Origin: a virus
Strand: one strand, 5' to 3'
Virus record (IMG/VR): IMGVR_UViG_3300045988_071280
Length of the DNA: 64,000 bases
The position numbers and the translations under genes are program-made. The notes beneath the pieces were generated by a model. The model worked only from the letters and a program-made list of their open reading frames with translations. It did not search any database and was not told the DNA's origin. Shown here one piece after another: positions 1 through 64,000 of this stretch (positions within the stretch are counted from its first letter, which is position 1; every line of letters begins with the position of its first letter).

Positions 1-3000
1 TCTCATAGTTAGATAACGCTATTTTTATTCCCTCTTCTAAATTAAATTCTCCTGTAGTATAGTAATTATCTACATTTCTAACTCTATCAGTTAATACTCT
101 TAAAGAATCTAAGTTATCTTTTTTATGGATATTAGTAATTCTTAAAGATGTAGCTAAAGTAGGTGTGTATATTAAATTAGTATCTACATCTATCCCTAAA
201 TACGCTCCATCACTTCCAGCATAACCAGATTGTAATAAATCACCGGAAGTAATTAATATCTTATCATTTTGTTGAGCCCATGAAGATAATAATTCTAATT
301 CAAATTTAGATAATTGTGTAACTTCATCAATAAATATCAATCTCTGATCTTGGAATATTCCAGATTTAAAATTAGAAGGAGTTAAATATTTAGGGTTTAT
401 TCTAACAACTAATTCCTTGTCTTGAGTTTCTAGTATATCTATAACTCTCTCATTCTCTGGAATGGTTTTAGATTGAGAATCATTAAACTGTTTCTTGGCC
501 TTTTCTATTATTTCTGGGGATACTAAAATAGAATTTAATAACATATCAGCAGTAATTGCTGTTAGTTTTTTATTCTTAATAGCATCATTTATAGTATTTA
601 ATCCTTCCGTTTCAGAATAAGATTCTCCAGTAATTGAATTTAATAAATTAACTGTTTGTTGTACCTTAGGTCCAGATATAACAGCACCTTGTTCTCCCAA
701 TAATTTATTAGCTAATTTAAATACTAAAGAATCAACACCAGTAGTCTTACCTACTCCTGGAGCTCCATTTATAAATACTGTATTTTGTAGTCTAGATATA
801 TAATTCTTATATTTATCTCTAAGTGCTGGATTTGTAATACTATTCTCAAACTCCTTAGTTAACTCGGTAGAGTTGTTCATGAAGTTTATATCTATAATAC
901 AAGCTAACGCAATCCTTGCAGCATATTCTTGAGAAAATATAGGAATTATAAGTTGTTTATCTGATCCCAAGGATTCATTCACTATATCTCTTAATGCATT
1001 ATTAAATGTAGATGCTTTTGTGGTTAATATAGTATGATAATAGATAAATAAATCGGAGGGAGACATCTCAGTTATTTCAGAATTTAAAGAAGCCGGATTA
1101 TTATAAGCTTCTTTCATTAATTTAGAATAATCATAATTCTGAAATAATTTAGATATTAAATGTTCTTTAGATACTGTATTATTTTTAGATAACTTAGTAG
1201 CATTATCATAAATTCTATCTTCTACTTCTAGAATAAGTTTCTCTAATGAAATATATTCTTCATCGGTTAAATCTGAATTATTTAAACTATCTAAATTATA
1301 ATTAGATAATATATCATCCACTCCTTCAAATAATTCAGGAGCTCTATTTTTAAATAATTTATCTTGATAATTCTTTATAAGAGCTTGTCTAGTTTTTATA
1401 GCTGTAAGCTTATGCTCTTTAAGTTTATTACCTTTATTTTGCTCAGATAATTTTTTATAAAATCCTAATTTATTCTTTATCCTCTCTAATTCTTGTATAA
1501 CTTCAAACGCGGAATTAGATTCTATTTCTGGAAGTTTTTCTGATACTCCTAATTTTTCTCTTATATAATTTAAAGTAGAATTAAATCCATATCCCCCATT
1601 TTCAATAGTAGAAGATTGCATCGAAGATACTACTGATTGTAGTGCATTAATCACATTTATCGCAGTATCAAGTTGTTCTAATTTAACTTTTCCTTGCAAG
1701 ACATAATCAGAAAGTGTATTAGTAGATTTTAATAAATCACTTTCATTTGATAATAATTCAAAGATATTAATATTTCCAGTAGATTCATCTATATTTAAAT
1801 ATATCTCAGATAATAAAGTATTTAAAGGATTCTCTACTAACTGAGAAGAATCTATCGAAGCTTCTGATAAAATATTTATTTCTGATAAAGATGATTTTGT
1901 TTTAGATTTATTTGAATCATTTATACTTTCTATAATGATCCTTTTCTCTACATCATTTAAATTAGAATTTTTTAATAAATTCGCTACTTCAAACCAATCT
2001 TTTACGTTTTTTAACTCCTCCGATATTAGTAGTATTTCCTCTAAATTATTAACTCCAATTTCTTCAAATCCCTCTTTTAAAGCAGCTTGAAAATCCGGAG
2101 ATTGGGATTTTATATTTTGTAAATCATAATTAACTAATTCCCCAAGACTCTCATCCACATAAGATAAAAGATTAGATACATAAGAAGAGTAATCTAATTC
2201 TACTTTATTATCAGATTTTAAATATGTTTTTATATAAGAATATAAATCTTTAGTCAATTCTATTCCCTCATTTCTAGCACTTTCAATTAAATTCATCATT
2301 GATCTAGTTCTAAGTTGGGGAATTAGATTAAACTGTAATAATCCAGATAAATTAATAAGAATCTTTCTAATATTAGATATCGCTTCCTCTGGAGAATTTA
2401 AATTAGGAAGATTTAAATTATCTTGTATATAAGATTTAACTACAGAATTAGAAACGTTCTCATTTAAAAATTCTTCTATAGATTCTCTTATTACGAAATT
2501 TTTATCTAAAGTAGGATTCGAGTTTAATTTATTGTTAATAGAATTAGATAAGGTATCTATTTTCTGATCTATATTAAATATTGTATCAAATATATTAGAT
2601 ATAAATTCTCCAGAATTCTTATATGTAGAGAAAATACTACCTACATCAATTCCAGATCCATCCTGATTTATTGAATTAAAGAAGTTTTTAATTATATTCT
2701 GAGTATTTATATCAGATAAATCCGTATTTCTGTATTCAAATATATAATCAATTCCTCTTTCTACCGGAACTCCTAATTCAAGTCCTAACTTTCTCGCTAA
2801 ATCAAAATTACGTTTTGCATCTTCGTCAAGATTAAGCAAAGCCTCTTCATCTATTCCTGATAGATATCCTTTTATTTTATTTAATAATGGTAACTTAGAT
2901 ACTATATTTATAATATTATCACCATATTTCTGTGATAATGACGTAAATATTTTATACGCTTTATCTAATTTCTCATTATTATCTTCTCTATAAGCTTTAT

Positions 3001-5566
3001 ATCTAGATTTAATTTCCTCTCTTTCAGATTCTGATAAAGATCCATACGGTTTGCCGAGAATATTTTCTGTATATGTATATATATCAGAAGAATAAATTTT
3101 ATTAGATATTTCGCTTATATTAAATAAAGCTCTTTTTAAATATTCTTCGGATTTTCCTCCTCGTAATAATATATCTTTCTCTGTTCTTTTTTGTTGAAGT
3201 TCTTCATTTATTATATTTAATCTATTCTCCAACTCTATTTTATTTGGAATTTCTTTATTAGGAGCATTTAATTGATTCTCTATATCTTTCTTTTCTAGAA
3301 GTAAGTTTCCTATTTCTTTTCCTAATTGATTATAATCTCTAATAATATCTAATCTCCCATCAAATTTAATAAGATCTTCTACTCTCCTATCCCTTAATGC
3401 GGATAAAGATATTAATTCCTCGTCACTAAGGCGTAGATTTTCTTCATTAATAATAGCATCCCATTGATTTATTAATTGTAACGATAAGTCTATTACAGCA
3501 TCATTTTGGGAAATATCTCCAGATTCTACAGGAGAGTAATTTATATTCTCTCCTTCTATTGTTCTATTAGTAGCAGAAAGATTTTTTGGAGCTACACCTT
3601 GTTGTCTTAATCTCTCTAATTCTGAGATTAATTTAGATTTACCTCCATTTCGTAATATGTAAAAGATATTATCAGTAGCTTGTTCCGGAACTCTTTTATT
3701 TATATCAGATAAATTATTAGCAGCTTTAAATATAGCCCCACCAATAGCACCTCCAAAACCAGCCATTAAGTATCTTTCTAATGGATTAGAGGATAAGAAA
3801 TCAAAAGAAGCATCTTTTTGTGTACCAGAAATTCCTGTGAATATATCTGTAATAGCTTTAGACATATCCATAATAGCTTCTTCTGACATTTCCTCAATTC
3901 CCTCAGCTACAGCATTACTAGCTATTCCAGAACCTGAGATAATATTATTTATAGGTTCCTTTACTTTTTTAAATGTATTTATAGCTTTCTTTAATACAGA
4001 ATTAAATGCAGCTTTATCTTTTGTATTATTTGCAGTATAATGTAATAATTCTCTATTTTCTTCGATAAACTTTTTTCCAGCATTTCTTATAGCAGCTCTT
4101 TCACTATCAAATCCCAATCCCTCTAAAGCTTTCTGTCCTATTTCTGTAGATTGTATCATCCAAGTAGTAGCACCCATAGCTAAGCCTGCAGTTAAGGCAG
4201 CTGTTCTTCTATCATATCCGGCATCTAAAGCATCATTATAAACATCCATTGTAGAAGTTCCGGACATATAGAAATTAGCCATAAATCTACCTAAGAAATT
4301 ATTTCTTATATTAGCTTTATTTATTGCATTTATAACAGCAGGATCGTTACGAGTAATTGTATTATATAATCCTCTATTTTGAATTATACTACCATCAGAA
4401 ATAGCTTGTATTATATCATCTCCATATTTAGCTTTTATAGCTTTTAGAGCAGCCCTTTCAGAATTTCCAATACCAAGCCAGTTTGGAATTTGAGCTAATA
4501 ATCTTTGTTGGAATAATTGACTGCCAACGTCTGAGATTAATCTCCCAAAATTCTCAAAGGTTAATATTTTTTCTTGGGATTTATCAGATACACTAGTATT
4601 AAATTGATTGGCTTTGGCTTCTATAGTATTTAATATTCCATAATTAGGATTAGGATTATTATTAATAAACCCATCCATCATTTTATATAGAGTAATACCT
4701 AGCTTAGTACCTTCTCGAAGTACTAAAGCTCCAGCATAAGCCTGACCTACATATGGGATAAATAAAGGAGCGATACTAGCTATAGTTTGTGCTATAGTAG
4801 ATCCGATACTAGATTCTTCTCCATCATTATCAAAAAAATCAAATTTATTCCACGTAGAATTTTCTCTAGTAATTACATCAAATGCACTTAATACTTGTTT
4901 ACCGTGAACCTCTCGATTACCAAGAGTTTCATAATAAGGCATTCCACTTTCATCTAATTTTATTTCTCCCTTTTTATGTTGTATTAATCTTCCTGTTTCT
5001 GGATCAGTTTCTTGTATATCTCTATCATATTGAGCTAAAACTATCGGAGTTTTAGTTACTGTTCCCCAAAATCCTAAATCCTCTGGAGTAATATCCATCC
5101 ACCTATTATTCTCAGTATCAAAAATTTTATTTTGTTGAGCCATTTCTCTAGTAGACATACTAGTCATTTCTGTCCCTAGTATAGTATTTAATCCGGTGCT
5201 TTGAATAAAAGGATTTTTAGTCTTTATTATATCTAAAGAAATATCTTGTACAGGAGAAAGTTGAGATTTAAAAGGAGACATTATATCATATTGCACTTTG
5301 GGAAGATCCTCTTCTGTAAACTGTCCTATAGATAATGTATTATATGAAGATAATGCTTTATTATAAAATGTATCAAATGCGTTATCATCAAATTTTCCAT
5401 CGGGTGCAGTAAATGCCTGAACAATCTTTTCGTTTTGTTTATATTCATCCTTTGACTTCAATTCTATATCATTAGGAGTAACTCCGTTCTGTAAGAAGTC
5501 TATATAAGTTTTATCTTGGTTTGAGTAATATAACCCAAACCAATCCTTTTTTTCTAAATTATCCAT
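1..5566 (-). CDS. giant virion/ejected-cargo-type protein, first 1855 codons only (3' end lies beyond the left edge); contains a RecD/SF1-like P-loop NTPase module
   Basis: The ATG at 5566-5564 lies 1 nt after the upstream stop. My manual minus-strand translation stays open down to position 1, which explains why the track lists no ORF here (there is no stop inside the window). Motifs seen: Walker A FINGAPGVGKTTGV (~735-775), Walker B LIFIDEVTQL (~320-345), a GDLLQSG motif, and Gly/Ala-rich hydrophobic segments. Confidence 0.75.
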   Translation of the reverse strand, partial: MDNLEKKDWFGLYYSNQDKTYIDFLQNGVTPNDIELKSKDEYKQNEKIVQAFTAPDGKFDDNAFDTFYNKALSSYNTLSIGQFTEEDLPKVQYDIMSPFKSQLSPVQDISLDIIKTKNPFIQSTGLNTILGTEMTSMSTREMAQQNKIFDTENNRWMDITPEDLGFWGTVTKTPIVLAQYDRDIQETDPETGRLIQHKKGEIKLDESGMPYYETLGNREVHGKQVLSAFDVITRENSTWNKFDFFDNDGEESSIGSTIAQTIASIAPLFIPYVGQAYAGALVLREGTKLGITLYKMMDGFINNNPNPNYGILNTIEAKANQFNTSVSDKSQEKILTFENFGRLISDVGSQLFQQRLLAQIPNWLGIGNSERAALKAIKAKYGDDIIQAISDGSIIQNRGLYNTITRNDPAVINAINKANIRNNFLGRFMANFYMSGTSTMDVYNDALDAGYDRRTAALTAGLAMGATTWMIQSTEIGQKALEGLGFDSERAAIRNAGKKFIEENRELLHYTANNTKDKAAFNSVLKKAINTFKKVKEPINNIISGSGIASNAVAEGIEEMSEEAIMDMSKAITDIFTGISGTQKDASFDFLSSNPLERYLMAGFGGAIGGAIFKAANNLSDINKRVPEQATDNIFYILRNGGKSKLISELERLRQQGVAPKNLSATNRTIEGENINYSPVESGDISQNDAVIDLSLQLINQWDAIINEENLRLSDEELISLSALRDRRVEDLIKFDGRLDIIRDYNQLGKEIGNLLLEKKDIENQLNAPNKEIPNKIELENRLNIINEELQQKRTEKDILLRGGKSEEYLKRALFNISEISNKIYSSDIYTYTENILGKPYGSLSESEREEIKSRYKAYREDNNEKLDKAYKIFTSLSQKYGDNIINIVSKLPLLNKIKGYLSGIDEEALLNLDEDAKRNFDLARKLGLELGVPVERGIDYIFEYRNTDLSDINTQNIIKNFFNSINQDGSGIDVGSIFSTYKNSGEFISNIFDTIFNIDQKIDTLSNSINNKLNSNPTLDKNFVIRESIEEFLNENVSNSVVKSYIQDNLNLPNLNSPEEAISNIRKILINLSGLLQFNLIPQLRTRSMMNLIESARNEGIELTKDLYSYIKTYLKSDNKVELDYSSYVSNLLSYVDESLGELVNYDLQNIKSQSPDFQAALKEGFEEIGVNNLEEILLISEELKNVKDWFEVANLLKNSNLNDVEKRIIIESINDSNKSKTKSSLSEINILSEASIDSSQLVENPLNTLLSEIYLNIDESTGNINIFELLSNESDLLKSTNTLSDYVLQGKVKLEQLDTAINVINALQSVVSSMQSSTIENGGYGFNSTLNYIREKLGVSEKLPEIESNSAFEVIQELERIKNKLGFYKKLSEQNKGNKLKEHKLTAIKTRQALIKNYQDKLFKNRAPELFEGVDDILSNYNLDSLNNSDLTDEEYISLEKLILEVEDRIYDNATKLSKNNTVSKEHLISKLFQNYDYSKLMKEAYNNPASLNSEITEMSPSDLFIYYHTILTTKASTFNNALRDIVNESLGSDKQLIIPIFSQEYAARIALACIIDINFMNNSTELTKEFENSITNPALRDKYKNYISRLQNTVFINGAPGVGKTTGVDSLVFKLANKLLGEQGAVISGPKVQQTVNLLNSITGESYSETEGLNTINDAIKNKKLTAITADMLLNSILVSPEIIEKAKKQFNDSQSKTIPENERVIDILETQDKELVVRINPKYLTPSNFKSGIFQDQRLIFIDEVTQLSKFELELLSSWAQQNDKILITSGDLLQSGYAGSDGAYLGIDVDTNLIYTPTLATSLRITNIHKKDNLDSLRVLTDRVRNVDNYYTTGEFNLEEGIKIALSNYE

Positions 5567-5567
5567 A

Positions 5568-7442
5568 TTATTTAAATGCAGCTGGATTTAATCCTCCAGT
5601 TTGTTGTGTAATTTGATTAGTATTTCTTATTACATTTTCATAATCTAAATTAGATTTAGCTGTTTGAGGAGCAGTTTTTCCAGTAAATAAGATTGACATT
5701 AACTCATCTTGTACAGGTAAGAATATAGAGGATTTATATATATCATCGTCGGATATGAGCCAATATTCTGGAGGTACGTAACCATTAGCTCTCAACATTT
5801 TATTTTCTAGATTAGATCTAACTCTAGCATACATATCTCTAGCCTTATCCTCTAAATCATTATTTAATCTCTTAGTAATACTATTTAATTGAGTTTCCTT
5901 TGCCACTTCTTCTGGAATTAGAGATGGGATAACCATAAATTGATGCATATAAGATAATTGACTTTGTGCTGGTTCTCCGCCTCTAAGTATTAAATGATCT
6001 ACATTATGTGCTCTGTATATATTTAATTTCTGATCTTCTGTAACTGTAGGACCTATAGCAGAAATTTCTCTATCTGCATCTTCTAAACGCTTTAATGCTT
6101 TTAAATCTACTACTTTAGAACCTGTTTTAGGATCTGTTATATATGGTAACCATGTCATCGCTACTCTATCTCCTTCATATAATATCTTACTTAAATCATT
6201 CGGGTTTAAAGTAACTCCAGTTCCAACAGAAGCTCCTGAAATATCTACTAAAGAACCTAATCCTCCGTTAGTAATTATATCAGATAAATAATTCTCATTT
6301 AATACTTCTCCTTTAGCTCCTATTAATGGTCTAATACTAGCTTTAGCATCAAAAGAATATTTATCTCCTACATTTACTACATATTTCTGATTTTTAGGAT
6401 CTGATACATAGCTCATTAGAGGGTTAATATCAGTTAATCCTCCTTTACCTCCAGAACCACTTCCTGATTTACCTTCTATATTCTCATCTTTTAATGATTG
6501 AGAATAAGAATGATCAGTTCCGAAGATTAGGATATTTTTAATACTTTCTATAGCATTTTCTCTAGGATCTCCAGTATTATTAATAGCAGCTCTTGCGATT
6601 AAAGTATTTTTAGATTGTTGGTCTAAATTATTCCATATGTAATTTAAAGCAAGATTAGCATTTTTTCTTTGTGTAGCAACTTCCTCAGTTAATTTAAAAG
6701 TTCCATCAGGAGCGGTATTTAACTTCTCACTTACAATAGCTTGTAATCCTTTTTCTAATTGATTAGCTCTAGCTTTATCAAAGTAATAATCAGAAGATTG
6801 TTTTTCTACTCCTATAGATTTAACAATCTCTTCTATTCGTTTACTTATATCGTTTATATTTAAACTTCCAGCAACCGTTTGAGATAGGCTATTATCAAAT
6901 ATATAAGCTTTACTATTATTCCTTAGAGTTAAGAGATCATTATTAGTTAATACTCTATACTCTTCTCTACTTTCTGAGTATTGATCTGGAGTAATCATAA
7001 CAAGTTCTCCATTAGAGTTTTGTGCGAATAAATTTCCAGAATAATCTATTGCTGCTTCTGAAAGTGTTCCTTTAGATAGTGCGTGTTCTTTTGCTTGATC
7101 AAATATCTGTTTATTATTCTGAATCTCGTTTAATCTAGATACTAATCCTGTATATTGTCTAACGCTAATAGGTTGTCCTAAAAGATCTGTATCAGCAAAG
7201 ATATTACCAACTTGTTCTGCGAAATAATTAACTTCATTAGTTAATCCTTTACCAACCATTTGACCTATAATATCTTTTAACTGTCTCTGAGAATTATCAA
7301 TCTTAGTATCACCAGATTTAGCAGAAGAATTAGCTACAGCTGATGTCCCTTCTTCTCTTCCAATAGGTTGAAAGAAAGGAGAATACCCAACCCACGGGGC
7401 CAGTTGTCCTCCTTCTTGAAATTTTTTAATATTTAACTTCAT
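5568..7442 (-). CDS. virion (ejected/cargo-like) protein, 624 aa
   Basis: Long ORF spaced 1 nt from both neighbours. N-terminus is MKLNIKKFQEGG. It sits in the block of large virion proteins. No domain recognised by eye. Confidence 0.6.
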   Translation of the reverse strand: MKLNIKKFQEGGQLAPWVGYSPFFQPIGREEGTSAVANSSAKSGDTKIDNSQRQLKDIIGQMVGKGLTNEVNYFAEQVGNIFADTDLLGQPISVRQYTGLVSRLNEIQNNKQIFDQAKEHALSKGTLSEAAIDYSGNLFAQNSNGELVMITPDQYSESREEYRVLTNNDLLTLRNNSKAYIFDNSLSQTVAGSLNINDISKRIEEIVKSIGVEKQSSDYYFDKARANQLEKGLQAIVSEKLNTAPDGTFKLTEEVATQRKNANLALNYIWNNLDQQSKNTLIARAAINNTGDPRENAIESIKNILIFGTDHSYSQSLKDENIEGKSGSGSGGKGGLTDINPLMSYVSDPKNQKYVVNVGDKYSFDAKASIRPLIGAKGEVLNENYLSDIITNGGLGSLVDISGASVGTGVTLNPNDLSKILYEGDRVAMTWLPYITDPKTGSKVVDLKALKRLEDADREISAIGPTVTEDQKLNIYRAHNVDHLILRGGEPAQSQLSYMHQFMVIPSLIPEEVAKETQLNSITKRLNNDLEDKARDMYARVRSNLENKMLRANGYVPPEYWLISDDDIYKSSIFLPVQDELMSILFTGKTAPQTAKSNLDYENVIRNTNQITQQTGGLNPAAFK

Positions 7443-7443
7443 A

Positions 7444-10400
7444 TTATTTCTTAATTATTCCTCCGAATCTAAATACTTTAGGATATTGTCCAGATAATCC
7501 TAATTTTTGTAAATCTATATTCCTCTTTAATCCTTTAAGTTGTAACTCTTTTTGAGCGTTAATAATATTTTTATATTCTGGATCTAAGAATAATTTAGTA
7601 GGATCTTTCTTATATTCTTCTTTTTGATATAACGCATCTAATCTTCTCTGTAAATCTGATGCAGTAATAGAATCCTCTGTAGATAATCTAGCATTTTTAT
7701 ATTGAGAATCTAAAAGTTGTTCATTTACTTTTCTAGCATTATTTGTATTTATATACTGCTTAGTTTGTTCTGTTACATCATGTAAGAATGTATCCCAGAT
7801 ATTAGCATTTTGTCCTATCTTCTGAGCTTTTAAATTCGCTAAAGTATTTAAATACTCCGTAGTAGCTAAACGATTTCTATTTGCAGCTTCCTCTCTTCTC
7901 ATTAAATTATTAGCATTAACTTGGAATGCTTTTTCTCTAGACTGTTGTATAGCTTGTTCATTTGCTAAATCTCCTTGCAATCTTGCTTCTGCTGCATTTT
8001 TAGCTACTTCTAAATTATATGCTAATTGTCTGTCGGCATCTGAGGTTAGAGGTGTTCTAGTTAATCCTTCTAAATTTGCTGCTTGTTTATAATAAGCTTG
8101 TCTAACTCCTTCATTTCCTTGAATAGAATAATTTAAATCTGTAGGGAGATTTATTAAAGAAGGTCTTAGATTCTTTCTTAGTGTTTTATATATCTTATTA
8201 TTAGCTGCTGTTTTTTGTATAGCAGAAGCTAAAGAAGATATAGTAGTTAGAGGAATACTTCCTAATGACGATTTAGTTGGAAGATAATTTTGAGATTCAA
8301 CATTAGAACCAGTTGAAGATTTAGTGATAGGAGTATTTAAAGAAGGTGTATTCATTGATTTTAAATTAAAATCAAAAGTATTATTATTTAAAACTTCGGA
8401 ATCAATTCTTCTTATTCTAGAAGGCGATTTTCTAGTTACAACAACTTCTTCTAATATGTTAGTAGGTGTAACTCCTCCATCTTGATATTTAATAACTCCT
8501 CCATTTTTAAATTCTTTAACTTTTTTATTTGCTTCAATCCATTCTTTAGAGCCTAATTCATATTTATCTCTTTCTTTAAGAAGTTTATTTCGAATAAAAA
8601 AGTAATCTAAAGTACCTCCATCCTTATGTTTTTTAGGTAATCTATCTCCTACATCTTTACTTTTCTTCTTACTTACTGTTTTCTTTTTAGAGGAATGTTT
8701 AGATGCAGCTTGATATTCTTGAGCATTTATACGTTTTCTTAATGCTGCGTCCTCTTCTGCTTTAATTAAGAGATTTAATATTCTTTCATCGTTTTGATTA
8801 CTAACACTTTCATTCGGAGTTGTAACTATTCTAGATAAATTCTTATTTTCTTCTTTATATCCTAACTCGTTACGTCTTTTTGTTTCCTGACCTTTTAAAT
8901 ATGCTAATTGTCTACGTTTTTTAGCTTCTTCTAGTTTTTGCTTATTTTTGGCTATTTCTGCCTTTCCTTCATCGCTGTAAATATAAATTTTATCTTGTGC
9001 CTTTTTTACATCAGATTTAGTCATTCTACTAGCTCTCCCAGAAGGTTCTGCTAAACGACGCGTTGTTCCGAAAGGTGTAAATTGCATTTGTTCTAGTATA
9101 GAACTATTTAATTCCGCATCTGTAGGTCCTTTTGTTGGATTTACAACATTATGTATTAATTGCTCTTTTTGCTCAAGTATTTCAGATCTAGGAGCTCTTA
9201 AATTAATTTTTCCAGGAACTTTTTCAGTTAATTTTCCATAATATACTACAGTAGGAGCACCTAAAGTTTGTCCGAGATAAATATTATTATCCTCTAATTG
9301 TTTCTGGATATTGCCACGTCTATAATAAGCCTGTTCTGCTACTAATCCTTTCTGGAAGGATGAAAGTTTATTATTCTTAATCTTATCTAAAGTTTCTGGC
9401 GTTAATTCTCTTCCAGCTACTTTAGTTTCTTTTACTTTTCCAACTCCACGTGTGAAAGGATTATACCATTTACCTTTAGGTATTTTTATATTACTTAAAT
9501 CCTCATCAGTTAAATCCGTATATTGAGATTTTAATTTAGTCTTGACAGTAGTTAATTTATCCTCTGTCGACATCTTATTAAATCCCTCTACCTCATTATT
9601 CTTAAATAAAACTTCTTTAGTTTTACCGTTAACATTAACTTCTATAGGTTTAGATAATTCTCCTGCACCAGCTTTTTGAGTATATAACTTCTTCCCAGCA
9701 ACATTTCTACCGATACCCGTTACAGCATTTAATCCATTAGCTAACAATCTCCAGTCATTTATAGTTAATTCTTCTCCTGACATTACTTTACCTAAAGCAG
9801 TAAGAGAAGTTCCTAATCCTAATGCAGTGAATGCTTTACGTAGTATTGGAGCTGCTGTTTTTATTGCTTTAGTTACTTTAGCTCCTTTAGCTATTGTTCC
9901 TAATCCGGGAATTAATGTTGCTGCATCCATTCCTAGATTTAGTATTAAATTTCCAGTATCACTCCATGACCAATCATCGTCACGTTTATAATCAGCAATA
10001 GCAGTAGAAATTGTAGATCCTAATCCCGTTGCAGCTCCCACAGCATTTCCTACTCCTAACGCAGCGGTAGAAGCTAAACCAGCTACATCTAATGCTAATG
10101 CAGTTAAATCTGCTTTATCTGCTGCACTTAATAATTCTCCAGAGAATACGTCTGACATAGAAGCAGATTGTTTATCTTGTAGATCTGAGGAAATTGAATT
10201 TCTTAATATTCCACCTTCTTGATACATTCCTACTCCACTTGGTATATATCCGGTACCTGCATAGTTACTCATTGGAGTATATTTTAATCCTAAAAATGGT
10301 TTAATCTTGTTATCATATAAGCCATATTTAGAATATAAATCAGCCAAAAATTTACTTCCCAAGGTTAAATCTCTCCCTTCAACTGGATTTACATTAAGCT

Positions 10401-11904
10401 TATTTAAATTAATAGAAGAAATTCCTGGATAATTTGATGTCGGACTAAATTGTAAATAACCTTGATTATATTTAAATTCCCCAGGAATTATATCTCCAGT
10501 CTTTTTATTAATAGCATAAATCCCCGTCGATTTATATGGTCTACCACTACTTAGATAACTCTCAACATTCTGAGGATTATTTATTCCAATAAATTCATAA
10601 TCTTCAACAGCTTGATTATCTCCTATATAAGGATTAAAATAATCAATACCATATTCTTCTCCTTCCGGAAGATTTAATAACTTAGCTAATTTATAGTAAG
10701 CATTATAACTCTGTTCTTTATCCCAATCTTTCTTATATTTAATATTCTCAGCATTTTTTCTCCAACTATATACTTCTGGATTATATATATCATTTAAATA
10801 TTTAACATTACTTCCTACATAATCCTTAATCTTTTCATAAGGTATATAATCAGTATCATACCATCCAGATTTTAACATATATGTAGCTGGGTTAGATTCA
10901 AACGGAAAATAGCCTCTTAATCCCACAAGATTCCCAGAAGAATCTTTTTCTCTTAATCCTTCTTTAGTGACTACTATATTTTTTCCGTTAAAATTATAAC
11001 TTAGAGGAGCATTTTCTGGTAGATTATTTGTTTTCCTTATTTCATCCTCTTCTTTCTTAATCTGTTCTTCGGATTTAGTAGATCCTTGAGTAGAAGAATT
11101 TTGTTGGTTTGAATCTCCAAAAATATATTTCCATATATAATCACCAAAACGCTGATTATTCTTCTGTTCTTCCCAATCAAATTCTGAATTAGGATCCCCA
11201 TTTCTACCTTGAGATAAATCTTCTATAAATTGATCGTACTCCTGTATAGATTTAAAAGGAAGATTCTCATATCCCTTAAATGGAGTTTTATCTTCTGATG
11301 ATAAATACTCATAAAATCTTCTTCTATTATTTTCTAAAGCCCTAATTACATCATCAATCCTTTCAGAAGTATTTTTCCTATTATATACTTCCTGATTAAT
11401 CTTTCCTCCCCATACGGAATTAATTAATTCTCTAGGATTCCATGACACATCTATTTTATCAGGTTCTTGTAAAGTATTAGAATATTCAGTGAGATTTAAA
11501 AAGTTATTATCTATAGCTTTAGCTAAATAATCACTACTATATTTATCACCTAAATTAAATCCTTCTGAGTTGTTATATTTAATATCAAATCCACTTGGAG
11601 TACTATTAATCTCTTGTATATCACCTTTACTTAGAGCATCTAAAAATCTATTATAAGAAGCATCTACTCCAGATCCTCTTCTTCTATAAGAGTTTTTTAA
11701 ATTTCGGGAGTCATCAGAACTAACCCAATTCTGGAGTTTTTCTTTAGCTTCTTTTATATCGTATTTTTTACCGTTAATAGTAATTGTCTTTGTTTCCTGC
11801 TCTTTTTTATTATAAAGGTCTTGTAATTTTTGCTTCCTTTTATTATATTCTTCTATATTTGAAGGAGATTTACCTCCAGTTTCAAATTTAGGAACTTGTG
11901 CCAT
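7444..11904 (-). CDS. very large internal/ejection or tape-measure-like virion protein, 1486 aa
   Basis: 1486-aa ORF with a central Gly/Ala-rich hydrophobic block (LALDVAGLASTAALGVGNAVGAATGLG...) and long K/E-rich coiled regions. The x-x-G-G motif recurs (KFETGG, MYQEGG, HKDGG, FKNGG, KYQDGG, FRFGG). Confidence 0.6.
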   Translation of the reverse strand: MAQVPKFETGGKSPSNIEEYNKRKQKLQDLYNKKEQETKTITINGKKYDIKEAKEKLQNWVSSDDSRNLKNSYRRRGSGVDASYNRFLDALSKGDIQEINSTPSGFDIKYNNSEGFNLGDKYSSDYLAKAIDNNFLNLTEYSNTLQEPDKIDVSWNPRELINSVWGGKINQEVYNRKNTSERIDDVIRALENNRRRFYEYLSSEDKTPFKGYENLPFKSIQEYDQFIEDLSQGRNGDPNSEFDWEEQKNNQRFGDYIWKYIFGDSNQQNSSTQGSTKSEEQIKKEEDEIRKTNNLPENAPLSYNFNGKNIVVTKEGLREKDSSGNLVGLRGYFPFESNPATYMLKSGWYDTDYIPYEKIKDYVGSNVKYLNDIYNPEVYSWRKNAENIKYKKDWDKEQSYNAYYKLAKLLNLPEGEEYGIDYFNPYIGDNQAVEDYEFIGINNPQNVESYLSSGRPYKSTGIYAINKKTGDIIPGEFKYNQGYLQFSPTSNYPGISSINLNKLNVNPVEGRDLTLGSKFLADLYSKYGLYDNKIKPFLGLKYTPMSNYAGTGYIPSGVGMYQEGGILRNSISSDLQDKQSASMSDVFSGELLSAADKADLTALALDVAGLASTAALGVGNAVGAATGLGSTISTAIADYKRDDDWSWSDTGNLILNLGMDAATLIPGLGTIAKGAKVTKAIKTAAPILRKAFTALGLGTSLTALGKVMSGEELTINDWRLLANGLNAVTGIGRNVAGKKLYTQKAGAGELSKPIEVNVNGKTKEVLFKNNEVEGFNKMSTEDKLTTVKTKLKSQYTDLTDEDLSNIKIPKGKWYNPFTRGVGKVKETKVAGRELTPETLDKIKNNKLSSFQKGLVAEQAYYRRGNIQKQLEDNNIYLGQTLGAPTVVYYGKLTEKVPGKINLRAPRSEILEQKEQLIHNVVNPTKGPTDAELNSSILEQMQFTPFGTTRRLAEPSGRASRMTKSDVKKAQDKIYIYSDEGKAEIAKNKQKLEEAKKRRQLAYLKGQETKRRNELGYKEENKNLSRIVTTPNESVSNQNDERILNLLIKAEEDAALRKRINAQEYQAASKHSSKKKTVSKKKSKDVGDRLPKKHKDGGTLDYFFIRNKLLKERDKYELGSKEWIEANKKVKEFKNGGVIKYQDGGVTPTNILEEVVVTRKSPSRIRRIDSEVLNNNTFDFNLKSMNTPSLNTPITKSSTGSNVESQNYLPTKSSLGSIPLTTISSLASAIQKTAANNKIYKTLRKNLRPSLINLPTDLNYSIQGNEGVRQAYYKQAANLEGLTRTPLTSDADRQLAYNLEVAKNAAEARLQGDLANEQAIQQSREKAFQVNANNLMRREEAANRNRLATTEYLNTLANLKAQKIGQNANIWDTFLHDVTEQTKQYINTNNARKVNEQLLDSQYKNARLSTEDSITASDLQRRLDALYQKEEYKKDPTKLFLDPEYKNIINAQKELQLKGLKRNIDLQKLGLSGQYPKVFRFGGIIKK

Positions 11905-11920
11905 AGTTAATGATTAAAGT

Positions 11921-11955
11921 AAAAAAATGGAGTATTATATTTAAATAATACCCCA
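11921..11955 (-). terminator. rho-independent terminator
   Basis: On the minus strand, a hairpin TGGGGTATTAT-loop-ATAATACTCCA is followed by T7. It lies just downstream of the 11967-12245 gene. Confidence 0.6.
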
Positions 11956-11966
11956 TCTAAGATAAT

Positions 11967-12245
11967 TTATTGTCTTTTCTTTACTACTAATTTTCCTCCT
12001 CGACGCGCCATTACAGGCTCAGTAGGAGCTTCTGCTTGAGCAGCTTGTCCCTGAGTCATTTCGACTAACGCTGAACATACCGCCAATGCAGCTTGACAAT
12101 CCTGATTTTGAGTTGCCTGAGCAGCTAATTGAAGAATTTGTTGAAAGATTTGTTCTGGACTAGGTTGAGCCTGAGTAGCAGGTTCCGCGGGCATAGTTCC
12201 GCCCTCTTGTAAGATTTTTACTTTAAATTTTTCGTTTACTTTCAT
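11967..12245 (-). CDS. small virion-associated protein, 92 aa
   Basis: ORF with a leader ending in ILQEGG, an A/Q-rich core and a basic C-terminus. It has its own promoter-like motif upstream and a terminator downstream. Confidence 0.55.
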   Translation of the reverse strand: MKVNEKFKVKILQEGGTMPAEPATQAQPSPEQIFQQILQLAAQATQNQDCQAALAVCSALVEMTQGQAAQAEAPTEPVMARRGGKLVVKKRQ

Positions 12246-12273
12246 TTCTTTAATATTTAACGTTAAACTTGTA

Positions 12274-12281
12274 CAAAGTTA
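12274..12281 (-). promoter_or_regulatory. Bacteroidota-type -7 promoter element (TAnnTTTG)
   Basis: The minus strand reads TAACTTTG about 29 nt upstream of the ATG at 12245, inside a 150-nt intergenic gap. Confidence 0.35.
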
Positions 12282-12394
12282 GGATTTTGTATATAAAAAT
12301 CCTATTGTTTGGTAGTATTTAATAATTCTGAATTATTTACCACCTTTTGAACCTTTACCTTTAGATTTGCTTTTAGATTTACAAGCCATAATGT

Positions 12395-12967
12395 TTAGGA
12401 TTTAAATTTGTTAGATATATATGTATTTACCTCATCTATTCTATTTAACCATCCTTTTAAAAATTTACTTTGAGAAGGTTTTCTATCTACTATTGATTGA
12501 TAATATTCTTTTCTTTGGGAAATAAATTCTTGAAGCAGATTTTTAGAATTGCATAAATTCGCTAATCTAATTGTAGTTGGTCCAATTTTCCCATCTATAT
12601 CTAAGGATTGTCCTAAATTTGAAATAGCTTTTTGAAGGCATTTAACACCATTAGAAACACCAGCATTAACGGAATGGTCTAATAGATGGGCTGAGATATA
12701 AATGTTGCTTATATCATCTATTTTACATTTATCATAAAAATTATCTTTATAGAATTGTTCTACTAAATCTTCTAATTCTTTAACTGTTGTTATAATCTGT
12801 CCTCTTTTTAATGGTTTAAATTTATCAATAATCCTCCATCCTTCCCATTTAGGGAAATTAGCACGGGATATTCCACAATATGTCTCCTTCCCGGAGTCGT
12901 CGGGGTCAAATACATAACCTCCCTCGTTTTTTAGGATCATTGATATAAGAATGTGGGATTTATTCAT
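12395..12967 (-). CDS. GH108-family lysozyme (muramidase) with C-terminal PG_binding_3-like domain
   Basis: The N-terminal segment LKNEGGYVFDPDDSGKETYCGIS matches the GH108 signature (EGG-Y-x-D-x-D-x-G-x-T-x-x-GI). The 190-aa size and the C-terminal half are typical of GH108 plus a peptidoglycan-binding module. Confidence 0.75.
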   Translation of the reverse strand: MNKSHILISMILKNEGGYVFDPDDSGKETYCGISRANFPKWEGWRIIDKFKPLKRGQIITTVKELEDLVEQFYKDNFYDKCKIDDISNIYISAHLLDHSVNAGVSNGVKCLQKAISNLGQSLDIDGKIGPTTIRLANLCNSKNLLQEFISQRKEYYQSIVDRKPSQSKFLKGWLNRIDEVNTYISNKFKS

Positions 12968-12988
12968 TTAAATATATATTTATTAATA

Positions 12989-13660
12989 TTATTTAGTCTT
13001 TACATATTCCGGATCATTATTATCCTGAATTTTCATGTATTTAAATACAGACTTACCTAATCTCTTATATGCGGAATCTGTTTTTAATTTCTCTGCTTTT
13101 TTAGCTTGGCGAATTAAGACTCTAGTATTCTTCCTAGAAAATATTCTCTCTCCACCTTTTATTTTATACTGTACTTTACCGTTAGTAGAAAGTATCTCCA
13201 ATAAATCTTCTAAATCATCAATATCATTCTCTATCTTGTCTTTAGGAGATTCATCCTCTAAATCTTCTAAATAATCTAATTTTTCTTCAAGTACTTCATC
13301 TAATCCCTCAAACTCTACACTTTCTCCAGATCGAATTCCGGAATTATTAGATACCTCTAATACGAATAATACATTCTTTTCAGATATAATACTTGTATCA
13401 TTAGGTTTCCCTTCTTTATTAGATATTACTTTAAATTCTGGAGAGATGAAGATTATATCTAAATATAAAGGAGTATCTTTCATCCAATAATTTACTTCTT
13501 CTTGTACTTCTGGATATATAAATAGAAGCCCTTGATTTTTAGATAAACTTTCTATATGCATAAATCCATGTTCTCTTTCCCAGTCATCTATAGCAGTATC
13601 ACAGAGGTATTCTTTATTATGTACTTTAACTTTTACAATTGATTTTTTTAATTCTGACAT
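12989..13660 (-). CDS. DUF192-domain protein with acidic/basic C-terminal extension
   Basis: The pattern EREHGFMH...QGLLFIYPE...NYWMKDTPLYLDIIFIS...FVLEV...G...GESVEF follows the DUF192 (COG1430) consensus. Confidence 0.65.
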   Translation of the reverse strand: MSELKKSIVKVKVHNKEYLCDTAIDDWEREHGFMHIESLSKNQGLLFIYPEVQEEVNYWMKDTPLYLDIIFISPEFKVISNKEGKPNDTSIISEKNVLFVLEVSNNSGIRSGESVEFEGLDEVLEEKLDYLEDLEDESPKDKIENDIDDLEDLLEILSTNGKVQYKIKGGERIFSRKNTRVLIRQAKKAEKLKTDSAYKRLGKSVFKYMKIQDNNDPEYVKTK

Positions 13661-13669
13661 AATTATATA

Positions 13670-14482
13670 TTATTTAAAATAAGGATCCTCATCATCAGCA
13701 TAATAATTCTTCATGTTATCTCTTAACAAATAAGATCCTACTTTGGGATTAAATTTAATATCTTCTCTAATTTCCAAGGATTTTTCTCTTTTAGGAATAG
13801 TGTATTTTCCTGTAACTATAGAAGGAAAGTCGTATGTATCATTTACTTTGATAGTATTATTATCCTTATCCCATTGAATGGTAAAATTCCCGAAAAGATC
13901 TAATCCTGTTGCAAAATGCTGATTCTTATCCGGACGTTCTATATATTTAACAGTTAATCCTTCATTAACTACTTTCGGCTCTCCAGATTCTAGTACCTCT
14001 TTTCCAGTTCTATATATTTTTTCTAATCTAGATTTACTAGGTAATTCTGGAAATTTTTCTATATATTTATCATAATTACGTAGAATTTTACCTACATTTA
14101 AGGTATCTACCATAGATTGTACTCTACGGGCTACAGGTTGTGGGATTCCTACATATTCAGTATTTTTAGGATCTTTATCTTTGTCAGCATTTATCCTAGC
14201 TTTGGAAGATTTTATTAATCTCGAATCCTTTCCTAAATTTAAATAATGTTTAAAGAAAGCCTCTTCAATAGGAGTTGCTAATTCCCTTTCTTCTCGGATT
14301 GGAACTGGAGTATTAGTATAATTTAAATATGGAAGACGTATGTAATAAGGAGCACTCCAATAACCATCAGCTGGATTGAGAAAATTATATACTCTCTCTG
14401 CTTGAGTTTGTTTTATATTACTTTTTCCTCCATTCTGATACTTTTGTATTAAATAAGAATTTACTCTATTTAAATTTAACAT
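13670..14482 (-). CDS. virion protein, 270 aa
   Basis: ORF in the structural operon. Its N-terminal leader ends in QKYQNGG. Confidence 0.5.
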   Translation of the reverse strand: MLNLNRVNSYLIQKYQNGGKSNIKQTQAERVYNFLNPADGYWSAPYYIRLPYLNYTNTPVPIREERELATPIEEAFFKHYLNLGKDSRLIKSSKARINADKDKDPKNTEYVGIPQPVARRVQSMVDTLNVGKILRNYDKYIEKFPELPSKSRLEKIYRTGKEVLESGEPKVVNEGLTVKYIERPDKNQHFATGLDLFGNFTIQWDKDNNTIKVNDTYDFPSIVTGKYTIPKREKSLEIREDIKFNPKVGSYLLRDNMKNYYADDEDPYFK

Positions 14483-14502
14483 AGCATTATATATAAAAGG
14501 CT

Positions 14503-14540
14503 ATATTTAAATAGAATATATTTCAATTCTATTTAAATAT
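14503..14540 (-). terminator. AT-rich 15-bp hairpin, possible terminator/attenuator
   Basis: ATATTTAAATAGAAT-loop-ATTCTATTTAAATAT lies directly downstream of the stop at 14548. The trailing T-run is weak. Confidence 0.35.
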
Positions 14541-14547
14541 ACCTACA

Positions 14548-15747
14548 TTATTCAGTTTCTTTAATTACTTTACCCTTATCGATAGTATTATGTAATATCT
14601 CCTTAACTAGTAACTTTCCTGCCTCAATAGCAGCTTCATCAGTATCTTCTTTATATAATTCCTCTAATTTCTCAGTGACTTCTAATCTAAGAATCAACTC
14701 TTCCCGTTCTATTTCCGCTACTTGAGATATCTTATCCCCTTCCTTTAATATAACAGGAATACCTTTTCTAGATATATCTTCTGTATCTAAATGATGAAGT
14801 TCTTTATGTAATTTACCTTCTGGAATTATATTCTTTTCTCCAATCTTACCACCATCTTTATATTTAAGGATATTTTTCTGAGATTTAGCATATTTAATTC
14901 TAAAAGATTCTAGGAATTTAAATCCATCTCTTCCGAATCGGATATTATTTAATCCTCCCGATTGTTCTAGTTGTAATTTATTTGCGAACATATCAGAAGA
15001 ACTTGCTGCTCTTGCTGATTTATCTGATGCATCTGTTAAGATATCATCTATAGTATCTTGATATCCCTGAGCTTTATCCATTTTTCTATTAGCTTTTTTT
15101 CTAGCTTTACTAGAATATAAACCATATTTTTTTCCACTTAATGTTCCAGCATCCGAAATAAATTTACCAGTTCCGGTATAAGAAGAGTTGTTCGCTATAT
15201 TTTGATCTACAGTAAATGTTCTAGATTTTTTTCCGCCGAAATTATTAATCATTGCTGCTGGAGTAAGAGAAAGTAATTTACTCCCAAGAATAGCATCTGA
15301 TTTAGTCATAGCATCATTATAATTACCAAATTTACTTATAATATCAGATACAAGACCACCAACTTTCATAATTCCTCCTACTAAAGGATTTATCATCATT
15401 ACTATATTAGAAGCAGAATCAAATGCTTTATCTCCAGCTTTTTTTAAATCCGCATATTTTCCTGTAGGTTCTTTTCTTCCTATAAGAGTAGAAGTAATAT
15501 CTGCTGCTTGTCCTATAATATTCCCAGTAGATGCCGATTTACTTATTCCAGAATTATTATTTAAATTAGCACTAGCTACTGTACCTTTAAACTTATTCCA
15601 TCCTCTACCTAAAGCTCCGGATCCGGTTTTTCCTAAAGTAGCATTTTGTAATGCCATTGTATTTAATTTAAGAGGTTCGCTAGCACTAACTGCACCAATT
15701 AATGGTTCGCTTGATGTGAGTACTCCTCCAATATTAAATTTTTTCAT
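14548..15747 (-). CDS. virion protein, 399 aa
   Basis: ORF with leader MKKFNIGG, a Gly/Ser/Ala-rich N-terminal half, an internal KYKDGG and an acidic C-terminal part. Confidence 0.5.
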   Translation of the reverse strand: MKKFNIGGVLTSSEPLIGAVSASEPLKLNTMALQNATLGKTGSGALGRGWNKFKGTVASANLNNNSGISKSASTGNIIGQAADITSTLIGRKEPTGKYADLKKAGDKAFDSASNIVMMINPLVGGIMKVGGLVSDIISKFGNYNDAMTKSDAILGSKLLSLTPAAMINNFGGKKSRTFTVDQNIANNSSYTGTGKFISDAGTLSGKKYGLYSSKARKKANRKMDKAQGYQDTIDDILTDASDKSARAASSSDMFANKLQLEQSGGLNNIRFGRDGFKFLESFRIKYAKSQKNILKYKDGGKIGEKNIIPEGKLHKELHHLDTEDISRKGIPVILKEGDKISQVAEIEREELILRLEVTEKLEELYKEDTDEAAIEAGKLLVKEILHNTIDKGKVIKETE

Positions 15748-15757
15748 TTTAATTTAT

Positions 15758-18700
15758 TTAACAAAAACTTATTTCAAACATTGTTTGTAATGCGGTAATA
15801 ATAACTCTCTTATCTCCACTATATTTAACTCTAATCTTTATATACTTATCTCTAGGTCTAGTTTCTTCAATTTTTAATTTAATATTCCCTTTACTCCCTC
15901 TTTGATATTTAAAAGGTTCTAAAGTTACATTAACAAAATCTTCTTGATATCTAGTATTACCTTTAATAATACCACAAGTAGACATATCCTTAATAGGTTG
16001 AATTCTTCTTAAACTATACTCAGATAATCTATCGTCATAAAATATAATAGCAGAACTTCCGATGTTATTATTATTACAATCTTTATTATCAATGAATTTT
16101 ATATAATTATCTACTTCATTTTCTTCTTTCTCTCCCTTTTGTACTAAATATGAACCTTCTTTTAAATCTGGGACGTTAGAGAAATCATAAGCATCACCAA
16201 TTACTTCAAATGAGACTAATTCTGGGAGGACATTATTTGAGATGATAAAGAGATTTGTGAAAACTTTATGGTATCCAACATTTTTATTTACAACAAATTC
16301 GAATTCAAATGGGTCATATGATAGAGGTACTCCTTTTGAATCTCGCTCTTTATACCATGAAGTTGGGTAGATTTTTTCTTTGTTGTCAAATATTCCAGCT
16401 ACTCCGTGTCTCCAGAAATAAGTAGGATTTTCCCAATATTCCTCAGATGTTCTTAAATATACAATATCATTATATCTATTACTAACATCTACTCCAATTT
16501 CTTCTATATTATCAGTTATTGATTCATTTCTTCCTCTAACTAATTCTGCCTGTATATTTAAAGAATAGTATATGGAAGATATATCAATATCTTCTCCTTT
16601 ACTATATTTATTTCTTATATTAGAGTCTGATGATTTTAAAACTAGATAAGTTGTAATATTCTTAATATTATCAGATGTACCTTCTTCATATGTAACTAAT
16701 TTAAAATCATCATTATCTGGATAATCTTCCGAATTATTAAAACTGTATTTAGAATATTTAATTCTGAATTTATCAGAGTCTAAATTTAATTTAATATGTA
16801 ACTTCCCTATAATAATATCTTTAGTTATTCCAGAATTTATTAAATTAGGAATCTCTACTCCGGAATAATTAACCCTTAATTTAGAATTATTTGGATCTTC
16901 TAAATTATATTTAGATAATATATTAGTATATTTATTATCTTCAAAAACACTTCCTAAAACTATTCCGTAAGAACTCTTAGAATTTTTCCAAGAAGAGGCT
17001 ACTCTAGAAGTAGATTTAGAATCTTCCTTATTACTAGAAAAGTATACGTTAGAAATATTTTCTGACATTAATGGAATCCACGAATATCTTGTTGTCCATA
17101 ATTGTAACTTCTCATTATAACATAGATTCCACTCTTTAGATGTTATCAGTTCTCCTACATTGTTGCTTTCTTTAACATCATCATAGAATGTAAACATTAC
17201 ATCAAATTTAAATTTGTTATAATGAGTTTTTACATTTCTAACTCCAACAAGAGGTTCTCTTTCTCTTTCTAGTAAAGAAATATTATCATTTAAATATTTT
17301 TGTATCTTAAAGTCCGAAATTACTTCAAAAGTTCTTCCATTAGTTCTCCATATTTTCTTAGCTATAGTATCTACCCCATAAACAAAATTATCCGTTCTCA
17401 ATATAGAATCTTTCCACTGAGAACCATACATTTTAGATAATAAAATTGGACGTTCTGGAAGAACATTGTTAGAATTTAAATATACAGGATTATTTAATTC
17501 TCCAGCTGTTTGAATTCTTTCGTTTACAGGAATTAATCCAGTTCCTCTTTCGAATACAACAATTAAATTTCCGAACCATTCTACAATTGAGGTTATATTA
17601 CCATATTCATGATTATAATCTTTATAATTATTTAACTGAAATACTCTATATGAATTTTTATATGCATCTGATATAAATATATCTGAATACATTATTCTAT
17701 TTGAAAACTCATTTTTTATATAAGGAACATCTGGAACGACAAAATGATATTTATCAGAAGTAGAACTATTTAATCCTGAATTATATAAAGTACTTTCTGG
17801 AATTTTATATTCTCCAGAAGTATTAAATCTAGATATAGGATAGAATGTTCTAGGATGTCCATTGAGTGCAACTTCTGATACATTTGTTTCATCTTCACAT
17901 CGTAATGCAAAATTTATATTAGACGCACAATTAAATGTAACCCAATGTCCAATTCCCACTGCATTAACATCTCCTCTATTTATTAATTCCGCTTTTTCTA
18001 AATCAAGAGCTCCAGTATCAGATCCGGAATAATTATTTTCCCATGTATTAGGATCTACTATAGTATCATTAGTTGGACTTTCAGGATCTTGAAAATTTCT
18101 ACACATTCTATGAGTAAAGCTCCCATAATAACAATCTCCTCTATAACATATCATAGAATCGTTAGTATATTCCCAAGCTTGTCGATCTGAAATAGAGTAA
18201 TATGAAGATAAATCACTAAATCTAGATTTAAAATAATCCTTCATTAAGGATTCATTATATCCAGGAATCATTACCTCAAATATCCTACAATTTCCAATAA
18301 TTCCCTCAGTTCCTACATAAGGACCCCAAGACCCTCGTAAAAGATTTTTAGCTGTTCTACTAGTATCTTCTTTATAAAAATATTTAAATTTATAAGCAAC
18401 TTCTGCTTCTCCAGCTCTAGATGAGAAATCAGTAGTTCCAGATGTTTTTAATTGTATATTATCATCTATATATGTAAGACTTACATCTTTTATAGTAGAT
18501 ATATCTGAAGTAGTATTATCTTTATATCCATCTATATAATAATGTCTTTCATTATTTCCTTGAATAAAATATTTTTTGTTTGACTGTATAGAAGATTCCC
18601 TACATACAAATTTAGATCCATTAAATATTTGAGAGTAAAATTCTGAGTTTAATTCTGCTTCTGGAATTATAGAAGCATAAGATGTAGCAAAAGTTGTTGT

Positions 18701-20644
18701 TAATACTCTATCAGGATAATCGCTAGTTAGAATACTTTTTCCATTATTATTTGCAATAAAAGATTCTGTAAAATATATAGTATCCTCAATTGGAAGTACC
18801 GGAAGATGAGAAAAGGATTCTAAACCAATTGTGATTCCTTGACAATATACAGTTGGCACTCGCTTTTGTCTAACAAAGAAAAATCCTTTAGTATATTTTT
18901 TTAATTCTTCTATAACTTTTGGTTGAAATTTAAATTTAATTCCTAAAGGAAGATAATTATTTCCTTCGTCAAGAGCACTACTTTCAGAAGATCTTTTCAA
19001 TCTAACTACTCCTCTAGCATTTGAAAGTACGACACTATCTCCAGAAATAAACCCTTCTTCATTTACTTCTATGTAAGATCTTATCTTCTCTCCAAAAGTA
19101 TTTTCTTTATATATTTCAAATTCTTCAAATTCAGAATTATTTCTTAAGTCTCCCCCTCTTATATTAAATACTGGAGAAAGAGTATAATCATTTAATATAT
19201 AAACAATTCCAAATCTATAAATATCTTCCCAATATCCTAATCTATAATATATATTATATGGGTTGTAATATCCTCCTTGATTAAGAGAGTTTGTAGAAGT
19301 ACCATACATTTTATATTCAGCATCTACTCTACCAATAGAGTCTTCTGAATATATTTCGGGACAAATTCGTAAAGATAAATCAGCTAATTCTTTATATGGA
19401 ACAGTTACTTTATCAATATTACCTAAAAATAATCTATTCTGAACTTGAGCTTGGGTTTTAGCTTTATCTATTATATTATAAGAAATATTTATATCATTAA
19501 GACTAATTTCAGAAACTGGCTCTAAACCAACTATAGTTATATCACAAATAGTATTTATTACTACATATTTATCCTCTATTTTATATGCTTTAGTAATCTC
19601 TGTTCCATTTTCAGTTCCAGTACATCTTGTATAATAAATACTTATATAATTATAAGAGGTGTCTATATTAGATAGTAAGAATTTAATTAATTTATGAGAA
19701 TTTGTATCATATAATCCACCTTTTATAGTTTTAGCATCATCTAAATCTCCTAAGAATACTGAAACAATTCCACTTTCAGAAACAAAATCTGTTTCATTTC
19801 CATCAGAATCTACATATTTAAAATAAAATACATAATTACCAACTTTCAACTCTCCTCCACTTTGTACTCCTTTAAATTCGAGAATTGGAATTTGATTTAT
19901 AGACTTATATAAATTAACTTCCCCGTTTAAAGAATCTTCATCATAGATATTTGTGTCATTATTTCCTTCTCTATCTACTACTTTATACATTCCGTTTTCT
20001 AAAGGAGTAAATCTAGAATTTATTAGTCTAGGAGTATTTAAATCATCATTTAATATTAGATTAACTGAACCATCATAAGATTCTTGTATCTCTATATCTA
20101 TAGGGTGATTTAAATCAAAATTAAGATCTTTTGTAGTAAAATCTACTAACTCTCCTTTATAATTAGATATAATAAATTTTTCATCTCCATTATTTATACT
20201 TACTTCTTCATTATCAAAGTTTAAAGGATTTAATCCAAATACTTCTCTGGGAGTATATTTTTTTAATGGGGAAGATAAAGTAGATGTTGTATAATTATAC
20301 TTATTATCAATATCACCTGGTTGAGTTTCACTTATTACATATTGAGTATCTATATTTTCTTCTGTAATATATATTGTAATAGGTTTAGAGAATTCTACAG
20401 TATAGTTGGTATCTGAATTTTTTTTATACTTTAAAACTTCTAAAATATCTAAAGTTGCTTCTATATTTTGATTGGAAGATTTTAATAAATATCTTCCACT
20501 AACATCATTTTTTAAATATCTATTACCAGAAATCCTTAAATTACGAAAAGGATTATATTCATAAGCTAAAAATCCTTCTGTTTGAATTACTTTATAATAA
20601 ATATTAAACTTAATATCAAATGGTACTGATATAAAACTCTTCAT
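15758..20644 (-). CDS. very large tail structural protein, 1628 aa
   Basis: Uninterrupted 4.9-kb ORF spaced 1 nt from the upstream 1240-aa ORF. Composition is rich in beta-formers (N/Y/S/T). The position matches the tail hub/muzzle genes of crAss-like phages (inference). Confidence 0.6.
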   Translation of the reverse strand: MKSFISVPFDIKFNIYYKVIQTEGFLAYEYNPFRNLRISGNRYLKNDVSGRYLLKSSNQNIEATLDILEVLKYKKNSDTNYTVEFSKPITIYITEENIDTQYVISETQPGDIDNKYNYTTSTLSSPLKKYTPREVFGLNPLNFDNEEVSINNGDEKFIISNYKGELVDFTTKDLNFDLNHPIDIEIQESYDGSVNLILNDDLNTPRLINSRFTPLENGMYKVVDREGNNDTNIYDEDSLNGEVNLYKSINQIPILEFKGVQSGGELKVGNYVFYFKYVDSDGNETDFVSESGIVSVFLGDLDDAKTIKGGLYDTNSHKLIKFLLSNIDTSYNYISIYYTRCTGTENGTEITKAYKIEDKYVVINTICDITIVGLEPVSEISLNDINISYNIIDKAKTQAQVQNRLFLGNIDKVTVPYKELADLSLRICPEIYSEDSIGRVDAEYKMYGTSTNSLNQGGYYNPYNIYYRLGYWEDIYRFGIVYILNDYTLSPVFNIRGGDLRNNSEFEEFEIYKENTFGEKIRSYIEVNEEGFISGDSVVLSNARGVVRLKRSSESSALDEGNNYLPLGIKFKFQPKVIEELKKYTKGFFFVRQKRVPTVYCQGITIGLESFSHLPVLPIEDTIYFTESFIANNNGKSILTSDYPDRVLTTTFATSYASIIPEAELNSEFYSQIFNGSKFVCRESSIQSNKKYFIQGNNERHYYIDGYKDNTTSDISTIKDVSLTYIDDNIQLKTSGTTDFSSRAGEAEVAYKFKYFYKEDTSRTAKNLLRGSWGPYVGTEGIIGNCRIFEVMIPGYNESLMKDYFKSRFSDLSSYYSISDRQAWEYTNDSMICYRGDCYYGSFTHRMCRNFQDPESPTNDTIVDPNTWENNYSGSDTGALDLEKAELINRGDVNAVGIGHWVTFNCASNINFALRCEDETNVSEVALNGHPRTFYPISRFNTSGEYKIPESTLYNSGLNSSTSDKYHFVVPDVPYIKNEFSNRIMYSDIFISDAYKNSYRVFQLNNYKDYNHEYGNITSIVEWFGNLIVVFERGTGLIPVNERIQTAGELNNPVYLNSNNVLPERPILLSKMYGSQWKDSILRTDNFVYGVDTIAKKIWRTNGRTFEVISDFKIQKYLNDNISLLEREREPLVGVRNVKTHYNKFKFDVMFTFYDDVKESNNVGELITSKEWNLCYNEKLQLWTTRYSWIPLMSENISNVYFSSNKEDSKSTSRVASSWKNSKSSYGIVLGSVFEDNKYTNILSKYNLEDPNNSKLRVNYSGVEIPNLINSGITKDIIIGKLHIKLNLDSDKFRIKYSKYSFNNSEDYPDNDDFKLVTYEEGTSDNIKNITTYLVLKSSDSNIRNKYSKGEDIDISSIYYSLNIQAELVRGRNESITDNIEEIGVDVSNRYNDIVYLRTSEEYWENPTYFWRHGVAGIFDNKEKIYPTSWYKERDSKGVPLSYDPFEFEFVVNKNVGYHKVFTNLFIISNNVLPELVSFEVIGDAYDFSNVPDLKEGSYLVQKGEKEENEVDNYIKFIDNKDCNNNNIGSSAIIFYDDRLSEYSLRRIQPIKDMSTCGIIKGNTRYQEDFVNVTLEPFKYQRGSKGNIKLKIEETRPRDKYIKIRVKYSGDKRVIITALQTMFEISFC

Positions 20645-20645
20645 C

Positions 20646-23600
20646 TTAAGAACATTTTGAAGTACTAAATAGATTTGTTACATTCCCTATATCTCCTAGA
20701 ATCTCTCCGTTTCCAAACGCTTGATCCCATCCAAGATAAAGATTACAATCAGAAAATAATTTAGAAGTGTCTGGATTACAACAGAGGTTAAAAGTATCTT
20801 CGGCATTTGCATAAGTAGTTAATAAAACTGTCGCAGAATTTGTATGTGGACCATTAATTGCAGTATTCTCATTTTTTTCTGATTGAGGAAAATAAAATCC
20901 TTTATCTTTAATACTTAATCTACTTATTGGAATAAATTCATTACCTCTCTTATAACTTAAATAATTATTTGGAGTAATACTTATATAAGATGTATATGAA
21001 GCAGAGGTATTATATAATTTAGAATATGTTGATAGATCTGAACTAAATATATTAGATTTAAATATATATGAAATAGGTATATTAAAAGATCTAGTTATCT
21101 CCATTTGTGAATAGTCATTGTTTGTTACTGGAGTATTTATAATCTTACCATTGGATTTAAGTGACTTTTTATAATTAGATACTAAATCATTTATAGAAGT
21201 TGAGAGGGGAGAATTATTAACATTTATATTAGAATTATATACTGTATCTAAAGAAATTTCCCCTTCTATAATACTATCGAAATTAGAATGATATTCTACA
21301 TTACTTGGTATATATTTATTATATGTAAGTTCACCCGCTTCTACTTCTTCTTTATATAAATTATTAAAGAATTTAGCAATAGAACTATTTGTACTACTTG
21401 GAGATAAATTATTTTGAAATACTAAAGGAAGTACTCCTATAGGATAATTAGAATTTGCTGTATTTTTGTATAGAATTAAATAAGAATAAGGTCTATTCAT
21501 TCCTATTTCATCTCTTAACAATTTAATACAACTTGTGACACTTCCACCTTCATTTTCTCTTAATAAAGTTGGAGAATATTCTCCATTTTTTGGAGATTTA
21601 GTACCTCCAGCAAATCCTATAATAGCTATTTTATAATCTTGATTATTATATTTAAATAAACTTTGTATTCTATTAAGTATTTTTGATGTTGCGGCAGATA
21701 CATTATGTAGTCCACTTATTATTCCAGAGTCTGGAGCACTCATCCATGAATCTCTAACTGAGGTATCAACAAATATATTAATAGGATTAGCAATACATAC
21801 CCAATCATCACCATTAAGATCATCAAAGTAAGGTATTCCAAAAGAAATATTATTCCCATTAAAACCCATAATATTTAAGGAATCTACAGCTTTAACGTAC
21901 TTTATTTTATCTCCTTTAATCTCTTTTTGAGATACTAAGGAGTGTACTTCCCTATTTAAATCAACAACTATTGTAAGTTTTCTATTATCCTTATTTCCAT
22001 TTATAGAAATATCTGTAGTTTTTTGTAAATTAATTTCACTATTTGTGGGTAAAGTAGGAATATTATTATTTTCTTCTAGAGTAACTTTAGTAAATTTTGG
22101 AGTTGTAGATTTAATAGATATATCAATATCTCCATACTGAAAAAGATTTATAGTATTTAAAAAATATTCTCCAGTAATTGTTTTTTCTGTACTAAGTACC
22201 GTTGAATATTCATCTCCGGGATTAGTATCTCTAATTAGCTCTGATTCTGTTTTTGGTCCAGTTATATTTAATTGCTTATTTATAGATTCCTGAGTTTCAG
22301 ATAAAGATAACTCTCCAGATAACCTTTTAGTTTCATAATTTTCTATTGGAAGAGTACTAAAATCTCTATTATAATCTGTTATCGGTTTTGAATATTCATT
22401 ATTGAACCATCCATTAGTTACTAATGTATAAATAGCATTATACTCCTTAAAACGATAATTAGTAGATAGATATCCATCCTGATATTTACCAGTAGTTCCA
22501 TATATAGAATCAAAAGTTAACTGTTGTTCAGATTTTTCTTTATATATATCTAATCCACATAGTCTACATATATAAAAATTATTAAATCTTAGTTTATTAT
22601 ATATAGAACTATTTATATATTGTTCTTGTGTAAAACAATTATTATAAAAATAAGATTTATTTTCTCCTAACTGTGGTTTAATAAATATACATTTAGGCAT
22701 TCCGTTAGATTCTTCCAAACATAAATTTTTTAATTCAGTAAGTCCTTCGGAATCATTATTTCTAACTTTAACAATCGCATCCAAATATTCACTTTGTTTA
22801 GTTCTATCTAATAATAGGAAATATCCAGAATAACCTATATCAGTGTAATTAGATTTAGATATAAATATTTTATTAAATTCATTTATATTATCTCCACACA
22901 AATTATTAAAATATTGTTCTGGATTATCTAATTTATTTCCATCTTGATTAAAATATGGTTCTGCCTTAAATTCCTTTGAGAAGCAATCTACTGTGAAATT
23001 ATATGATCCAGAAATGATTTTAGATAATGGATATATAAAAGAAGTTTTTGCGTGTATATCATAAAATTCTATATACATCACATTACATCTATTTAATCCA
23101 TTTTTAGTTCCTCTTACAAGAAAATCTGTACTAATCTCTACTTGTTTAAATTCATTATTATTATAATCTTTTATACTATTAGTAGAATATCTCCAAGTAG
23201 TAGATTCTTGATCTCCTGTAAGTTTTGAATAAGATAATTCTAAATTATAAGTTAAATCTTCAAAATATTGAAATCTAGAATATGGTTTTATAGTAATTGT
23301 TTTAATATTACTCGGATCTAAGTTTAAGAATTTTCCATTTATTGTTATATTCGAGTTTGGAATGTCTTCTTTCACATTAGATGATACATTTTTAGATGTA
23401 TATTGTGATTCACTTATTTCTAAACAGTTTCCATCAATTTCCGTATCCGATCCATTAGATATTGTTATATTCTCTAATCCCTCAAATTCTACTCCATATG
23501 TATTATTATAACTATTGGATATACTAGAAACAGAAAACTCTAGATCATAAGAATCATTATCATTTTCTATCACATTTCCAAGATCAACAGAAAAAGAATC

Positions 23601-24368
23601 TATATCCTCTATTTCAAGTACTATAGCTAAATATCCGTTTAATTTATCATTATAGATGCTAAATAATCCAGGATTTTTTACAGTATTTAAATCGGGATTT
23701 CCGTTAAATGCTTCATCTTTAGTATAGAAAAATTTTTGATGATTAATATTAAATGCAGAAGTTTGTTCTTCTATATATGTAACCATTCCATTCTCACCTA
23801 TTTTAGCTAGGTGCATATGATATAAACGTCTCTCTCCACTATTTTCTGTTATATAATAATTTAAATGTTCATAAGAATCTTTAAAGTTCTTATAATCATC
23901 GTTATTATTTAATCCTTCTATATAAATAAGAAATTTATCTCCCGGACGAAGAATATTTTTTTCTAAATCTCCAAAATCTACTTTTAAATAATTTATACGT
24001 AATCCTCCGTTTGAATTTGATACATCTGAGGTTTTTATAGATACATCTAAATTATCAGGAAGCTCATCAGATGTAATATTTCTTTCTGGAGAAGGAAATG
24101 ATCCAATCTCACACTCATTAGTAAAAGGATTAACAGATGCTATATATATAATCCCTCCATACTGCTTTATCCCAAGAGGAATAAAATCTTTCTTTAACGC
24201 ACAAGATTCAACTCTCCCATTTCCAGAATCATTCTGTAATATAAACTCATTACCATCGAAAGTAATCAATGTCCCATTTAAACAATCTGTTAATACTGTA
24301 TTCGGAACTACAGTATCATTCATATCCATTAATAATCCTCCATTAAAGGAGTTTTGAGCTATTTCCAT
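20646..24368 (-). CDS. large tail structural protein, 1240 aa
   Basis: 3.7-kb ORF, tightly packed in the operon, located after the connector-like genes. Confidence 0.6.
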   Translation of the reverse strand: MEIAQNSFNGGLLMDMNDTVVPNTVLTDCLNGTLITFDGNEFILQNDSGNGRVESCALKKDFIPLGIKQYGGIIYIASVNPFTNECEIGSFPSPERNITSDELPDNLDVSIKTSDVSNSNGGLRINYLKVDFGDLEKNILRPGDKFLIYIEGLNNNDDYKNFKDSYEHLNYYITENSGERRLYHMHLAKIGENGMVTYIEEQTSAFNINHQKFFYTKDEAFNGNPDLNTVKNPGLFSIYNDKLNGYLAIVLEIEDIDSFSVDLGNVIENDNDSYDLEFSVSSISNSYNNTYGVEFEGLENITISNGSDTEIDGNCLEISESQYTSKNVSSNVKEDIPNSNITINGKFLNLDPSNIKTITIKPYSRFQYFEDLTYNLELSYSKLTGDQESTTWRYSTNSIKDYNNNEFKQVEISTDFLVRGTKNGLNRCNVMYIEFYDIHAKTSFIYPLSKIISGSYNFTVDCFSKEFKAEPYFNQDGNKLDNPEQYFNNLCGDNINEFNKIFISKSNYTDIGYSGYFLLLDRTKQSEYLDAIVKVRNNDSEGLTELKNLCLEESNGMPKCIFIKPQLGENKSYFYNNCFTQEQYINSSIYNKLRFNNFYICRLCGLDIYKEKSEQQLTFDSIYGTTGKYQDGYLSTNYRFKEYNAIYTLVTNGWFNNEYSKPITDYNRDFSTLPIENYETKRLSGELSLSETQESINKQLNITGPKTESELIRDTNPGDEYSTVLSTEKTITGEYFLNTINLFQYGDIDISIKSTTPKFTKVTLEENNNIPTLPTNSEINLQKTTDISINGNKDNRKLTIVVDLNREVHSLVSQKEIKGDKIKYVKAVDSLNIMGFNGNNISFGIPYFDDLNGDDWVCIANPINIFVDTSVRDSWMSAPDSGIISGLHNVSAATSKILNRIQSLFKYNNQDYKIAIIGFAGGTKSPKNGEYSPTLLRENEGGSVTSCIKLLRDEIGMNRPYSYLILYKNTANSNYPIGVLPLVFQNNLSPSSTNSSIAKFFNNLYKEEVEAGELTYNKYIPSNVEYHSNFDSIIEGEISLDTVYNSNINVNNSPLSTSINDLVSNYKKSLKSNGKIINTPVTNNDYSQMEITRSFNIPISYIFKSNIFSSDLSTYSKLYNTSASYTSYISITPNNYLSYKRGNEFIPISRLSIKDKGFYFPQSEKNENTAINGPHTNSATVLLTTYANAEDTFNLCCNPDTSKLFSDCNLYLGWDQAFGNGEILGDIGNVTNLFSTSKCS

Positions 24369-24369
24369 A

Positions 24370-24969
24370 TTAAAATTCCGTTAAATCTTCTCTAGTTATA
24401 TTATCAATTTTAGTAAACTCATATCCATCAAAAGATCTTTTCAAGAAATATTCCGCATCTTTAGTAGAATAATTCTCAAAAAATACCTTATATCCAGGAA
24501 TTCCGTATAATTTAACTCTAAAGAAATGGTCATAATTTAAATTAAGCAAGCACTCATCGAGCACTCTATATAAGCATACATCCCCAAAATTAAACGTAAT
24601 ATTTCTTTTATTTAAATAAATAGATTTAAACTTCTCCTCAGTTAATCCAAAATAACAATACCCCCACCATTTAGTTCTACGCTGTCTATATAAAAACCTC
24701 ATCTTAGTAATCATCTTACTAATAGCATATCTAATTTTATGAGCAATACTTTGAAATGTAACTCTTCCAATGAGAAATTTAAACATCTTACCATCTATTT
24801 TACTAGATAAATAAACATCACTATTATTAGATATTACATAATATAAATATCTATTCCCATATTTAATAATAGTAGTTAAATCTTCTATACTAAATTCCGG
24901 AAATCTTTCTTGTAATATCGGGAGATAATCCTTTAAATACTTAATCTTATTAGCCATACTTATTACCAC
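24370..24969 (-). CDS. hypothetical basic protein, 199 aa
   Basis: ORF spaced 1 nt from the downstream gene and overlapping the upstream gene by 20 nt. No motif recognised. Confidence 0.45.
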   Translation of the reverse strand: MVISMANKIKYLKDYLPILQERFPEFSIEDLTTIIKYGNRYLYYVISNNSDVYLSSKIDGKMFKFLIGRVTFQSIAHKIRYAISKMITKMRFLYRQRRTKWWGYCYFGLTEEKFKSIYLNKRNITFNFGDVCLYRVLDECLLNLNYDHFFRVKLYGIPGYKVFFENYSTKDAEYFLKRSFDGYEFTKIDNITREDLTEF

Positions 24970-25411
24970 TATTTACATTATCAAAAAATTCTTTAGTTAA
25001 GGAGTAATTTAACATTACTCCTCTAGTTAAAGTTCCTTTCTTACCTTTCTCATAGAATAATTTAATTTGTGGGTATTTATACTCAGAATCAAAATAATTA
25101 TACATTGTATTTGTAGAAGTCTTTAGATGATTTAAAAGTTCTTCTCCTTTAAGTATTTCAATCCCTAAAATCATTCTTTTTCTGGTTGTAAATACGAAAG
25201 TAGTACTATTTCTGATAATATCCAATATTACTAAATATAAAAAGTAAATATAAATCCTACAACACCATAATCGGAGTTCTGCACCATTTTTATAATTCTT
25301 TTTAAGCATTTTTCTAGATACCTCTAACTTCTTTAAATCGAATTTTTCAAATAATTCAGGTGCGGAGAATGTATAACTAAGAGAAGATATTGTTGTATTA
25401 TTATATTTCAT
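24950..25411 (-). CDS. hypothetical protein, 153 aa
   Basis: ORF whose start overlaps the stop of the upstream gene at 25411. No motif recognised. Confidence 0.45.
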   Translation of the reverse strand: MKYNNTTISSLSYTFSAPELFEKFDLKKLEVSRKMLKKNYKNGAELRLWCCRIYIYFLYLVILDIIRNSTTFVFTTRKRMILGIEILKGEELLNHLKTSTNTMYNYFDSEYKYPQIKLFYEKGKKGTLTRGVMLNYSLTKEFFDNVNSGNKYG

Positions 25412-26100
25412 TACTTCTCTGGTTTAAATGATTTTCCGTAAGATTTTCTATCAAAGCTAGTCATTACATCTAAAATCCTATTCATATCGTTTTGAGATAC
25501 TTTTTCCGGAACTCTAGCTCTTTCACATAACCTAGCCCATTCTAATTTTATATTCTGAGCCATTTGATATGTATTAGGATCTCTAGTTCTAATAGCTTGT
25601 TTATATAAATCTGTATAAGCACAATATGCTGCAATTGCTTCGGCCTCTTTAGAATTTATATAAGGAAACCCTTCCTCGTCTAGAATTTGTTTCCTATATA
25701 AAACCAATACATTCTTATAATCCTTATCAAATAATAAAGTATTTTCCCTCATTTGGTAATTTAATAATACTCCATAATCATATAATAAGGATTTATTATA
25801 TTTCCAGTATTCTATATACCGTTCTATGTAATTAGTAATAACTTGAGGCCAACGTTGTTTGTTAGATGTTTTTTGAGAGTCTATAAAATTCCCAAACACT
25901 GCTTCGATACTAGTAACATCACATGGGAGTTCTAATTCCCCGTTTACAACGTCTCCAACAAATTCCTTTATCTCAGTTTGTTTATTTCCTATCTTATCAT
26001 ATGCAATCATTCCTGAGGATTCAAATTCTAATTGGTCTATATTTAAACCATAATTAGTTTGAATATATGTATATGCTGTGTGGAAGTTTAAATTCTTCAT
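25411..26100 (-). CDS. putative head-tail connector/adaptor protein, 229 aa
   Basis: ORF positioned between the capsid-proximal genes and the tail genes. Function is inferred from position only. Confidence 0.4.
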   Translation of the reverse strand: MKNLNFHTAYTYIQTNYGLNIDQLEFESSGMIAYDKIGNKQTEIKEFVGDVVNGELELPCDVTSIEAVFGNFIDSQKTSNKQRWPQVITNYIERYIEYWKYNKSLLYDYGVLLNYQMRENTLLFDKDYKNVLVLYRKQILDEEGFPYINSKEAEAIAAYCAYTDLYKQAIRTRDPNTYQMAQNIKLEWARLCERARVPEKVSQNDMNRILDVMTSFDRKSYGKSFKPEK

Positions 26101-26105
26101 ATATA

Positions 26106-26789
26106 TTAAGCTTTAGCTACTTGATCATTTGGTAGGTTAGGTGCACTAAGGCTACGGTACCATCGTACCTTCTTTTCTGTAATCCTTCTCTTAATATCAT
26201 TAGTCAAGAAGTTCATATTAGATACTTCTTCCGCATTACAGCAAGTAAATTGTTCTAATTGTCTAGGATCTTTAAATACGGCTATTATAGATAGTGTTTT
26301 AATCAACGGAGCATTAAATATATAACAATCATACATCCCATTTCCATTAGGTGCTGTATCTATATAAATATAAGGCTTTCTTCCTAACCACCTATTATAT
26401 TTATGATACTGATAAGATATATCTGTATAAATTTTAAACGGAGTATTTCTATCAACAGTTCCAAAATACTGAATTGCATCAACTCCTAAATCTGTAACAA
26501 TTTGAGGTATTTCTACATGAGGAATATTAGTCTCTCTAACATTTAAATTAGAATTACATAAATTACAATTCTCTATAGGTTTACAATCTACCTCTAAACA
26601 ATTAATAGATGTAACTAAATCCTTAACTGGGAGAAGTCCTTTTAAAGCATATTCTTTTATTATAGTTAACCTCTCATCTATTATATCATCCTCTAACTGT
26701 TCAACGGATAAGGATATATTAGATGTAATACCTCTTAATCCTGATAAAATATCGTTTAAAATCGCAGAGGCTAATTTATTTAATTCCAT
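26106..26789 (-). CDS. putative head-tail connector/adaptor protein, 227 aa
   Basis: ORF that begins a new transcription unit after the terminator at 26804-26840. Function is inferred from position only. Confidence 0.4.
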   Translation of the reverse strand: MELNKLASAILNDILSGLRGITSNISLSVEQLEDDIIDERLTIIKEYALKGLLPVKDLVTSINCLEVDCKPIENCNLCNSNLNVRETNIPHVEIPQIVTDLGVDAIQYFGTVDRNTPFKIYTDISYQYHKYNRWLGRKPYIYIDTAPNGNGMYDCYIFNAPLIKTLSIIAVFKDPRQLEQFTCCNAEEVSNMNFLTNDIKRRITEKKVRWYRSLSAPNLPNDQVAKA

Positions 26790-26803
26790 ATAGTATAATA
26801 TTT

Positions 26804-26840
26804 AAAAAGGCAGATAAGAATATTATTATCTTACCTGCCT
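26804..26840 (-). terminator. rho-independent terminator
   Basis: On the minus strand, AGGCAGGTAAG-loop-CTTATCTGCCT is followed by TTTTT, immediately after the stop of 26867-28009. Confidence 0.65.
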
Positions 26841-26866
26841 TTTATTAAATAATATATTTTCTTATA

Positions 26867-28009
26867 TTAAGCGGTTACAGTTACATTAACAGTTAATACT
26901 GTATCTGATCCTTTTTTATAAGTTACAGCTACAGCAGAATCTGTAGTAGCTTTACCTGTAATTTCTATTCCTTTAACAGTTACTTTATTAGTATCAGCAG
27001 AAGCTACAGTATTATATTCAGAAAGCTTAATATCTACATATTTCGTCTCTCCTACTTTTAATGTCATAGTTTGAGTAGCTGACCCTCCAGCTTCATTATC
27101 AGAAGCAACTTCGATATCATCCACAACTACTCCAGCAGCTTTTACAGCAGTTTCAAAATTGTCTGAGATAGTAGTATTAATCCAGAAAACAGCTTTAGTA
27201 ATAGATACTAATTTTTCACCTACAGCACCCATACCAGTATGATCTCTTTCACATTCATAATCAAATACATATTGATTATAAGAAGCTCCCGGTACAATCT
27301 TAGAATCATCATTATCCTGATTAAAGATACCAGTTCTGAGACTAGTCTGGATCTGTACATTTTTCAACATAGTCCAGTAAGTACCAACACCTTCTTTAGC
27401 AATTTGAGTATGGCTACCAGTTAAGATAGTTCTGTATACTGGTTCTTTAGGATAATAATTACCTAAAGCAGCAGTACTAAAATCTTCTAATTTCTGTACT
27501 TCTAGTACATTAAATAACTGGAACTCATTAGCAGAAGTTACAGTAATTTTAGCACCATCAAGATCAGCTTTAAACCGAAGATTGTTATAGAAATTACCTT
27601 GTTTATTTATAATTTCAGCTAATTTTAAAGCAATATTAGCAGCAGTATCGGTATTAACTACATCTAAATTAGCATAAAACATTCTCCGACGCCTATCATC
27701 CATAGTTTCAGCAAAATATGAATCAGCAGATCCGGAAAGCTGCATACCAATAGCTAATCTAATATGATTTATTACACCAGCAGTTGTGGGTTTAACAGCA
27801 TCAGTAATAGTAATTTCAGATACAGATACCTGAGGATTTGAAGCTGATGTCTTATATATCTTCCCACCTTTAATATTTGCAGTTTTATAATCTCCTACAC
27901 GAAGAACCCTAAAACCTTGTTCACCACTTATCTGATTATCGAACTTATTAAGTCCACTAAGCGAATCTTTCGCACTATTAATAATTACTTCATTTACAAA
28001 TTCAAACAT
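26867..28009 (-). CDS. abundant-type structural protein with C-terminal bacterial Ig-like (Big_2-like) domain, 380 aa
   Basis: The C-terminal ~70 aa (TLKVGETKYVDIKL...VTVKGIEITGKATTDSAVAVTYKKGSDTVLTVNVTVTA) has an Ig-like beta pattern. A strong terminator follows the gene. Confidence 0.55.
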   Translation of the reverse strand: MFEFVNEVIINSAKDSLSGLNKFDNQISGEQGFRVLRVGDYKTANIKGGKIYKTSASNPQVSVSEITITDAVKPTTAGVINHIRLAIGMQLSGSADSYFAETMDDRRRRMFYANLDVVNTDTAANIALKLAEIINKQGNFYNNLRFKADLDGAKITVTSANEFQLFNVLEVQKLEDFSTAALGNYYPKEPVYRTILTGSHTQIAKEGVGTYWTMLKNVQIQTSLRTGIFNQDNDDSKIVPGASYNQYVFDYECERDHTGMGAVGEKLVSITKAVFWINTTISDNFETAVKAAGVVVDDIEVASDNEAGGSATQTMTLKVGETKYVDIKLSEYNTVASADTNKVTVKGIEITGKATTDSAVAVTYKKGSDTVLTVNVTVTA

Positions 28010-28020
28010 GTTTTTAAATT

Positions 28021-28755
28021 TTATTTGTTAGGGGAAATTGGTGGAGCTATTGTTTGATTAACTATAGGATTAGTATTTAATCTAGGATCTCTATGTCTCT
28101 CTAAAAATAATTTCACCATAATATTTATTATCTCATAACATACATATTTAGGAAACTCTAAATCCTCCAGAATATCATCTTCGCTCTCTAAATCATTTGG
28201 AGTTAGGATTAATTCATTTGGATATTTAATATAATCTATAGATATATCTGAAATACTTATATCTTTATTATCTCCATAAAACAATTTCATAACAACAGGA
28301 GTTCCGGTTTTAATTTGTCCGGAATCATCGTTATATATATAATAATAAGGTGTTTTATATGAAGGTTTAAAATAATAATTATTTAATATTCCAGGATATT
28401 TATCAGATGTTAATCTTCTCGCTCCCTTTTTAATTACTGAATTAGAATCACATTTAGAATTAGGATTATTAAATGTAATTACACAATTTTTAAGATGAAA
28501 ATAATCGCTAGGTAGAGTAAATAATATCTTATCTCCTTTATCTATTATACTTCCTCCAGATAAAGTTGCTGTCATATTTAATACTCTAAGATCATCATCC
28601 TCTTGTTGATTCATATCACAAAAGTTATATTTAGTATTTATATACTGAATAACACTTTTATAATAATAATAATTAAACTCGTCTAAGAGCATACTGGGAG
28701 CTTTTTGTTTTTCTAATTCTATAAGTACTGCTTGATAGACTTGTTTTAAATTCAT
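28021..28755 (-). CDS. structural protein, 244 aa
   Basis: ORF in the capsid-proximal operon. No motif recognised. Confidence 0.45.
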   Translation of the reverse strand: MNLKQVYQAVLIELEKQKAPSMLLDEFNYYYYKSVIQYINTKYNFCDMNQQEDDDLRVLNMTATLSGGSIIDKGDKILFTLPSDYFHLKNCVITFNNPNSKCDSNSVIKKGARRLTSDKYPGILNNYYFKPSYKTPYYYIYNDDSGQIKTGTPVVMKLFYGDNKDISISDISIDYIKYPNELILTPNDLESEDDILEDLEFPKYVCYEIINIMVKLFLERHRDPRLNTNPIVNQTIAPPISPNK

Positions 28756-28763
28756 ATTATGTA

Positions 28764-29774
28764 TTATTTACTAGCTTTACTAGTAGGTTTACTTTTATTT
28801 TCTAATGAAGTTTTTTCAGCATCTTCTAAATCTTTTAATATTTCAGAATCGGATTTAGAATCATCCAAAAAACTTTGTGTTGAAGATACTTCATTCCGCG
28901 CTTTTAAATCCTCAATTCTTTTATTATCCTCAGAAATAGCTTCTATAATTACATCTTTATCTTTTACAGAGATTTCTTGAATCTCTCTTAAAATCCTATC
29001 AGTAATAAGTTTGTTCTTAGGATTCTTCATAAAATCAATACAAGAATCTGCATCTCTACCTATAATATCGTTATCATTATAAGTATATAATCCAGCTTTC
29101 TGTCTCAAAATACCTTTTTGCTTAGCATATGTAAATGCAATTAGATATTTAGTATCATTACTTTCAAATAAAGAAATAATCTTATCAGCATCTTTCTTAG
29201 CAATTTCTGTTAAGAATTCTTCTATTTCCTCATCATAAGCATCTTTTATATATTTACCTAAAAGCATTGCTCTAATTCTTAAAGCATCTCTTGAGGCGTT
29301 GTAGATATAATTTAATGCTTTATTTAATTTCCTTGAGGCCGTATTACGTTTCTTAGTATCCTCAATAATGCGTTCTACATAATAAACTGCTTGAGGTCCG
29401 ATTTTCTCCTCTGGTCCTACTAACATTTTACCACTTTCATCAAATTTCCCTCTATTATCAAAAATAAGATCAGAGAATTTAATAGCTTCCCATTGTTTTG
29501 CTTTTATAGGATTACTCAAATCAAATTCATCTCCATCTTTAATAAAGAATCTATCAGTAGTACGAACGAAGTAATCCAAAGGATTATCATCCTTACCTAA
29601 GATAATATTTCCGGATGAATCTACATTTCTAACACAAGAAGGATATTCTCTTGTTAATGGATTTTTAACTGGGGAAATTGACATCCCAGCATGATTAGGA
29701 CCAAAACGGCTACGTAAATGTATTACCGTATCTAATTCTTCTTTTAAAGCAGTTACACTTATACTCATATTCAT
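28764..29774 (-). CDS. structural protein with acidic C-terminal tail, 336 aa
   Basis: First ORF after the terminator that follows the capsid gene. No motif recognised. Confidence 0.45.
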   Translation of the reverse strand: MNMSISVTALKEELDTVIHLRSRFGPNHAGMSISPVKNPLTREYPSCVRNVDSSGNIILGKDDNPLDYFVRTTDRFFIKDGDEFDLSNPIKAKQWEAIKFSDLIFDNRGKFDESGKMLVGPEEKIGPQAVYYVERIIEDTKKRNTASRKLNKALNYIYNASRDALRIRAMLLGKYIKDAYDEEIEEFLTEIAKKDADKIISLFESNDTKYLIAFTYAKQKGILRQKAGLYTYNDNDIIGRDADSCIDFMKNPKNKLITDRILREIQEISVKDKDVIIEAISEDNKRIEDLKARNEVSSTQSFLDDSKSDSEILKDLEDAEKTSLENKSKPTSKASK

Positions 29775-29792
29775 TGATCATTAAATGTTTAA

Positions 29793-29824
29793 ATTTAAAA
29801 TAAAGAGGGTTGTTAGCCCTCTTT
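29793..29824 (-). terminator. rho-independent terminator after the last capsid-gene exon
   Basis: On the minus strand, AAGAGGG-CTAACAA-CCCTCTT is followed by TATTTT. It starts 8 nt after the exon 5 stop codon (29834-29832). Confidence 0.7.
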
Positions 29825-29831
29825 ATATTTA

Positions 29832-29967
29832 TTATAGCGGATTCTGTCTAAAGATAACAGAACGATAGGGTGCGTATACTGATACCCCACTATAACCCCA
29901 GTAAATCATACGACTGCCAGCTACAGGAGTACTTGCAGTTCCGCCTGAGATACCATCTAATCCCCCA
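29832..29967 (-). CDS. major capsid protein (putative), exon 5 of 5
   Basis: Not in the ORF track. After the omega-G at 29968, the minus strand reads T GGG GGA TTA ... CCG CTA TAA, which encodes GGLDGISGGTASTPVAGSRMIYWGYSGVSVYAPYRSVIFRQNPL*. The leading T completes the GT left open by exon 4. Confidence 0.75.
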
Positions 29968-30275
29968 CGTATTTTTCTTATATTTTCATATAAGCCAGAC
30001 TATATCATTAACTTATATTCTATTACCGTCTATAAGTTACCTCCCGTTTCCATATTTAACAATATGTACTCTACTCATTTATTCTCTAATATATTTCTTA
30101 TTAGATATATTTTCGATAGTCGTTGAACTTTGAATAAATATTTAAATAATATTTAAGCCTTAGCTGCTGATTAACATGTAGTAATTAATATGGACAATAC
30201 TATTTAGCCTTCCAGCAATTAGAGAGGTTTAATTTTTCTACATATCACTATGTAGCGGCGCTAGAGGAGTAGTTA
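29968..30275 (-). mobile_element. group I intron (P/Q/R/S family), ORF-less, 308 nt
   Basis: Minus-strand core elements: P AATTGCTGG (30212-30220), Q AATCAGCAGC (30163-30172), R GTTCAACGACTA (30117-30128), S GATATAGTC (29998-30006). P1 pairs exon GGCGU with AGCGCC and carries a U.G. A P2 hairpin CTACAT/ATGTAG follows. The omega-G is at 29968. Confidence 0.8.
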
Positions 30276-30760
30276 ACGCCAATTACATCAGTTTTTATCA
30301 TATCACAGCCTTTGAATGTCCAAGATTCAATAGCTGGTTTTCCGTTAGCTAAATCCGGAGTAAGATCTAGAATAAATCCAAATGCTTGATCAGGATATTC
30401 TATATTTAAAGCCTTATCCGGCATAAAGGTTATCGTATTACCTTGATATTCATAGCTAACAAAAGTATTACCTACTTTAATACCATCAACCGTTTCACCT
30501 ACTTTCTTCTTAACACCAGAAGATTTACTATACATCAAAGTAGCAGTAGGAGTCCATTTTCCAATTTCATCCATTAAGTTATCACCAACCTGATTCCAAA
30601 GTAAAGAGTTACAGATTAATACATAATCATTGCCAGTTAAATTCTTTGCCTTAGAGGTTAAGAAACTTAATGCTTCTTTGAAGTGTGAAGTAAGTAATTG
30701 ATCGAAAGAGATTAAGTATGCGTATCTTTCTATTTGAGGAATAATTCCATCGCCTATATA
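30276..30760 (-). CDS. major capsid protein (putative), exon 4 of 5
   Basis: Corresponds to track ORF 30248-30763, which needs a GTG pseudo-start. The exon is 485 nt, starts in phase 0 (YIGDGIIPQ...) and ends ...KTDVIGV with GT open. The ORF tail YSSSAAT* is read-through into the intron. Confidence 0.75.
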
Positions 30761-32127
30761 CACTATTTATACTTTATATTACTATAAAGATTAGACTATA
30801 TCTTTAACTTATCATTAATTTAAATACTTAAATAAATATCCTTTACAAGTTTTTCCTCTTCCTTTTAAAACTCTTCCACAACCTGGATATTGCTTACTAC
30901 ATTCTCCTACAGTTTTAAAAGTTTCTAATAATTCTCCATCTAAAGAATATCTTCCGACCATTCTTCCGGTATGAAGATACTTAGAAGATTCTTTATTTGG
31001 CATGGCTGGAATTTTTTCTATACTCCATTGATAACCTTGCCAAGTTCTATTTAATTTAATTGCACTACTAATACCCTTTTTTCCTAAAGCTCTTTCAGCT
31101 TCTGCAAAAGAACTATATTCATTTAAATATTCCCCAGAAAGGGAATATTGATATACAGGAGTATTTTTTAATTGCTTACATTTAGCTCTAGAATAATTAC
31201 CTTCTAATTCGTAAGATACATATTTATTATTTATCAAATATCCAGCTTTTATTGCTCTAATAACATTTCCTGTTGCAGAATTTAATTCTTTAGCAGCATC
31301 AGTTATAGATTGATAAAATTTTTCATAATTTCCATCTTTATCATATTGATAAACAGGAATTTTATGTTGATCAATAATAAAGTCTTTTGGATTTACTGAT
31401 TTAAATTTTTCAGTTGTCCATAGATATTTAGCACAAGGATGTTTTGTCATTATAGCAATACTTAATGTTGTATAATATCTATCTACAGCTCTTGAAGCAT
31501 CTGCAATAGATTTATATTCATTTATATATTCTCCTTCTAAAGAATATTGATATACAGCTTTAGCATTTACTCCTCTATCTCCCCCATTTCCTCCTAAAGC
31601 AGTGTTATACACATCCTTTCTTTTTAAAAATTCTTCATTAACAATAATTGATTCTAAATAATAAGCATCTTCTTCATTATCAAAAACTTGGATAGTTTTT
31701 CTAATAAAGGCTTTTACTCCATATTTATTAACAGCAGCTTGAAATACTGTTTTACTGAATTTATATGTAGAAGGTTGATTTATAACAACCCCACATCCTA
31801 AATACCCATCAAAAATATCTGGATTTTCGGTTTGATGTACTCCCACATATATTTTTTTATTAATTGTGTTAGTAGTTAGATATACTATATATTTCATATT
31901 TAAATTTTTATAAGTTAATTCCCATTTCCAGATAAAATCTGTACTCCTTGCGGATAGTCGTTGAACGTTCCTTTTGCGTTACTCAAAGAGCCTACTTATC
32001 AAAAGGCTTCGCTGCTGATTGTCTTTAAGTAGCAGATTAAAGATATTCCAGCAATTAAAGAATTTAATTTATCATACTGTTTCCAGTATGCGACCCATGT
32101 TTAACATAGACGTTTGTTAAAAGTCCC
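30761..32127 (-). mobile_element. group I intron (P/Q/R/S family) carrying a GIY-YIG homing endonuclease gene, 1367 nt
   Basis: Core elements: P 32048-32056, Q 32011-32020, R 31955-31966, S 30794-30802. P1 pairs exon GACCU with GGGUC. P2 is CATACTG-GAAA-CAGTATG. The ORF sits between R and S, i.e. in a P8-type position. Confidence 0.8.
30815..31897 (-). CDS. GIY-YIG homing endonuclease with four NUMOD/IENR1-like repeats, 360 aa
   Basis: The N-terminus MKYIVYLTTN...KIYVGVHQT...YLGCG...AVNKYG...FDNEEDAYYLE follows the GIY-(10-11)-YIG pattern. Four ~45-aa repeats of the type VYQYSLxGEYxNEY...A follow. The ORF lies wholly inside the intron. Confidence 0.85.
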   Translation of the reverse strand: MKYIVYLTTNTINKKIYVGVHQTENPDIFDGYLGCGVVINQPSTYKFSKTVFQAAVNKYGVKAFIRKTIQVFDNEEDAYYLESIIVNEEFLKRKDVYNTALGGNGGDRGVNAKAVYQYSLEGEYINEYKSIADASRAVDRYYTTLSIAIMTKHPCAKYLWTTEKFKSVNPKDFIIDQHKIPVYQYDKDGNYEKFYQSITDAAKELNSATGNVIRAIKAGYLINNKYVSYELEGNYSRAKCKQLKNTPVYQYSLSGEYLNEYSSFAEAERALGKKGISSAIKLNRTWQGYQWSIEKIPAMPNKESSKYLHTGRMVGRYSLDGELLETFKTVGECSKQYPGCGRVLKGRGKTCKGYLFKYLN

Positions 32128-32408
32128 AGGTCTCTGCGTTTGCGGGTCCACGATTGTAGCTTTCCCGTTGGCATCCACGTTACTGCGTGCCCAAAGATCG
32201 TGTTTAGCTTTAACTTCTAAGAAATTCTCAATAAGAGTCTTTTCCATTGAAGTCATAGTAAACAATTTTTCACTTCCTTTAGTTTCCGTATCACTAATTT
32301 TCAAGAATACATCTTCATTAGCTAAATAAGCTTGAGATGCATCAATATCATTTCTATGTAAAGTCAAGTAATTACGATGAACCTCCATATTAGATTGATA
32401 TTTTGTAG
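32128..32408 (-). CDS. major capsid protein (putative), exon 3 of 5
   Basis: Corresponds to track ORF 32101-32388. The exon is 281 nt, CT + 93 codons, encoding (S)TKYQSNMEVHRNY...DPQTQRP. The ORF tail GTFNKRLC* is intron read-through. Confidence 0.75.
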
Positions 32409-32639
32409 CGTTAGTACTTTATATCACTATAAAGATTAGACTATATCTTAATCTTATTATATAAGATCTTCTCTGCTTCGGAATTAAATATTCCTACTCC
32501 ATATTGGATAGTCGTTGAACGTTCTATATTGTATTTAAATACTCATATAGCTTCGCTGCTGATTGTCTTTAAATAAGATGTTCCAGCAATTCAGAGAATG
32601 TTTCAATATTTATTACTAAATAAAGGGGCCTACAATTTA
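32409..32639 (-). mobile_element. group I intron (P/Q/R/S family), ORF-less, 231 nt
   Basis: Core elements: P 32583-32591, Q 32555-32564, R 32509-32520, S 32439-32447. P1 pairs exon GGGU with GCCC. P2 is TATTTA-GTAA-TAAATA. The omega-G is at 32409. Confidence 0.8.
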
Positions 32640-32929
32640 ACCCAAAGTCGTGATAATCAAACGGATGAGCATTTGATAAGAAGTGAGTAGTCATACCCGG
32701 CTGACATGCGGAAGTATCCAAATATGACTGATAATCATTATCAATCAATCGAACAGTATATTCATAGAATTTATTACTCCTCCAAATTGGACGAGAAGTA
32801 ACATAACACTGTTGATGTGATTTATCTATTACAAAAATATCATGTTTATCATAGTATTTTTCCTTAAACAGCATCTTAATTTCTGTCCCTCCAATTCCAT
32901 CACCTTCGGGAACAGCGTAAAAAGGAATA
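32640..32929 (-). CDS. major capsid protein (putative), exon 2 of 5
   Basis: Corresponds to track ORF 32569-32874, and the frame stays open 18 codons further upstream. The exon is 290 nt: 1 + 96 codons + 1, encoding IPFYAVPEGDGIGGTEIKMLFKEK...HPFDYHDFG. Confidence 0.7.
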
Positions 32930-34223
32930 CGTTTAATGAACTATTCTATTTAAAGAATTTAGACTATATCATTTACTTATTTATGATATTTAAAGATATA
33001 ATCCTTATAATATTTATCACCCATCTGAATATTTTTTAATTTACTAGATGGGATATTGTATTTTTCTCTTACATCTTTTATACTATCTAAAGTCTCTATA
33101 TAATTTCCAAATGTATCATATATATCAATCGTTATTCCTTTAGAATAATATTTATCCGGAATATTTATTACTTCTGTGGTTGATATATAATAATCCTTAT
33201 ACCATCCATTATTATATAATATCACATTCTTAATTTTATTCCAAGAATGGAGCTTTATAACCTTCATCACCATCTTACCCTTAAATTGTCCTATATAAAC
33301 TCCATCTTTATTATATACATGATATATTAAATTCTTATAATTTGCTCTAGTTTTTGGAATAAATTCATCAACCAATTTATTAGATATATAATACTTATCT
33401 AATACCAAAGATTGATTTTTAATAGCTTTATTTATATCTAAATCTCCAAGATATTTAATACATTCATCCTTATCTAAGAACTCATTTAATAATTTCCCTT
33501 TTTTAGTATATAAATAAATAGTATTATTTAATTTATTTAAAGAATATTTAATAACATCTATCTCCGGTTCTAATGACCAATAGGAATTAAGAAATTTAGA
33601 TTTATTACTTATCGCGAATTGAAATTTTTTAGGAGATTCTCCATAAAAATCATATGCTTCTAAGGAATAATTCCATTTCTTCTCTAATTCTCCAGTTGTA
33701 TTAAATTGATATAAAGGAGATATGTTATTTACACTAGAACAATAATTATACGTATGATCGGAATTTAAAAAAGTATCATTAACTAATTCTAATTCCTTTT
33801 CATATGCCTCTTCTGGAGTATTAAATATATATAATATAGTCCTCTCAAAAGCCTTCGTCCCATATTTTTTAACAGCATATTGGAACGGAGTTTTTGGATA
33901 CATAAAAGTACTTGGTTGATTTATATAAACTCCAGATCCTAAATACCCATCAAAAATATCCGGATTTTCGGTTTGATGTATTCCGATATAAATTTTATTT
34001 AATTCTCCAACTTTAGATTTTAAATTTTTAGTAAGATATACAATATATTTCATAAGTAATTCAGTTTTTCAATCTTATTTATAAGATTTACAGGTTTCCC
34101 TTAGTCGTTGAACACTACTTTCATCAAAGTCATGCTGCTGATTGTCTCTAGTAGCAGTAAAGATTCCCAGCAATTTAAAGAATTTATTGTGAACCTCATT
34201 GATTCACATCCACGTCCCACTCA
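32930..34223 (-). mobile_element. group I intron (P/Q/R/S family) carrying a GIY-YIG homing endonuclease gene, ~1294 nt
   Basis: Core elements: P 34167-34175, Q 34134-34143, R 34102-34113, S 32962-32970. The omega-G is at 32930. The 5' splice site is ambiguous: 34224 (P1 CUAU/GUGG) and 34230 are both phase-compatible. Confidence 0.75.
32977..34053 (-). CDS. GIY-YIG homing endonuclease, 358 aa (paralog of 30815-31897)
   Basis: The N-terminal ~95 aa are clearly homologous to the other intron ORF (MKYIVYLTKN...IYIGIHQTENPDIFDGYLGSGV...AVKKYGTKAF). The C-terminal DNA-binding part has diverged. Confidence 0.85.
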   Translation of the reverse strand: MKYIVYLTKNLKSKVGELNKIYIGIHQTENPDIFDGYLGSGVYINQPSTFMYPKTPFQYAVKKYGTKAFERTILYIFNTPEEAYEKELELVNDTFLNSDHTYNYCSSVNNISPLYQFNTTGELEKKWNYSLEAYDFYGESPKKFQFAISNKSKFLNSYWSLEPEIDVIKYSLNKLNNTIYLYTKKGKLLNEFLDKDECIKYLGDLDINKAIKNQSLVLDKYYISNKLVDEFIPKTRANYKNLIYHVYNKDGVYIGQFKGKMVMKVIKLHSWNKIKNVILYNNGWYKDYYISTTEVINIPDKYYSKGITIDIYDTFGNYIETLDSIKDVREKYNIPSSKLKNIQMGDKYYKDYIFKYHK

Positions 34224-34441
34224 ATAGCAAAAGCATCAATACTCTTACGTCCGGGCTTAGGAATATCTTGATAAACCATATTTTCAATTCTCTCAGTTAA
34301 AGCTGATACAGTATGTCCGGGACATAAAGATGCAGCTAAACCTACTCTATGAGTAATTCGTCCCAAGAATTGGGAGAAATCATGAAAAGTTCTTGAGCCA
34401 TTCATATTGGCTCGATTTGAAATGTATTCTGCTACAAACAT
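34224..34441 (-). CDS. major capsid protein (putative), exon 1 of 5
   Basis: Corresponds to track ORF 34196-34441. The ATG lies 18 nt after the scaffold-like gene. The exon ends in phase 2. The boundary is uncertain by 6 nt. Confidence 0.65.
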
Positions 34442-34459
34442 TTTAAATTAAATTTAGAT

Positions 34460-35527
34460 CTAATCCTTTAGGTTAAGAAAACTTTTTAAATCTGAATTTT
34501 CTGTTTTATTATCTTTACCTGTTGATAGATTAGATGTGTTATTACTACGTTTTTTATTTTTAAGTTTATTTAATTTCTCTAGTCTATTCTTTAGGTACTC
34601 TTCATCGTTAAGTACATTATTATAATGTTCATGGATAGCTTCAATTAGTTCATCTCCATGAGTAGCATAAAATGCTAATTTAAATAATGTATCTGGATTA
34701 TCTAAATCACTTGCAAGTTTTGTCCTTCCCGTAATCTGGGGTTTAGTTATATAATCCATTGTACTATCTATATCTGATTCTTCAAGGTCAAAACCTCCAA
34801 TAGTCTTAATATTTTTTCCAGCCTCTCTAAGAGTACCTATTATCTTATTTAATTCTTCCTCAGATAACTGAGAATCTTGTTCTTCTTTCTGTTTAGCTTC
34901 GGCAGCTAATCTTTCTTCTTCTGCTTTATATATCTCACGTAATTTATTAACCTTTTTCTCAAAAGATTCAGAATTTTCTTTAGCTTTATTTACTTCATCA
35001 ACTAATTCATCTTCTGTTAAAATATCTCCGTAATTATTTTTCATATATAAAGCATATATATCCTCATCTGATAATTCATCTACCTTATAAACGGCTCCTT
35101 CATTTGCTAAATATTCCTCAATTCCTTTCTGTTTGTAATAATTTACTAAAGATTCAGAGTTAAGGTTATTTTCACGCATAAATGTAAGAAGATTTATCTC
35201 ATCGTCGTCTAGGTTATAATCATCTTCTTCTAAATTAAGAAGTTCTATTTGTTCTTCTCTACTTAACTCAGTAAATGGGACACTGTGAATTACTCCAGTT
35301 TCAGTATCCTCTATTTTTATATTATTAAAATCTATTCCTCTAGATTTAAGAACAGACTCTAATAAAGATTGTTCGTCTATAACAAGAGAAGTATTCTCCT
35401 TTGTATTAACTTCCTCTTGGGAAGTATCTTTTTTATCATCCACATTCTCCTCAGATGATTTTTGAGGAGTAGATTCTTCGTCTAATGAGTTGAAGATATC
35501 TAAATCATTTTCATATTCCATATACAA
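34460..35527 (-). CDS. scaffolding-like protein, 355 aa
   Basis: Very acidic, E/D/K-rich and coiled-coil-like (AEEERLAAEAKQKEEQ). It lies immediately upstream of the capsid gene. Confidence 0.55.
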   Translation of the reverse strand: MYMEYENDLDIFNSLDEESTPQKSSEENVDDKKDTSQEEVNTKENTSLVIDEQSLLESVLKSRGIDFNNIKIEDTETGVIHSVPFTELSREEQIELLNLEEDDYNLDDDEINLLTFMRENNLNSESLVNYYKQKGIEEYLANEGAVYKVDELSDEDIYALYMKNNYGDILTEDELVDEVNKAKENSESFEKKVNKLREIYKAEEERLAAEAKQKEEQDSQLSEEELNKIIGTLREAGKNIKTIGGFDLEESDIDSTMDYITKPQITGRTKLASDLDNPDTLFKLAFYATHGDELIEAIHEHYNNVLNDEEYLKNRLEKLNKLKNKKRSNNTSNLSTGKDNKTENSDLKSFLNLKD

Positions 35528-35533
35528 TATTTA

Positions 35534-35824
35534 TTACAGAAGTTCTATATATTCCCCAAACTCTGCTAAAGACTTCTTTCTAATATTAAAAGGAGTAGAG
35601 GAAATAGTTTCTTTAAGAGAATTTTTATATTTATCATCTAATTCAAATGATTCTGATTCTACATTCTCTTCTAAAATTTTCATAATCTCTAAATCTCTTT
35701 TAATTGTAGATAAAGTTAAAGCTTTTTGGCTCGGAACTTCATAACAAAATAACATCAAACTTACATAATTAGCTGGACGTTGTGCATCCACTTTAATGTC
35801 AATAGGCTTATTTTCAATAATCAT
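35534..35824 (-). CDS. hypothetical protein, 96 aa
   Basis: ORF at the head of the scaffold-capsid operon, preceded by a promoter-like motif. Confidence 0.45.
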   Translation of the reverse strand: MIIENKPIDIKVDAQRPANYVSLMLFCYEVPSQKALTLSTIKRDLEIMKILEENVESESFELDDKYKNSLKETISSTPFNIRKKSLAEFGEYIELL

Positions 35825-35852
35825 AGTTCATTAATTTTTAGTTATTCATCCA

Positions 35853-35860
35853 CAAAAGTA
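35853..35860 (-). promoter_or_regulatory. Bacteroidota-type -7 promoter element (TAnnTTTG)
   Basis: The minus strand reads TACTTTTG about 29 nt upstream of the ATG at 35824, in a 75-nt intergenic gap. Confidence 0.35.
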
Positions 35861-35899
35861 GATAATATTTGTATGTAATACAATAAATAAATAAAAATT

Positions 35900-36517
35900 T
35901 TATTTTTTAATTTTATACGATTGTATCTTTATCTTATCTTTAAAACAATCAGATGTTGCAGTAATTTTACTAATATAATGATTCCGGAATCCTATTATAT
36001 TATATCCAAATTCTTTTCTTTTCTTAAAATTATACCAATATATAATATCTCTATAGTCTATTATAGTTATATTTATATCAAAATCTAAAGAATCTATAGT
36101 AAGATACAATTTCTCATTATTAATTTCTAGAGTTTCATGTAATGTAATACAATCAATAGATTTAATTATCGGAATACAAGTGTCTTTTATTATTTCAATA
36201 TTATTTAATATAGTATCTCTAATTACTTTAGTTGTGTTTATATTAGCTTTAATTACATTGTCTAATTGTTTAATTTTTAAATCTTTTTTCTCTAATTCCG
36301 ATTTAAGTAAAGAATCCTTTGATAAAATTATTCTTTTAAATTGTTTCTCTGTTACGATATGTACTTGTTGAAGAGAATCTATTGTACATAATTCTGAGGT
36401 ATGAATATCTTTTAAATCTCTAATTTCTCTAGATTGTTTATCTACCAGTTTTATTAAATATATTAAGGATATGATAAAGATTCCTAATGTAATATATTTA
36501 ATTAGTATTGTTTTCAT
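35900..36517 (-). CDS. N-terminally membrane-anchored protein (spanin/lysis-accessory-like), 205 aa
   Basis: It has an N-terminal TM helix (LIKYITLGIFIISLIYLIKL) followed by a coiled region. It overlaps the holin-like ORF by 20 nt. Confidence 0.4.
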   Translation of the reverse strand: MKTILIKYITLGIFIISLIYLIKLVDKQSREIRDLKDIHTSELCTIDSLQQVHIVTEKQFKRIILSKDSLLKSELEKKDLKIKQLDNVIKANINTTKVIRDTILNNIEIIKDTCIPIIKSIDCITLHETLEINNEKLYLTIDSLDFDINITIIDYRDIIYWYNFKKRKEFGYNIIGFRNHYISKITATSDCFKDKIKIQSYKIKK

Positions 36518-36752
36518 TATTATTAGATTTATTTATATTCTTTCTCCATATAGATGTAATAGTGTCAGCTCCTAATAGAGTAGTACTACATATGAAGAGC
36601 ATATCTACTATTTCTGGGGATTCTATCACTTTTATTGTGCACCATACACATATAAATAAACAAACTACCCACCCAAAAAATCCACATACTCTCTTAGAAC
36701 TTAATCCAGAATGAGCTGTGAACATCTTAATAAAGAAATTATTACAGTTCAT
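36498..36752 (-). CDS. holin-like small membrane protein, 84 aa
   Basis: Two hydrophobic helices (VCGFFGWVVCLFICVWCTI and IVDMLFICSTTLLGA) are followed by a charged, polar C-terminal tail. Confidence 0.45.
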   Translation of the reverse strand: MNCNNFFIKMFTAHSGLSSKRVCGFFGWVVCLFICVWCTIKVIESPEIVDMLFICSTTLLGADTITSIWRKNINKSNNNENNTN

Positions 36753-36753
36753 C

Positions 36754-36897
36754 TTATTTATTTAATAAAGTATTTAATTTAGATAGTATAAGAGTTAATA
36801 ATTCATTATTCTCTTTTACATAATCTAATATACATAGTATTTGTTGGGATTGAGGACATTTATCACATCCTTTACATTCCCTTAAAGAATCTTCCAT
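36754..36897 (-). CDS. possible small Cys-containing protein, 47 aa
   Basis: Unlisted ORF MEDSLRECKGCDKCPQSQQILCILDYVKENNELLTLILSKLNTLLNK*. It fills the gap exactly, and its stop lies 1 nt before the next ATG. Confidence 0.3.
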   Translation of the reverse strand: MEDSLRECKGCDKCPQSQQILCILDYVKENNELLTLILSKLNTLLNK

Positions 36898-36901
36898 ATT
36901 A

Positions 36902-37672
36902 TTAAGCGTCTATTGTTAAATATTCTATAACCATTCTAGGATTATTATAATCTATATTAACTTGTATACCTCCAATTTGTAGTCCAGTAGAATCTAATGG
37001 AATAGCATTAACATTTCCAAAATCCCATAAAAGTACTCTTATACTATTTGATTCATTGATATGATATAACTTATTATTTATATATTCTATTGTGAAAATA
37101 TTAGCTTCTCCCATATTTCCTCCATATATTATAGGATGATTAATTGGATCAGCATTTCCATTAACGTCTTGTACTACTATTTTAATTGTTGAGTTAGTAG
37201 TATCTGTACTTCTTAATATACTTAAATACTTTTTATCATTAGTATCTGATACTAAAAGAGTTAATAAACAATTATAAGAATTTTCAGAACTTCCAATAGC
37301 AGTAATAGTATATCTAAAAGAAACTCTCCAATTATTTTTTCGATTCTCGAATAGATTAGCTATTAATATAGATGAATAATCTTTCATAAACATAGCTCCA
37401 TAACTATTATGCTGAATTAATCCTAATTCTTGAATAAATGAAGTAACAGAAGATGTAGTTGTATTAGATACTCCATCATATAAAAAAATCTGAGATAATA
37501 TTTTAATTATATCATTATCTGCTGGAAAATCATATAAACTATAACTACTAAGTGGAGTAGGATCGGCTCCAGAAAGAATAGCTCCATCTTTATGTATAAA
37601 ATTCATATTTGTACTACTAGGAGATCCTAATCTATTAGCAGCATCTTTAAGAGTTAAAAAATCCTTACTCAT
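36902..37672 (-). CDS. receptor-binding-like tail protein, 256 aa
   Basis: The N-terminal ~60 aa (MSKDFLTLKDAANRLG...ADPTPLSSY) are homologous to the N-terminus of 39125-40180. The C-terminal part is unrelated. Confidence 0.5.
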   Translation of the reverse strand: MSKDFLTLKDAANRLGSPSSTNMNFIHKDGAILSGADPTPLSSYSLYDFPADNDIIKILSQIFLYDGVSNTTTSSVTSFIQELGLIQHNSYGAMFMKDYSSILIANLFENRKNNWRVSFRYTITAIGSSENSYNCLLTLLVSDTNDKKYLSILRSTDTTNSTIKIVVQDVNGNADPINHPIIYGGNMGEANIFTIEYINNKLYHINESNSIRVLLWDFGNVNAIPLDSTGLQIGGIQVNIDYNNPRMVIEYLTIDA

Positions 37673-37676
37673 ATTT

Positions 37677-37991
37677 CTAAGTTTTAGTTCCGAATACTAT
37701 CCAATCTATAGTTTTTGGATCTTTTCCTCCACTATACAATTCTATATATGTCTTTGTTACACCCATAACATTACAAGAATATCCAGCTTCGTTATTTCCC
37801 CGAAATGAACATACAGCAGTTCTTGGTATATAATCTCCTTGTAACGATACTCTAGTTTCAGTATGTCCCTCACATAAAGTACTTCCCATCTCGAATACTA
37901 AAGGACCTAATGTCATAACTACATGACCTGGTCTAGTTATATCATGTTGAGTCTCTAATATATTATCTAATTCCGTTATAAACTCCGCCAT
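37677..37991 (-). CDS. small fibre-associated paralog A, 104 aa
   Basis: Starts MAEFITELDN and ends GGKDPKTIDWIVFG. It belongs to a four-gene tandem paralog set. Confidence 0.5.
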   Translation of the reverse strand: MAEFITELDNILETQHDITRPGHVVMTLGPLVFEMGSTLCEGHTETRVSLQGDYIPRTAVCSFRGNNEAGYSCNVMGVTKTYIELYSGGKDPKTIDWIVFGTKT

Positions 37992-38308
37992 AATTGATTA
38001 TTTACTGATAATCCTATTATTAAAAATGTTACAGTTTTATCATCTTTCCCTCCAAGAGAAAATGTTACTCCTGTAGTATTTAAACTAGATATACTTATAG
38101 CATATCCTTGTTCATCATTATTTTTTAATGAAGCCATTCCGGTAATTATCCCACTAAATCCTTTTAATGGTACAGAAACAACATCATACCCAGGACAAGT
38201 AGTAGTTCCATAAGCGATTCGTAGTCCTTTATAATTTATATATGTAACAGGATCTACCATTTCCACGGAATAGTCCTCTAAATTATCTTCTGTTAAAAAT
38301 TCAGCCAT
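37976..38308 (-). CDS. small fibre-associated paralog B, 110 aa
   Basis: Starts MAEFLTEDNL, contains NNDEQGYAISISSL and ends GGKDDKTVTFLIIG. Confidence 0.5.
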   Translation of the reverse strand: MAEFLTEDNLEDYSVEMVDPVTYINYKGLRIAYGTTTCPGYDVVSVPLKGFSGIITGMASLKNNDEQGYAISISSLNTTGVTFSLGGKDDKTVTFLIIGLSVNNQLWRSL

Positions 38309-38310
38309 AT

Positions 38311-38604
38311 TTAATCACTTTCTCCTATTATTAAATAATAAAATTCTTTAGGATCTTTCCCTCCGAGTATGAAAGTAGCCGAGGTATTAGTATAAGAGGA
38401 TAAATTTACTGTATAACCTGCTTCATTATTATTTTTTAAACAACAGAATACTCCATATACTGATTTAAATCCGGAATAAGTAATTGTTATACCTCTACTA
38501 GTTATAGAAGAATATCCTCCAACCATTCTGAGTCCTAAACCTTCAATCCCTCCAGATCCAGTAGAATCTAAAGCTCTATCGTCTACAGTTAGATATTCTG
38601 CCAT
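38311..38604 (-). CDS. small fibre-associated paralog C, 97 aa
   Basis: Starts MAEYLTVDDR, contains NNNEAGYTVNLSS and ends GGKDPKEFYYLIIG. Confidence 0.5.
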   Translation of the reverse strand: MAEYLTVDDRALDSTGSGGIEGLGLRMVGGYSSITSRGITITYSGFKSVYGVFCCLKNNNEAGYTVNLSSYTNTSATFILGGKDPKEFYYLIIGESD

Positions 38605-38605
38605 A

Positions 38606-38746
38606 TTATATTATTTTAGCTCTTTGTTTTAATCGATGTATATCATCTTCTAAAGATTGGATTTTGTCTTTTATTATATTTAATTCTAAGGAATCTTTTT
38701 TGATAAAGATTCTATGTAAAAATGTTTTAATTTTATTTAATAACAT
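38606..38746 (-). CDS. possible small coiled-coil protein, 46 aa
   Basis: Unlisted ORF MLLNKIKTFLHRIFIKKDSLELNIIKDKIQSLEDDIHRLKQRAKII*. Its stop lies 1 nt before the next ATG. Confidence 0.3.
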   Translation of the reverse strand: MLLNKIKTFLHRIFIKKDSLELNIIKDKIQSLEDDIHRLKQRAKII

Positions 38747-38756
38747 ATTAATTAAA

Positions 38757-39094
38757 TTAATATCCTATAGCTAACCAAAAAAATTCACTTCTGGTATTTA
38801 CTGGAGCAGTTCCTACTAATTCCACTGTTAACGAGGAATTTGTGAAGGATTTAATAGTTAAAACATCTCCTTTAGACCAATAACCATAATAGTTATTAGG
38901 AGTGAGTTGCACCATACAGCATTTAGTAGGAAATGTTTTTGGATATGATACTGTTGCAGTCATACTTCCAGTATTAAAGTTACTAAGTCCTGACTGTATC
39001 AATATCCCCCCCCCTGTAAGGTATCTGCTTTTGTAGGAGCTGTTTTAGAGAATAAGGTATTTAAATTATCTTTGGTTATAAATTCCTTTGCCAT
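38757..39094 (-). CDS. small fibre-associated paralog D, interrupted by a -1 frame change at a G9 tract
   Basis: The ATG at 39094 gives MAKEFITKDNLNTLFSKTAPTKADTLQGGGY*, with the stop at 39001-38999. The rest (ILIQSGLSNF...EFFWLAIGY*, track ORF 38757-39002 with a TTG pseudo-start) is in the -1 frame. One extra G, or a -1 slip on the G9 run, joins the two parts. Confidence 0.6.
39006..39014 (-). repeat. homopolymeric G9 tract (C9 on plus strand) inside a coding region
   Basis: Counted directly in the text: aatat-ccccccccc-tgtaag. Confidence 0.95.
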
Positions 39095-39124
39095 TTATTA
39101 ATATTTTATTTAATTATTATATAT

Positions 39125-40180
39125 TTATGTTAATTTTTTATATGTATTTCCACTTGTATTTAATTCTGTCCACCATATATCTCCTTTATAATTAATTAGT
39201 TCTGGCTGTATTCCAACATTTCCAAAATTCTTTACTATAGTACCGCTATATATCTCACATAAACAAGGATATTTAAGAGTAGCAGATTGAGATACATTTA
39301 TACACTTATTGCCTCCGTATATTAAGCATCTAACAAAAAATTCAGTCATCGGAGTGTATGATAAAGAAAGACTTGATGTTTGAGAAGAATGATAATCCCA
39401 TGTACTACTAGTCCTTATATAGCTATTATTAGTCTCTGCGTTAGCAAATGTAGCATAATTACCATTAGATTCTTTAGTAAGAACTTGAGAATACATAGTA
39501 GGACTAACATCCGCTCCTTTAGTATAAGAATATGAATCATTAGTCTCATTTACATATAACCTAGCTACACATCTATACGTTCCTCCAACATCAAAATACG
39601 CATAATGATAAGTGCCAACCTTCTCTACAAAAGAAAAAGTTCTCGGATATTTAAAATTACTACCAGTATAAGCAGCTATAGTAGTAAGAGTATTATTAGA
39701 TGTATTTAATTTATATATTCTAAATTGCGTATTAGCATTTGAAGAAGATCCACTACAACAAAATAGATAATTACCTGATAAAGCCGAAGTAGCTATATTA
39801 TACCAATATCCAGTAGAACCACTTAGAGATATAGATGTGGTAACCATTGTACCATTAACCACAACTCCGAAAGTGATATTTTTAAAATCAGAAGCTGCAT
39901 AAACAAATGGAATTCTTTCATCATCAGGATCTGCTACAACACCTATACGACAATAGACACTTCTGGAAGAAAGAAAATCGTTTAGAACCTGCATATTATC
40001 TACTTTCCTATTTACATCGTCATACGCAACGAAATCAGTATTAGCATAGCTAGTAAGTAAATCAGGATCCGCCTTTAATAAAAGAATATTTTGCTTTGAT
40101 ATATATTCAGTACCTCCAGTTACTGGTATACCTTGTAATTTCTCTATTGCCTGGTCAATTGTTATAAATTCCTTACTCAT
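39125..40180 (-). CDS. receptor-binding-like tail protein, 351 aa
   Basis: The N-terminus MSKEFITIDQAIEKLQG...ADPDLLTSY is shared with 36902-37672. The C-terminal part is rich in S/T/Y/N beta-formers. Confidence 0.5.
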   Translation of the reverse strand: MSKEFITIDQAIEKLQGIPVTGGTEYISKQNILLLKADPDLLTSYANTDFVAYDDVNRKVDNMQVLNDFLSSRSVYCRIGVVADPDDERIPFVYAASDFKNITFGVVVNGTMVTTSISLSGSTGYWYNIATSALSGNYLFCCSGSSSNANTQFRIYKLNTSNNTLTTIAAYTGSNFKYPRTFSFVEKVGTYHYAYFDVGGTYRCVARLYVNETNDSYSYTKGADVSPTMYSQVLTKESNGNYATFANAETNNSYIRTSSTWDYHSSQTSSLSLSYTPMTEFFVRCLIYGGNKCINVSQSATLKYPCLCEIYSGTIVKNFGNVGIQPELINYKGDIWWTELNTSGNTYKKLT

Positions 40181-40235
40181 AACAATTCCAATAACGAGAT
40201 TTTATTTTTTAATAATCTATTTAGATTCTTTTCAT

Positions 40236-40244
40236 CCCCCCCCC
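40236..40244 (-). repeat. homopolymeric G9 tract (C9 on plus strand), intergenic, 56 nt upstream of the ATG at 40180
   Basis: Counted directly in the text: ttcat-ccccccccc-tattta. Confidence 0.95.
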
Positions 40245-40277
40245 TATTTATAGAGGATTTTAAAGATATTTTATATA

Positions 40278-42653
40278 TCATATTTTCCATACTTTCTTTA
40301 AATTACTTATTTCTTGTTCTAAATATTTTATTTTTTCCTCAAATTCTTTCTGAGATTTAATTCTTAAATTATATTCCTCTTTTAAAGCCTCTTGAAGAAG
40401 GATTGTATATCTCTCATATGAAAATGTTAAAATAGAATTATTTATTTCTCTTACAAGCTCTGGATAATATTTATTCCAGTATTGAGCTGAGGTTCCTATA
40501 CATAAATCATTCTCGTCCATCCAATTATATTTAAATCCGGGAGAATTTAGTACTAGAGGTAATATATTAGATAAATTCTCTATATTATGTTTATATCTAA
40601 TATCAGATACAGAAGTTGTCCCAGCTCCGTTTGTATGAACAGTATGTTTTGTGAAAGTGATTTCATCAAGACTGTTAATTTTAGCCATTATTGATTCAGG
40701 TGTTTCTCCTGAAGAATTCATTAATGTATCTACATCGGCTCTTAAACTAAGAATATCTTGTTGTAATGGAACTAAATCAGATAGATAAGATATTTCATTA
40801 TCTCCCCATGTAATCCTTCTATTAAAAGTGCTAGGTATATTAAATACATTATTAGTTCCCTCCCCATTTGGAATCCATACTCGAAGATCGGTATCCATAC
40901 CTAATATTGACCAGTTTATTTCTTTTGTAGAAGATGCAGATAATTTAAGCATTCCATTTATCTCACAATCTCCTTTTAATCTTATGTACCTACAATATAC
41001 TTTTTCAGAATAGACTCCGTATATATCAGAACTTAATAAAGTATCAAAATATATAGGATCTCTAATACCTTCTAAACATCCCAATCTTAATCTCGGAGAT
41101 AAGGGTGCGACTTCATCATTTATACCTAAATAAGATTTATCTAAACATTCTCCAGTTTCGGGGTTTGTTTCTCTAATACTATGTAAATACAAAGAATCCC
41201 AATTTCTAAAATATAAAACATCTCCAACTTCCGGAAGTTTTTCTAACTCTCTCTTCCTTTCCTCATCAGTAGTTTCATCTAAATACTCTTCTAAATCCTT
41301 ATCTAAAACATTTTTATCAATAGTAGCAACTATATTACATCCAGAAATTGTAAAAGTATCCTCATCATAAATCCATTCTAATTCTTCAATCTTAATCCTA
41401 CCTTTAGATATTATTTTAGTAGTAGGAATTAAAGTGCTTACATCAATCTCTTCCTCAGAATCTTCTGGTATTTCTACATTATATCCATAAGAATACTTCT
41501 CAAAATATAAATAATCTCCTATTTTTATATTATAAATCCCATTTATAGATATCTCGTATTTAATAGGAATAACTTCCTCTGTTTCTCCTCCAGATTCTTC
41601 TTCATTAGGAACTATTTCAGATATACTAGATACAATTCCTTGTGGTTCAAAGAAATAATTAGTATTTAATCCTTTAGTAATAAAATCCTTCTCTTTAGAT
41701 GAACCATCCCCAAACGGGCCTTTAGCAGAATTTCTCACTATTAAATTATCTACTTCTAAAGTCCATTCGGAATTTATATTCGCTAATCTATATCCAGCCA
41801 TTCCTTCTATGAAATAATCTGATATTATCCCAGAATTAAGAACAGCTTCATCTTTTACATACATATTCCCATCTACTTCAAAATTATAGTTATAAGTTGG
41901 AGGATATCCTATAGATATATAATTCCCATTTATATATGTAATACCTTCTTTAGAATTAAATTTAATACCAGAAGTATTAGTATCTAAAGTTACTCCACTA
42001 TTATTAACTATTATATCTAAATAATCATTCTGATTTTTTATCTGCATCCCATTTGATCCTATTACATTAAAATCTCTAGGTCCATGAAGATTATTTTCTA
42101 AATTAATAGTTACTTTATCCTTAACTATTCCTCCGGAATTAAGACTTAAATATAATTCTACTAAAGTCCCATTATCATTATAATAATGAACTTTATCATC
42201 TGAATTAAAATAAACAAAATCAATAGGTAAAATTGCAGTATTATCTTGATTATTAATAATAACTTTTAAATTTCTTTGAGCAGTTCTAATCTGTTCTAGA
42301 GTAAGATCTTGATTATAATTAATAGCTAAATAATCCTCAGAATTCTCTACATCATCTCTTTTAGATAGTACTGGATATAATATTCCATTTATTTGAAAAT
42401 AAATAGCATCTTCCGATTCCACAAAATACCATCCATCCGCAGTTCCTATATCATTTTTATTCTGAACAATATTTATACTCTTATCATTACCATCAGTCTT
42501 AGATATCTTTCCGTTAGAAATAAGATCCAAGAAAGCATTTCCGAATCTAACTTTTACATTACCTTTTCCATTAAGAATTATATCAGTATCAGCAGATCCA
42601 ACCATTAAATATGGCTTTCCTAGAATCTTTTCTACTTTAATAAGTTCTCCCAT
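40278..42653 (-). CDS. tail fibre/spike with C-terminal intramolecular-chaperone (peptidase S74-like) domain, 791 aa
   Basis: The C-terminus has TSVSDIRYKHNIENL...FKYNW...IGTSAQ...FSYERYT followed by a coiled coil, which is the S74 autoproteolytic chaperone signature (SDxRxKxNI). It is homologous to the C-terminus of 45930-52364. Confidence 0.75.
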   Translation of the reverse strand: MGELIKVEKILGKPYLMVGSADTDIILNGKGNVKVRFGNAFLDLISNGKISKTDGNDKSINIVQNKNDIGTADGWYFVESEDAIYFQINGILYPVLSKRDDVENSEDYLAINYNQDLTLEQIRTAQRNLKVIINNQDNTAILPIDFVYFNSDDKVHYYNDNGTLVELYLSLNSGGIVKDKVTINLENNLHGPRDFNVIGSNGMQIKNQNDYLDIIVNNSGVTLDTNTSGIKFNSKEGITYINGNYISIGYPPTYNYNFEVDGNMYVKDEAVLNSGIISDYFIEGMAGYRLANINSEWTLEVDNLIVRNSAKGPFGDGSSKEKDFITKGLNTNYFFEPQGIVSSISEIVPNEEESGGETEEVIPIKYEISINGIYNIKIGDYLYFEKYSYGYNVEIPEDSEEEIDVSTLIPTTKIISKGRIKIEELEWIYDEDTFTISGCNIVATIDKNVLDKDLEEYLDETTDEERKRELEKLPEVGDVLYFRNWDSLYLHSIRETNPETGECLDKSYLGINDEVAPLSPRLRLGCLEGIRDPIYFDTLLSSDIYGVYSEKVYCRYIRLKGDCEINGMLKLSASSTKEINWSILGMDTDLRVWIPNGEGTNNVFNIPSTFNRRITWGDNEISYLSDLVPLQQDILSLRADVDTLMNSSGETPESIMAKINSLDEITFTKHTVHTNGAGTTSVSDIRYKHNIENLSNILPLVLNSPGFKYNWMDENDLCIGTSAQYWNKYYPELVREINNSILTFSYERYTILLQEALKEEYNLRIKSQKEFEEKIKYLEQEISNLKKVWKI

Positions 42654-42675
42654 AAAAGTACTTTATTATATTTTA

Positions 42676-42683
42676 CAAATATA
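42676..42683 (-). promoter_or_regulatory. Bacteroidota-type -7 promoter element (TAnnTTTG)
   Basis: The minus strand reads TATATTTG about 23 nt upstream of the ATG at 42653, just downstream of the terminator at 42722-42744. Confidence 0.4.
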
Positions 42684-42721
42684 ATAATTCTAGGCAAAGA
42701 ATCCAATAATTAGTATATAAT

Positions 42722-42744
42722 AAAAAAAAGAAGAGAATCTCTTC
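42722..42744 (-). terminator. rho-independent terminator
   Basis: On the minus strand, GAAGAG-ATT-CTCTTC is followed by T8, about 20 nt after the stop of 42765-43460. Confidence 0.65.
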
Positions 42745-42764
42745 TCTTCTTTCATTTTTGATAG

Positions 42765-43460
42765 TTAATCTCTATCTTCCTTATGTTTATGTTTTAAATG
42801 CTTCATATAATGATAGAAAGCTTTTCCCTCTGGGATAGCTTTATCACGTAACCATAAATATGTAAGCTTAGCACACATTTGAATATCGTCTTTACATAAA
42901 TCCTTAAATAAATGATAACAGATATTTAATGCATAATGCCAATCGTGTTCATTAAAATCCTCAAACTCAACTCCGAATTTTTTAGCGACTTGTTTTGATT
43001 CCTCATATTCAAATTCAGCTTCTTTTACTTTATAATCTTCTATAACACACTCAAGAGCTTCTTCACATAAATCTTTTGTGAAATGAGGACCATTAATCAT
43101 TTCATAGAGTTTAAATTTAATTATATGATACATTTCAGGACATTCTTCTTTTAAAGATTCCATCGCATCAATAAATTTATCCTCTAAATCTTCGAATAAT
43201 TCAGAATCGTCATCTTCATCATCTTCGAATAATCTAGATCTTTTATGTTTATATTTATATTCTTCCTCGTCCTTCTTAAACTTTTTATTAGTTCCTACAT
43301 ATTCCTCATCACTTCCCTCATTTTCATCATCTTCTCTAAATCCTCTATACTTCTTAGATTCTTTAGCTTCGTATGGATAATGTTTCTTATGGGATTTCTT
43401 TTTACTTCCCATCTCCGACATCTCCCGCAGTAATTTCTTCATTCCTTCTATTGATTCCAT
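42765..43460 (-). CDS. highly charged hypothetical protein, 231 aa
   Basis: ORF with a K/E/D-rich N-terminal half and a Cys/His-containing helical C-terminal half. No motif recognised. Confidence 0.45.
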   Translation of the reverse strand: MESIEGMKKLLREMSEMGSKKKSHKKHYPYEAKESKKYRGFREDDENEGSDEEYVGTNKKFKKDEEEYKYKHKRSRLFEDDEDDDSELFEDLEDKFIDAMESLKEECPEMYHIIKFKLYEMINGPHFTKDLCEEALECVIEDYKVKEAEFEYEESKQVAKKFGVEFEDFNEHDWHYALNICYHLFKDLCKDDIQMCAKLTYLWLRDKAIPEGKAFYHYMKHLKHKHKEDRD

Positions 43461-43962
43461 TGCTTATAATTTTAGTAAGTTCTTCAATTTTCTTTTCTAA
43501 AGCTAATATCCTATTATCATCAGAAGAAATTCGTCCAAGTGAGGGATCGTCTCCTAATAATTCTTGTTCTACTTTTTCACATTCTTCTACTATTTTATTA
43601 TATCTATCTAAAGATTTAAGTTGATTAGTAGCGTCAGTTTTCCTTACTCTAATTTCCTGTAATACATCCTCTTTAGTGATACATACAGTACGTGTATCAG
43701 CTCTAGCTATAGACATATCCCTAGTTACAGTAAATGGGAATTGAACACCATTAAATAATGCGGTAATAGTTAAACTTTGAACCGGTTGATTAATTCCGGT
43801 CTTCTGCATAAGAGTTTGGTATACATTATTTAAATTCTCCTTAGGAGGTTCATTAACAATAACTGTTTGAACTAATCCTTTTATATAAGTTAAATCCTTT
43901 TTAAATTGATTATAATCAATTAAATATAAAATATCACCTGGTTTTAATTCTCCGAAATTCAT
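43402..43962 (-). CDS. hypothetical protein, 186 aa
   Basis: ORF that overlaps the downstream gene by 59 nt. The C-terminal part is coiled-coil-like. Confidence 0.45.
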   Translation of the reverse strand: MNFGELKPGDILYLIDYNQFKKDLTYIKGLVQTVIVNEPPKENLNNVYQTLMQKTGINQPVQSLTITALFNGVQFPFTVTRDMSIARADTRTVCITKEDVLQEIRVRKTDATNQLKSLDRYNKIVEECEKVEQELLGDDPSLGRISSDDNRILALEKKIEELTKIISNGINRRNEEITAGDVGDGK

Positions 43963-43991
43963 AAGATATTATTTTATTTAAATATTAAACA

Positions 43992-44420
43992 TTACGCACT
44001 AGGAGTAGCTGCTACAGCAAACTCTAATGCTACATTTCTTGAAAATTTATTAAATGCTCCATCTGGACATCCACCACAAGTATTAGTAAACGTTTCAGCA
44101 TCATTTAAAGTAGTTGTGGTAGTTATAGTAGGAAGAGTACCTACAGGAGGAGGAGTAGTTAATTCTAGAGGAATAGTTATAGTATACTTCTTCACAGTAG
44201 TTTTAAGAACTGAACAAGAAACAGGTCTATAAGTTATCGTGTGCACTAGCGAATAATTTAATAGAAACACATTAGAAGTACCTACTCTAGTTATAACAGG
44301 ATCTTCGATAGTAATTGTACTGGAAAATCCTTCTCTACATATCAAAGATGGGAATCTTTCTACTACTTGGAGATAAGTAACTCCTTCATTAACGAATCCT
44401 TTATTATTTATTACACTCAT
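43992..44420 (-). CDS. hypothetical protein, 142 aa
   Basis: ORF following a terminator. It has a Thr/Pro-rich linker (TTPPPVGTLPTITTTTT) and the segment CGGCPDG. Confidence 0.4.
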   Translation of the reverse strand: MSVINNKGFVNEGVTYLQVVERFPSLICREGFSSTITIEDPVITRVGTSNVFLLNYSLVHTITYRPVSCSVLKTTVKKYTITIPLELTTPPPVGTLPTITTTTTLNDAETFTNTCGGCPDGAFNKFSRNVALEFAVAATPSA

Positions 44421-44429
44421 AACAGTATT

Positions 44430-44458
44430 ATATTAAATAAGGGAGATTTCTCTCCCTT
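44430..44458 (-). terminator. rho-independent terminator
   Basis: On the minus strand, AAGGGAGA-GAAA-TCTCCCTT is followed by ATTTAAT, 19 nt after the stop at 44477. Confidence 0.6.
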
Positions 44459-44476
44459 ACGATGTTAATATTTAAA

Positions 44477-45427
44477 TTAAGCAGGAGTTACAGTTGTTGA
44501 AGCTGCACATCCGCAACCATTATTGCATCCGCATCCGTTATTATATCCATAAGGATAAGCTTGGTAAGCAGGAATTGGTCTCGGAGGAATTATACATTCG
44601 AGATAGTCCAATTTAGCGGTAATAGGACTAATTAAAGCCTGTAAAGCATTATATTGCTGTAAAGTCTGAACACTGTTATTCAATTCAGCATTTCTAGTTT
44701 GAAGAGCTTCAATCTTGTAATCACACATCATGTCTTTAATAGACTGGAATCCTTGGTTAATAGCTATAGTCTGAGCATCTATTTTAGATCCTACATTAGC
44801 GAAACCTTGATTCATGTTATTGTTTATATTACAAGTTTGTTCCTGACAACGTAATTGTTCCTGATAACCTAAACTAGTTAAATTTAAATTAACAGCATCT
44901 ATTGATCTCTGAGTAGAGCAGCAGCATTGATTAATAGCTTGTTCAATAGAACATCCAGTAGATTGAATAGTACTTAAAATAGCACTATTAGATGCACAAA
45001 TCTGATTGATTATATCTTTTTGACCAAGACCTACAGTCTGACTAACTTGATTAATAGCATTCTGTATTGCGTTAGTATCACAATTCAACTGATTAGCTAA
45101 ATTCTGTACAAAGTTTACATTATCTCTAGATGCAGAGTTGATAGCGGTTAATAGATACTCATTAGACAATGCTGATTGTACTTCCGGAGTTCCTAAACCT
45201 GCACCAAATCCGTTACGTCCGAATCCACCAAAGCCACCATTACAGAAAGCTAAGATAAAGATAAGCCAAACAGCCCATTGACCTCCCCAACCATCGTTAT
45301 TATTTCCGTCTTTAGATAAAGCTAAAAGACCTGCTAAATCATTTATTCCATTAGTACTTCTTCCAGCTTCTGGAATAAAATTAAAAATATTAGGCATTCC
45401 ACTGCCCATTTCGGTAAAATTTGCCAT
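44477..45427 (-). CDS. Cys-rich, Q/N-rich membrane-anchored protein, 316 aa
   Basis: It has one TM-like segment (WAVWLIFILAFCNGGFGGFG), then a Q/N-rich helical region with about 14 Cys (QCCCST, CQEQTC), and a C-terminus GCGCNNGCGC. Confidence 0.5.
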   Translation of the reverse strand: MANFTEMGSGMPNIFNFIPEAGRSTNGINDLAGLLALSKDGNNNDGWGGQWAVWLIFILAFCNGGFGGFGRNGFGAGLGTPEVQSALSNEYLLTAINSASRDNVNFVQNLANQLNCDTNAIQNAINQVSQTVGLGQKDIINQICASNSAILSTIQSTGCSIEQAINQCCCSTQRSIDAVNLNLTSLGYQEQLRCQEQTCNINNNMNQGFANVGSKIDAQTIAINQGFQSIKDMMCDYKIEALQTRNAELNNSVQTLQQYNALQALISPITAKLDYLECIIPPRPIPAYQAYPYGYNNGCGCNNGCGCAASTTVTPA

Positions 45428-45452
45428 AGATTAAATAAGTTTAAATTAGACA

Positions 45453-45501
45453 TAAAAAAACTATCTTTGCGCTCCGATTGTTTTCATAGCACAAAGATAG
45501 T
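45453..45501 (-). terminator. hairpin plus T7, terminator or regulatory stem-loop
   Basis: On the minus strand, an 11-bp stem AACTATCTTTG/CAAAGATAGTT with a 22-nt loop is followed by TTTTTTT. It lies between 45571-45831 and 44477-45427. Confidence 0.5.
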
Positions 45502-45570
45502 TAGTATATGATTCATTTAAACGTATTTTCTATCTGTAGCTCACACATGTGATATTTTAATTTAAATTCT

Positions 45571-45831
45571 TTATCGTAATTCTTTATCGTAATTCTTTAG
45601 ATATTCACATTTATTTACAGCTCTTATTATAGTAGAATGATGTTTATTATAAATTTTAGATAAACGATAGAAGGAAATACCGTATTTAACGTGTAAGAAA
45701 TAGAATAAGATACTTCTAGCATCTGTATGAGATCTAAGCTTTCTATTATCTCTTAATTCTTCTATCGTGATATTAAATATATTAGATATTATACTTTCTA
45801 ATTTGTTTATTATTTCTTCCATAGATATCAT
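45571..45831 (-). CDS. small DnaA domain IV-like helix-turn-helix protein, 86 aa
   Basis: The segment RSHTDARSILFYFLHVKYGISFYRLSKIYNKHHSTIIRAVNKC parallels the DnaA C-terminal DNA-binding motif (R..AMYL...S...IG..F..DHTTV.HA..K). Confidence 0.55.
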   Translation of the reverse strand: MISMEEIINKLESIISNIFNITIEELRDNRKLRSHTDARSILFYFLHVKYGISFYRLSKIYNKHHSTIIRAVNKCEYLKNYDKELR

Positions 45832-45929
45832 GTTTAAGATTTTTATATATTCCTTAGTATCAATAAGTATATATAAGCTGTCATGTCTATGGAATGATAC
45901 TTATTTAGTAAATATAATATATAAGGTTA

Positions 45930-48900
45930 TTATATCAATTTCTGTATTAATGAGGTCAAATCGTTTAATCTAGTATTTAAAGAATCAATTTCTTCTTTAA
46001 ATCTCTTCTTTTCCTCTTCTCTTAATCTATGTTCTTCTTTTAAGGCCTTTTGTAATACTACTGTATAACGTTCGTAAGAGAAGGTTTTTGTTCCATCTTC
46101 CATCTCATGTACTAATGTTGGGATTTTATCTTCCCAATATTGTGCTGAGGTACCGATAGAAGTAGTTTTTTCATCTTTCCAGTTATATGTAAATTCTGGA
46201 GCATTGAGGACTTTATTTAAAGTATCATCTGGTAGAGATTTAAGATTAGATTTAAATCTTATATCTGATGTAGACTGTAACCCTGCTCCGGCTGAACATA
46301 CTACGTGTTTACTGAAAGTAATTTCAGACTGGGAGTTAATTTTTGACATAATAGTAGCAGCTGTCTCAGCACTTGGAATAGAAGGCTTACCTGAGATTTC
46401 CGACCATGAATATGATGGTTTTGTAGAGGCTTTTGCCCACGCATACACATCAGATGCTGGCATAGATGAGGGGAAATCAGTAATCTGAGATTTAGTATGT
46501 GTGTGAGATGATGGAGTGAATGTTGAAGGCTTACCACCGATAGCATCCCAAGTTAATTCGTCAGCAAATGCAACACGTTTCCAAGAGTTCCAGGTAGAAA
46601 GTATACCAGTTCTAAAATAAAGGCCCTTTGTAGGTACACCCCCATTCCCATTATATCCTACAAGTTCCCAGGAAGAATAGTTCGAACTCCATCCATGTAC
46701 ATGAATACCTCCCCAATAATCAGAGGTAGGCATTATGTTATTAGTAAATATAGCTTTCAATATATTACTCCCTACATTATTCGGGTACAGTGCAGTATTT
46801 CTGGTATCCTCTATTAGTAATGAGGAATGAGTATGAAAACTAGTAGCTGCCCCAATAGCAGCAGGAGTGATATTCACAGTTTTAGCTGCATTAGGAGCAT
46901 AGGTAGTATTAGTAGATCCGTTGAATTGGATAGTCAATGATGCTATATTATATGTATCTAAAATAGTATAGTCTGTACCACTCCTTCTATGGATCAGATT
47001 ATTAGCCCCTGACTCCAATCTAGTAAATCCTTGAGCAGTTCCAATAATTACATTTCTAGATCCATATGCATTTAAATACATATCTTCTGAATTACTAGCA
47101 CTAGCTCCTATATATCCACATCTTACATCTCCTTTATAAAAGTCCATGTAAGCTTCTTTATTAGATGAGGTATTCTTTAAAGATAATACAGGACCAGGTG
47201 TTGTTCTGGTAAGAGTCCCTCCTGATAATGGAAGATATTTATCTAAATCAGATTTATAAGGTATTTCACCAATTAAAGTTCCTGAATTAGTTCTAATTTC
47301 TGGTCCATTTTTTAAACAAAATACTTTATCGTTTACTCCATCTGATAAAAAAGTACCAAGTGAGCCTGATTCAAATCCAACACCACCCTTAATACTGTTA
47401 CCAATAGAAAAAATAAGATCGACCGCAGGTGCAGAACTTGGTGAATTAATTCTTAATACAATTCTATCACTACCACTTAGTACCCCTCCACTTAAAGGTA
47501 AAAAATCAGATGTAGAAGGAATTTGAGATACTTTAGCTAATTCCTCGTCATTAATAAAAACATGACCTCCAGGGGAAATTTTTAACATACTGGTAGCTGA
47601 TGTATTATTAGGATTACTAAGAGATAGTATTCCGTTATCTCCTGATACTGTAGTTTCAAGAGTATAATTATTTCTATATATCCTTATATAATTATAGACA
47701 TCCTGAGAAGAGCTTCCTATATTCAAACTTCCTGTTAATGTGCCTCCACTCAAAGGTAAATAATTACTTAAATGGGTTGTAGTAGCTAACTCTTTCCAAG
47801 ATGTATGTGCTGTAGGATCTTCCAAAGAATTAGATCCTCCTCTCACAAACCACCTATTAGTACTATATGTACCATAAATTTGACTAGATCCATGATATGC
47901 TCCCGGAATAACAACGAGAGATCCTGCCTCTTGTATAGGATATCCTCTATCAGTAGTAGCATCACCACTTTTTATTTGAGCTGCCATCATCGGAAGATGG
48001 TTAAATGAACTATTTATGCTTATAGTATCAAGATTCCTGGAAAAATTATATCCGTCAAATACTGTATATAACGTACCTCCCCTATCATGTACTAAATTAA
48101 ACAGTCCTGATCTTATTCTAGTAGTTCCGTGTTCAGCTCCTATATGAGTGTATTGTGAATCCTCAGTACCTCCGTTACTGAATACAAGAAGAGAGTAATT
48201 AGTAGCTCTGTCAAGAATTCTGGCTATACTCAGGTCATTATAAATATCTACAGGAATATTATTAAATTTAGAACCTCCAATAATCAAATGGGCATTAGTA
48301 GTTACGTATATTCCTTCAACAGCACCAGATGTCGTATTAAACAGTATTCCTTGGTTATTAGCTAATATAGGTCTCCCATCTTCTCCTATAGTCATATAAC
48401 CTCTACCACTATAAGGATAGTATACAGTACTCAGCTTATTTATATCTGATTTAAATGCAACTTGTTCAAACCAGTTTATTTTTCCATTATTTCCTCCACC
48501 TATAATTACACTACGATTATTACTAACAGGACTTATACTAATATACGCATGAGTATCTCCTGCTGCAAATCCTATAGAAGAAGAAGTAGCGGGACCTAAA
48601 CCACTATCTCCACTATTAGATCTAAATGGGACTATCCATGAAGTAGAATCATTTACTCCCCATATAGATTCTCTGAAATTATTTAAAAATAAAGTTCCAA
48701 AACTATCAGAAAGAGTATATTTTATTCTAGTAGCTTTAGGAGTCCCTATAATATTCCCCTCTAAAGTGTAATTTAATAAAAGTTCTTCTACATTTAAGTT
48801 ACTAGTATCATAGACTATGTACTCAGCACCATTCTTATAATGTTTTATATCATTGTCTCCTATAGTATGAATCGTAGTCTGTGAATTCTGATCATTTCCA

Positions 48901-51900
48901 GAAGTAATTATTCCCGATTTAATATTTCCATTAGCATCAGTATACCCTAATCTAGTAACATAATTATTCCCGGAATTATCTATATTTAATAACGCAGTAT
49001 TACCTAAATCACCTCCTATTAAAGTTTCATAATCCCCGAAGCTTCCTAGATATAAAGAAGTACCATTAGTACTATCTCCCATAAATAAAGCCCATGCATT
49101 TTCTCCAGTATCAGTCTTATTTACTAACGCAGAAATTGGAGAAAAATATAAAGGACCAGTTAAAGCATTTATAGATCCAGCACTTAGAGGTAAATAATGA
49201 CCAACTAAAGACTCTACGGTAGCAAAGGGTTTTCCATCTTCATCACAGAAATTTCCCCACATTGGAAAATCAACATGTAGTGGAGTATATGTTGAATTAA
49301 GATTATATATAACACTTCCGTTAGATTCTACAGTCTCACTAAGTTCTAATGTATTCTGTGGAACTCCAGATACATCACTACTTGAAGTGATAATAAATCC
49401 TCCTTTTGTATAAACTAATGTCACTTTCTTATTAGGATCGTCTGGATTAACGGCTACAAGACTATCGTATCCATCTATAGAAGTAATAGTATTAGTATTA
49501 CTATCCCAAGTTAAATAGTTCTTATTTAATTTAGAATAATCCGCAAATAGTATTTGAGAACGATCTGAGGTTCTAAATCCTGTAGGAATTATTATATTAG
49601 AGCTAAATGCTAATTCCGGAGATGATGTATTAATTATAGCACGTTCAGGAGATGGGATAAGTGTTATAGTATCATCATCCATAGTAAATACAAAACCGAC
49701 ACCTTGATTGGAAATTCTAACCCCTTCCCTTTGGAATCCTATATAATACTGTGAGTTACCTATAATAATAGGATTGCCAAAGGTAAAAGCTTTGTGAGTA
49801 TCAGTATATATAAGTAATTCAGAATTTTCATCAGGTGTCAGATTATCAGAAGATATAATAAAGCTAAAGTATGTCTGTATATCTTGCTCAGTTGTATAAT
49901 TTTTTATTCCGACAATACCTAAATCACCACCACTGTTTATTATTCTAATAAAATTAGTGTCGCCTTCTAACTCAGCAAAATTTAAACTACCCCTATCAGC
50001 ATAAATCATATTAGAAGAATAAATCAATTTCTTATCAGGATTATACTGCAAGAATTTCCTATCTTCTATATTTGTATCTAAATAAGCTGATTCATATCCA
50101 TCATCTCTTTTAAAAGCTGGAGCCCAAATCTCTTTATCAAATACATATTTAGTAGCAGAAGGGCTTGATTTAAATAAAATATCATCTAAAACCCTCAAAC
50201 TTAAATATTTATCATTAGTATCTCCATATTGTAGATATAAATCATTATCAACTCTTTTAAATATAAGATCGGTATCTTTCTCAGATAAATTCTGTAATGC
50301 AAATCTTAATGCTAATTGAATTGGAACCGTGCTCGTAGTTTGTGCTCTTTTAAATGTAGAATTCCAGGTTAAGAAAGCACCATCTACCATATCAGGTTCA
50401 TTGTCCCGAAGCATTAAAGGGAATTGATTTCCCTCAGTTCCGCATTTAAACCTATCATCGGATTCATCAAAAATAATAAAATAATTTGGAAGTTTTCCTC
50501 TATCAATCTCCAATCCAGAGATTCCTTTAGTAACGCCTTCACCTTGTTCCCCACTATTTAAAGTAAGGATGTTATCAGTTACTTTTACTTCTTCCGTATC
50601 TATAATAAAAGCATCTCCACCAAATACTATATCTTCTTTAATAGTTAAATTCCTAACTATTAAATCCCCATATTCTGTATCATCCTCATTTCTAACACTA
50701 AATCCTTCTTTTTCATTCTTTAATATCTGATCTCCTATTTTCCATGTTTTGGAAGGAGTACCTTCGTATGTAAGAGGATTACCATTAATATCTTTTAACC
50801 CTTGTATTATATTGAAATCAGTTGAGGTAATAGATCCTGCAATAGTTGATGTAGCCATTGGGAGAGAATAATACTTATCCTCGTAACTATTTAAAAAAGG
50901 ATTATATGATTGGTAATGTATAATTGCTTGTGTTGCGGATGTAGTTTCAGTATCAGTTAATTCTGTTAAATATTTAACTATATTATCTAATTTCCCTTTA
51001 TCGGATGATGACATTACTCCAGCCTTTTCTGGAGTTGCGGATTTAAATACTATCTGTACCAGTTCTTCTGTTCCTGTTTGAGGATTATTGGATGTTAGAT
51101 TTAATACAACAGAATTAGAATTATATGTATTATCAGATATAGCTTGAATAATAGAAGAGATATTTCCTAATTTATTCTTCTCCATTGCTGTAATTAATCC
51201 AGCAGTTGATGAAGTGGCAGCATCTAATACTAAATATTTAGATGTTAATTGTTTAGATATAGGATCGTATATAGGAAATATTATCTGTAATTCTTGTCCT
51301 GTATATTCTTTAGTAGTATCTCCAGTATAATAACTTTTTAAAGAGTCTATGTAATCCTTATACTTAGGAGACATTAGTCCTGATATAGCCGAAGAAGTAT
51401 CTGGAAAACTAAGTATCTTAGAACTAGATTGTCCAATTGTAGGATCTTTAGTAGTTACTTTAATAGAAGCTCTATTGTTACTATCTAAATATTCTACATC
51501 CTCAACATAATTATAAATCTGATTTATTTTAAATATTTGAGATGTATCTAATAAATCCTTTCCAGGAGCTACATCTACTTTTGATTCTAATAACTTCTGT
51601 ACTTCTTCTTTTGTATATATCTCATTATTAACAGTATTTAATAATCTAGAGAGATTTAAACAAGCCTCTTTAGACATTAAACCATTCTGATTTATATTCG
51701 CTTCTCGAATTGGTAAAGATTCAGTTCCATCACTACTAACTATATCTAATACTAAAGTATCAGCTCCGGAAAAAGATATCTCTTTTACATATTTAGTAAT
51801 TGAATCTAATTTAGTCTTATCTTCTTTACTAAATAATCCAGGAGTAGTTTGTGTAGCAACTGGAAGTGTAACACCATCTCCGGAAGAATTTAATATCTGA

Positions 51901-52364
51901 ATATTATCAGAATTTATTCTCATACTTAAATGGATAGTAGAAATATCTACCAAAGCTCCATCATTATATCTATATTCTGTAGAGTCTTTTTTATTAAAAA
52001 ACTCATATCCATCTTTTAATTGTACTCTATCCCAATATTTAAGAGTATCCCTCCAAGTACAGTGATAATATTTATCCTCTACTCTTAGTATATAAGATAT
52101 CCCATTCTTCGCGTTACCTGGGATATTATCTACTATATCCTCTACTGGACTTAAATGAGTAGGTTCTGTTACATCATTTAATTGAAGAATGTCTGTAGAT
52201 ATAATAACATCCGGAGATTGTTTAATAACAAGTTTTTTGGTAATAGGATTAAATTCTATTTCCTTAATTCTAAAATCCTCTACCCTTTTATCAAAACAAG
52301 ATTCAGGCGTTATATTATATACTTTACTTTCACATCCACTGGAATTTTGTGCTTTGGTAATCAT
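45930..52364 (-). CDS. giant tail fibre with repeat arrays and C-terminal S74-like intramolecular chaperone, 2144 aa
   Basis: The N-terminal third has about 6 repeats of the type xAGLMSxxDKxKLDxI. Motifs of the type YLPLSGGTLTG recur at least 4 times. The C-terminus has STSDIRFKSNLKSL...FTYNW...IGTSAQ...FSYERYT plus a coiled coil. Confidence 0.8.
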   Translation of the reverse strand: MITKAQNSSGCESKVYNITPESCFDKRVEDFRIKEIEFNPITKKLVIKQSPDVIISTDILQLNDVTEPTHLSPVEDIVDNIPGNAKNGISYILRVEDKYYHCTWRDTLKYWDRVQLKDGYEFFNKKDSTEYRYNDGALVDISTIHLSMRINSDNIQILNSSGDGVTLPVATQTTPGLFSKEDKTKLDSITKYVKEISFSGADTLVLDIVSSDGTESLPIREANINQNGLMSKEACLNLSRLLNTVNNEIYTKEEVQKLLESKVDVAPGKDLLDTSQIFKINQIYNYVEDVEYLDSNNRASIKVTTKDPTIGQSSSKILSFPDTSSAISGLMSPKYKDYIDSLKSYYTGDTTKEYTGQELQIIFPIYDPISKQLTSKYLVLDAATSSTAGLITAMEKNKLGNISSIIQAISDNTYNSNSVVLNLTSNNPQTGTEELVQIVFKSATPEKAGVMSSSDKGKLDNIVKYLTELTDTETTSATQAIIHYQSYNPFLNSYEDKYYSLPMATSTIAGSITSTDFNIIQGLKDINGNPLTYEGTPSKTWKIGDQILKNEKEGFSVRNEDDTEYGDLIVRNLTIKEDIVFGGDAFIIDTEEVKVTDNILTLNSGEQGEGVTKGISGLEIDRGKLPNYFIIFDESDDRFKCGTEGNQFPLMLRDNEPDMVDGAFLTWNSTFKRAQTTSTVPIQLALRFALQNLSEKDTDLIFKRVDNDLYLQYGDTNDKYLSLRVLDDILFKSSPSATKYVFDKEIWAPAFKRDDGYESAYLDTNIEDRKFLQYNPDKKLIYSSNMIYADRGSLNFAELEGDTNFIRIINSGGDLGIVGIKNYTTEQDIQTYFSFIISSDNLTPDENSELLIYTDTHKAFTFGNPIIIGNSQYYIGFQREGVRISNQGVGFVFTMDDDTITLIPSPERAIINTSSPELAFSSNIIIPTGFRTSDRSQILFADYSKLNKNYLTWDSNTNTITSIDGYDSLVAVNPDDPNKKVTLVYTKGGFIITSSSDVSGVPQNTLELSETVESNGSVIYNLNSTYTPLHVDFPMWGNFCDEDGKPFATVESLVGHYLPLSAGSINALTGPLYFSPISALVNKTDTGENAWALFMGDSTNGTSLYLGSFGDYETLIGGDLGNTALLNIDNSGNNYVTRLGYTDANGNIKSGIITSGNDQNSQTTIHTIGDNDIKHYKNGAEYIVYDTSNLNVEELLLNYTLEGNIIGTPKATRIKYTLSDSFGTLFLNNFRESIWGVNDSTSWIVPFRSNSGDSGLGPATSSSIGFAAGDTHAYISISPVSNNRSVIIGGGNNGKINWFEQVAFKSDINKLSTVYYPYSGRGYMTIGEDGRPILANNQGILFNTTSGAVEGIYVTTNAHLIIGGSKFNNIPVDIYNDLSIARILDRATNYSLLVFSNGGTEDSQYTHIGAEHGTTRIRSGLFNLVHDRGGTLYTVFDGYNFSRNLDTISINSSFNHLPMMAAQIKSGDATTDRGYPIQEAGSLVVIPGAYHGSSQIYGTYSTNRWFVRGGSNSLEDPTAHTSWKELATTTHLSNYLPLSGGTLTGSLNIGSSSQDVYNYIRIYRNNYTLETTVSGDNGILSLSNPNNTSATSMLKISPGGHVFINDEELAKVSQIPSTSDFLPLSGGVLSGSDRIVLRINSPSSAPAVDLIFSIGNSIKGGVGFESGSLGTFLSDGVNDKVFCLKNGPEIRTNSGTLIGEIPYKSDLDKYLPLSGGTLTRTTPGPVLSLKNTSSNKEAYMDFYKGDVRCGYIGASASNSEDMYLNAYGSRNVIIGTAQGFTRLESGANNLIHRRSGTDYTILDTYNIASLTIQFNGSTNTTYAPNAAKTVNITPAAIGAATSFHTHSSLLIEDTRNTALYPNNVGSNILKAIFTNNIMPTSDYWGGIHVHGWSSNYSSWELVGYNGNGGVPTKGLYFRTGILSTWNSWKRVAFADELTWDAIGGKPSTFTPSSHTHTKSQITDFPSSMPASDVYAWAKASTKPSYSWSEISGKPSIPSAETAATIMSKINSQSEITFSKHVVCSAGAGLQSTSDIRFKSNLKSLPDDTLNKVLNAPEFTYNWKDEKTTSIGTSAQYWEDKIPTLVHEMEDGTKTFSYERYTVVLQKALKEEHRLREEEKKRFKEEIDSLNTRLNDLTSLIQKLI

Positions 52365-52551
52365 TATTTAAAAAATATTCAATGATAGAATTAAATAGTG
52401 AATCTTTTACGCAATCTATTTCATTATATTTAAGGAATAAAACTTCTTCAACTATAAAACTTTCATCTATATAATTACCATACTGATATTCTTCTATTAA
52501 GGAGTGATAGTCCTTAATTGCTTTTTCTAGTAATTGGTCTATTTTATTCAT
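52330..52551 (-). CDS. hypothetical small protein, 73 aa
   Basis: ORF that overlaps the fibre start by 35 nt. No motif recognised. Confidence 0.35.
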   Translation of the reverse strand: MNKIDQLLEKAIKDYHSLIEEYQYGNYIDESFIVEEVLFLKYNEIDCVKDSLFNSIIEYFLNNDYQSTKFQWM

Positions 52552-52592
52552 ATATTATATATTAAATTTATTATTCTATTTAATTCTAAATT

Positions 52593-53171
52593 TTATTTCC
52601 ACTCTTCTGGAATATCTAATATACCAGAACAATCTTTAAAACAATCAGTAAAAAATTTAGCATCTGGACAGTATGTAAATAAATCCTCTGGTATAAAAGA
52701 TAGTTTCCTACATCGTTCAAAACAACTCTCAAAACTAGTAGCTTTTGTACAATTATATAAAAGTCTATTAGGAATAAAATTTAGAGAATGGCATCCAAAG
52801 AAGCAATAAGAAAAGATTCTAACATTATAACAATTTCTAAATAAATCTTCTGGTATAGATTGTAGATTTTCACATTCGTAAAAGCAATATTCAAAAGAAT
52901 TTAATTCGTTATTAATCTTTACTGCTATTTTATGTTCCCCTACATCTTTAAAAGTAGTATATACTTTCTCTGTTTGATTATGTAACAAATCTTTTCCTTT
53001 AGAATCTGTTATATATTTAAAATACCAACCTCTACTAGTCAATAATACTTTCTGATTTGGACGTTCTGTTATATAAATTAAAATAGTAGCATCTTCCGGA
53101 ATAGAAGTATAAGAATCTTCGCATTTACAACTTTGTGATCCTAATATAGTAACTACCTCTGATTTCTTCAT
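52593..53171 (-). CDS. BspA-type leucine-rich-repeat (LRR_5-like) protein, 192 aa
   Basis: The C-terminal half contains about 4 repeats of ~24 aa: F.YCF..C..L..IP..LF..C (FEYCFYECENLQSIPEDLF, FSYCFFGCHSLNFIPNRLL, FESCFERCRKLSFIPEDLF, FTDCFKDCSGILDIPEEW). Confidence 0.6.
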   Translation of the reverse strand: MKKSEVVTILGSQSCKCEDSYTSIPEDATILIYITERPNQKVLLTSRGWYFKYITDSKGKDLLHNQTEKVYTTFKDVGEHKIAVKINNELNSFEYCFYECENLQSIPEDLFRNCYNVRIFSYCFFGCHSLNFIPNRLLYNCTKATSFESCFERCRKLSFIPEDLFTYCPDAKFFTDCFKDCSGILDIPEEWK

Positions 53172-53971
53172 TACTTTCTACAATTACAAGAACTAAATCC
53201 AGTAGAGTATTTAAGGTAATCATTATTACAAAATCCTCCACAAACCTGAATCTCTTCTATAATTCTCTCGGCTTCATAATAACTACATTTATCTATTAAT
53301 CTATGGATTAATTCTAAAGCTATAAATACCATATTCCTATCTCTAAATACTTGAGAAATATTATTATCATTTTTTATATTACATCTAGTATATAATTTAT
53401 TATAATAGATATATTTTAATTTATTCTCGTAACAATATTCTAAATTCCCTAAAAGAAATGTCTCTTCCTCAATCCCTATTATATTAGAATTAGACTGATT
53501 ATTATATAAATCCATTATAGATATCTTCTTTTCAGTATAACTTCCGGATATAATAGTTATTTCATAAATCTCTACTTCTCCATTTGAAAGTTCTTTCGCG
53601 GAATAGAATATTTCTCCTTCCATATTTAAACTAGATGGAGATACTCCATGAACCCATTCGTAATTAGGTAACGCTAAATGATCTATTATATGCCATCCGT
53701 CTATTTTAGTAGAATAGTTTAATTTATAATCAGTATATTCCTGATCTGAATGACATACATAATAAAAATCTGATACTTTAGGATCATCTATAGTATTTAG
53801 AGTAATTAAATCAATAAATACAATATCTTTTGTTCTTAAATAATTAGCGGATATCTGAGATACTTCTGGATAGATACTACTAGTACTTATACCAGTAGTA
53901 TCCTTTAATGTAAATCCAGATATTCCGTATTCAGTTAATGAAATACTTAAATTTAATGAAATATTTTTCAT
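53171..53971 (-). CDS. hypothetical structural-module protein, 266 aa
   Basis: ORF whose start overlaps the portal stop by 4 nt and whose stop overlaps the next start by 1 nt. Confidence 0.45.
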   Translation of the reverse strand: MKNISLNLSISLTEYGISGFTLKDTTGISTSSIYPEVSQISANYLRTKDIVFIDLITLNTIDDPKVSDFYYVCHSDQEYTDYKLNYSTKIDGWHIIDHLALPNYEWVHGVSPSSLNMEGEIFYSAKELSNGEVEIYEITIISGSYTEKKISIMDLYNNQSNSNIIGIEEETFLLGNLEYCYENKLKYIYYNKLYTRCNIKNDNNISQVFRDRNMVFIALELIHRLIDKCSYYEAERIIEEIQVCGGFCNNDYLKYSTGFSSCNCRK

Positions 53972-54999
53972 TTTCCAAAATTTACTTCGTTATTTCTAGG
54001 ATTATTATCAAATAATTGTGCCCATTCAATATTAGCTTTCTTTTCTTCGATCTTATTCCTCTCTTTATCATTCTCATCTTTAGATTTAGCAGTAAACCAT
54101 TTAATAGAGGAATCTTGTTCTTTTTGTTTTAGATTTTCTACTTCTTTAATAGATTTTTGCAATTCCTCTTGAAGTTGCTGTATCTGTTGTTGAGCTTCTT
54201 TAAGAGCTTGATCATATTGCTGTATTTGTTGTTGAGCTTGTTGTATTTGATTATTCTCCTCTTTTTGACGTTTAATTGCATCTAATGTTATTTGTTTATA
54301 TTCTGTGATACTCTTACATCCAATAGCTTGTACTAATACATCAGCTGTTAATTGTCCTGATTTAATTAACTCAAGATTATATGCTTTTATAGTTTCTAAG
54401 TCTTGTAGAGCGGATTGAGTATCAGCAATATTTATATCAAAGTCTGTTACTGTATAATGTTCTGGAAGTGCTGTGAAAATAGCTTTTTGTTTCTCTCCAA
54501 GAATTATAGTTCCTTGAAATCCATCTTTATATACTACTTTAGCTATATTTAAACTATCTAAGAATAATTCTCTTAAAGCTAATGCCATGTTAGAGAAGTA
54601 TATTTTTGTGACAATTAGTGATTGATTAATTCCGGTTCTAACATTAGTAACAGCATCTCTGGTTTCAACTCCTCCAATAGCTTCTCTAAATGCTCCTGTT
54701 ATATTAGATGCAAGTTGCTCTATTTTTTCTATAGCTAGATCTAGAGCTTGCATGGATTGGTAGGATAAACTCATATCATATGTATTAAATACAGCATTTG
54801 GCATAGATTGTCCAGCCTCACTTTGGGAAGTATCTAATGCTGCGAATCCTTGTTTTACATACGCCATGAATTTAAGTAATCTGTTTGTTTCATCTTCCTC
54901 GTCTAAGAATGTGGGGATTTTAGAGAAATCTACTGCAATACCTTTTGTTCCACTTACTGCAATGGCATTATTTCGAAGGAAAAATAGTATATTATACAT
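53968..54999 (-). CDS. portal protein (putative), exon 2 of 2
   Basis: Corresponds to track ORF 53968-55002. An in-frame TAA lies directly upstream of the ATG ATG, so this cannot be a plain continuation of exon 1. The exon starts after the omega-G at 55000 (or at 54997). The C-terminus is a Q-rich coiled coil. Confidence 0.65.
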   Translation of the reverse strand: MYNILFFLRNNAIAVSGTKGIAVDFSKIPTFLDEEDETNRLLKFMAYVKQGFAALDTSQSEAGQSMPNAVFNTYDMSLSYQSMQALDLAIEKIEQLASNITGAFREAIGGVETRDAVTNVRTGINQSLIVTKIYFSNMALALRELFLDSLNIAKVVYKDGFQGTIILGEKQKAIFTALPEHYTVTDFDINIADTQSALQDLETIKAYNLELIKSGQLTADVLVQAIGCKSITEYKQITLDAIKRQKEENNQIQQAQQQIQQYDQALKEAQQQIQQLQEELQKSIKEVENLKQKEQDSSIKWFTAKSKDENDKERNKIEEKKANIEWAQLFDNNPRNNEVNFGK

Positions 55000-56116
55000 C
55001 ATTTATGTTCAATGTGGTTCGTTACTCCACATCCGGGAATTTACCCAGCTATATGTTTCCATATAGATCAGACTATATCATACATAATTGATCTAGTATA
55101 AGGTCTAAAAGATTTTTAGAAAAACATTCAGTTGATGTTTCATGTTCCCAATGTTTAGGCAAATATAAATTATTTTTAATTAGTCTTTTTAATTTAGTTT
55201 CTAATGTTTTACAATCTATAGGATTTTCAAAAGAAATAGTTTTAATTACTTCTATTTCATAGCCAAGATTTTTATACTCTTTAAATCTTCTAATTTGTCC
55301 GTTTTCTAAAGTATAAGATATTCCCAATTTATAAAAACTTTCTTCTTCATTATATAATCGTATAAGATAAAATGTATCACTACATTTCCAGTTTTTACAT
55401 TTTGGACATCCCCTACCCATAAATATATAATCATTATCTATAGATACTTCTCCATGTTCTGGACATATTAAAATAGATTTACCTCCGTGTCTACTAGTTT
55501 CAGTAATTTTAAAATCATACTTGTCTCCATAAATAAATTTAAGTTGATTGTAAAAATACTGTTTTCTATCAACCGCTGCCTCAATCGTAGGCATAAATCC
55601 TTTAGATATCAAATTTCCAGGAGTTACAGAAACTAAGCCAAATTGTGTTTCAAACAGCATTTTTGAGTTCATTCCACTATATTCAGATGCAGGCTTTATA
55701 TTATTATATATATGCTCTTGTTTTTCTTTCAATAGATTCATGAAATATTCAGTTTTGTTTATGGCTGCCTTTATTCCAGGAGTATAAAGTAAAACTTGTT
55801 TTGCTGTATTAAACGACATTACTCCATATTTGTCCTTTACTAAAATTGGTTTAGAAAGTCCTTTAAACCTACTTACCACTTCGATATCTTTATTATATAA
55901 AGACTCTACTTCCTTTTTAAATTGTTCTTCTGTGTACTTCATTCTTTTTCAAATTACTTATTAAATTATGTTTCCGTGCTTCGAACTCACTTGAGTCCTA
56001 TAATTAGTCGTTGAACCTTCCTTTAAAATATTTAAAGGCTTGGCTGCTGATTAGCATAGATAAATTATCTTTAGCTTCCCAGCAATTCTCGGAATTTACC
56101 CAGGACCTGTATATTA
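55000..56116 (-). mobile_element. group I intron (P/Q/R/S family) carrying a T5orf172/GIY-YIG-like endonuclease gene, ~1117 nt
   Basis: Core elements: P 56079-56087, Q 56043-56052, R 56005-56016, S 55071-55079. P1 pairs exon CAGGAU with GUCCUG and has a terminal U.G. The ORF stop TAA at 56116-56114 is the first intron triplet. Confidence 0.8.
55073..55942 (-). CDS. intron-encoded putative homing endonuclease, T5orf172 (GIY-YIG superfamily)-like C-terminal domain plus zinc knuckle, 289 aa
   Basis: The segment CPEHG...CPKC is followed by FYLIRLYNEEESFYKLGIS...R...E...TECF, which resembles the T5orf172 pattern. The ORF lies between R and S of the intron. The N-terminal half contains two related ~50-aa repeats. 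Confidence 0.55.
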   Translation of the reverse strand: MKYTEEQFKKEVESLYNKDIEVVSRFKGLSKPILVKDKYGVMSFNTAKQVLLYTPGIKAAINKTEYFMNLLKEKQEHIYNNIKPASEYSGMNSKMLFETQFGLVSVTPGNLISKGFMPTIEAAVDRKQYFYNQLKFIYGDKYDFKITETSRHGGKSILICPEHGEVSIDNDYIFMGRGCPKCKNWKCSDTFYLIRLYNEEESFYKLGISYTLENGQIRRFKEYKNLGYEIEVIKTISFENPIDCKTLETKLKRLIKNNLYLPKHWEHETSTECFSKNLLDLILDQLCMI

Positions 56117-57322
56117 ATCCTGTAAATCTGCTGTAGCTAATACTAAACTAAACGGGATATTTTGTCTCGTTGTCATAAATAACCCATTAACAGATAATGT
56201 ACATTCCTTAGGATTATCCATAGATCTAACTACATTTAAATCTACATCCCTAACAATATAAATATCACTAGCAATTTTAACTACAGAGTATCTATGCATT
56301 ACACCATCTTTTCCTGTCTCTATATATTCTACCTCATATACAGTAATTAATCTATTATTATATCCATACATTCCAGTATTCCCATCCCAAACAGGAGTTA
56401 CCTCTAGTCCCCCTAATATTCCGGTAGCAAATTCCGAATCCTCTGTAGTAGCAGCATTTATTGGTCCGGTAGATCTTATTATATACTTCTGATTATCAGT
56501 ATAATATGCCTTCTCTAATTCATCTCTTAACTTAGTTTTATCAGCTTCTGTTAATTCTGAATTATATTTAGATAGGATCTGATCTACTGTCATGTAATAT
56601 CTACAAACAGCTCTAGGAGATTTATTTAAATAATAACTATTAGGATTTTTCTCCACAAAAGTATTAATAGGATTTAATCCTTCTATATCCACATTATTCC
56701 CACTTCTAGAAGGTTGTGTTTTAAAATAAAGTGTTCCGGAGATTAATAAATCCGTCATTAATAATCTAGCTTTTATATCTAAATCAATACTTTTAGATTG
56801 AGATAAATATGTTATAATATTCTGTGCTGCTATTTCATATTCAGAAATAAAATTTTTATCTATATCTTCTTTTAATAACTGTAGAGACTTTTCAGTTAGA
56901 GGATCTTTTGTTATAGGAGTATTCTGATCTCCGAATTTAGAGAGAATAGTATTATATAAATTACTCATATATAATTCCCTAACTCCATCTAATACTTTAA
57001 GCTGTCTCTCTCTATTTATTAAAGATAATGTCTTTTGATCTTTACATGTAATTTGCATATTTAATGGAGCATCTAGAAACTTCCCAACTAAATAATCTAT
57101 GTGCTTTTTTATAAGTGGTATAAATTGTATTTGTGTCGGAGTTCCTATTCCATAATTTTCTTCGAAATGCTTATATTGATCTAAATCCATCTTCCCGTGA
57201 TAGTAGTTATAAGCTTTTCTTATTGCTACTTTATCATATACGAGATCAGAAATAGCTTGGTTGGCCTTCTGAATTTGATAGTCTTTTGATCCTCGTTTGT
57301 ACTCGACGCTCATCCAAATCAA
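56117..57322 (-). CDS. portal protein (putative), exon 1 of 2
   Basis: 402 codons ending ...LATADLQD, exactly at the predicted U.G splice site. The gene is adjacent to terL. The spliced product would be 745 aa. An alternative start is Met at 57313. Confidence 0.65.
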
Positions 57323-57587
57323 TTTTTTGTCCTACGAAGTATCTAGTTAGATTTAAACCTCGAAGGTGTAGTTCTTTCTTTATTTTTTCTAAAAACTTCT
57401 CTTTACTATCACATTGGATATATATACATAAAGGAGTTAAGTAATCTTCTGTTATATACATTTTAAGTATATAACCGTCCTCTGTTTTAATTATATCCAT
57501 TGGTTTATTATATATCGCTCCATATAATTCTAATATGTATTCTTTAATCATACATATTAAATATTCTTTTTCAGTCGTATTAATCAT
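57246..57587 (-). CDS. hypothetical protein, 113 aa
   Basis: ORF whose ATG overlaps the terL stop by 8 nt. Its 3' end overlaps the portal ORF start by 77 nt. Confidence 0.45.
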   Translation of the reverse strand: MINTTEKEYLICMIKEYILELYGAIYNKPMDIIKTEDGYILKMYITEDYLTPLCIYIQCDSKEKFLEKIKKELHLRGLNLTRYFVGQKIDLDERRVQTRIKRLSNSEGQPSYF

Positions 57588-57772
57588 ATACTGAATCTGT
57601 TCTAGATATTAATACTTTTAAATCCTCTGGAATTCCATCATCTGTAGGTATTTTTCCGAAATGTTTTACTCCATTAGAATCATAATAATATCCTATTTTA
57701 CTTATTTTAATTTTTTTCTTTTTCTCACCAATTCCTCCTAGTAATCTTAGTTCTTGATCGCCCATTTCGCAC
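57580..57772 (-). CDS. terL: terminase large subunit, exon 4 of 4
   Basis: Corresponds to track ORF 57580-57765. The exon is G + 64 codons: (M)CEMGDQELRLLGG...TDSVYD*. The leading G completes the AT left open by exon 3. Confidence 0.65.
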
Positions 57773-58041
57773 CATATTTGTTATCTATAAGGCTTTTTAT
57801 CCTTATATTCTTATAATTTCTTATAAGTTCAGCATATATTTTCATCTTATATTTAAATAAGATGTTCCGCACTCGTGGAAGGATTATTACTCTCATTAAC
57901 GTTCACCTTCTATGCGTTACAATGGCTAACGATGTTTTAGCTTATCTCGGTATTAGCATGGTATTTAAACTTTAACTTTCACCGATTTTGCGGAATTATT
58001 TTATTACCTTAAATTTCTTTAAGGAGGGACATGTAAGGTTT
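57773..58041 (-). mobile_element. group I intron (terL family), ORF-less, 269 nt
   Basis: P1 pairs exon GGGGAU with GUCCCU and carries a U.G. P2 is CCTTAAA-GAAA-TTTAAGG. P3 is TTCCGCA/TGCGGAA. The 3' end is GATAACAAATATG followed by the exon. It is homologous to the other two terL introns. Confidence 0.7.
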
Positions 58042-59060
58042 ATCCCCATCGCAGCGATAATATCAAACTTCCTCTTATTCTCATAAGAATAATCTTTTAA
58101 TTCATTTAACATCTCCACAGAATCAATTTTATCCCAAAATTCATTAACATAATCCTGAATAAGTTCAAGATAATACTCAATAACTCTTTTTGAGGGATAA
58201 ATACCATACATACTAGAATTTAAAGATTTCTTCTTAGATACATCTGTACTATTCGGAGATTGTAATTTTTTCATTAATAAATATTGTTTTCCTTTATCCT
58301 GAAAATAACTTACAATAGCTGTTCTGGAACTTTCTAATACTGCTTTTGCTCCATACCATTCTAATAATAGAATTGTCTGATTATAAGCCGTTCTAATATT
58401 CTCGGGTCTATCTTTATATATAGCTACATATTTATTCCCATCAAGTCCATAATTTCTCTTCTTTATAACTAAACAGAAATCAGATGTATCCTTCTGTCCA
58501 GTAGATTGATCAATACCTTGGTCAATAGAGTCAATTCCAGCAACATAAAGATTAGGTATTAAATCTCCATTCTCATCTCTTATAGGCTCTTCAAATATTT
58601 TAACTTTACCATTAGGAGAAGAGATGAATTTAATATTATCTCTACCTCCATCTGTAGCTAAAGCAAGTATACCAATTTTTGGTTTTATTCCGTAGCCATG
58701 AACTTCTATATCTGTTAATCTTTGTGCAATTAAATTCTGATTGAACATATTATCTCCTTTCCTAGATAAAGCTTCTTGGAAAGTCCAACAATACTCTGCA
58801 CAATGTACCATATAAGCAAAGGGATCATTAGAGTATCTTTGACGTTCAATCATTAAAAATTCTTCTGCTTTCTTACGTATTGTAACTCCTCGATTATCTA
58901 TTATCCCAGGTTGCATTACTATAGCGGTAGACGGGATAAAGTATGCTGTATAGACTGTACGATTATCTGAGGAGTGATTATGTTTATATGGTAAGATTCC
59001 GAAGGAAATTGGATCAAGAAACATTCGTTCTAGTCCTTCTAAGGATGGACCGCTATCTCC
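58042..59060 (-). CDS. terL: terminase large subunit, exon 3 of 4 (nuclease domain)
   Basis: Corresponds to track ORF 57996-59063, which needs a GTG pseudo-start. It contains RNase H-like nuclease motifs YVAGIDSIDQG, TSDFCLVI and FDIIAAMG. The exon is 1019 nt and ends in phase 2. The ORF tail INLTCPSLKKFKVIK* is intron read-through. Confidence 0.8.
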
Positions 59061-60194
59061 CACTTTGTTATCTCTAGAGCTTTTTATCTCTAGATTCTTA
59101 CACTTCTTAATTTATGTAAGGTCAGCATATATTTTCATCTGTTCTAGATGTCGAACACTCGTGGTAGGATTATATTTATTCACCTACTATGCGTTACAGT
59201 ATCAATTAACCTTTCGTAATTTAATTGATTACCTCGGGATTAGCATCACAGCTTTCCCCGATTTTGCTCGATTTTCTCAATGAAGATTCCTCTTCAAGCC
59301 GGCAAAATTCTTCGTAAATTTTATATTTTCTTTCTAAGTAAATAGTAGAATCTTTATATAACATTCTAGCTACTTTTCTAGCTTTATAATTACTATAACT
59401 AATTTTATATGCTTTATTATTTTGTTTAGGACAAACTTTAGTATATTCTCCTAAAAACTCTACTATACGTTGTAAGAAATCTTTAGTTCCAACAAATCCT
59501 AAATTTTCCCTAACTTTATTAGTATTATTTACAGGGTAAATTCCAAGAGTCCCATCTCCATCAAGATAACCTCTAATAAAATCATATATAAGAGATTTAG
59601 TTTTAAAAATAGAAGTATCTGGAAAAACTAAAGTAAGAGATTTTCTAGGAGTACATCCTTTAGAATTTAATGCTTCCCATATATGTTTGTTTCTAACAGA
59701 AAATCTACATACATCATCCTTTCCTTTACCATATTGAGGAGATATTCTTATTTTGTCCTCTGTGTATTCTAAAAACTCTTGAAATTTTTTTAAGTGTTTC
59801 CAGTCTTTGGCAGCTAAATTAATTTCTAATTTATATTCTTTAGATCCTATATTTCCATCTGCATATAAAAATCCTAGCCAGTATGCCTTTTCCTCAGTAT
59901 CTATAGTATCAAATACTGTTTCATTAATTCTACATCTATTTTGAGCATTTATGACTTCTATACCTCTCTTTTTTAAATGTCTAGAAATTAATCTTCTATC
60001 AAGACCGTATTTTTCACCTAATTTTGTTAAGCTTCTAGAATTTTCTGGAGTTTCCAAATATTCATTTATAGCATTTTCTAGTAGTAATTGTTTTTGTTCA
60101 CTTAGCATATATATTACATTTTATAATTAAACATTATTTATTACAAATGTAATATAAAATATTAATATTTACAAGTGGAGAAAAATATATCTTT
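59061..60194 (-). mobile_element. group I intron (terL family) carrying a LAGLIDADG homing endonuclease gene, 1134 nt
   Basis: P1 pairs exon CCGGU with GCCGG, which lies downstream of most of the ORF. P2 is TGAAGA-GGAA-TCTTCA. P3 is TCGAGC/GTTCGA. P4 is TCGGG/CCCGA. The omega-G is at 59061. Confidence 0.75.
59221..60108 (-). CDS. double-motif LAGLIDADG homing endonuclease with N-terminal HTH, 295 aa
   Basis: Motif 1 is YWLGFLYADGNIG and motif 2 is FIRGYLDGDGTLG. The N-terminus has an HTH-like segment LTKLGEKYGLDRRLISRHLKKRG. The ORF is not in frame with the terL exons. Confidence 0.9.
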   Translation of the reverse strand: MLSEQKQLLLENAINEYLETPENSRSLTKLGEKYGLDRRLISRHLKKRGIEVINAQNRCRINETVFDTIDTEEKAYWLGFLYADGNIGSKEYKLEINLAAKDWKHLKKFQEFLEYTEDKIRISPQYGKGKDDVCRFSVRNKHIWEALNSKGCTPRKSLTLVFPDTSIFKTKSLIYDFIRGYLDGDGTLGIYPVNNTNKVRENLGFVGTKDFLQRIVEFLGEYTKVCPKQNNKAYKISYSNYKARKVARMLYKDSTIYLERKYKIYEEFCRLEEESSLRKSSKIGESCDANPEVIN

Positions 60195-60621
60195 ACCGGT
60201 ACCATAAGCAATCTTAAACCCAACTCTTTGTCCAATTACCTTAATAAGAGCATCTCCTTGAATCCATTTTTTAATCAATTCGGGGTCAGAACCTGCTTCC
60301 TCATATATCAACAATTCACATCGATCACCTCTGACTTTAGAAGGTTTATCTGCTACGATACCTGTTATCATAGATTTAAATCCAGATTCATTACCTTCTC
60401 TATCTTTCTTTGATGCTCTTTTTTGGACCATAGTATTTATCGCTTGGCGTAAATGCTTAAATCCATTCTCTGTTTCTGTATTTAAATAATCCAATTGTAC
60501 CCAGCATTTCTCTAATGTCTTAGCTAAGAAATCACTAGTTGCTGCGGTATATATAGATTGAGACTCTGGTTCACATGTATACATTGCAACTCCATTATTT
60601 GCTCCCATTTCACTGAAACCG
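60195..60621 (-). CDS. terL: terminase large subunit, exon 2 of 4 (ATPase core)
   Basis: Corresponds to track ORF 60162-60608, and the frame stays open upstream (GFSEMGANNG...). The Walker B/coupling segment is CELLIYEEAG. The exon is 1 + 142 codons and ends ...KIAYGTG. Confidence 0.8.
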
Positions 60622-60915
60622 CTTCTGTTATCATAAAGACTTTTTATTCTTTATTTCCTGGAGTTTCCTCCTTACTATATTTAGATTTAATCATCTAAAG
60701 GATCGGCGCACGTTTTTATCTCATATTTAAATATAAGATATTCCGAACTCGTGGGAAGATTATTACTCTCTTAACGTTCACTTCCTGCGCTCTACGATAA
60801 TTAATTGATATTTAATCATCTCGGCATTAACATAGTTTATATTTAAACCTTAGTCTTTACCGATATTTCGGAATTTATTACCCCTAAATTACTTTAAGGG
60901 AGGCCCGGTATTTTA
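60622..60915 (-). mobile_element. group I intron (terL family), ORF-less, 294 nt
   Basis: P1 pairs exon GGGCU with GGCCU. There are two adjacent U.G pairs, so the boundary is uncertain by 1 nt. P2 is CCCTTAAA-GTAA-TTTAGGGG. P3 is TTCCGAA/TTCGGAA. The 3' end is GATAACAGAAG followed by the exon. Confidence 0.7.
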
Positions 60916-61724
60916 AGCCCACGTCCCTTTAAAACAAGAGCATCTTTATTTGTTTTCCTACATAATTCCAGATAATGAAAATATTCATATTGTTTTGCTA
61001 GAAACATTGGAAAAGATGTAGCACGTTTACCTTTTTTTGTTCCTCCTGTATTTAATATAATCGGAGTTTGCATTCGATAGAAATTTAAATAAAAATAATT
61101 CCATCCAGTTATAGTATAACCATGTGAACTATATCCCTCAGTACATCTTCTAAATCTCTCATCCCAGAAATTATTATATGCAGGACCTTTATAAGCATAC
61201 ATCTCATACTTCCCTGTAGCTTCTTTAGTCATCGCATCTTCTCTGAACCAATCAGGATTAAAATCTAATCCTTGTGTTTCTGTTATAGGTCTATACCCAG
61301 TAAGTTCATACGAAAGTTCGGGATCAAAGAAATCTACTGGATCTCCTATTTTAACATCCCAATCAGTAAATACTTCTGATTGTTCTAGAGCTTTAGTCTT
61401 TAATTTACTATATAAATAATCATCTATTTCAACTTCATCTCTAGCAATTTTATAATTAGATAAATCTTTAGATATATAAGAATTATCATATAATTTCTGC
61501 TCTTCCGATTCATCTTCTTTTAACTTTTCTGGAGTATCGTAGATACTAAGATCTTTTACTATTGTTTCAGTATCTAAAGAATTTAAAAGTTCCTTTGTAG
61601 TAGGTTTCTTTTTTACAACTCTTTTAGGTTTTTCTGGTTCGGAATCTACTTTTTTAGGAACATCTTTCTTTGCCTTTACTTTAGATACATTACCTTTTGC
61701 TCCATATGTAATTTTCCTAGCCAT
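60916..61724 (-). CDS. terL: terminase large subunit, exon 1 of 4
   Basis: Corresponds to track ORF 60894-61724. It ends ...ALVLKGRG-L. Joined to exon 2 it gives a Walker A-like KGRGLGFSE. The ORF tail KIPGLP* is intron read-through. Confidence 0.75.
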
Positions 61725-61726
61725 AT

Positions 61727-62308
61727 TTAATCTCTATATCCAGGTTCATAATCCCCTTTTATTTTAGATTGTTTTTCAATATCTTTTTTATATCTCTCCT
61801 CAGCAGCTCTAACCTCATCTAAAAGAGGACCTATCCCTTTAGCTTCTGCGATTACATCTTTAGCTTTATATCTTAGTTGTCCTGTCTCATCATTTACATC
61901 ACTTAAATCTACTAAATCATTAAAGTATATCGTTAATTTATCTATCACAGTATATACAGATTTAAGTAATTTATATGTTCTAAAAGAATCTCTTAACTCT
62001 TCATATTTCCTACAAGCTGTTCTAAATAAAGGATCGGAAAATTCCTCATCTGTTATAGATGCTTGTCTTCTCGCTTCTTTATTTCTATTCTGTTCAGAGA
62101 AATCGCATATAGGAGATTGCCAATCTAACATTAAATAAATATATTTAAATTCCCTAAATGCTCGTAATTTAAATCTTCCAGCAGGATCTTCTGGACATTT
62201 ATTTCTCTCAGACTCCATTAAATCATTAAATTCTTTAAGTAATAGAATCTCTTCCTTATTTAATTCTAAGGATCCGGTTTGATTATTATAATTAAAAAAT
62301 TTTACCAT
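61727..62308 (-). CDS. hypothetical protein upstream of terL (possible small terminase subunit), 193 aa
   Basis: ORF ending 2 nt before the terL ATG. It looks helical and charged. Function is inferred from position only. Confidence 0.35.
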   Translation of the reverse strand: MVKFFNYNNQTGSLELNKEEILLLKEFNDLMESERNKCPEDPAGRFKLRAFREFKYIYLMLDWQSPICDFSEQNRNKEARRQASITDEEFSDPLFRTACRKYEELRDSFRTYKLLKSVYTVIDKLTIYFNDLVDLSDVNDETGQLRYKAKDVIAEAKGIGPLLDEVRAAEERYKKDIEKQSKIKGDYEPGYRD

Positions 62309-62332
62309 AGTACATATCCATATTTAACAAGA

Positions 62333-62371
62333 AAGAGTGACATAAATAAGGAGATTATTTATATCACTCTT
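62333..62371 (-). terminator. 16-bp stem-loop between genes (terminator or regulatory)
   Basis: AAGAGTGACATAAATA-AGGAGAT-TATTTATATCACTCTT, with one G.U position. It lies between the stop at 62376 and the start at 62308. Confidence 0.45.
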
Positions 62372-62375
62372 CATA

Positions 62376-62603
62376 TCATACCTTTTCTAAATCTTTAGTC
62401 GAGAATACTCCTTCGCACATATCTCGATTAGAATTAAACCATACACACCTCATTCCAAGGAATGAAATTTCATTTTCTGATGAATCTACAACTTTTTCCA
62501 CTATAAGCATTTTAGGCTTAAATGGCATATCATGTTTTAATTGAACCAAATCTCCTGGTTTCAGAAATACTTTAGGTTCTTGGTATTTAAGATAATTCTT
62601 CAT
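62376..62603 (-). CDS. hypothetical small protein, 75 aa
   Basis: ORF that overlaps the upstream gene by 17 nt. Confidence 0.4.
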   Translation of the reverse strand: MKNYLKYQEPKVFLKPGDLVQLKHDMPFKPKMLIVEKVVDSSENEISFLGMRCVWFNSNRDMCEGVFSTKDLEKV

Positions 62604-63126
62604 TGTTATTAATTTTCTTAGAACTACAAGCTAATACATTTTGTTCTTGAATAATCCATAAAACAGTATCTCCAGTTCCGTCAGTATCAATTGGGAGATC
62701 TCTTTCACTATTAGCTATATACATTATATCCATTCCTGGGGCAACTGTTTTACAATCTGGACCTACATCTATTACACTACCTACAGAAATAAAGCGTTCG
62801 TTCCAAATATCTATATCTTCTCCCGAACGAGGATCATGTTTAACGTCCCGCTTTAATATAATTCCTCCCTTAGATTTAGGATTTTCATAAGGACTAGCGG
62901 GGTATTTAGAGAAGATTAAATAAGTTCCCATTGGTTTAATTTCCCAATTATTTACTTTATCCTCAAAAAACTCTACTTGTTTCTGGAGTTCTTCGTCAGA
63001 GACATTTTTTATTTTCTCATCGATTCCTATCGATTTAAGAGCTTTGTCAGTATTTAATTCTGACCTAACATTCTCCGGAACATATAATCCGGAATAATCA
63101 TTTTTCATTACTTTTCCCATATACAT
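62587..63126 (-). CDS. GroES/gp31-like co-chaperonin-fold protein with N-terminal extension, 179 aa
   Basis: The C-terminal ~110 aa align by eye to Cpn10: IKPMGTYLIF / KSKGGIIL / ISVGSVIDVGPDC / VAPGMDIMYI / TVLWIIQEQNVLA against IRPLHDRVIV / KSAGGIVL / GEVLAVGNG / VKVGDIVIF / EVLIMSESDILA. Confidence 0.5.
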   Translation of the reverse strand: MYMGKVMKNDYSGLYVPENVRSELNTDKALKSIGIDEKIKNVSDEELQKQVEFFEDKVNNWEIKPMGTYLIFSKYPASPYENPKSKGGIILKRDVKHDPRSGEDIDIWNERFISVGSVIDVGPDCKTVAPGMDIMYIANSERDLPIDTDGTGDTVLWIIQEQNVLACSSKKINNNEELS

Positions 63127-63146
63127 TTAAATTTAACATAAAACAT

Positions 63147-63413
63147 TTACCATTTGTTTAACACACAATGATTATTTTTATTTCTTGTCTTTGCCATTAG
63201 TCTGCATCCACATCCTTTAACCCATCCAACCATTTCTACATCAGATACCTGACCAGTACGAGGATTTATCCATAATTTAGGATCACAATAGCCTCCATAT
63301 TTTTCTGAATATAAAGGACATTCTTTACATATCTCTAATCTTTTTAAATATAGTTTTTCATTTATATTTAAAAATTCTTTTGCGTGTCCTGATAATATAT
63401 CTTTAATACTCAT
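63147..63413 (-). CDS. Cys-rich (putative zinc-binding) small protein, 88 aa
   Basis: ORF with the pattern CKEC...C...CGC...C. No family recognised. Confidence 0.4.
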   Translation of the reverse strand: MSIKDILSGHAKEFLNINEKLYLKRLEICKECPLYSEKYGGYCDPKLWINPRTGQVSDVEMVGWVKGCGCRLMAKTRNKNNHCVLNKW

Positions 63414-63418
63414 GATAT

Positions 63419-64000
63419 TTAAAATATTATAGGTTTATTTTCTTCTTCATATTTCCGGAGAATTAACTGCTTTTTATAATATTTAAGCATCTTCTCTATA
63501 TCAGATTTTAAATATTCTAGAACATACTCATTAACTTCACCATCATGAGTAAAGTGAACAATTCTTAGTTCATCAATAATTAAATCCGGATTTTGTTTTT
63601 GAAGCATCCATGCGTAAAGAGATAATTGAAGAGTATAATGTAAGAAGTTACAATCCATTATATTATTTAAAGGATATTTCATCATTTGATACTTCTTCTT
63701 TTTAGGATCAAAATAAGACTTTTGTTTTAATTTCTTATTAGTTTTATGATCTAATATACGAATATGATTTCCATTTTTAACAACTAAATCGGACTGCCCA
63801 GCAATACATAAAATCCCATCTGGATCTGTATAAGAAATTAACATCTCTGGTATAATTCCAGTATTTATATCTAATCTATGATGATTTTTATATACCGGAA
63901 GATTTCCGCCCAAATTAAATCTCTTAATTGTCCTCTCTGAGTCATTGTAAAATCCACTTTCCTGTTCTGCATGTACTTTTGTACCATACTCACAAGCTAT
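63419..64000 (-). CDS. PD-(D/E)XK (RecB/Cas4-like) nuclease, C-terminal part (5' end beyond right edge)
   Basis: The frame stays open from 63913 up to the window edge (IACEYGTKVHAEQESGFY...), so the track start is a TTG pseudo-start. Motifs seen: GTKVHAEQE, ILDHKTNKK and LQLSLYAWML (D-x-K and QxxxY). Confidence 0.6.
   Translation of the reverse strand: MACEYGTKVHAEQESGFYNDSERTIKRFNLGGNLPVYKNHHRLDINTGIIPEMLISYTDPDGILCIAGQSDLVVKNGNHIRILDHKTNKKLKQKSYFDPKKKKYQMMKYPLNNIMDCNFLHYTLQLSLYAWMLQKQNPDLIIDELRIVHFTHDGEVNEYVLEYLKSDIEKMLKYYKKQLILRKYEEENKPIIF

Follow-up and report, generated by a model that had tools for sequence, protein, structure and literature searches.

The window, by which we mean the whole 64,000-nt stretch of DNA analyzed here, belongs to a divergent crAss-like phage of the gut; its closest GenBank records are metagenomic scaffolds without annotation. 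Just downstream of the gene for the muzzle (tail gatekeeper) are five genes for proteins of 399, 270, 92, 1486 and 624 aa, all on the minus strand (Table 1), and beyond them a giant ORF runs off the window, which by position corresponds to the crassvirus giant virion RNA-polymerase-associated genes. The order of muzzle gene, cargo block and giant ORF is the same in 82 related loci. It is also the crassvirus order, as the crAss001 genes for the cargo proteins gp45 (C1) and gp46 (C2) lie downstream of the muzzle gene, with the giant virion RNA-polymerase genes on their other side (Bayfield et al. 2023, PMC10172136). Where the five genes lie, and the sharing of a module with gp45, lead us to infer that their proteins are packaged and ejected.

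All five proteins begin with a basic leader, 8-19 aa long, that closes with K-Phi-Q-x-G-G. Here 'tag' refers to this leader and 'copy' to any occurrence of its Phi-x-x-G-G end. Translation of the ORFs gave the five N-termini exactly as in the initial annotation, and each ATG is the earliest possible start of its ORF, with orthologues aligning from Met1. The internal copies listed before in the 1486-aa and 399-aa proteins were all found again, and one at the C-terminus of the 92-aa protein was added. The five genes had been called consecutive; all are present, but two untagged genes intervene, for a DUF192 protein and a GH108 lysozyme. 'KNEGGY' in the lysozyme is an ordinary GH108 motif and not a copy.

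Table 1. Genes of the block and positions of tag copies, in order from the muzzle gene
Feature	Position	Strand	Remarks
Muzzle (tail gatekeeper) gene, upstream edge of block	15758..20644	-	Pfam crAss_MUZ PF25731, E 2.6e-26; untagged
399-aa protein, putative cargo/ejection protein, first gene after muzzle gene	14548..15747	-	ORF, translation
399-aa, N-terminal tag MKKFNIGG (aa 1-8)	15724..15747	-	Next residue V; translation
399-aa, internal copy YKDGG (aa 296-300; KYKDGG = 295-300)	14848..14862	-	Context ILKYKDGGKIG
270-aa protein, putative accessory cargo	13670..14482	-	Present in 17/82 loci
270-aa, N-terminal tag MLNLNRVNSYLIQKYQNGG (aa 1-19)	14426..14482	-	Next residue K; 17/17 orthologues tagged
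DUF192 protein within block, untagged	12989..13660	-	Pfam PF02643, E 5.8e-15
GH108 lysozyme with PG_binding_3 domain within block, untagged	12395..12967	-	Pfam PF05838, E 2.4e-19
92-aa Pro/Ala-rich protein, tag at both ends	11967..12245	-	69/69 orthologues N-terminally tagged
92-aa, N-terminal tag MKVNEKFKVKILQEGG (aa 1-16)	12198..12245	-	Next residue T; translation
92-aa, C-terminal variant PVMARRGGKLV (aa 77-87)	11985..12017	-	Missed by the initial annotation
1486-aa giant protein, Gly/Ala-rich hydrophobic segments	7444..11904	-	N-terminal tag and five further copies
1486-aa, N-terminal tag MAQVPKFETGG (aa 1-11)	11872..11904	-	Next residue K; kept in 8/9 very divergent homologues aligned
1486-aa, internal copy YQEGG (aa 561-565; MYQEGG = 560-565)	10210..10224	-	
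1486-aa, internal copy HKDGG (aa 1093-1097)	8614..8628	-	Aligns with RRSLGG, KKANGG, RRQDGG in homologues
1486-aa, tandem copies FKNGG (aa 1132-1136) and YQDGG (aa 1140-1144; KYQDGG = 1139-1144)	8473..8511	-	
1486-aa, C-terminal copy FRFGG (aa 1478-1482)	7459..7473	-	Four residues before stop
624-aa protein, putative cargo, last gene before giant ORF	5568..7442	-	ORF, translation
624-aa, N-terminal tag MKLNIKKFQEGG (aa 1-12)	7407..7442	-	Next residue Q; 50/50 orthologues in loci
Giant ORF, runs off window, at least 1855 aa, starts MDNLEKKDWF	1..5566	-	Without N-terminal tag

The 399-aa protein is from a family of more than 2105 members without a Pfam domain or name, and its residues 1-91 are predicted to be disordered (AF2). 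The internal copy, which stands before the conserved C-terminal domain IPEG.LH..H...KGIPV, is nearly universal in this family in the form x-K-F-K-x-G-G-K-x-N, while the linker to that domain varies in length. The 270-aa protein is predicted by AF2 (pLDDT 86) as a helix at residues 4-16, then Gly-Gly, then a folded domain; the predicted structure has no PDB match, and in BFVD it matches a protein of a crAss phage and a 'lysozyme' fusion of 990 aa. Orthologues of the 92-aa protein have EPVYRRGGRLV or EPVYKKGGKLV where the C-terminal copy lies. In divergent homologues of the 1486-aa protein, the position of YQEGG is conserved as KLQAGG, YFQQGG or NQWGG, and FRFGG aligns with YTYAKGGRLT, TYANGGKIS and KYAKGGTI, those homologues running about 65 residues further.

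In the window, [FYLWM]xxGG occurs within the first 20 residues of 5/54 proteins, exactly the five. When each of the 54 proteins was shuffled in 5000 trials, a control that the initial annotation had asked for, this loose pattern appeared in 0.78 proteins on average and five or more tagged N-termini in 4/5000 shuffles. The motif occurs 3.8 times per 1000 aa in the five proteins vs 0.94 times elsewhere in the window (Fisher p = 8e-4). Conservation across genomes is far stronger evidence than these in-window statistics. Among the 82 loci, with muzzle identity of 38-84% and the tag scored within the first 30 aa, it was present in 69/69, 50/50, 17/17 and 16/16 members of four families, and in 33/52 of the other giant-protein cluster. 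On the other hand, ten capsid, ring, tail and muzzle families of the same loci gave 0 of ~800 proteins, muzzle orthologues gave 0/83, and homing-endonuclease genes inserted in the cargo block were without the tag. In a broader set of 624-aa relatives, mutually less than 50% identical (clustering of the family at 50% identity gives 710 representatives), 110/130 keep the tag, and most of the tagless ones are near-variants or have apparently mis-called starts.

Profile comparisons (hhalign) revealed no homology between the tagged families beyond the tag itself. The best inter-family alignments are the tags; between families 9 and 12, the match is confined to residues 1-17 (E 2.6e-5). Tag codons vary synonymously with all four Gly codons in use, and the conserved Gln is encoded as TAG in recoded lineages. 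Because the codons vary in this way and the families share no other element, selection acts at the peptide level. The tag exists, is specific to the block downstream of the muzzle gene, and is the sole element common to otherwise unrelated families, placed at module boundaries.

A feature of chance, composition or nucleotide sequence, such as a translation-initiation element of neighboring genes, could have been suspected, as AT-rich genomes often open genes with Lys-rich codons and the loose pattern turns up in 0.78 proteins per shuffled window. It retains virtually no probability, being refuted by the shuffles, by the specificity (100% in four families vs 0% in ten control families), by the synonymous codon variation, by the depth of the tag in 624-aa relatives, and by the copies that are internal or at C-termini.

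The form of the tag was examined across relatives. Leaders are 8-26 aa (median 13) with a net charge of +2.1 (72 distinct leaders) and have hydrophobic residues at -7, -3 and 0 from the aromatic. I/V is conserved at -3, K is at -1 in 60/75 and Q at +1 in 59/75 N-terminal copies, and the spacing from the hydrophobic residue to Gly-Gly is always two residues. N-terminal copies are conserved upstream of Gly-Gly, and conservation falls off right after it. C-terminal copies close 2-10 residues ahead of the stop, for example ...QEGGKL*, so that a binding unit Phi-x-x-G-G-x-Phi fits better than a cleavage site. The tag could instead be a hinge or helix cap without a specific partner, with Gly-Gly as a favored linker, since Gly-Gly separates a predicted helix from the next module and commonly has a proline three or four residues behind it, or closer. 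However, a generic linker would not conserve K, Q and I/V at those positions across unrelated families, nor would it be confined to the cargo block or have any need to be at the extreme N-terminus, which makes the hinge very improbable.

We conceived that the tag could be a modular cargo tag recognized by a single common partner, for which we hold the chances to be about even. The label on the cargo proteins probably tells the virus what to load, and the initial proposal that the Gly-Gly leader is a functional signal on cargo, for maturation or for packaging or ejection, is well supported by its position, its conservation on unrelated families and its absence from capsid and tail proteins. The tag would be a short leader of basic character, probably helical and amphipathic, ending [I/V]-[K/R]-K-[F/L/Y/M]-Q-x-G-G, and would prefix each module of proteins that are stored in the head and tail lumen and then ejected into the host. 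A partner in the assembling particle (scaffold, capsid inner surface, portal or tail lumen) would bind the tag and the protein would thereby be incorporated. N-terminal copies may direct each cargo protein that has its own gene into the particle, and internal and C-terminal copies may serve as extra attachment points for long, largely unfolded proteins. The action would be that of a loading or docking signal like the T4 capsid-targeting sequence (CTS) or an encapsulin cargo-loading peptide. Cleavage behind Gly-Gly may come next, as happens in T4, but this reading can do without it.

The T4 leader is about 10 aa long and ends L/I-x-E. It is carried by IPI, IPII, IPIII and Alt and cut by gp21, and the likeness is that unrelated packaged and injected proteins, encoded by neighboring genes, share only a short N-terminal leader, which ends in a small recognition motif also found within other core proteins. 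In T4, the internal proteins are diverse and share only the CTS, which brings them into the prohead and can load foreign proteins (PMC3012670). The leader is likewise the only common element by hhalign here, and the motif recurs inside other cargo proteins. The two leaders differ in having no sequence similarity; the tag is also at extreme C-termini and module junctions, and the known prohead protease that removes the T4 leader and the T4 scaffolding core have no recognizable counterpart here. Besides, the present phage is podovirus-like, and its putative cargo would be in both head and tail.

Encapsulin cargo-loading peptides are short conserved terminal peptides on unrelated cargo that dock inside an HK97-fold shell, stay uncleaved, and can be repeated in disordered regions. 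A conserved terminal peptide on unrelated cargo is what is found here too, and family 2 encapsulins, whose disordered loading domains carry several motifs, are a further parallel. Unlike the tag, the encapsulin consensus is Gly/Ser/Leu-rich and usually C-terminal, and the receptor is the shell protein, whereas portal, tail rings or scaffold could receive the tag in an infectious virus that later ejects its cargo. No description of the tag was found in the literature searched.

Some observations speak against the cargo tag. The neighboring giant ORF, expected to be packaged too, is without an N-terminal tag, as is its family (family 14; 0/29). Moreover, the first gene after the muzzle gene has the canonical N-terminal form in only 39/82 orthologues, the others having variants such as KFQWGN and ILKGQAG.

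The tag could alternatively be a maturation-cleavage site only, with no addressing role. The proteins would then form a polyprotein-like array, and a phage or host protease would cut after Gly-Gly, trimming leaders from separate proteins and separating the modules of long ones. Several features point to this. The internal copies of the giant protein are conserved in position across very divergent homologues, and copies recur at conserved internal and C-terminal positions and flank shuffled modules. All fusion proteins of the 624-aa family (15/15) keep the tag exactly at the internal junction, directly before the conserved module start, and such swapping of a gene boundary for an internal tag is, as an arrangement, a classical signature of polyprotein cleavage. 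P0133 is related to the 270-aa protein, and its tag-prefixed N-terminal module is 66% identical to residues 262-344 of gp45 (E 5e-28); the module is N-terminal in P0133 and internal in gp45, with Gly-Gly motifs before and after it in both. Modules flanked on both sides would fit cleavage at least as well as docking, and the drop of conservation right after Gly-Gly in N-terminal copies fits too. GG|X processing of core proteins has precedents in adenovirus, ASFV and others.

No protease had been recognized in the window, and Pfam and PHROGs still give only Peptidase_S74 tail-fiber chaperone domains. In a related complete 117-kb genome (MT835470), no peptidase was found in the structural half or among 25/32 replication-half families listed. 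Neither the window nor the listed MT835470 families contain C5, C57, C63 or C48 proteases, a Pfam or PHROG family of prohead proteases (T4 gp21-like, HK97/U35/S78-like), or a match to a C39 peptidase or ABC exporter. The retropepsin-like protein of crAss001 is absent from the 117-kb genome, and the crAss001 paper does not mention the motif, cleavage or a protease (PMC10172136).

Of the two known systems first invoked for cleavage, neither matches. Adenain cuts (M/I/L)-X-G-G|X with a hydrophobic residue at P4, and ASFV pS273R and poxvirus I7 (AG|X) perform related CE-clan processing. The likeness is that Gly-Gly motifs stand near the N-terminus, internally and near the C-terminus of a number of internal virion proteins, some of them very basic, but the tag has its hydrophobic residue at P5, Lys at P6 and Gln at P4 (59/75), no CE-clan protease is found, and those viruses infect eukaryotes. 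Double-glycine leaders are 15-30 aa, acidic or amphipathic, with hydrophobic residues at -4, -7 and -12 (LSxxELxxIxGG), and precede small secreted peptides with a cognate exporter. The tag shares an N-terminal leader closing with Gly-Gly, but is basic, as short as 8 aa, and has hydrophobic residues at -5 (100%) and -8 (86%) relative to the point of putative cleavage (72 distinct leaders). The motif also recurs internally, the tagged proteins are of 92-1486 aa in a virion gene block rather than small secreted substrates, and no gene for a C39 peptidase or exporter is found.

crAss001 itself supplies some protein data. Its gp45 starts with MAKKKIKRRGKMPPNIFDTGG and contains additional Phi-x-x-G-G copies, and the experimentally resolved segments 214-245 and 425-552 are each inside a GG-delimited module. 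In the published gel peptide-mass lists, gp45 (90.8 kDa) is in none of the ten bands of ~58 kDa and above, while the portal, of the same size and roughly equimolar, is clear in them. This hints weakly at a gp45 that is less than full length, as cleavage would have it. However, the lists, from which the relevant low-mass bands are missing, contain no semi-tryptic post-GG peptides of gp45. Six copies of a 14-residue cargo fragment, unassigned and with a helix in it, are bound at the muzzle (PMC10172136). Against cleavage as the only role, it is also not obvious what trimming an 8-residue leader off a separate protein would be for, yet leaders are kept in 85-100% of homologues, and cuts at C-terminal copies would free peptides of just 2-10 residues. 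With these and the negative protease searches, cleavage alone appears unlikely.

The link to gp45 is restricted to the P0133 module, as hhalign detects no homology of the window families to gp45 or gp46 (probabilities ≤2.1%). In crAss001, DAC15, phi14:2 and three Suoliviridae, only C1 has a weak form of the tag, and C2 and the polymerase proteins have none. The MT835470 genome adds tagged proteins of 275 aa (very basic) and 981 aa (a glucosaminidase), which look like internal or ejected proteins; the glucosaminidase also has the tandem form F-K-x-G-G-I-I-K-Y-Q of the 1486-aa protein.

A partner of the tag could also be in the host. An envelope or cytoplasmic factor would bind the emerging chains and ratchet or anchor them, somewhat as with the Tol/Ton boxes of colicins. 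Every tagged protein would be ejected, and the tags occur repeatedly along long chains, in stretches that are disordered or serve as linkers. The gp45 of crAss001 has its N-terminal part directed toward the tail exit (PMC10172136), so that N-terminal tags would emerge first. This is quite improbable, however, because there is no candidate host partner, the tag is unlike known Tol/Ton boxes, it is kept across phages of probably different hosts including lineages with different genetic codes, and the entry of the proteins into the particle is left unexplained.

Returning to the cargo tag, loading and cleavage could be combined. The cargo may be a polyprotein-like array with a universal K-Phi-Q-x-G-G tag before every module, cut by a protease of a novel family and serving also as a portable loading address, which we consider rather doubtful. 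If true, this would concern the multi-megadalton protein cargo of crass-like phages, and the view that one gp45 chain reaches through both head and tail of crAss001 would have to be revised. The shared tag makes the loading of protein cargo in these very abundant viruses directly testable. The only positional candidate for such a protease is the untagged DUF192 protein, which is conserved in the block and found in 75/82 loci.

The window has a G+C content of about 29% and nearly all of its genes on the minus strand. Its 1628-aa protein is recognized by the Pfam profile of the crassvirus muzzle protein (PF25731, E = 2.6e-26), and two genes upstream of the muzzle gene match crassvirus tail ring proteins. 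The nearest GenBank phage records are two scaffolds from human faeces that carry no annotation, with a muzzle identity of about 41% (tblastn), the block downstream of the muzzle gene has no megablast match among GenBank phages, and the major capsid protein of the scaffold clade shares only about 22% identity with its counterparts in classified Crassvirales. Because muzzle and ring proteins match and the GenBank and capsid relatives are only distant, the phage is, judged by its sequence, a divergent crAss-like phage.

Downstream of the muzzle gene, seven genes form the cargo block in the order 399 aa, 270 aa, DUF192, GH108 lysozyme, 92 aa, 1486 aa and 624 aa, and they are followed by a giant ORF running off the left end of the window. 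In crAss001, the muzzle gene is followed by the genes for cargo proteins C1 (gp45) and C2 (gp46) and giant virion RNA-polymerase proteins, all of which reside in head and tail until they are ejected into the host (PMC10172136). The giant ORF of the window has weak P-loop/AAA-like matches around residues 1594-1784 and two internal Phi-x-x-GGKS matches.

Coordinates of features in the window and in related genomes
Sequence	Feature	Coordinates	Strand	Remark
Window	Giant ORF after the cargo block	1-5566	-	at least 1855 aa
Window	Region of the five tagged cargo genes	5568-15747	-
Window	GH108 lysozyme with PG_binding_3 domain	12395-12967	-	inside cargo block, untagged
Window	DUF192 protein	12989-13660	-	inside cargo block
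Window	Muzzle protein match	15758-20644
Window	Virion genes that look split	30248-35527; 56114-61724	-
Window	NUMOD1/GIY-YIG-like homing endonucleases	30815-31897; 32977-34053	-
Window	Five adjoining genes with another common leader	36902-40180	-
Window	791-aa protein	40278-42653	-
Window	2144-aa protein	45930-52364	-
Window	LAGLIDADG homing endonuclease	59221-60108	-
MT835470 (L112)	99-aa protein	17051-17353	+
crAss001 (L003)	gp66	43493-44008		replication module
L115	Major capsid protein	19306-20820

Five proteins of the block bear the tag, a short basic N-terminal leader ending in K-Phi-Q-x-G-G. Their N-termini and internal copies are exactly as the initial annotation gave them; it had also called the five genes consecutive, which they are not in the strict sense, as the untagged DUF192 and lysozyme genes lie between. 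Within the first 20 residues, [FYLWM]xxGG occurs in only these 5 of 54 window proteins, and with shuffled sequences the mean was 0.78 such proteins, five or more being reached in 4 of 5000 trials. Motif density in the tagged proteins is four times that in the rest of the window (p = 8e-4). Motif matches in the GH108 lysozyme (KNEGGY), in a transmembrane family (IGSGGIG) and in the conserved hydrophobic GGxMKxGG segment of the 399-aa family were set aside as unrelated.

Eighty loci whose muzzle homologues are 38-84% identical were collected, their ORFs were clustered into families, and the tag was scored as present within the first 30 aa. It was found in 69/69 members of the 92-aa family, 50/50 of the 624-aa family, 17/17 of the 270-aa family, 16/16 of the 1486-aa family, 33/52 of the other giant-protein cluster and 39/82 of the 399-aa family, the first gene after the muzzle gene, in which members outside the 39 have variants such as KFQWGN, ILKGQAG and IAKARFG. 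Non-cargo proteins were checked as well: none of about 800 proteins in ten capsid, ring, tail and muzzle families has the tag, nor do homing-endonuclease genes inserted in the cargo block. A library-wide search with the 624-aa protein gave 710 representatives of 50%-identity clusters, and among the best 150 of these the tag is kept in 110 of 130 single-module proteins. Most of the 20 tagless relatives have near-variants (KKQQGG, KHQSGG) or start directly after the tag, the latter suggesting mis-called starts.

The N-terminal consensus is [I/V]-[K/R]-K-[F/L/Y/M]-Q-x-G-G, and of 75 N-terminal copies, 60 have K at -1, 59 have Q at +1 and 60 have I/V/M at -3. Leaders span 8-26 residues (median 13; for example, MKLNIKKFQEGG); their net charge is +2, and positions -7, -3 and 0 are hydrophobic. 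Beyond the GG there is no conservation other than a proline that is often seen three or four positions further on. All four Gly codons are used for the tag glycines, and in TAG-recoded lineages the conserved tag Gln is often itself encoded by TAG, so selection acts on the peptide, not on DNA or RNA. Chance or a nucleotide-level signal is excluded as an explanation of the tag. Intact ORFs need TAG to be read as Gln in loci L087-L101, L104, L114 (cr113_1) and L002 (MT835492), and TGA as Trp in L103.

Profile-profile comparison found no homology between the tagged families, the two giant-protein clusters forming one family. Between families, local alignment is strongest at the tags; the 92-aa and 624-aa families, for example, can be aligned over residues 1-17 and nowhere else (E = 2.6e-5). 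Among very divergent homologues of the 1486-aa protein, the N-terminal, middle, HKDGG and C-terminal copies each align with their own counterparts. The 399-aa family has a near-universal internal x-K-F-K-x-G-G-K-x-N ahead of a conserved C-terminal domain, with a linker of variable length, and some of its members end in ...QEGGKL; the 92-aa family has a C-terminal EPVYRRGGRLV.

Fusion proteins of about 1150-1275 aa (15 representatives) contain a 624-like module as the C-terminal half, and 15 of 15 keep the tag at the junction, directly ahead of the module's conserved start (for example, ..HPKSKKYQQGG followed by VAPFT..). In one fusion, the 624-like module is attached to the end of the giant family; in the window, the genes for the 1486-aa and 624-aa proteins adjoin with a 1-nt gap. 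P0133, a relative of the 270-aa protein, has the N-terminus MKYNIEKLQKGG and then a module 66% identical to gp45 residues 262-344 (E = 5e-28), which follows an internal AFAEGG in gp45 and is followed by another GG motif in both proteins. Because fusions keep the tag at the junction and GG motifs flank the P0133/gp45 module, gene boundary and internal tag are interchangeable, with tags flanking shuffled modules. A passive hinge is a less likely role for such a motif, and a very improbable one.

By these comparisons, the tag is a peptide specific to the cargo block, under selection, common to unrelated families and placed at module boundaries, and we infer, as the simplest case, that one common reader would recognize it. 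We favour, at roughly even confidence, that the tag would address or dock cargo proteins, with or without later cleavage. The view that it would be a maturation cleavage site and nothing else is strengthened by the tags kept at every fusion junction and by the exchange of gene boundaries with tags, but separately encoded proteins keep the leader almost always, which cleavage alone does not explain; we regard this alternative as unlikely, if still worth weighing. Addressing or docking is further favoured because C-terminal copies stop two to ten residues before the stop codon and look like complete binding units, because no protease is recognizable in the window or among the families covered in MT835470, a related complete genome of 117 kb, and because two precedents exist. 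One is the loading peptides of encapsulins, short cargo-addressing tags. The other, and the closest functional analogue, is phage T4, in which diverse internal proteins share only a capsid-targeting sequence (PMC3012670). The tag system is not a member of the T4 targeting sequence/gp21 system, as it lacks both sequence similarity to it and a prohead protease. A host-directed motif used during ejection is less likely too, and rather improbable.

Apart from the S74 tail-fibre chaperones, no peptidase was found in the window, in line with the initial annotation; none was found in the structural half of MT835470, nor among the 25 families covered, out of 32, in its replication half. The earlier analogies with C39 double-glycine leaders and adenain GG-X sites fail, because both differ from the tag in motif register and leader chemistry and the corresponding enzymes are missing here. 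crAss001 encodes a membrane-anchored protease of retropepsin type, gp66 (PF13650, E = 9e-7), of which no homologue was found in the window or MT835470. By its position, the DUF192 protein is a candidate for an enzyme that processes the tag or for the tag reader, and no other gene is. It is kept in 75 of 82 loci, has no signal peptide and has a conserved C-terminal extension (..PDGSTQMELxGGERIFSRKNTKxLIKxAKKA..DYKALGK..EPEYV); neither literature nor PDB entries gave a function for DUF192. Its ..LxGGERIF.. was set aside as a tag copy, not being canonical.

The crAss001 structure paper mentions neither cleavage nor a protease (PMC10172136). Published MALDI peak lists of ten crAss001 virion gel bands of about 58 kDa and above (PMC6235969 supplement) were re-analysed, and bands 3-9 were assigned cleanly to gp50/47, gp49, gp20, gp26/22, gp22/25, gp25 and gp23. 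Reported by Bayfield et al. as about equimolar with the portal (PMC10172136), gp45 (90.8 kDa) was never above decoy level in the ten bands, and none of its post-GG semi-tryptic masses matched there. This is only a weak hint that gp45 may not run at full length in crAss001 virions.

The AF2 model of the 399-aa protein (mean pLDDT 49.8) has residues 1-91 predicted as disordered and an unconfident motif region, and was not used for fold search because of its low confidence; a PDB sequence search with this protein gave no match. The 270-aa model (pLDDT 86, pTM 0.82) has a helix at 4-16, low confidence at the GG and then a compact fold. No function was assigned to it because the model had no PDB match; the fold has one match in crAss phage cr131_1, to an uncharacterized protein, and one in a podovirus, to a 990-aa 'lysozyme'. 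From these two predictions, the tag resembles a short helix that ends in a Gly-Gly cap and precedes modules that are disordered or fold on their own. At the crAss001 muzzle, six copies of an unassigned cargo fragment, 14 residues long and containing a helix, are bound (PMC10172136), and a link between this fragment and the tag is possible.

In crAss001, DAC15, cr116_1, phi14:2 and three Suoliviridae, a similar N-terminus, with Phi-x-x-G(G) after a basic run (NIFDTGG, QYLLGG, KKYVGGG, KYELGS), is confined to C1, which is encoded directly after the muzzle gene; the leader region of gp45, residues 12-37, is MPPNIFDTGGQSWGQQSSGQFSNAFK, and its residues 241-268 span the internal AFAEGG and the GLSR that follows. 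Internal copies occur in C1 too, among them a strict IQKFQDGG in cr113_1, and C2 and the polymerase proteins of the compared phages have no tag. Since these phages carry the weak form on C1 only, this form is order-wide on C1, and the strict tag, carried by many proteins, characterizes the clade of the window. No homology of the window cargo to gp45 or gp46 was found by BLASTP, hhalign or a 130-sequence profile; membership of the gp45 and gp46 families is by position only. Two local resemblances were dropped for this lack of homology, namely IPEGALHA to FINEGGSHE of the gp45 portal-binding domain and the 624-aa start K-F-Q...P-F-x-x-Y to KFRPFSY of gp46. The crAss001 major capsid protein starts with MAGKLGKFQMLG, a K-F-Q-x-x-G resemblance that is probably due to chance.

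MT835470 has further tagged proteins outside the cargo block: a very basic 275-aa protein (MATKFQQGG start, internal FKCGGxAKKRIKK repeats), a 981-aa glucosaminidase with a variant tag (MKVIPKLQQGN, internal SFKAGGIIKYQ) and a 125-aa protein with a variant tag. A loose pattern found six more N-termini, of which FYEVGG of a nucleotidyltransferase was set aside as unrelated and the other five as non-canonical. The 99-aa protein of MT835470, ..KNRGKFTASAKKAG..TPLQKKRANFARNAASW, resembles by eye gp45 residues ~380-423, just upstream of the portal-bound domain, and may be another gp45 module encoded on its own by a small gene.

Among the viruses of the human gut, crassviruses are the most abundant. 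The crAss001 particle holds about 5.5 MDa of protein cargo, on whose selection and loading the structure paper is silent (PMC10172136), and a 2026 review still calls crassvirus ejection proteins unresolved. No description of the tag was found in the searchable literature. With a tag common to a large, deeply diverged clade, packaged proteins would be predictable from sequence alone, including accessory ones such as the glucosaminidase and the very basic, possibly DNA-associated protein. The tag is also a defined peptide to seek in unassigned cryo-EM densities, such as the helical muzzle fragment, and opens cargo loading and the existence of maturation proteolysis to direct experiment; if portable, it would be a handle for bringing engineered proteins into Bacteroidota.

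Elsewhere in the window, five adjoining genes have another common N-terminal leader (MSKDFLTLKDA, MAEFITELDN, MAEFLTEDNL, MAEYLTVDDR, MSKEFITIDQA), and the three paralogues of about 100 aa there also share a C-terminal Phi-x-x-GGKD (ELYSGGKD, TFSLGGKD, TFILGGKD); fibre or appendage proteins may have an attachment domain in common here. Homing-endonuclease genes seem to interrupt the genes for the major capsid protein, the portal and the large terminase, and the PHROG portal and terminase families each match two separate ORFs, which suggests introns or inteins in core virion genes. Upstream of the capsid gene, 34460-35527 codes for an acidic protein. The 791-aa and 2144-aa proteins, with C-terminal Peptidase_S74 intramolecular-chaperone domains, are probably tail fibres or spikes.

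Follow-up and report, generated by a model that had tools for sequence, protein, structure and literature searches.

Background

Among phages, the classical examples of group I introns are those of T4 td, nrdB and nrdD (sunY) and of ORF142 in Staphylococcus phage Twort. Their ribozymes are subgroup IA-like, with additional helices separating P7 from P3′; a U.G pair marks the 5′ splice site, and the last base is a G. Peripheral loops (P6 or P9.1 in T4) encode GIY-YIG endonucleases of the I-TevI type, whose DNA-binding part is modular and NUMOD-like. These introns insert at highly conserved codons, and in Twort three of them are found in one gene; the host genes are mostly of nucleotide metabolism or of unknown function, and not capsid genes. 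To our knowledge, no introns have been reported in the major capsid protein (MCP) gene of phicrAss001.

For crAss-like phages of the Zeta and Delta groups, MCP genes with group I introns have been described (Yutin et al. 2021, Nat Commun 12:1044, PMC7886860; reviewed in PMC10136315), and the split-MCP architecture, in print since 2021, is not new. In cMAG OLRF01000054 the MCP ORF lies in five fragments, and intron-type endonuclease domains are found in 3 of the 4 intervening segments (PMC7886860). In that article, introns are recognised via protein domains, and ribozyme structures, exact junctions and guide sequences are not reported.

Results and discussion

The window, which is the whole stretch of 64,000 nt of viral DNA analysed here, agrees with these phages in the gene that is split and in its architecture, and comes from a phage of that type, with crAss-type capsid and ring proteins. 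Its segment 29832-34441 is best explained, with a probability of about 0.93, as a gut-phage MCP gene of Crassvirales type whose four subgroup IA-like group I introns would be self-spliced to leave a single HK97-fold ORF (Table 1). The core of this interpretation, one MCP gene on the minus strand with five exons and four group I introns, is supported by covariance-model matches and by exons that map collinearly and exactly onto a homolog without introns. A previous sequence-only reading of the window had proposed the same organisation and is partly confirmed, the observation being real and its details in need of correction. The introns resemble those of T4 and Twort in ribozyme subgroup, helices added between P7 and P3′, U.G pair, terminal G, predicted GIY-YIG-like endonucleases in peripheral loops and insertion at conserved codons, but they are denser (the 1.45 kb of coding sequence is interrupted four times, and in relatives up to seven times), their ORFs lie in P8, and the host gene is a capsid gene.

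Table 1. Features of the split MCP gene in the order of transcription (positions in the window)
Feature	Position	Strand	Description
Exon 1	34202..34441	-	240 nt, codons 1-80, 3′ end ...GAU GUG AAU
Intron 1	32941..34201	-	group I, 1261 nt, omega-G 32941
Intron 1 P1	34207-34202 / 34194-34189	-	GUGAAU / GUUCAC, U.G at splice site
Intron 1 P10	32940-32935 / 34200-34195	-	UUCAUU / AAUGAG
Intron 1 P, Q, R, S motifs	34175, 34143, 34113, 32970	-	
Intron 1 ORF	32977..34053	-	358 aa, predicted GIY-YIG-like homing endonuclease
Junction 1, corrected, predicted spliced sequence		-	GAUGUGAAU-UUCAUUAAACGU
Exon 2	32640..32940	-	301 nt, starts UUC AUU AAA CGU (FIKR), 3′ end ...UUU GGG U
Intron 2	32409..32639	-	group I, 231 nt, without ORF, omega-G 32409
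Intron 2 P1	32629-32626 (GCCC)	-	GGGU / GCCC
Intron 2 P10	32408-32403 / 32635-32630	-	CUACAA / UUGUAG
Exon 3	32128..32408	-	281 nt, 3′ end ...CAG AGA CCU (QRP)
Intron 3, as drawn	30764..32127	-	group I, 1364 nt, last base A30764
Intron 3 P1	32096-32092 (GGGUC)	-	GACCU / GGGUC, U.G
Intron 3 P10	30763-30760 / 32100-32097	-	GUGU / ACAU
Intron 3 ORF	30815..31897	-	360 aa, GIY-YIG-like N-terminus and NUMOD1 repeats, predicted homing endonuclease
Junction 3, predicted spliced sequence, GUG kept			...AGACCU-GUGUAUAUAGG, peptide RPVYIGDG
Junction 3, predicted spliced sequence, canonical			...AGACCU-UAUAUAGG, peptide RPYIGDG
Exon 4	30276..30763	-	488 nt if the start is GUG 30763 (Val275), 3′ end ...AUU GGC GU
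Exon 4, sequence-only reading	start 30760	-	485 nt
Intron 4	29968..30275	-	group I, 308 nt, without ORF, omega-G 29968
Intron 4 P1	30261-30257 (GCGCC)	-	GGCGU / GCGCC
Intron 4 P10	29967-29961 / 30268-30262	-	UGGGGGA / UCCUCUA
Exon 5	29832..29967	-	136 nt including stop codon TAA 29834-29832
Terminator-like hairpin	29800..29826	-	10-pair stem then T run, five bases past the stop codon

Exons and spliced product

When P0001, an intron-less homolog of 482 aa with 74% identity, was placed on the window by tblastn, the exons tiled its residues one by one: 1-80 at exactly 34441-34202, 81-180 at 32940-32641, 182-274 at 32406-32128, 275-437 at 30763-30275 and 438-479 at 29966-29841. Exon 1 aligns without gaps with P0001, P0002 and P0006, and its boundary is the same in 23 alleles; the alignment across junction 4 (GVGGLDG) is also free of gaps. 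No exon is interrupted by an in-frame stop when read with the standard code. The introns, in phases 0, 1, 0 and 2, are inserted at highly conserved codons, namely between N80 and F81, at G180/S181, between P274 and V275, and at V437/G438.

The spliced ORF would have 1446 nt (481 aa) or 1443 nt (480 aa), depending on junction 3; this ORF replaces the 1410-nt, 469-aa product proposed previously because junction 1 had to be corrected; the phases had been given as 2, 1, 0 and 2. The four ORF fragments and the terminal 45-codon piece of that proposal are all present, some of the fragments look independent only through read-through into the intron, as it had held, and the terminator placed after the gene is seen as a hairpin. 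Its junctions 2 and 4 were correct. At junction 1, where 34224 or 34230 had been joined to 32929 (intron 34223-32930), both sides were wrong, and 11 residues, EWDVDVNFIKR, were lost; these are conserved in every homolog, and their codons are present in the window, flanking the corrected intron. The corrected junction, 34202/32940, is gapless against the homologs and is the same in 23 alleles, and its P1 and P10 pairings together span 13 nt, a length attained by 2 of 2000 shuffles; at the previous site the guide pairing is no better than chance (a span of 5, attained by 1745 of the 2000). Since this wrong junction was also in frame, a phase match alone is weak evidence.

Ribozyme cores and guide sequences

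The core motifs AATTGCTGG, AATCAGCAGC, GTTCAACGACTA and GATATAGTC occur in one copy each and in order on the minus strand of all four spacers, in agreement with the P/Q/R/S sets recognised earlier. In the cmsearch with Rfam RF00028 (gathering score, 50 bits) that had been suggested as a check, introns 2 and 4 matched the full-length model (87.4 bits, E = 6e-21, 32417-32649, and 70.0 bits, E = 1e-15, 29977-30285, respectively). Introns 1 and 3 gave only sub-threshold matches, of 33.7 bits in the 5′ half of intron 1 and, split, of 42.1 bits (31917-32072) and 27.7 bits (30774-30806) in intron 3, because they are interrupted by ORFs; a homolog of the intron 3 type that has no ORF (L023, 6303-6575) scored 76 bits. 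P3, P4, P6, P8 and P9 are common to 12 ORF-less members of the family, and 20 of the 31 predicted pairs are kept through two-sided changes. The previously drawn P1 helices of introns 2, 3 and 4 are confirmed, and the contiguous P1+P10 spans of introns 1-4 are 13, 10, 9 and 13 nt, which were reached in 2, 23, 61 and 8 of 2000 shuffles.

We infer that the pre-mRNA is spliced. A single transcript would run from 34441 to the terminator. Every intron would use an internal guide sequence close to its 5′ end, which would pair both with the last bases of the exon before it (P1, where the U.G wobble marks the cleavage site) and with the first bases of the exon after it (P10). Removal of the introns via guanosine-initiated transesterification would then leave the ORF of the 481-aa (or 480-aa) HK97-fold capsid protein.

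Intron-encoded endonucleases

The ORFs of introns 1 and 3 are 31% identical over their full length (E = 8e-41) and are probably paralogous homing endonucleases, which their sequences suggest to be GIY-YIG-like with Pfam scores below the cutoffs. Both matched phrog_314 homing endonucleases (E = 9e-14 for intron 1 and 2.5e-28 for intron 3). The intron 1 ORF reached 11.2 bits against Pfam GIY-YIG, under the cutoff; the intron 3 ORF had 79 bits against NUMOD1, in 3 stretches, as well as 17.5 bits for SegE_GIY-YIG and 16.7 bits for GIY-YIG, each under its cutoff. Likeness to I-TevI was too weak to be detected by phmmer against PDB. Each ORF sits in the P8 loop, closed in intron 1 by the stem UUACUUAU / AUAAGUAA, whose 5′ strand is overlapped by the AUG, and in intron 3 by AACUUAU / AUAAGUU. 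The endonucleases, if active as we suppose, would presumably cut intron-less alleles in co-infection and thereby spread the introns, and introns 2 and 4 may have lost their endonuclease ORFs or never had them.

Capsid identity

The capsid assignment, for which gene position and size had been the sole basis, is now supported by a sequence-profile match and a predicted structure. The previously spliced model scored 43.8 bits against Pfam Crass_capsid (cutoff 27). The structure comparison was made with the 74%-identical intron-less P0001 as proxy for the spliced sequence of the window; its AlphaFold model (pLDDT 72, pTM 0.63) matched the phicrAss001 capsid (7QOI, 7QOH and 7QOF) in Foldseek with E of about 1e-21, TM of about 0.53 and about 475 aligned columns, and the next matches were other HK97-fold capsids. 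The modelled fold is shared with the phicrAss001 MCP over nearly the full length, at a similar size (about 480 aa) but with only 12-14% sequence identity, and a sequence profile search did not find the phicrAss001 protein. This gene is the only one of the capsid family seen in the region.

Alternative explanations

Two large endonuclease ORFs lie between fragments that are in different frames, and splicing of the capsid gene is predicted here from DNA, which would also suit a decaying pseudogene split by free-standing homing-endonuclease insertions, with fragments never rejoined. We consider this very unlikely. The ribozyme cores are complete and carry compensatory changes, a full-length homolog is covered by the exons without a missing or surplus residue, two of the four interruptions are without any endonuclease ORF, no other capsid-family gene was seen in the region, and over 20 independent contigs, 80-167 kb long, show this architecture too. 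Inteins, group II introns, programmed frameshifts or recoded stops in place of group I introns are the least probable of all, even though inteins and stop-codon reassignment do occur in crAss-like phages (PMC7886860) and the capsid gene of a relative (L002) has four in-frame TAG codons. The spacers have stops in all frames and shift the reading frame, and therefore inteins or recoding are impossible; the exons are free of stops to be recoded, and neither a match to a group II intron family nor a reverse-transcriptase maturase was found in the region. The exact previous model (34224/32929, 32640/32408, 32128/30760 and 30276/29967; 469 aa) has all four junctions in frame, after U and with introns ending in G, and its junction 3 is the only fully canonical in-frame option. 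Nevertheless, the loss of 11 conserved residues and the chance-level pairing at junction 1, together with the omission of position 275, filled in 49 of 49 aligned homologs, make it highly improbable as a whole.

At junction 3, no choice is both canonical and gapless. Homology and the guide sequence favour an exonic GUG at 30763 (RPVYIGDG) with a non-canonical boundary, and this GTG is most likely the codon for Val275 and not a mere pseudo-start; a 5′ splice site after G32127 with 30763 as omega-G gives the same mRNA as drawn. The canonical choice made in the sequence-only reading, with the 5′ site after U32128 and G30761 as omega-G, gives 480 aa without the Val/Ile of RP(I/V)YIGDG, and the complementarity of the guide to GUGU would then be a leftover of an ancestral junction. 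It is the sole in-frame choice with U at -1 and G at omega; since intron 3 has exactly the P7, with its G-binding site, that is found in the other three introns, its omega position should be a G, and residue 275 is in a non-helical stretch of the model, directly before a helix, so its deletion might be tolerated. However, position 275 is I in 41, L in 6 and V in 2 of the aligned homologs, without a gap, and RPVYIGDG is obtained both from the close relatives without intron 3 and with another intron type, a canonical one inserted 2 nt away. The canonical junction also has no P10, with a span of 5 (694 of 2000 shuffles) versus 9 (61 of 2000) when the GUG is exonic; in four relatives the guide U is changed to C exactly where it would pair with the G at 30763, so the pairing is kept, and the post-P9 tails of related introns (...AAAUG or ...AAUUG) fit better with ...AAAUAG ending at 30763. 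We give the canonical junction somewhat less than an even chance and prefer the exonic GUG, whose boundary would be non-canonical.

Introns in relatives and elsewhere in the window

The relatives of the window are contigs of 80-186 kb from gut samples, and their capsid genes are interrupted at seven or more different sites, with as many as seven introns in a single gene. Close relatives that lack one or another intron read straight across the same junctions; at junction 2, those without intron 2 have HDFG-T-TKYQSN and the spliced window has HDFG-S-TKYQSN. A scan of viral and metagenome contigs for the spliced-junction sequences found none, and no highly identical database protein was found to extend across junction 3. 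Two of the four introns of the window have endonuclease ORFs, versus 3 of 4 segments reported for OLRF01000054, so the window is a different allele or genome. The parts of the Yutin et al. text (PMC7886860) considered here do not describe a non-canonical junction 3, an 18-nt mini-exon or a seven-intron gene.

At the site of intron 2, one relative (L021) has a 1103-nt version with a 271-aa ORF, and an 18-nt mini-exon is seen in relatives. The sole further set of core motifs in the 64 kb, at 56087-55079, belongs to a fifth intron, by which the portal-like gene of the window is split.

Group I introns between the capsid gene fragments

The ORF listing of 27000-37000 contained the minus-strand fragments 34196-34441, 32569-32874, 32101-32388 and 30248-30763, together with two ORFs of about 360 aa within the long spacers (32977-34053 and 30815-31897). 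The fragments and the terminator were as described in the sequence-only reading, which had interpreted the fragments as exons separated by four group I introns. When the whole window was searched with Rfam at gathering thresholds, using the curated gathering score of 50 bits as the criterion for membership of RF00028, exactly two matches to this family were obtained, both on the minus strand and covering the full-length model, and they corresponded to introns 2 and 4. Introns 1 and 3, each of which is interrupted by an ORF of about 1.08 kb, for this reason gave partial matches only, in a permissive scan of 29700-34600. An ORF-less homolog of intron 3 in the related contig L023 scored 76 bits, and thus the gathering score is reached directly by introns 2 and 4, via a homolog for intron 3, with intron 1 giving no more than a partial match. 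The motifs P, Q, R and S of the catalytic core, which represent the P4/P6 and P3/P7 elements (AATTGCTGG, AATCAGCAGC, GTTCAACGACTA and GATATAGTC) occurred once per intron in this order, and only one further set, at 56087-55079, was found elsewhere in the 64 kb, within a fifth intron described below. From the Rfam matches and the ordered core motifs in every spacer, therefore, the minus strand does carry four group I introns, as had been claimed, and the agreement is far beyond chance.

Positions of exons, introns and guide sequences, with the supporting matches and pairing tests
Feature	Position	Strand	Support
P0001 residues 1-80	34441-34202		tblastn vs window
P0001 residues 81-180	32940-32641		tblastn vs window
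P0001 residues 182-274	32406-32128		tblastn vs window
P0001 residues 275-437	30763-30275		tblastn vs window
P0001 residues 438-479	29966-29841		tblastn vs window
Intron 1, 5' part	34041-34240		RF00028, 33.7 bits (permissive scan, 29700-34600)
Intron 2	32417-32649	minus	RF00028, 87.4 bits, E 6e-21, full-length model
Intron 3, 5' part	31917-32072		RF00028, 42.1 bits, model positions 41-158 (permissive scan, 29700-34600)
Intron 3, 3' part	30774-30806		RF00028, 27.7 bits, model positions 219-251 (permissive scan, 29700-34600)
Intron 4	29977-30285	minus	RF00028, 70.0 bits, E 1e-15, full-length model
Intron 1 guide sequence, revised site	34200-34188		AAUGAGGUUCACA; span 13 nt, reached in 2/2000 shuffles
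Intron 1, sequence-only site			span 5 nt, reached in 1745/2000 shuffles
Intron 1, sequence-only alternative site			span 8 nt, reached in 777/2000 shuffles
Intron 2 guide sequence			UUGUAGGCCC; span 10 nt, reached in 23/2000 shuffles
Intron 3, sequence-only site			span 5 nt, reached in 694/2000 shuffles
Intron 3 guide sequence, exon 4 from G30763	32100-32092		ACAUGGGUC; span 9 nt, reached in 61/2000 shuffles
Intron 4 guide sequence			UCCUCUAGCGCCG; span 13 nt, reached in 8/2000 shuffles
Fifth group I intron	55040-56190	minus	between ORFs 56114-57322 and 53968-55002; not listed in the sequence-only reading

In the Rfam alignments, an insertion of 31 nt (intron 2) or 68 nt (intron 4) lies exactly between the 5' strand of P7 and P3'. 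Extra helices P7.1/P7.2 between P7 and P3' are the mark of subgroup IA, to which introns 2 and 4 may belong. RNAalifold on twelve ORF-less introns from the window and its relatives recovered P3, P4, P6, P8 and P9, and pairing was preserved by changes on both sides in 20 of the 31 predicted pairs. To judge from these comparisons, the intron family is one of maintained ribozymes, with a pattern as expected of mobile introns driven by homing endonucleases. No group II intron family was detected in the Rfam scans, and the proteins encoded within the introns resemble endonucleases rather than reverse transcriptases. The spacers do not behave as inteins, as the exon frame is closed by stops within them and the exons themselves are in different frames.

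The ORFs of introns 1 and 3 matched the homing endonuclease family phrog_314 (E 9e-14 and 2.5e-28, respectively). The intron 3 ORF also matched NUMOD1 in three stretches (79 bits), as a C-terminal modular DNA-binding region of the NUMOD type, and the intron 1 ORF, which had no Pfam match, is 31% identical to it over the full length. N-terminal matches to Pfam GIY-YIG, the catalytic domain of I-TevI-type homing endonucleases, were below the cutoff of 22.6 bits for both (16.7 bits for intron 3 and 11.2 bits for intron 1) with the whole domain aligned, and SegE_GIY-YIG was likewise sub-threshold (17.5 bits, cutoff 25); the N-termini read KYIVY...IYVG / IYIG. Neither ORF gave a meaningful match to PDB by sequence. 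Each ORF is located downstream of P3' and ahead of the P7 3' strand, within the stem read as P8 (intron 1, UUACUUAU/AUAAGUAA; intron 3, AACUUAU/AUAAGUU), and the AUG of the intron 1 ORF overlaps the 5' strand of this stem.

Identity of the spliced product

The proposal that a single capsid gene is split by the introns was borne out by profile searches and by the homolog P0001, which tiles across the exons (see the next section). The spliced model of the sequence-only reading matched Pfam PF23898 Crass_capsid with 43.8 bits (cutoff 27) in a single match at residues 84-367, running across exons 2-4, and also matched the phrog_11589 major head protein. The revised product described below had 237 database homologs, and a precomputed PF23898 match was present on most of the 120 listed of these. 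Searching PDB sequences with the capsid profile gave no match. The fold was modeled with AF2 on P0001, an intron-less proxy that is 74% identical, from a 49-sequence alignment (pLDDT 72.4, pTM 0.63). In Foldseek against PDB, the phicrAss001 capsid chains 7QOI, 7QOH and 7QOF ranked top with E of 1e-21 to 1e-19 (TM about 0.53, about 475 columns aligned), followed by the Vibrio phage VP1 capsid and then many HK97-fold capsids; the proposed comparison with HK97-fold and crAss-like capsids thus came out in favor on this proxy, with E of about 1e-21. In relatives, CrAss_Ring_1 and CrAss_Ring_2 domains are encoded by genes downstream of the capsid gene. Because the Crass_capsid, PHROG and P0001 Foldseek matches and the downstream ring genes point the same way, the predicted capsid identity, which had been said to rest on position and size, is supported by evidence beyond gene position.

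Splice junctions 1, 2 and 4

Joining the exons at the sites of the sequence-only reading gives 469 codons that are read through without interruption. The homolog is encoded in one piece by two gut-phage records (tblastn, GenBank phages), and alignment of the 469-codon model to the uninterrupted ORF of MT835470.1 left a gap of 11 residues at junction 1 and of 1 residue at junction 3, with no gap at junctions 2 and 4. The splice sites first drawn for junctions 2 and 4 stand, whereas that for junction 1 is wrong and that for junction 3 probably so. The peptide EWDVDVNQ, previously taken for read-through into the intron, matches EWEVETNY of the homolog, and FIKR is encoded just upstream of the former exon 2. 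Placing junction 1 at 34202^32940 (the caret marks a splice site) brings back the 11 missing residues, and no gap is left there in the homolog alignment (...IEWDVDVNFIKRIPF...). P0001 is an uninterrupted protein of 482 aa, 74% identical over its full length, closer homologs in a large protein database search being partial only; its tiling on the window leaves the split codons alone uncovered. The product is thereby revised from 469 aa to 480 aa, or to 481 aa when the GUG at 30763 is retained.

The junctions were also evaluated by the guide sequences, for which the longest contiguous pairing (P1 plus adjacent P10) between the ligated exons and the 70 nt at the 5' end of the intron was compared with 2000 shuffles. 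As listed in the table, the revised junction 1 far exceeded both sites considered for it before. P1 contains a U.G in all three introns (GUGAAU/GUUCAC in intron 1, GGGU/GCCC in intron 2 and GGCGU/GCGCC in intron 4), and P10 of 6, 6 and 7 bp, respectively, immediately adjoins P1. All revised junctions are preceded by U, and an omega-G is the last nucleotide of introns 1, 2 and 4. The junction 1 boundaries were the same in all 23 alleles examined, and pairing with the 3' exon is retained in the lone guide-sequence variant among them, an A-to-G change. The predicted spliced sequences are GAUGUGAAU^UUCAUUAAACGU for junction 1, CUUUGGGU^CUACAAAAUAUC for junction 2 and AUUGGCGU^UGGGGGAUUAG for junction 4, and the predicted junction-spanning peptides contain DVDVNFIK, DFGSTK and TDVIGVGGLDGISGGTASTPVAGSR. 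A sequence scan of metagenome contigs gave no match to the spliced junction 1.

An alternative junction 2, with the 5' site after the second U and the 3' site after G32417, the end point of the Rfam alignment, would yield G-F-TNA-TKYQ. It was ruled out, as close intron-less relatives have G-T-TKYQ without insertion and P10 favors 32408.

A possible non-canonical boundary at junction 3

The P1 of intron 3 is clear (GACCU/GGGUC with U.G), and its U.G is valid only for cleavage after U32128. A homologous intron in L003, a related contig, has the same P1 and is fully canonical (CCU^aaacuu...; ...aaauuG^AUUUAU), with P10 adjoining P1. In the window, the 3' end reads ...AUAAAUA-G30763-U-G30761-UAUAUAGG. 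Because the same 3' end is carried by nine other contigs, so that ten independent contigs have it, an assembly error was ruled out as the source of the odd boundary.

The terminal G of group I introns is universally conserved, and the U.G and omega-G rules are the two most conserved rules of splice-site choice. Both are obeyed by the junction of the sequence-only reading, which uses omega-G 30761, is in frame and gives RP-YIGDG in a product of 480 aa (mRNA ...CAGAGACCUUAUAUAGGCGAU); however, it has no P10, and it loses a position that is filled in all 49 aligned homologs (I in 41, L in 6 and V in 2), and we regard it as a serious contender at somewhat under even odds. Starting exon 4 at G30763 instead gives RPVYIGDG and 481 aa (mRNA ...CAGAGACCUGUGUAUAUAGGCGAU), which is the sequence of the closest intron-less alleles, and the same protein sequence results from another intron type, which is canonical and has its insertion site 2 nt further downstream (CCUGU^...G^CUAUAU). 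The ligated GACCU-G-UGU is complementary over 9 nt to ACA(U/C)GGGUC, and the U-to-C change of the guide in L013, L014, L023 and L024 preserves pairing with that G. The cost of this junction is that it needs either an A at the omega position (A30764 before the exon) or cleavage after G32127 with omega-G 30763, the mRNA being the same either way. Weighing these points, we favor exon 4 starting at G30763, with a probability of about 0.55. Combining the canonical U32128 with omega-G 30763 is not productive, as the frame shifts into a stop two codons later (...CAGAGACCUUGUAUAUAGG), and the rest of the weight goes to something else. The alternative peptides to be distinguished are ATIVDPQTQRPVYIGDGIIPQIER and ...RPYIGDGIIPQIER.

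The exact pattern of the spliced junction 3 gave no match in viral contigs or metagenome contigs, and when a 112-aa peptide across this junction was used as a protein query, exon fragments only were returned. No transcript-derived or otherwise spliced sequence for these junctions was found in public collections, nor was a fully intron-less close allele found on searching.

For the intron 3 type, whose 3' boundary is identical between the window and no fewer than nine further contigs, we tentatively suggest from sequence comparison that splicing may proceed via a non-canonical boundary to ...GACCU-G-UGUAU... (RPVYIGDG), a proposal that we put at somewhat under even odds. It would mean exon ligation after A, or 5' cleavage one nucleotide 3' of the U.G, after a G paired to U/C. 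If true, with the GUG-retaining mRNA real, a near-universal rule of group I splicing would be broken, and junction 3, in an essential gene, would provide a natural case in which one of the two most conserved splice-site rules does not hold.

Intron mosaic in related capsid genes

Exon blocks were mapped in contigs encoding partial homologs and in 22 close relatives from IMG/VR. Intron 1 was present in all 22 close relatives, and the introns at junctions 2, 3 and 4 were each present in some relatives and absent from others. At least seven insertion sites are found across the relatives, after residues 80, 180, 274, 280, about 387, 437 and about 460, and the fragment P0128 hints at a possible eighth near residue 262. 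Relatives that lack a given intron run straight through the same junction, with HDFG-T-TKYQSN at junction 2 in L010-L018 and QRPVYIGDG at junction 3 in L010, L012 and L021, and 437/438 is uninterrupted in several relatives. One site may hold both forms of an intron: intron 2 is 231 nt in the window versus 1103 nt with a 271-aa ORF in L021, and intron 3 is 1364 nt versus about 290 nt in L023, the ends being 96% and 94% identical. In nine related loci, 18 Rfam matches were obtained at gathering thresholds, 17 of them full-length. Six full-length matches above the gathering score lie in one capsid gene at 6282-8737 of L031 (IMGVR_UViG_3300045988_084568), which together with the ORF-carrying intron 1 brings the total to seven introns for a coding sequence of about 1.45 kb. 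L015 and L017, too, have more introns in this gene than the window.

Different intron types were also seen at nearly one site, offset by 1-2 nt. At junction 3 of L019, L025, L026 and L028-L030, the second type inserts after CCUGU and not CCU, and at junction 2 of L009 and L026-L031, other types insert after GGU (phase 0) and not GGG U. Because different types occupy nearly one site in this way, the offsets suggest independent invasions of the same conserved targets.

At 6880-6897 of L015, two group I introns lie 18 nt apart around the mini-exon GUG UAU AUA GGC GAC GGU (VYIGDG), which is also present in L027 (7125-7142) and L019 (around 7102-7117). The P1 or P10 of each flanking intron must form with this 18-nt exon, which raises the question of the order of folding and splicing. 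Such extreme packing, with seven introns or an 18-nt exon in an essential late gene, also raises the question of how splicing keeps up with capsid production.

Dense group I introns and inteins have been described in Delta-group and above all Zeta-group crAss-like phages (Yutin et al. 2021, PMC7886860), and this picture of intron density is restated in a 2023 review of Crassvirales. The window is another instance of the published architecture, a kind already known, and confirms that group I introns have heavily colonized the capsid genes of crAss-like phages of the Zeta type. The crAss-type capsid, relatives on contigs of up to about 186 kb and one relative with TAG recoding are consistent with putative membership of the Zeta group. 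Megablast of the region against GenBank phages gave no close record, only a 38-nt match. What is added here is the nucleotide-exact junctions, the guide sequences, the insertion-site map and the anomaly of junction 3. Gene callers list such capsid genes as unrelated fragments (protein entries P0002-P0006 and P0121-P0128), and ORF-carrying introns are missed by whole-window Rfam scans; the junctions, guide sequences and insertion map would allow such genes to be rebuilt automatically.

A fifth intron and other features

The fifth group I intron was not detected in either whole-window Rfam scan; when the region was searched alone, RF00028 gave 46.1 bits for its 5' half and 24.2 bits for its 3' end. 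Its P, Q, R and S are at 56087, 56052, 56016 and 55079, and it holds a 289-aa ORF (55073-55942) with no Pfam match. The intron lies between two co-directional ORFs, and because a match to the C-terminal part of P22_portal (26.5 bits, cutoff 26.1) is given by the downstream ORF, it is probable that the portal gene, too, is split.

The capsid exons of the window require no recoding, and ARAGORN found no tRNA or suppressor tRNA genes in 1-64000. In a more distant relative, the capsid gene at 6001-7425 of L002 (MT835492.1) contains TAG in frame at four positions, and these are its sole internal stops. One of them aligns with a conserved Gln, as would agree with the reassignment of TAG to Gln that has been described in crAss-like phages.

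In two related and otherwise near-identical contigs, the capsid gene is preceded, at a distance of about 6 kb, by a gene with a reverse-transcriptase domain (PF00078; 1-114 of L006 and 1-72 of L007), which adjoins a protein of about 1190 aa and could be a diversity-generating retroelement. Between two CrAss_Ring genes, L007 has a 260-aa NUMOD-type endonuclease ORF (12917-13699) and L006 a 54-aa ORF (12908-13072), a difference that looks like another mobile endonuclease polymorphism.

Follow-up and report, generated by a model that had tools for sequence, protein, structure and literature searches.

Capsid, portal and terminase genes interrupted by eight group I introns, probably mobile, in a crAss-like gut phage

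Group I introns of subgroup IA2, with GIY-YIG endonucleases of the I-TevI type, are known from the td, nrdB and nrdD genes of phage T4. Multiple group I introns per gene occur in Staphylococcus phage Twort, which has three in orf142, and Bacillus phages AR9 and PBS1 also contain multi-intron genes. In Streptococcus thermophilus phages, such introns are found in terL and lysin genes, with related introns in phages of Staphylococcus, Clostridium and Bacillus. Intron overload has already been described for the “Zeta” crAss-like phages (Yutin et al. 2021), which combine a high density of group I introns with a capsid gene in five fragments (PMC7886860; PMC12386605). The published maximum is 14 introns per genome (PMC7886860, where AR9 is cited as well), and near-identical Zeta genomes differ mainly in their mobile elements (PMC12386605). 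Whereas these two studies found introns only via endonuclease protein domains, the current analysis adds ORF-less copies, exact junctions, ribozyme folds and the presence or absence of the intron at each site.

The 64-kb window, i.e., the whole stretch of DNA analyzed here, comes from a large crAss-like (Crassvirales-type) gut phage, probably of the Zeta group. It shares with the Zeta and Delta crAss-like phages the Crassvirales-type TerL, portal and major capsid protein (MCP), as well as a capsid gene in five fragments and group I introns with endonuclease ORFs; its relatives reside on contigs of 144 to 185 kb, compared with the published 145 to 192 kb. In contrast to the Delta group, in which TerL contains inteins, terL in this window has three introns. 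Similarly to the T4 introns, the introns described below have a group I fold that contains an additional hairpin, placed after the 5' strand of P7 and before the 3' strand of P3, include free-standing GIY-YIG ORFs that are looped out from the ribozyme and whose catalytic domain matches I-TevI by profile, and comprise ORF-less copies beside ORF-containing ones. However, the three T4 introns are located in nucleotide-metabolism genes, one per gene, with ORFs in P6 or P9, whereas here up to four introns share a single late structural gene and the ORF is placed in P8. Several group I introns per gene are a feature in common with Twort orf142 and AR9/PBS1, but the density is higher here, with four introns in the 1.45-kb MCP coding sequence. 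The S. thermophilus phages belong to another phage family, infect another host phylum and carry one intron per gene, as opposed to three in the terL of the window.

Eight intervening sequences interrupt the MCP (four), portal (one) and terL (three) genes, all on the minus strand and at the positions given in a preliminary description of this DNA. They can be assigned, with a probability of roughly 0.9, to mobile group I introns that have invaded the head and packaging genes of a crAss-like gut phage. Each upstream exon frame meets a stop codon shortly past its junction, and in tblastn searches with the uninterrupted homologs from MT835470.1 the exons were tiled with zero missing or extra residues. 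The identity of the eight insertions as introns is supported by this exon collinearity, by intron-less alleles that join at the predicted junctions, and by the ribozyme cores. The introns add up to 5978 to 5981 nt, or 9.3% of the window, in agreement with the initial estimate of ∼6.0 kb (∼9%), and their lengths, listed below, fit the proposed size classes of 1117 to 1367 and 231 to 308 nt. The proposed confinement to three genes holds within the 64-kb window, while related contigs reach ∼185 kb. All minus-strand non-coding gaps of at least 150 nt are located inside the MCP, portal and terL genes, except for 38605-38756, 38964-39124 and the window edge (63845-64000); an Rfam search of the window found no further match beyond these genes, and nhmmer profiles of both intron families had no window match outside the eight places. 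The density, on which the preliminary description passed no judgment, is not exceptional within the clade, one relative having eight Q-R-S sets in the capsid gene alone.

The MCP gene, whose spliced protein product matches PHROG 11589 (major head protein), has the following layout.

29832-34441, minus strand: MCP gene, 4 introns
34202..34441, minus strand: exon 1 (aa 1-80), collinear with the MT835470.1 MCP
32941..34201, minus strand: intron 1, group I, P/Q/R/S type, 1261 nt, ORF in the P8 region
32977..34053, minus strand: GIY-YIG homing endonuclease ORF in intron 1, 358 aa (PHROG 314, E = 9e-14)
32640..32940, minus strand: exon 2 (collinearity)
32409..32639, minus strand: intron 2, group I, ORF-less, 231 nt (RF00028)
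32128..32408, minus strand: exon 3 (collinearity)
30764..32127, minus strand: intron 3, group I, 1364 nt, ORF in P8 (RF00028, both halves)
30815..31897, minus strand: GIY-YIG homing endonuclease ORF in intron 3, 360 aa (PHROG 314, E = 2.5e-28)
30276..30763, minus strand: exon 4 (collinearity)
29968..30275, minus strand: intron 4, group I, ORF-less, 308 nt (RF00028)
29832..29967, minus strand: exon 5, stop codon included (collinearity)

Introns 2 and 4, with RF00028 scores of 87.4 and 70 bits, are the only two of the five P/Q/R/S introns to pass the gathering score of 50. Intron 1 contains all of the P, Q, R and S elements but scores 33.7 bits, below that threshold, because the ORF splits the model; intron 3 matches in two halves (42.1 and 27.7 bits). 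By inspection, P1 pairs GUGAAU with GUUCAC in intron 1, where a U·G pair marks the splice site, and GACCU with GGGUC in intron 3, while P10 pairs UUCAU with AUGAG in intron 1, CUACAA with UUGUAG in intron 2 and GUGU with ACAU in intron 3. In intron 4, both the RF00028 alignment and inspection place the U·G pair of P1 at U30276. The least regular junction is that of intron 3, which, with an alternative 3' end at 30761, would be 1367 nt long. Relatives L029, L031 and L040 encode an uninterrupted RPVYIGDG across the insertion point, so that the spliced sequence CCU|GUGUAU is favored and the earlier junction model was probably off by 3 nt (1364 versus 1367). The junction that fits conservation rules out having a terminal G together with a U preceding the 5' splice site; the canonical choice would drop one conserved Val.

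The portal gene contains a single intron of the P/Q/R/S type.

53968-57313, minus strand: portal gene, 1 intron
56117..57313, minus strand: exon 1 (PHROG 6547, portal protein), collinear with the MT835470.1 portal
55000..56116, minus strand: portal intron, group I, P/Q/R/S type, 1117 nt
55073..55942, minus strand: endonuclease ORF in the portal intron, 289 aa (PHROG 681, endonuclease, E = 4e-22)
53968..54999, minus strand: exon 2 (PHROG, collinearity)

The start codon is taken to be the ATG at 57313, the upstream TTG at 57322 being another possible candidate. The intron produced no RF00028 match at any threshold tried; its Q and R elements are exact, P and S are near-exact, the nhmmer profile matches, and P1 pairs CAGGAU with GUCCUG by inspection.

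57580-61724, minus strand: terL gene, 3 introns
60916..61724, minus strand: exon 1 (PHROG 6681, terminase large subunit), collinear with the MT835470.1 TerL
60622..60915, minus strand: intron 1 (site A), group I, terL type, ORF-less, 294 nt (covariation)
60195..60621, minus strand: exon 2 (collinearity)
59061..60194, minus strand: intron 2 (site B), group I, terL type, 1134 nt, ORF in the P1 loop
59221..60108, minus strand: LAGLIDADG homing endonuclease ORF in intron 2, 295 aa (PHROG 4645, E = 3e-57)
58042..59060, minus strand: exon 3 (PHROG, collinearity)
57773..58041, minus strand: intron 3 (site C), group I, terL type, ORF-less, 269 nt
57580..57772, minus strand: exon 4, stop codon included (collinearity)

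The end of terL exon 1, KGRGL|GFSE, is taken to be the Walker A motif. RF00028 did not match terL introns 1 and 2 at any threshold tried; the 3' core of intron 2 can be aligned to those of introns 1 and 3. Only intron 3, when searched alone, was aligned by RF00028 over its full length; the score of 43.3 bits is short of the gathering score, and the helix assignment agrees with that of the covariation fold.

That fold comprises 41 pairs (P2, P3, P4, P7, P7.1, P8 and P9.1), 97.5% paired, with compensatory changes at 26 pairs; none of 500 shuffles reached this level, and slid controls gave 26 to 46%. The P3/P7 pseudoknot is supported by covariation, and a U·G pair of P1 marks the splice site. The preliminary description set the three terL introns apart as a separate family: they do form a distinct and divergent lineage, characterized by the P7.1 hairpin, the P9.1 loop AUAAAAAG and the GAUAACA tail, but by the covariation fold they are group I introns as well. 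The capsid and portal introns represent the P/Q/R/S lineage, with the ORF in P8. The capsid gene contains 4 exact copies of its 12-mer R element GTTCAACGACTA and the portal gene a fifth (5 in total; shuffle expectation, 0.08), every one on the minus strand and surrounded by correctly ordered P, Q and S elements. The terL-type 3' signature ATAAAAAG-N7-GATAACA has 3 copies, all in terL (shuffle expectation, 0.09). The families are gene-specific, as proposed, only within this window: relatives carry a hybrid intron in the capsid gene. The terL-type lineage, whose ORF is inserted in the loop of P1 or of P5, is widespread in phages, with Rfam scores below or just at the threshold. Its core shows blastn similarity (67 to 85% identity) to 107 GenBank phage records, and unrelated phages have the lineage in various other genes, among them those for DNA polymerase and the tape-measure protein. 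In S. thermophilus phage P4761, a terL-type element divides two TerL coding sequences and scores 52.5 bits with RF00028, unlike the terL copies of the window, which are below the gathering score. AR9/PBS1 sequences, one of them adjoining the AR9 terL, show blastn similarity to the capsid-type core.

Endonuclease ORFs are present in 4 of the 8 introns: two are paralogs of the GIY-YIG family, one belongs to the LAGLIDADG family and the fourth is an unclassified endonuclease. The GIY-YIG pair, described from the start as paralogous, has 31% identity overall, strongest in the first ∼100 residues, with a diverged C-terminal part; the ORF in MCP intron 3 has NUMOD1 repeats (Pfam NUMOD1, E = 2.3e-22). 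The catalytic nature claimed for the N termini is borne out by a profile of both ORFs and their relatives, which matches the I-TevI catalytic domain (E = 3.6e-19; profile A3, structures 1LN0/1MK0). Endonuclease activity of the two proteins is nevertheless not certain, since both are below the threshold for Pfam GIY-YIG and lack the conserved Arg of canonical members such as I-TevI (alignment A3). No other GIY-YIG paralogs were found among the window ORFs. The portal intron ORF has a second match to PHROG 559 (HNH endonuclease, E = 1e-10) and no Pfam family at threshold, and the terL intron 2 ORF scores 22.6 with Pfam LAGLIDADG_3 (cutoff, 22.5). Compared with the 284-nt ORF-less allele, the last ∼28 codons of the latter ORF overlap the guide sequence and ribozyme P2-P4.

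Presence or absence at the eight sites was mapped in 45 related IMG/VR loci (23 TerL/portal and 22 MCP) from at least 9 metagenome datasets. Six introns are precisely absent from some near-identical genomes, with 0-nt joins at the predicted junctions, and the same six sites are known in both ORF-less and ORF-carrying forms:

terL site A: no intron in 11 close relatives; 288-295 nt versus 1048 nt (containing LAGLIDADG, 2 relatives)
terL site B: no intron in L007; 284 nt (ORF-less, in relatives) versus 1134 nt
terL site C: no intron in 6 close relatives; 269-273 nt, 325-326 nt (ORF remnant) and 1042-1043 nt (ORF-containing)
portal site: no intron in 11 close relatives; 261-264 nt (ORF-less, 5 relatives) versus 1117 nt (2 relatives)
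MCP site 2: no intron in 9 relatives; 231-242 nt versus 1101 nt (ORF-containing, 4 relatives)
MCP site 4: intron-less alleles found; 308 nt versus 1369 nt (ORF-containing, L046)

MCP intron 1 is carried by all 22 related MCP loci and is missing only in the distant homolog MT835470.1; MCP intron 3 itself is never precisely absent among these loci. That relatives carry, at the same sites, introns without an ORF, with an ORF remnant or with an ORF strengthens the initial reading of a cycle of endonuclease gain and loss. Exon bases flanking the insertion sites show synonymous differences between intron-plus and intron-minus alleles.

Judging from the sequence, splicing and homing would proceed as follows. 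Each intron in the transcript would fold into a group I ribozyme. Its internal guide sequence would form P1, including the splice-site U·G, by pairing to the 3' end of the upstream exon, and P10 by pairing to the 5' end of the downstream exon. Free guanosine would attack the 5' splice site, and the released exon end would attack after the terminal G of the intron, ligating the exons and restoring mRNAs for capsid (481 aa), portal (742 aa) and TerL (815 aa) proteins. It can soundly be inferred that production of capsid, portal and terminase would depend on eight ribozyme reactions. In mixed infections, the endonucleases would be expected to cut intron-less alleles, with repair copying the intron in. 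The four ORF-less introns may have lost the endonuclease or never gained an ORF, and likely persist since they are seldom lost precisely and, being spliced, do almost no harm.

It is unlikely that the introns are retained as helpful to the phage, beyond being tolerated parasites. Under this reading, either the endonucleases would cut intron-less competitors in co-infection (interference or marker exclusion) or guanosine-dependent splicing would gate late-protein synthesis. Competition via intron endonucleases is known from work on SPO1/SP82 and phiKZ-like phages and speaks for such a role, but half of the introns here lack an endonuclease ORF. Synonymous differences next to the insertion sites would be expected under endonuclease pressure but are equally explicable as co-conversion tracts. 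Near-identical genomes differ mainly by intron content (also in PMC12386605), which suggests frequent exchange in mixed infections; this fits a helpful intron, but purely selfish homing followed by decay predicts the same pattern.

The assignment to mobile group I introns also has to be weighed against the idea that some introns are splicing-dead, which would leave the structural genes broken and make this a defective or decaying phage copy. The non-canonical junction of MCP intron 3 and the three introns without an Rfam match could be seen in that light, but the exon proteins are stop-free and 96 to 100% identical to those of many relatives, the ribozyme cores are conserved with compensatory changes, and the same introns recur on numerous independent contigs, the largest of 185 kb, making such decay very improbable. 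Finally, despite the TerL inteins reported in other crAss-like phages (PMC7886860), the idea that the insertions act at the protein level, as inteins or insertion domains, or stem from chimeric assembly is effectively refuted, as stop codons break the exon frame at every insertion, PHROG and Pfam searches found no Hint domain, each endonuclease ORF stands alone with a start and a stop codon of its own, and the same insertions recur at the identical nucleotide on contigs from at least 9 datasets.

In each of the genes for the major capsid protein (MCP), the portal protein, and the large terminase subunit (terL), the exon reading frame meets a stop codon a few to ~70 nt past the break and resumes downstream, often in a different frame. 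The corresponding proteins of MT835470.1, a distant homolog with uninterrupted genes, match the window as fragments tiled end to end with zero residues lost (residues 3-83 / 84-182 / 185-278 / 279-433 / 434-474 of its capsid protein, 27-199 / 200-343 / 342-685 / 686-727 of TerL, and 10-395 / 395-733 of the portal protein). Only one junction per site agreed with the homolog while also keeping the frame intact, placing a U ahead of the 5' splice site, and ending the intron in G; the introns so defined are as follows:

34201-32941, minus strand, MCP intron 1, 1261 nt
32639-32409, minus strand, MCP intron 2, 231 nt
32127-30764, minus strand, MCP intron 3, 1364 nt
30275-29968, minus strand, MCP intron 4, 308 nt
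56116-55000, minus strand, portal intron, 1117 nt
60915-60622, minus strand, terL intron 1, 294 nt
60194-59061, minus strand, terL intron 2, 1134 nt
58041-57773, minus strand, terL intron 3, 269 nt

These eight introns measure ~5.98 kb, or 9.3% of the window, in agreement with the ~6.0 kb and ~9% of the preliminary description; within the capsid gene, its own introns account for 69% of the span. Their confinement to three head and packaging genes holds within these 64 kb, the window being just a part of the genome. Gene callers would render the capsid, portal, and terminase as 11 fragments accompanied by "hypothetical" ORFs; with the exact junctions, three full-length proteins are restored.

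MCP intron 3 is present as first described, but its length is probably 1364 and not 1367 nt. Three relatives (L029, L031, and L040) are intron-less at this position and read ...QRPVYIGDG, so that splicing in the window is expected to join CCU / GUG UAU and keep the Val codon (...AGACCU / GUGUAUAUA), which is lost with the 1367-nt intron (...AGACCU / UAUAUA). On inspection, the P1 pairing GACCU/GGGUC and the P10 pairing GUGU/ACAU also favor the shorter form. However, the 1364-nt junction can have U at position -1 or G at the end of the intron but not both, the omega G in this protein-supported version requiring that the exon end in G instead of U, whereas the 1367-nt alternative is fully canonical.

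Two scans of IMG/VR, with hits in nine or more metagenome datasets, yielded 23 loci for TerL/portal and 22 for the capsid gene. Mapping of presence and absence across these relatives revealed that insertion is optional at the same nucleotide in near-identical alleles, and intron-less alleles show 0-nt joins at the predicted junctions of terL sites A, B, and C (the insertion points of terL introns 1, 2, and 3), of the portal site, and of MCP sites 2 and 4. Intron 1 of the capsid gene is found in all 22 related capsid loci; only the distant MT835470.1 lacks it.

Occupancy of the insertion sites in relatives with 96-100% identical proteins, and intron lengths seen
terL A: present 7, absent 11; 288-295 and 1048 nt
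terL B: present 15, absent 3; 284 and 1134 nt
terL C: present 12, absent 6; 269-273, 325-326 (ORF remnant), and 1042-1043 nt
Portal: present 7, absent 11; 261-264 and 1117 nt
Capsid site 2: present 13, absent 9; 231-242 and 1101 nt
Capsid site 4: empty in several relatives; 308-309 and 1369 nt

Several states of one site thus occur across near-identical genomes, bearing out the suggestion that different stages of homing-endonuclease gain and loss are preserved, and this allele distribution shows the introns to be mobile, as judged by comparative genomics. The insertion points lie where conservation with the 40%-identical homolog is strongest (KGRGL / GFSE, YGTG / GDSGP, DIIAAMGM / CEMGD, and RP / VYIGDG), as expected for homing endonuclease targets. 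When window positions 60895-60935, 58030-58060, and 56105-56135 were compared with the related loci L011, L013, and L007, clustered synonymous differences between intron-plus and intron-minus alleles were seen in the 10-20 nt flanking each insertion site compared: CGTGGGCT / CGGTTTCAGT versus CGAGGATT / AGGATTTAGT at terL A, GGGGAT versus GGGAAT at terL C, and CAGGAT versus CAAGAT at the portal site. The bases that differ are P1/P10 pairing partners, and the differences may represent co-conversion tracts or cleavage-resistant target variants.

The intron-less alleles exclude assembly artefacts and protein-level insertions. Group II introns are six-domain RNAs of at least ~400 nt that start with 5' GUGYG and usually carry a reverse-transcriptase ORF. 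The ORF-less copies in the window are 231-308 nt long, their 5' ends are AAA, UAA, CAA, or GGG, the Rfam group II models gave no matches, and the ORFs encode DNA endonucleases. Inteins or other spacers translated as protein are contradicted by the stop codons after every upstream exon and by the intron-less alleles, and a Hint domain was found in no ORF. A chimeric assembly is contradicted by the exact intron-less and intron-bearing alleles in relatives from at least nine metagenome datasets. Translational bypass was likewise considered and rejected.

The introns of the capsid and portal genes share four elements: P (AATTGCTGGAA-like), Q (AATCAGCAGC), and S (A[AT]GATATAGTC) are in the correct order in all five, and the R element GTTCAACGACTA is exact in all five against 0.08 expected. 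The Rfam group I model RF00028 (gathering score, 50) recognized MCP intron 2 with 87.4 bits and MCP intron 4 with 70 bits; sub-threshold matches were obtained for MCP intron 3 (split, 42.1 and 27.7 bits) and MCP intron 1 (33.7 bits), and the portal intron had none in a search of the 33-kb region at E <= 10. In the ORF-bearing capsid introns, the ORF takes the place of the P8 part of the model, and the misses are attributed to such ORF insertions and to lineage divergence. On this predicted core, the capsid and portal introns are assigned to group I.

Inspection of the splice sites revealed a P1 of 4-6 bp with the U·G pair in MCP introns 1, 2, and 4, the portal intron, and terL introns 1-3, as well as a P10 of 3-7 bp in all eight introns. 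In MCP intron 3, P1 is present (GACCU/GGGUC), with an ambiguous cleavage position, and in the distant relative L004 a C-G pair replaces the U·G at site A. The terminal G is found in seven of the eight introns, in each case where intron-less alleles or homologs define the junction independently.

The three terL introns are mutually alignable across their whole cores. Their fold was derived from copies at sites A, B, and C in close relatives together with copies at the same sites A and B in TerL genes of 35-63% identity (L004, L025, L027, L053, L069, L107, and L112). It consists of P1, a GNRA-capped P2, P3, J3/4 (AAA), P4-P5, P6, and P7, with a P7.1 hairpin lying after the 5' strand of P7 and before the 3' strand of P3, followed by P8, J8/7 (AAAAUA), the 3' strand of P7, P9, P9.1 (loop AUAAAAAG), GAUAACA, a few bases, and the terminal G. 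Given the P7.1 insertion, the subgroup is presumably IA-like. In a plain MAFFT alignment, the 41 pairs, including the P3/P7 pseudoknot, are 97.5% paired, and 26 of them show compensatory double changes; none of 500 column shuffles was as good, and slid registers reached 26-46%. MFE folding of single terL introns recovered the hairpins and missed the long-range P3 and P7 helices, which were found by comparing the three sites and the distant relatives.

RF00028 found no terL intron in the 33-kb region at E <= 10, and introns 1 (also when searched alone) and 2 gave no match. Intron 3 searched alone aligned over its full length with identical helix assignments and 43.3 bits (threshold, 50). The three introns set apart earlier as a separate family are therefore a divergent lineage but not another class of element, being group I by covariation and by the RF00028 alignment. 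Gap-tolerant pairwise identities of the intron cores are 0.72-0.87 everywhere and do not separate the two families, as their AT-rich composition makes such identities uninformative.

Elements of the terL type are not limited to these phages. At least 120 IMG/VR stretches match the signature pattern; of the 120 loci retrieved, nhmmer confirmed nearly all, and just 9 lie in a crAss-like TerL, portal, or capsid context. Matches of the core in blastn extended to 107 GenBank phages, including an Alicyclobacillus phage DNA polymerase and Streptococcus thermophilus phage P4761, in which an element scoring 52.5 bits with RF00028 separates two TerL coding sequences. The terL type is a widespread phage group I lineage that is systematically under-annotated. 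At its curated (gathering) threshold, RF00028 found two of the eight window introns and missed the terL-type copies in all of 15 further IMG/VR viral loci in which nhmmer detects one (L052-L170); counts of ORF-less group I introns in phage metagenomes are therefore probably much too low.

The gene specificity of the two families applies within the window but is not strict in relatives, five of which (L034, positions 4446-4706; L036, L037, L049, and L050) carry a capsid intron at residue 386, absent from the window, in which P/Q/R/S core elements stand alongside features of the terL type: the CACGAGTG segment, a P8 hairpin that is identical, the P9.1 hairpin, and the GGATAACA tail. This hybrid suggests exchange of modules between the two lineages.

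Two of the capsid introns encode putative GIY-YIG enzymes, a class marked by a GIY-(10-11 aa)-YIG catalytic domain related to that of I-TevI. The two ORFs are 31% identical overall, with the similarity mainly in roughly the first 100 residues, as befits the paralogs with conserved N termini and diverged C termini proposed from the initial reading; NUMOD1 repeats are recognizable in just one of them. The Pfam GIY-YIG family PF01541 stayed below its cutoff of 22.6 in one ORF (11.9 bits) and gave nothing in the other, and a single-sequence search of PDB gave nothing relevant. The profile A3, built from these ORFs and their relatives linked by jackhmmer, matches the I-TevI catalytic-domain structures 1LN0 and 1MK0 with E values of 3.6e-19 and 1.4e-18, and its alignment has invariant Tyr, Tyr, Gly, Glu, and Asn columns. 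At the position of the R..H motif of canonical A3 members, the window ORFs have HQTENPDIFDGY and lack the conserved Arg, so that the enzymes may use a modified active site or may be inactive. In the N termini of this clade (window 33960-34053 and 31805-31897), HQTENPDIFDGYLG replaces the canonical Arg/His motif. The portal-intron ORF matches only phage endonuclease families in PHROG and no family in Pfam.

The ORF of terL intron 2 encodes a LAGLIDADG endonuclease (PHROG 4645, E = 3e-57; LAGLIDADG_3, 22.6 bits against a cutoff of 22.5; LAGLIDADG_1, 21.9 against 23.1), with the motifs LGFLYADGN and RGYLDGDGT in its translation. It is located in the P1 loop, and its last ~28 codons (...FCRLEEESSLRKSSKIGESCDANPEVIN*, window 59221-59305) double as the guide sequence and the P2, P3, and P4 strands, an overlap revealed by the 284-nt ORF-less allele; this stretch is putatively both protein-coding and catalytic RNA. 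At sites A and C in relatives, two further LAGLIDADG paralogs are located in the P5 loop. They share 50% identity with one another and 28-32% with the window ORF, and they end inside P4'-P6 with the common C terminus YYVNTEVSQIISDH. The sequence GTG(C)GAAATGGG is present in the 3' exons of terL introns 1 and 3 (60600-60621 and 57755-57772, coding for SEMG and CEMG) at differing distances from the insertion point; it may be a coincidence or a recognition element common to the paralogous enzymes at sites A and C.

By analogy with established group I and homing biology, the eight ribozymes would most likely excise themselves from late transcripts in the standard two-step guanosine-initiated reaction, leaving intact capsid, portal, and terminase mRNAs, and the four endonucleases would drive spread at the DNA level during mixed infections, the ORF-less copies being presumed decayed or pre-ORF stages. 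A more far-reaching reading, which appears unlikely, is that the late structural genes of this clade carry their introns as a maintained arms system and not as a neutral infestation: endonuclease introns at the most conserved codons would destroy or convert co-infecting intron-less relatives, and ORF-less copies would be cleavage-blocking immunity alleles. Such a system would explain the near-complete range of combinations of occupied sites in near-identical genomes, as well as the eight Q-R-S sets in one relative. For the predicted homing cycle, the related contigs provide a natural population snapshot in an abundant gut phage group, with the empty site, ORF-less intron, ORF remnant, and ORF-bearing intron seen at one nucleotide in near-identical genomes.

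All window genes are on the minus strand, and the G+C content is ~29%. PHROG searches identify terL as family 6681 (terminase large subunit), the portal gene as 6547, and the spliced MCP as 11589 (major head protein). Megablast of both gene regions against GenBank phages found no close relative; the nearest GenBank records in tblastn are unannotated human-gut "Bacteriophage sp." contigs, followed by cultured and uncultured crAss-like phages, with crAss-like matches for TerL, portal, and MCP alike. The related IMG/VR contigs are 144-185 kb long, the genomes of the Zeta crAss-like group being 145-192 kb (Yutin et al. 2021, PMC7886860), and these lengths fit this large group, to which the window may belong. 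Intron-rich genes have already been described for Zeta crAss-like phages in the same work (PMC7886860), and the published intron density agrees with that of the window, which is not exceptional for the clade. Near-identical Zeta genomes have been found to differ mostly in homing-endonuclease ORFs (a 2025 paper, PMC12386605). The present finding is thus one of more detail and no new principle, adding the ORF-less introns, the exact junctions, the group I nature of the terL lineage, the Rfam blind spot, and per-site population data.

In the related contig IMGVR_UViG_3300045988_084568 (L050, positions 1700-7200; shared with L026), the capsid gene holds eight Q-R-S sets, interpreted here as eight group I introns within a coding sequence of 1.45 kb. 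Two of the sites, at aa 274 and 279, are separated by just five codons, and a further pair of sets around aa 458-462 may represent a mini-exon or a nested intron. With the three terL introns and one portal intron on the same contig, the three genes would together have 12 introns.

Not counting the window edge, the sole other minus-strand gaps of at least 150 nt without a long ORF are at 38605-38756 and 38964-39124; they flank a small ORF with a TTG start and have no match to the intron families. Between the portal and capsid genes, a 2144-aa ORF (45930-52364) and a 791-aa ORF (40278-42653), the latter with a C-terminal domain matching tail-fibre and baseplate families, are intron-free amid intron-laden neighbors. 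The genes of the window itself follow the standard code. Among the more distant homologs, the capsid gene of MT835492.1 (L002, 301-1719) has 4 in-frame TAG codons and the TerL gene of MT835539.1 (L004, 1010-5239) has 14, other in-frame stops being absent from both; TAG is probably a sense codon in these two phages.
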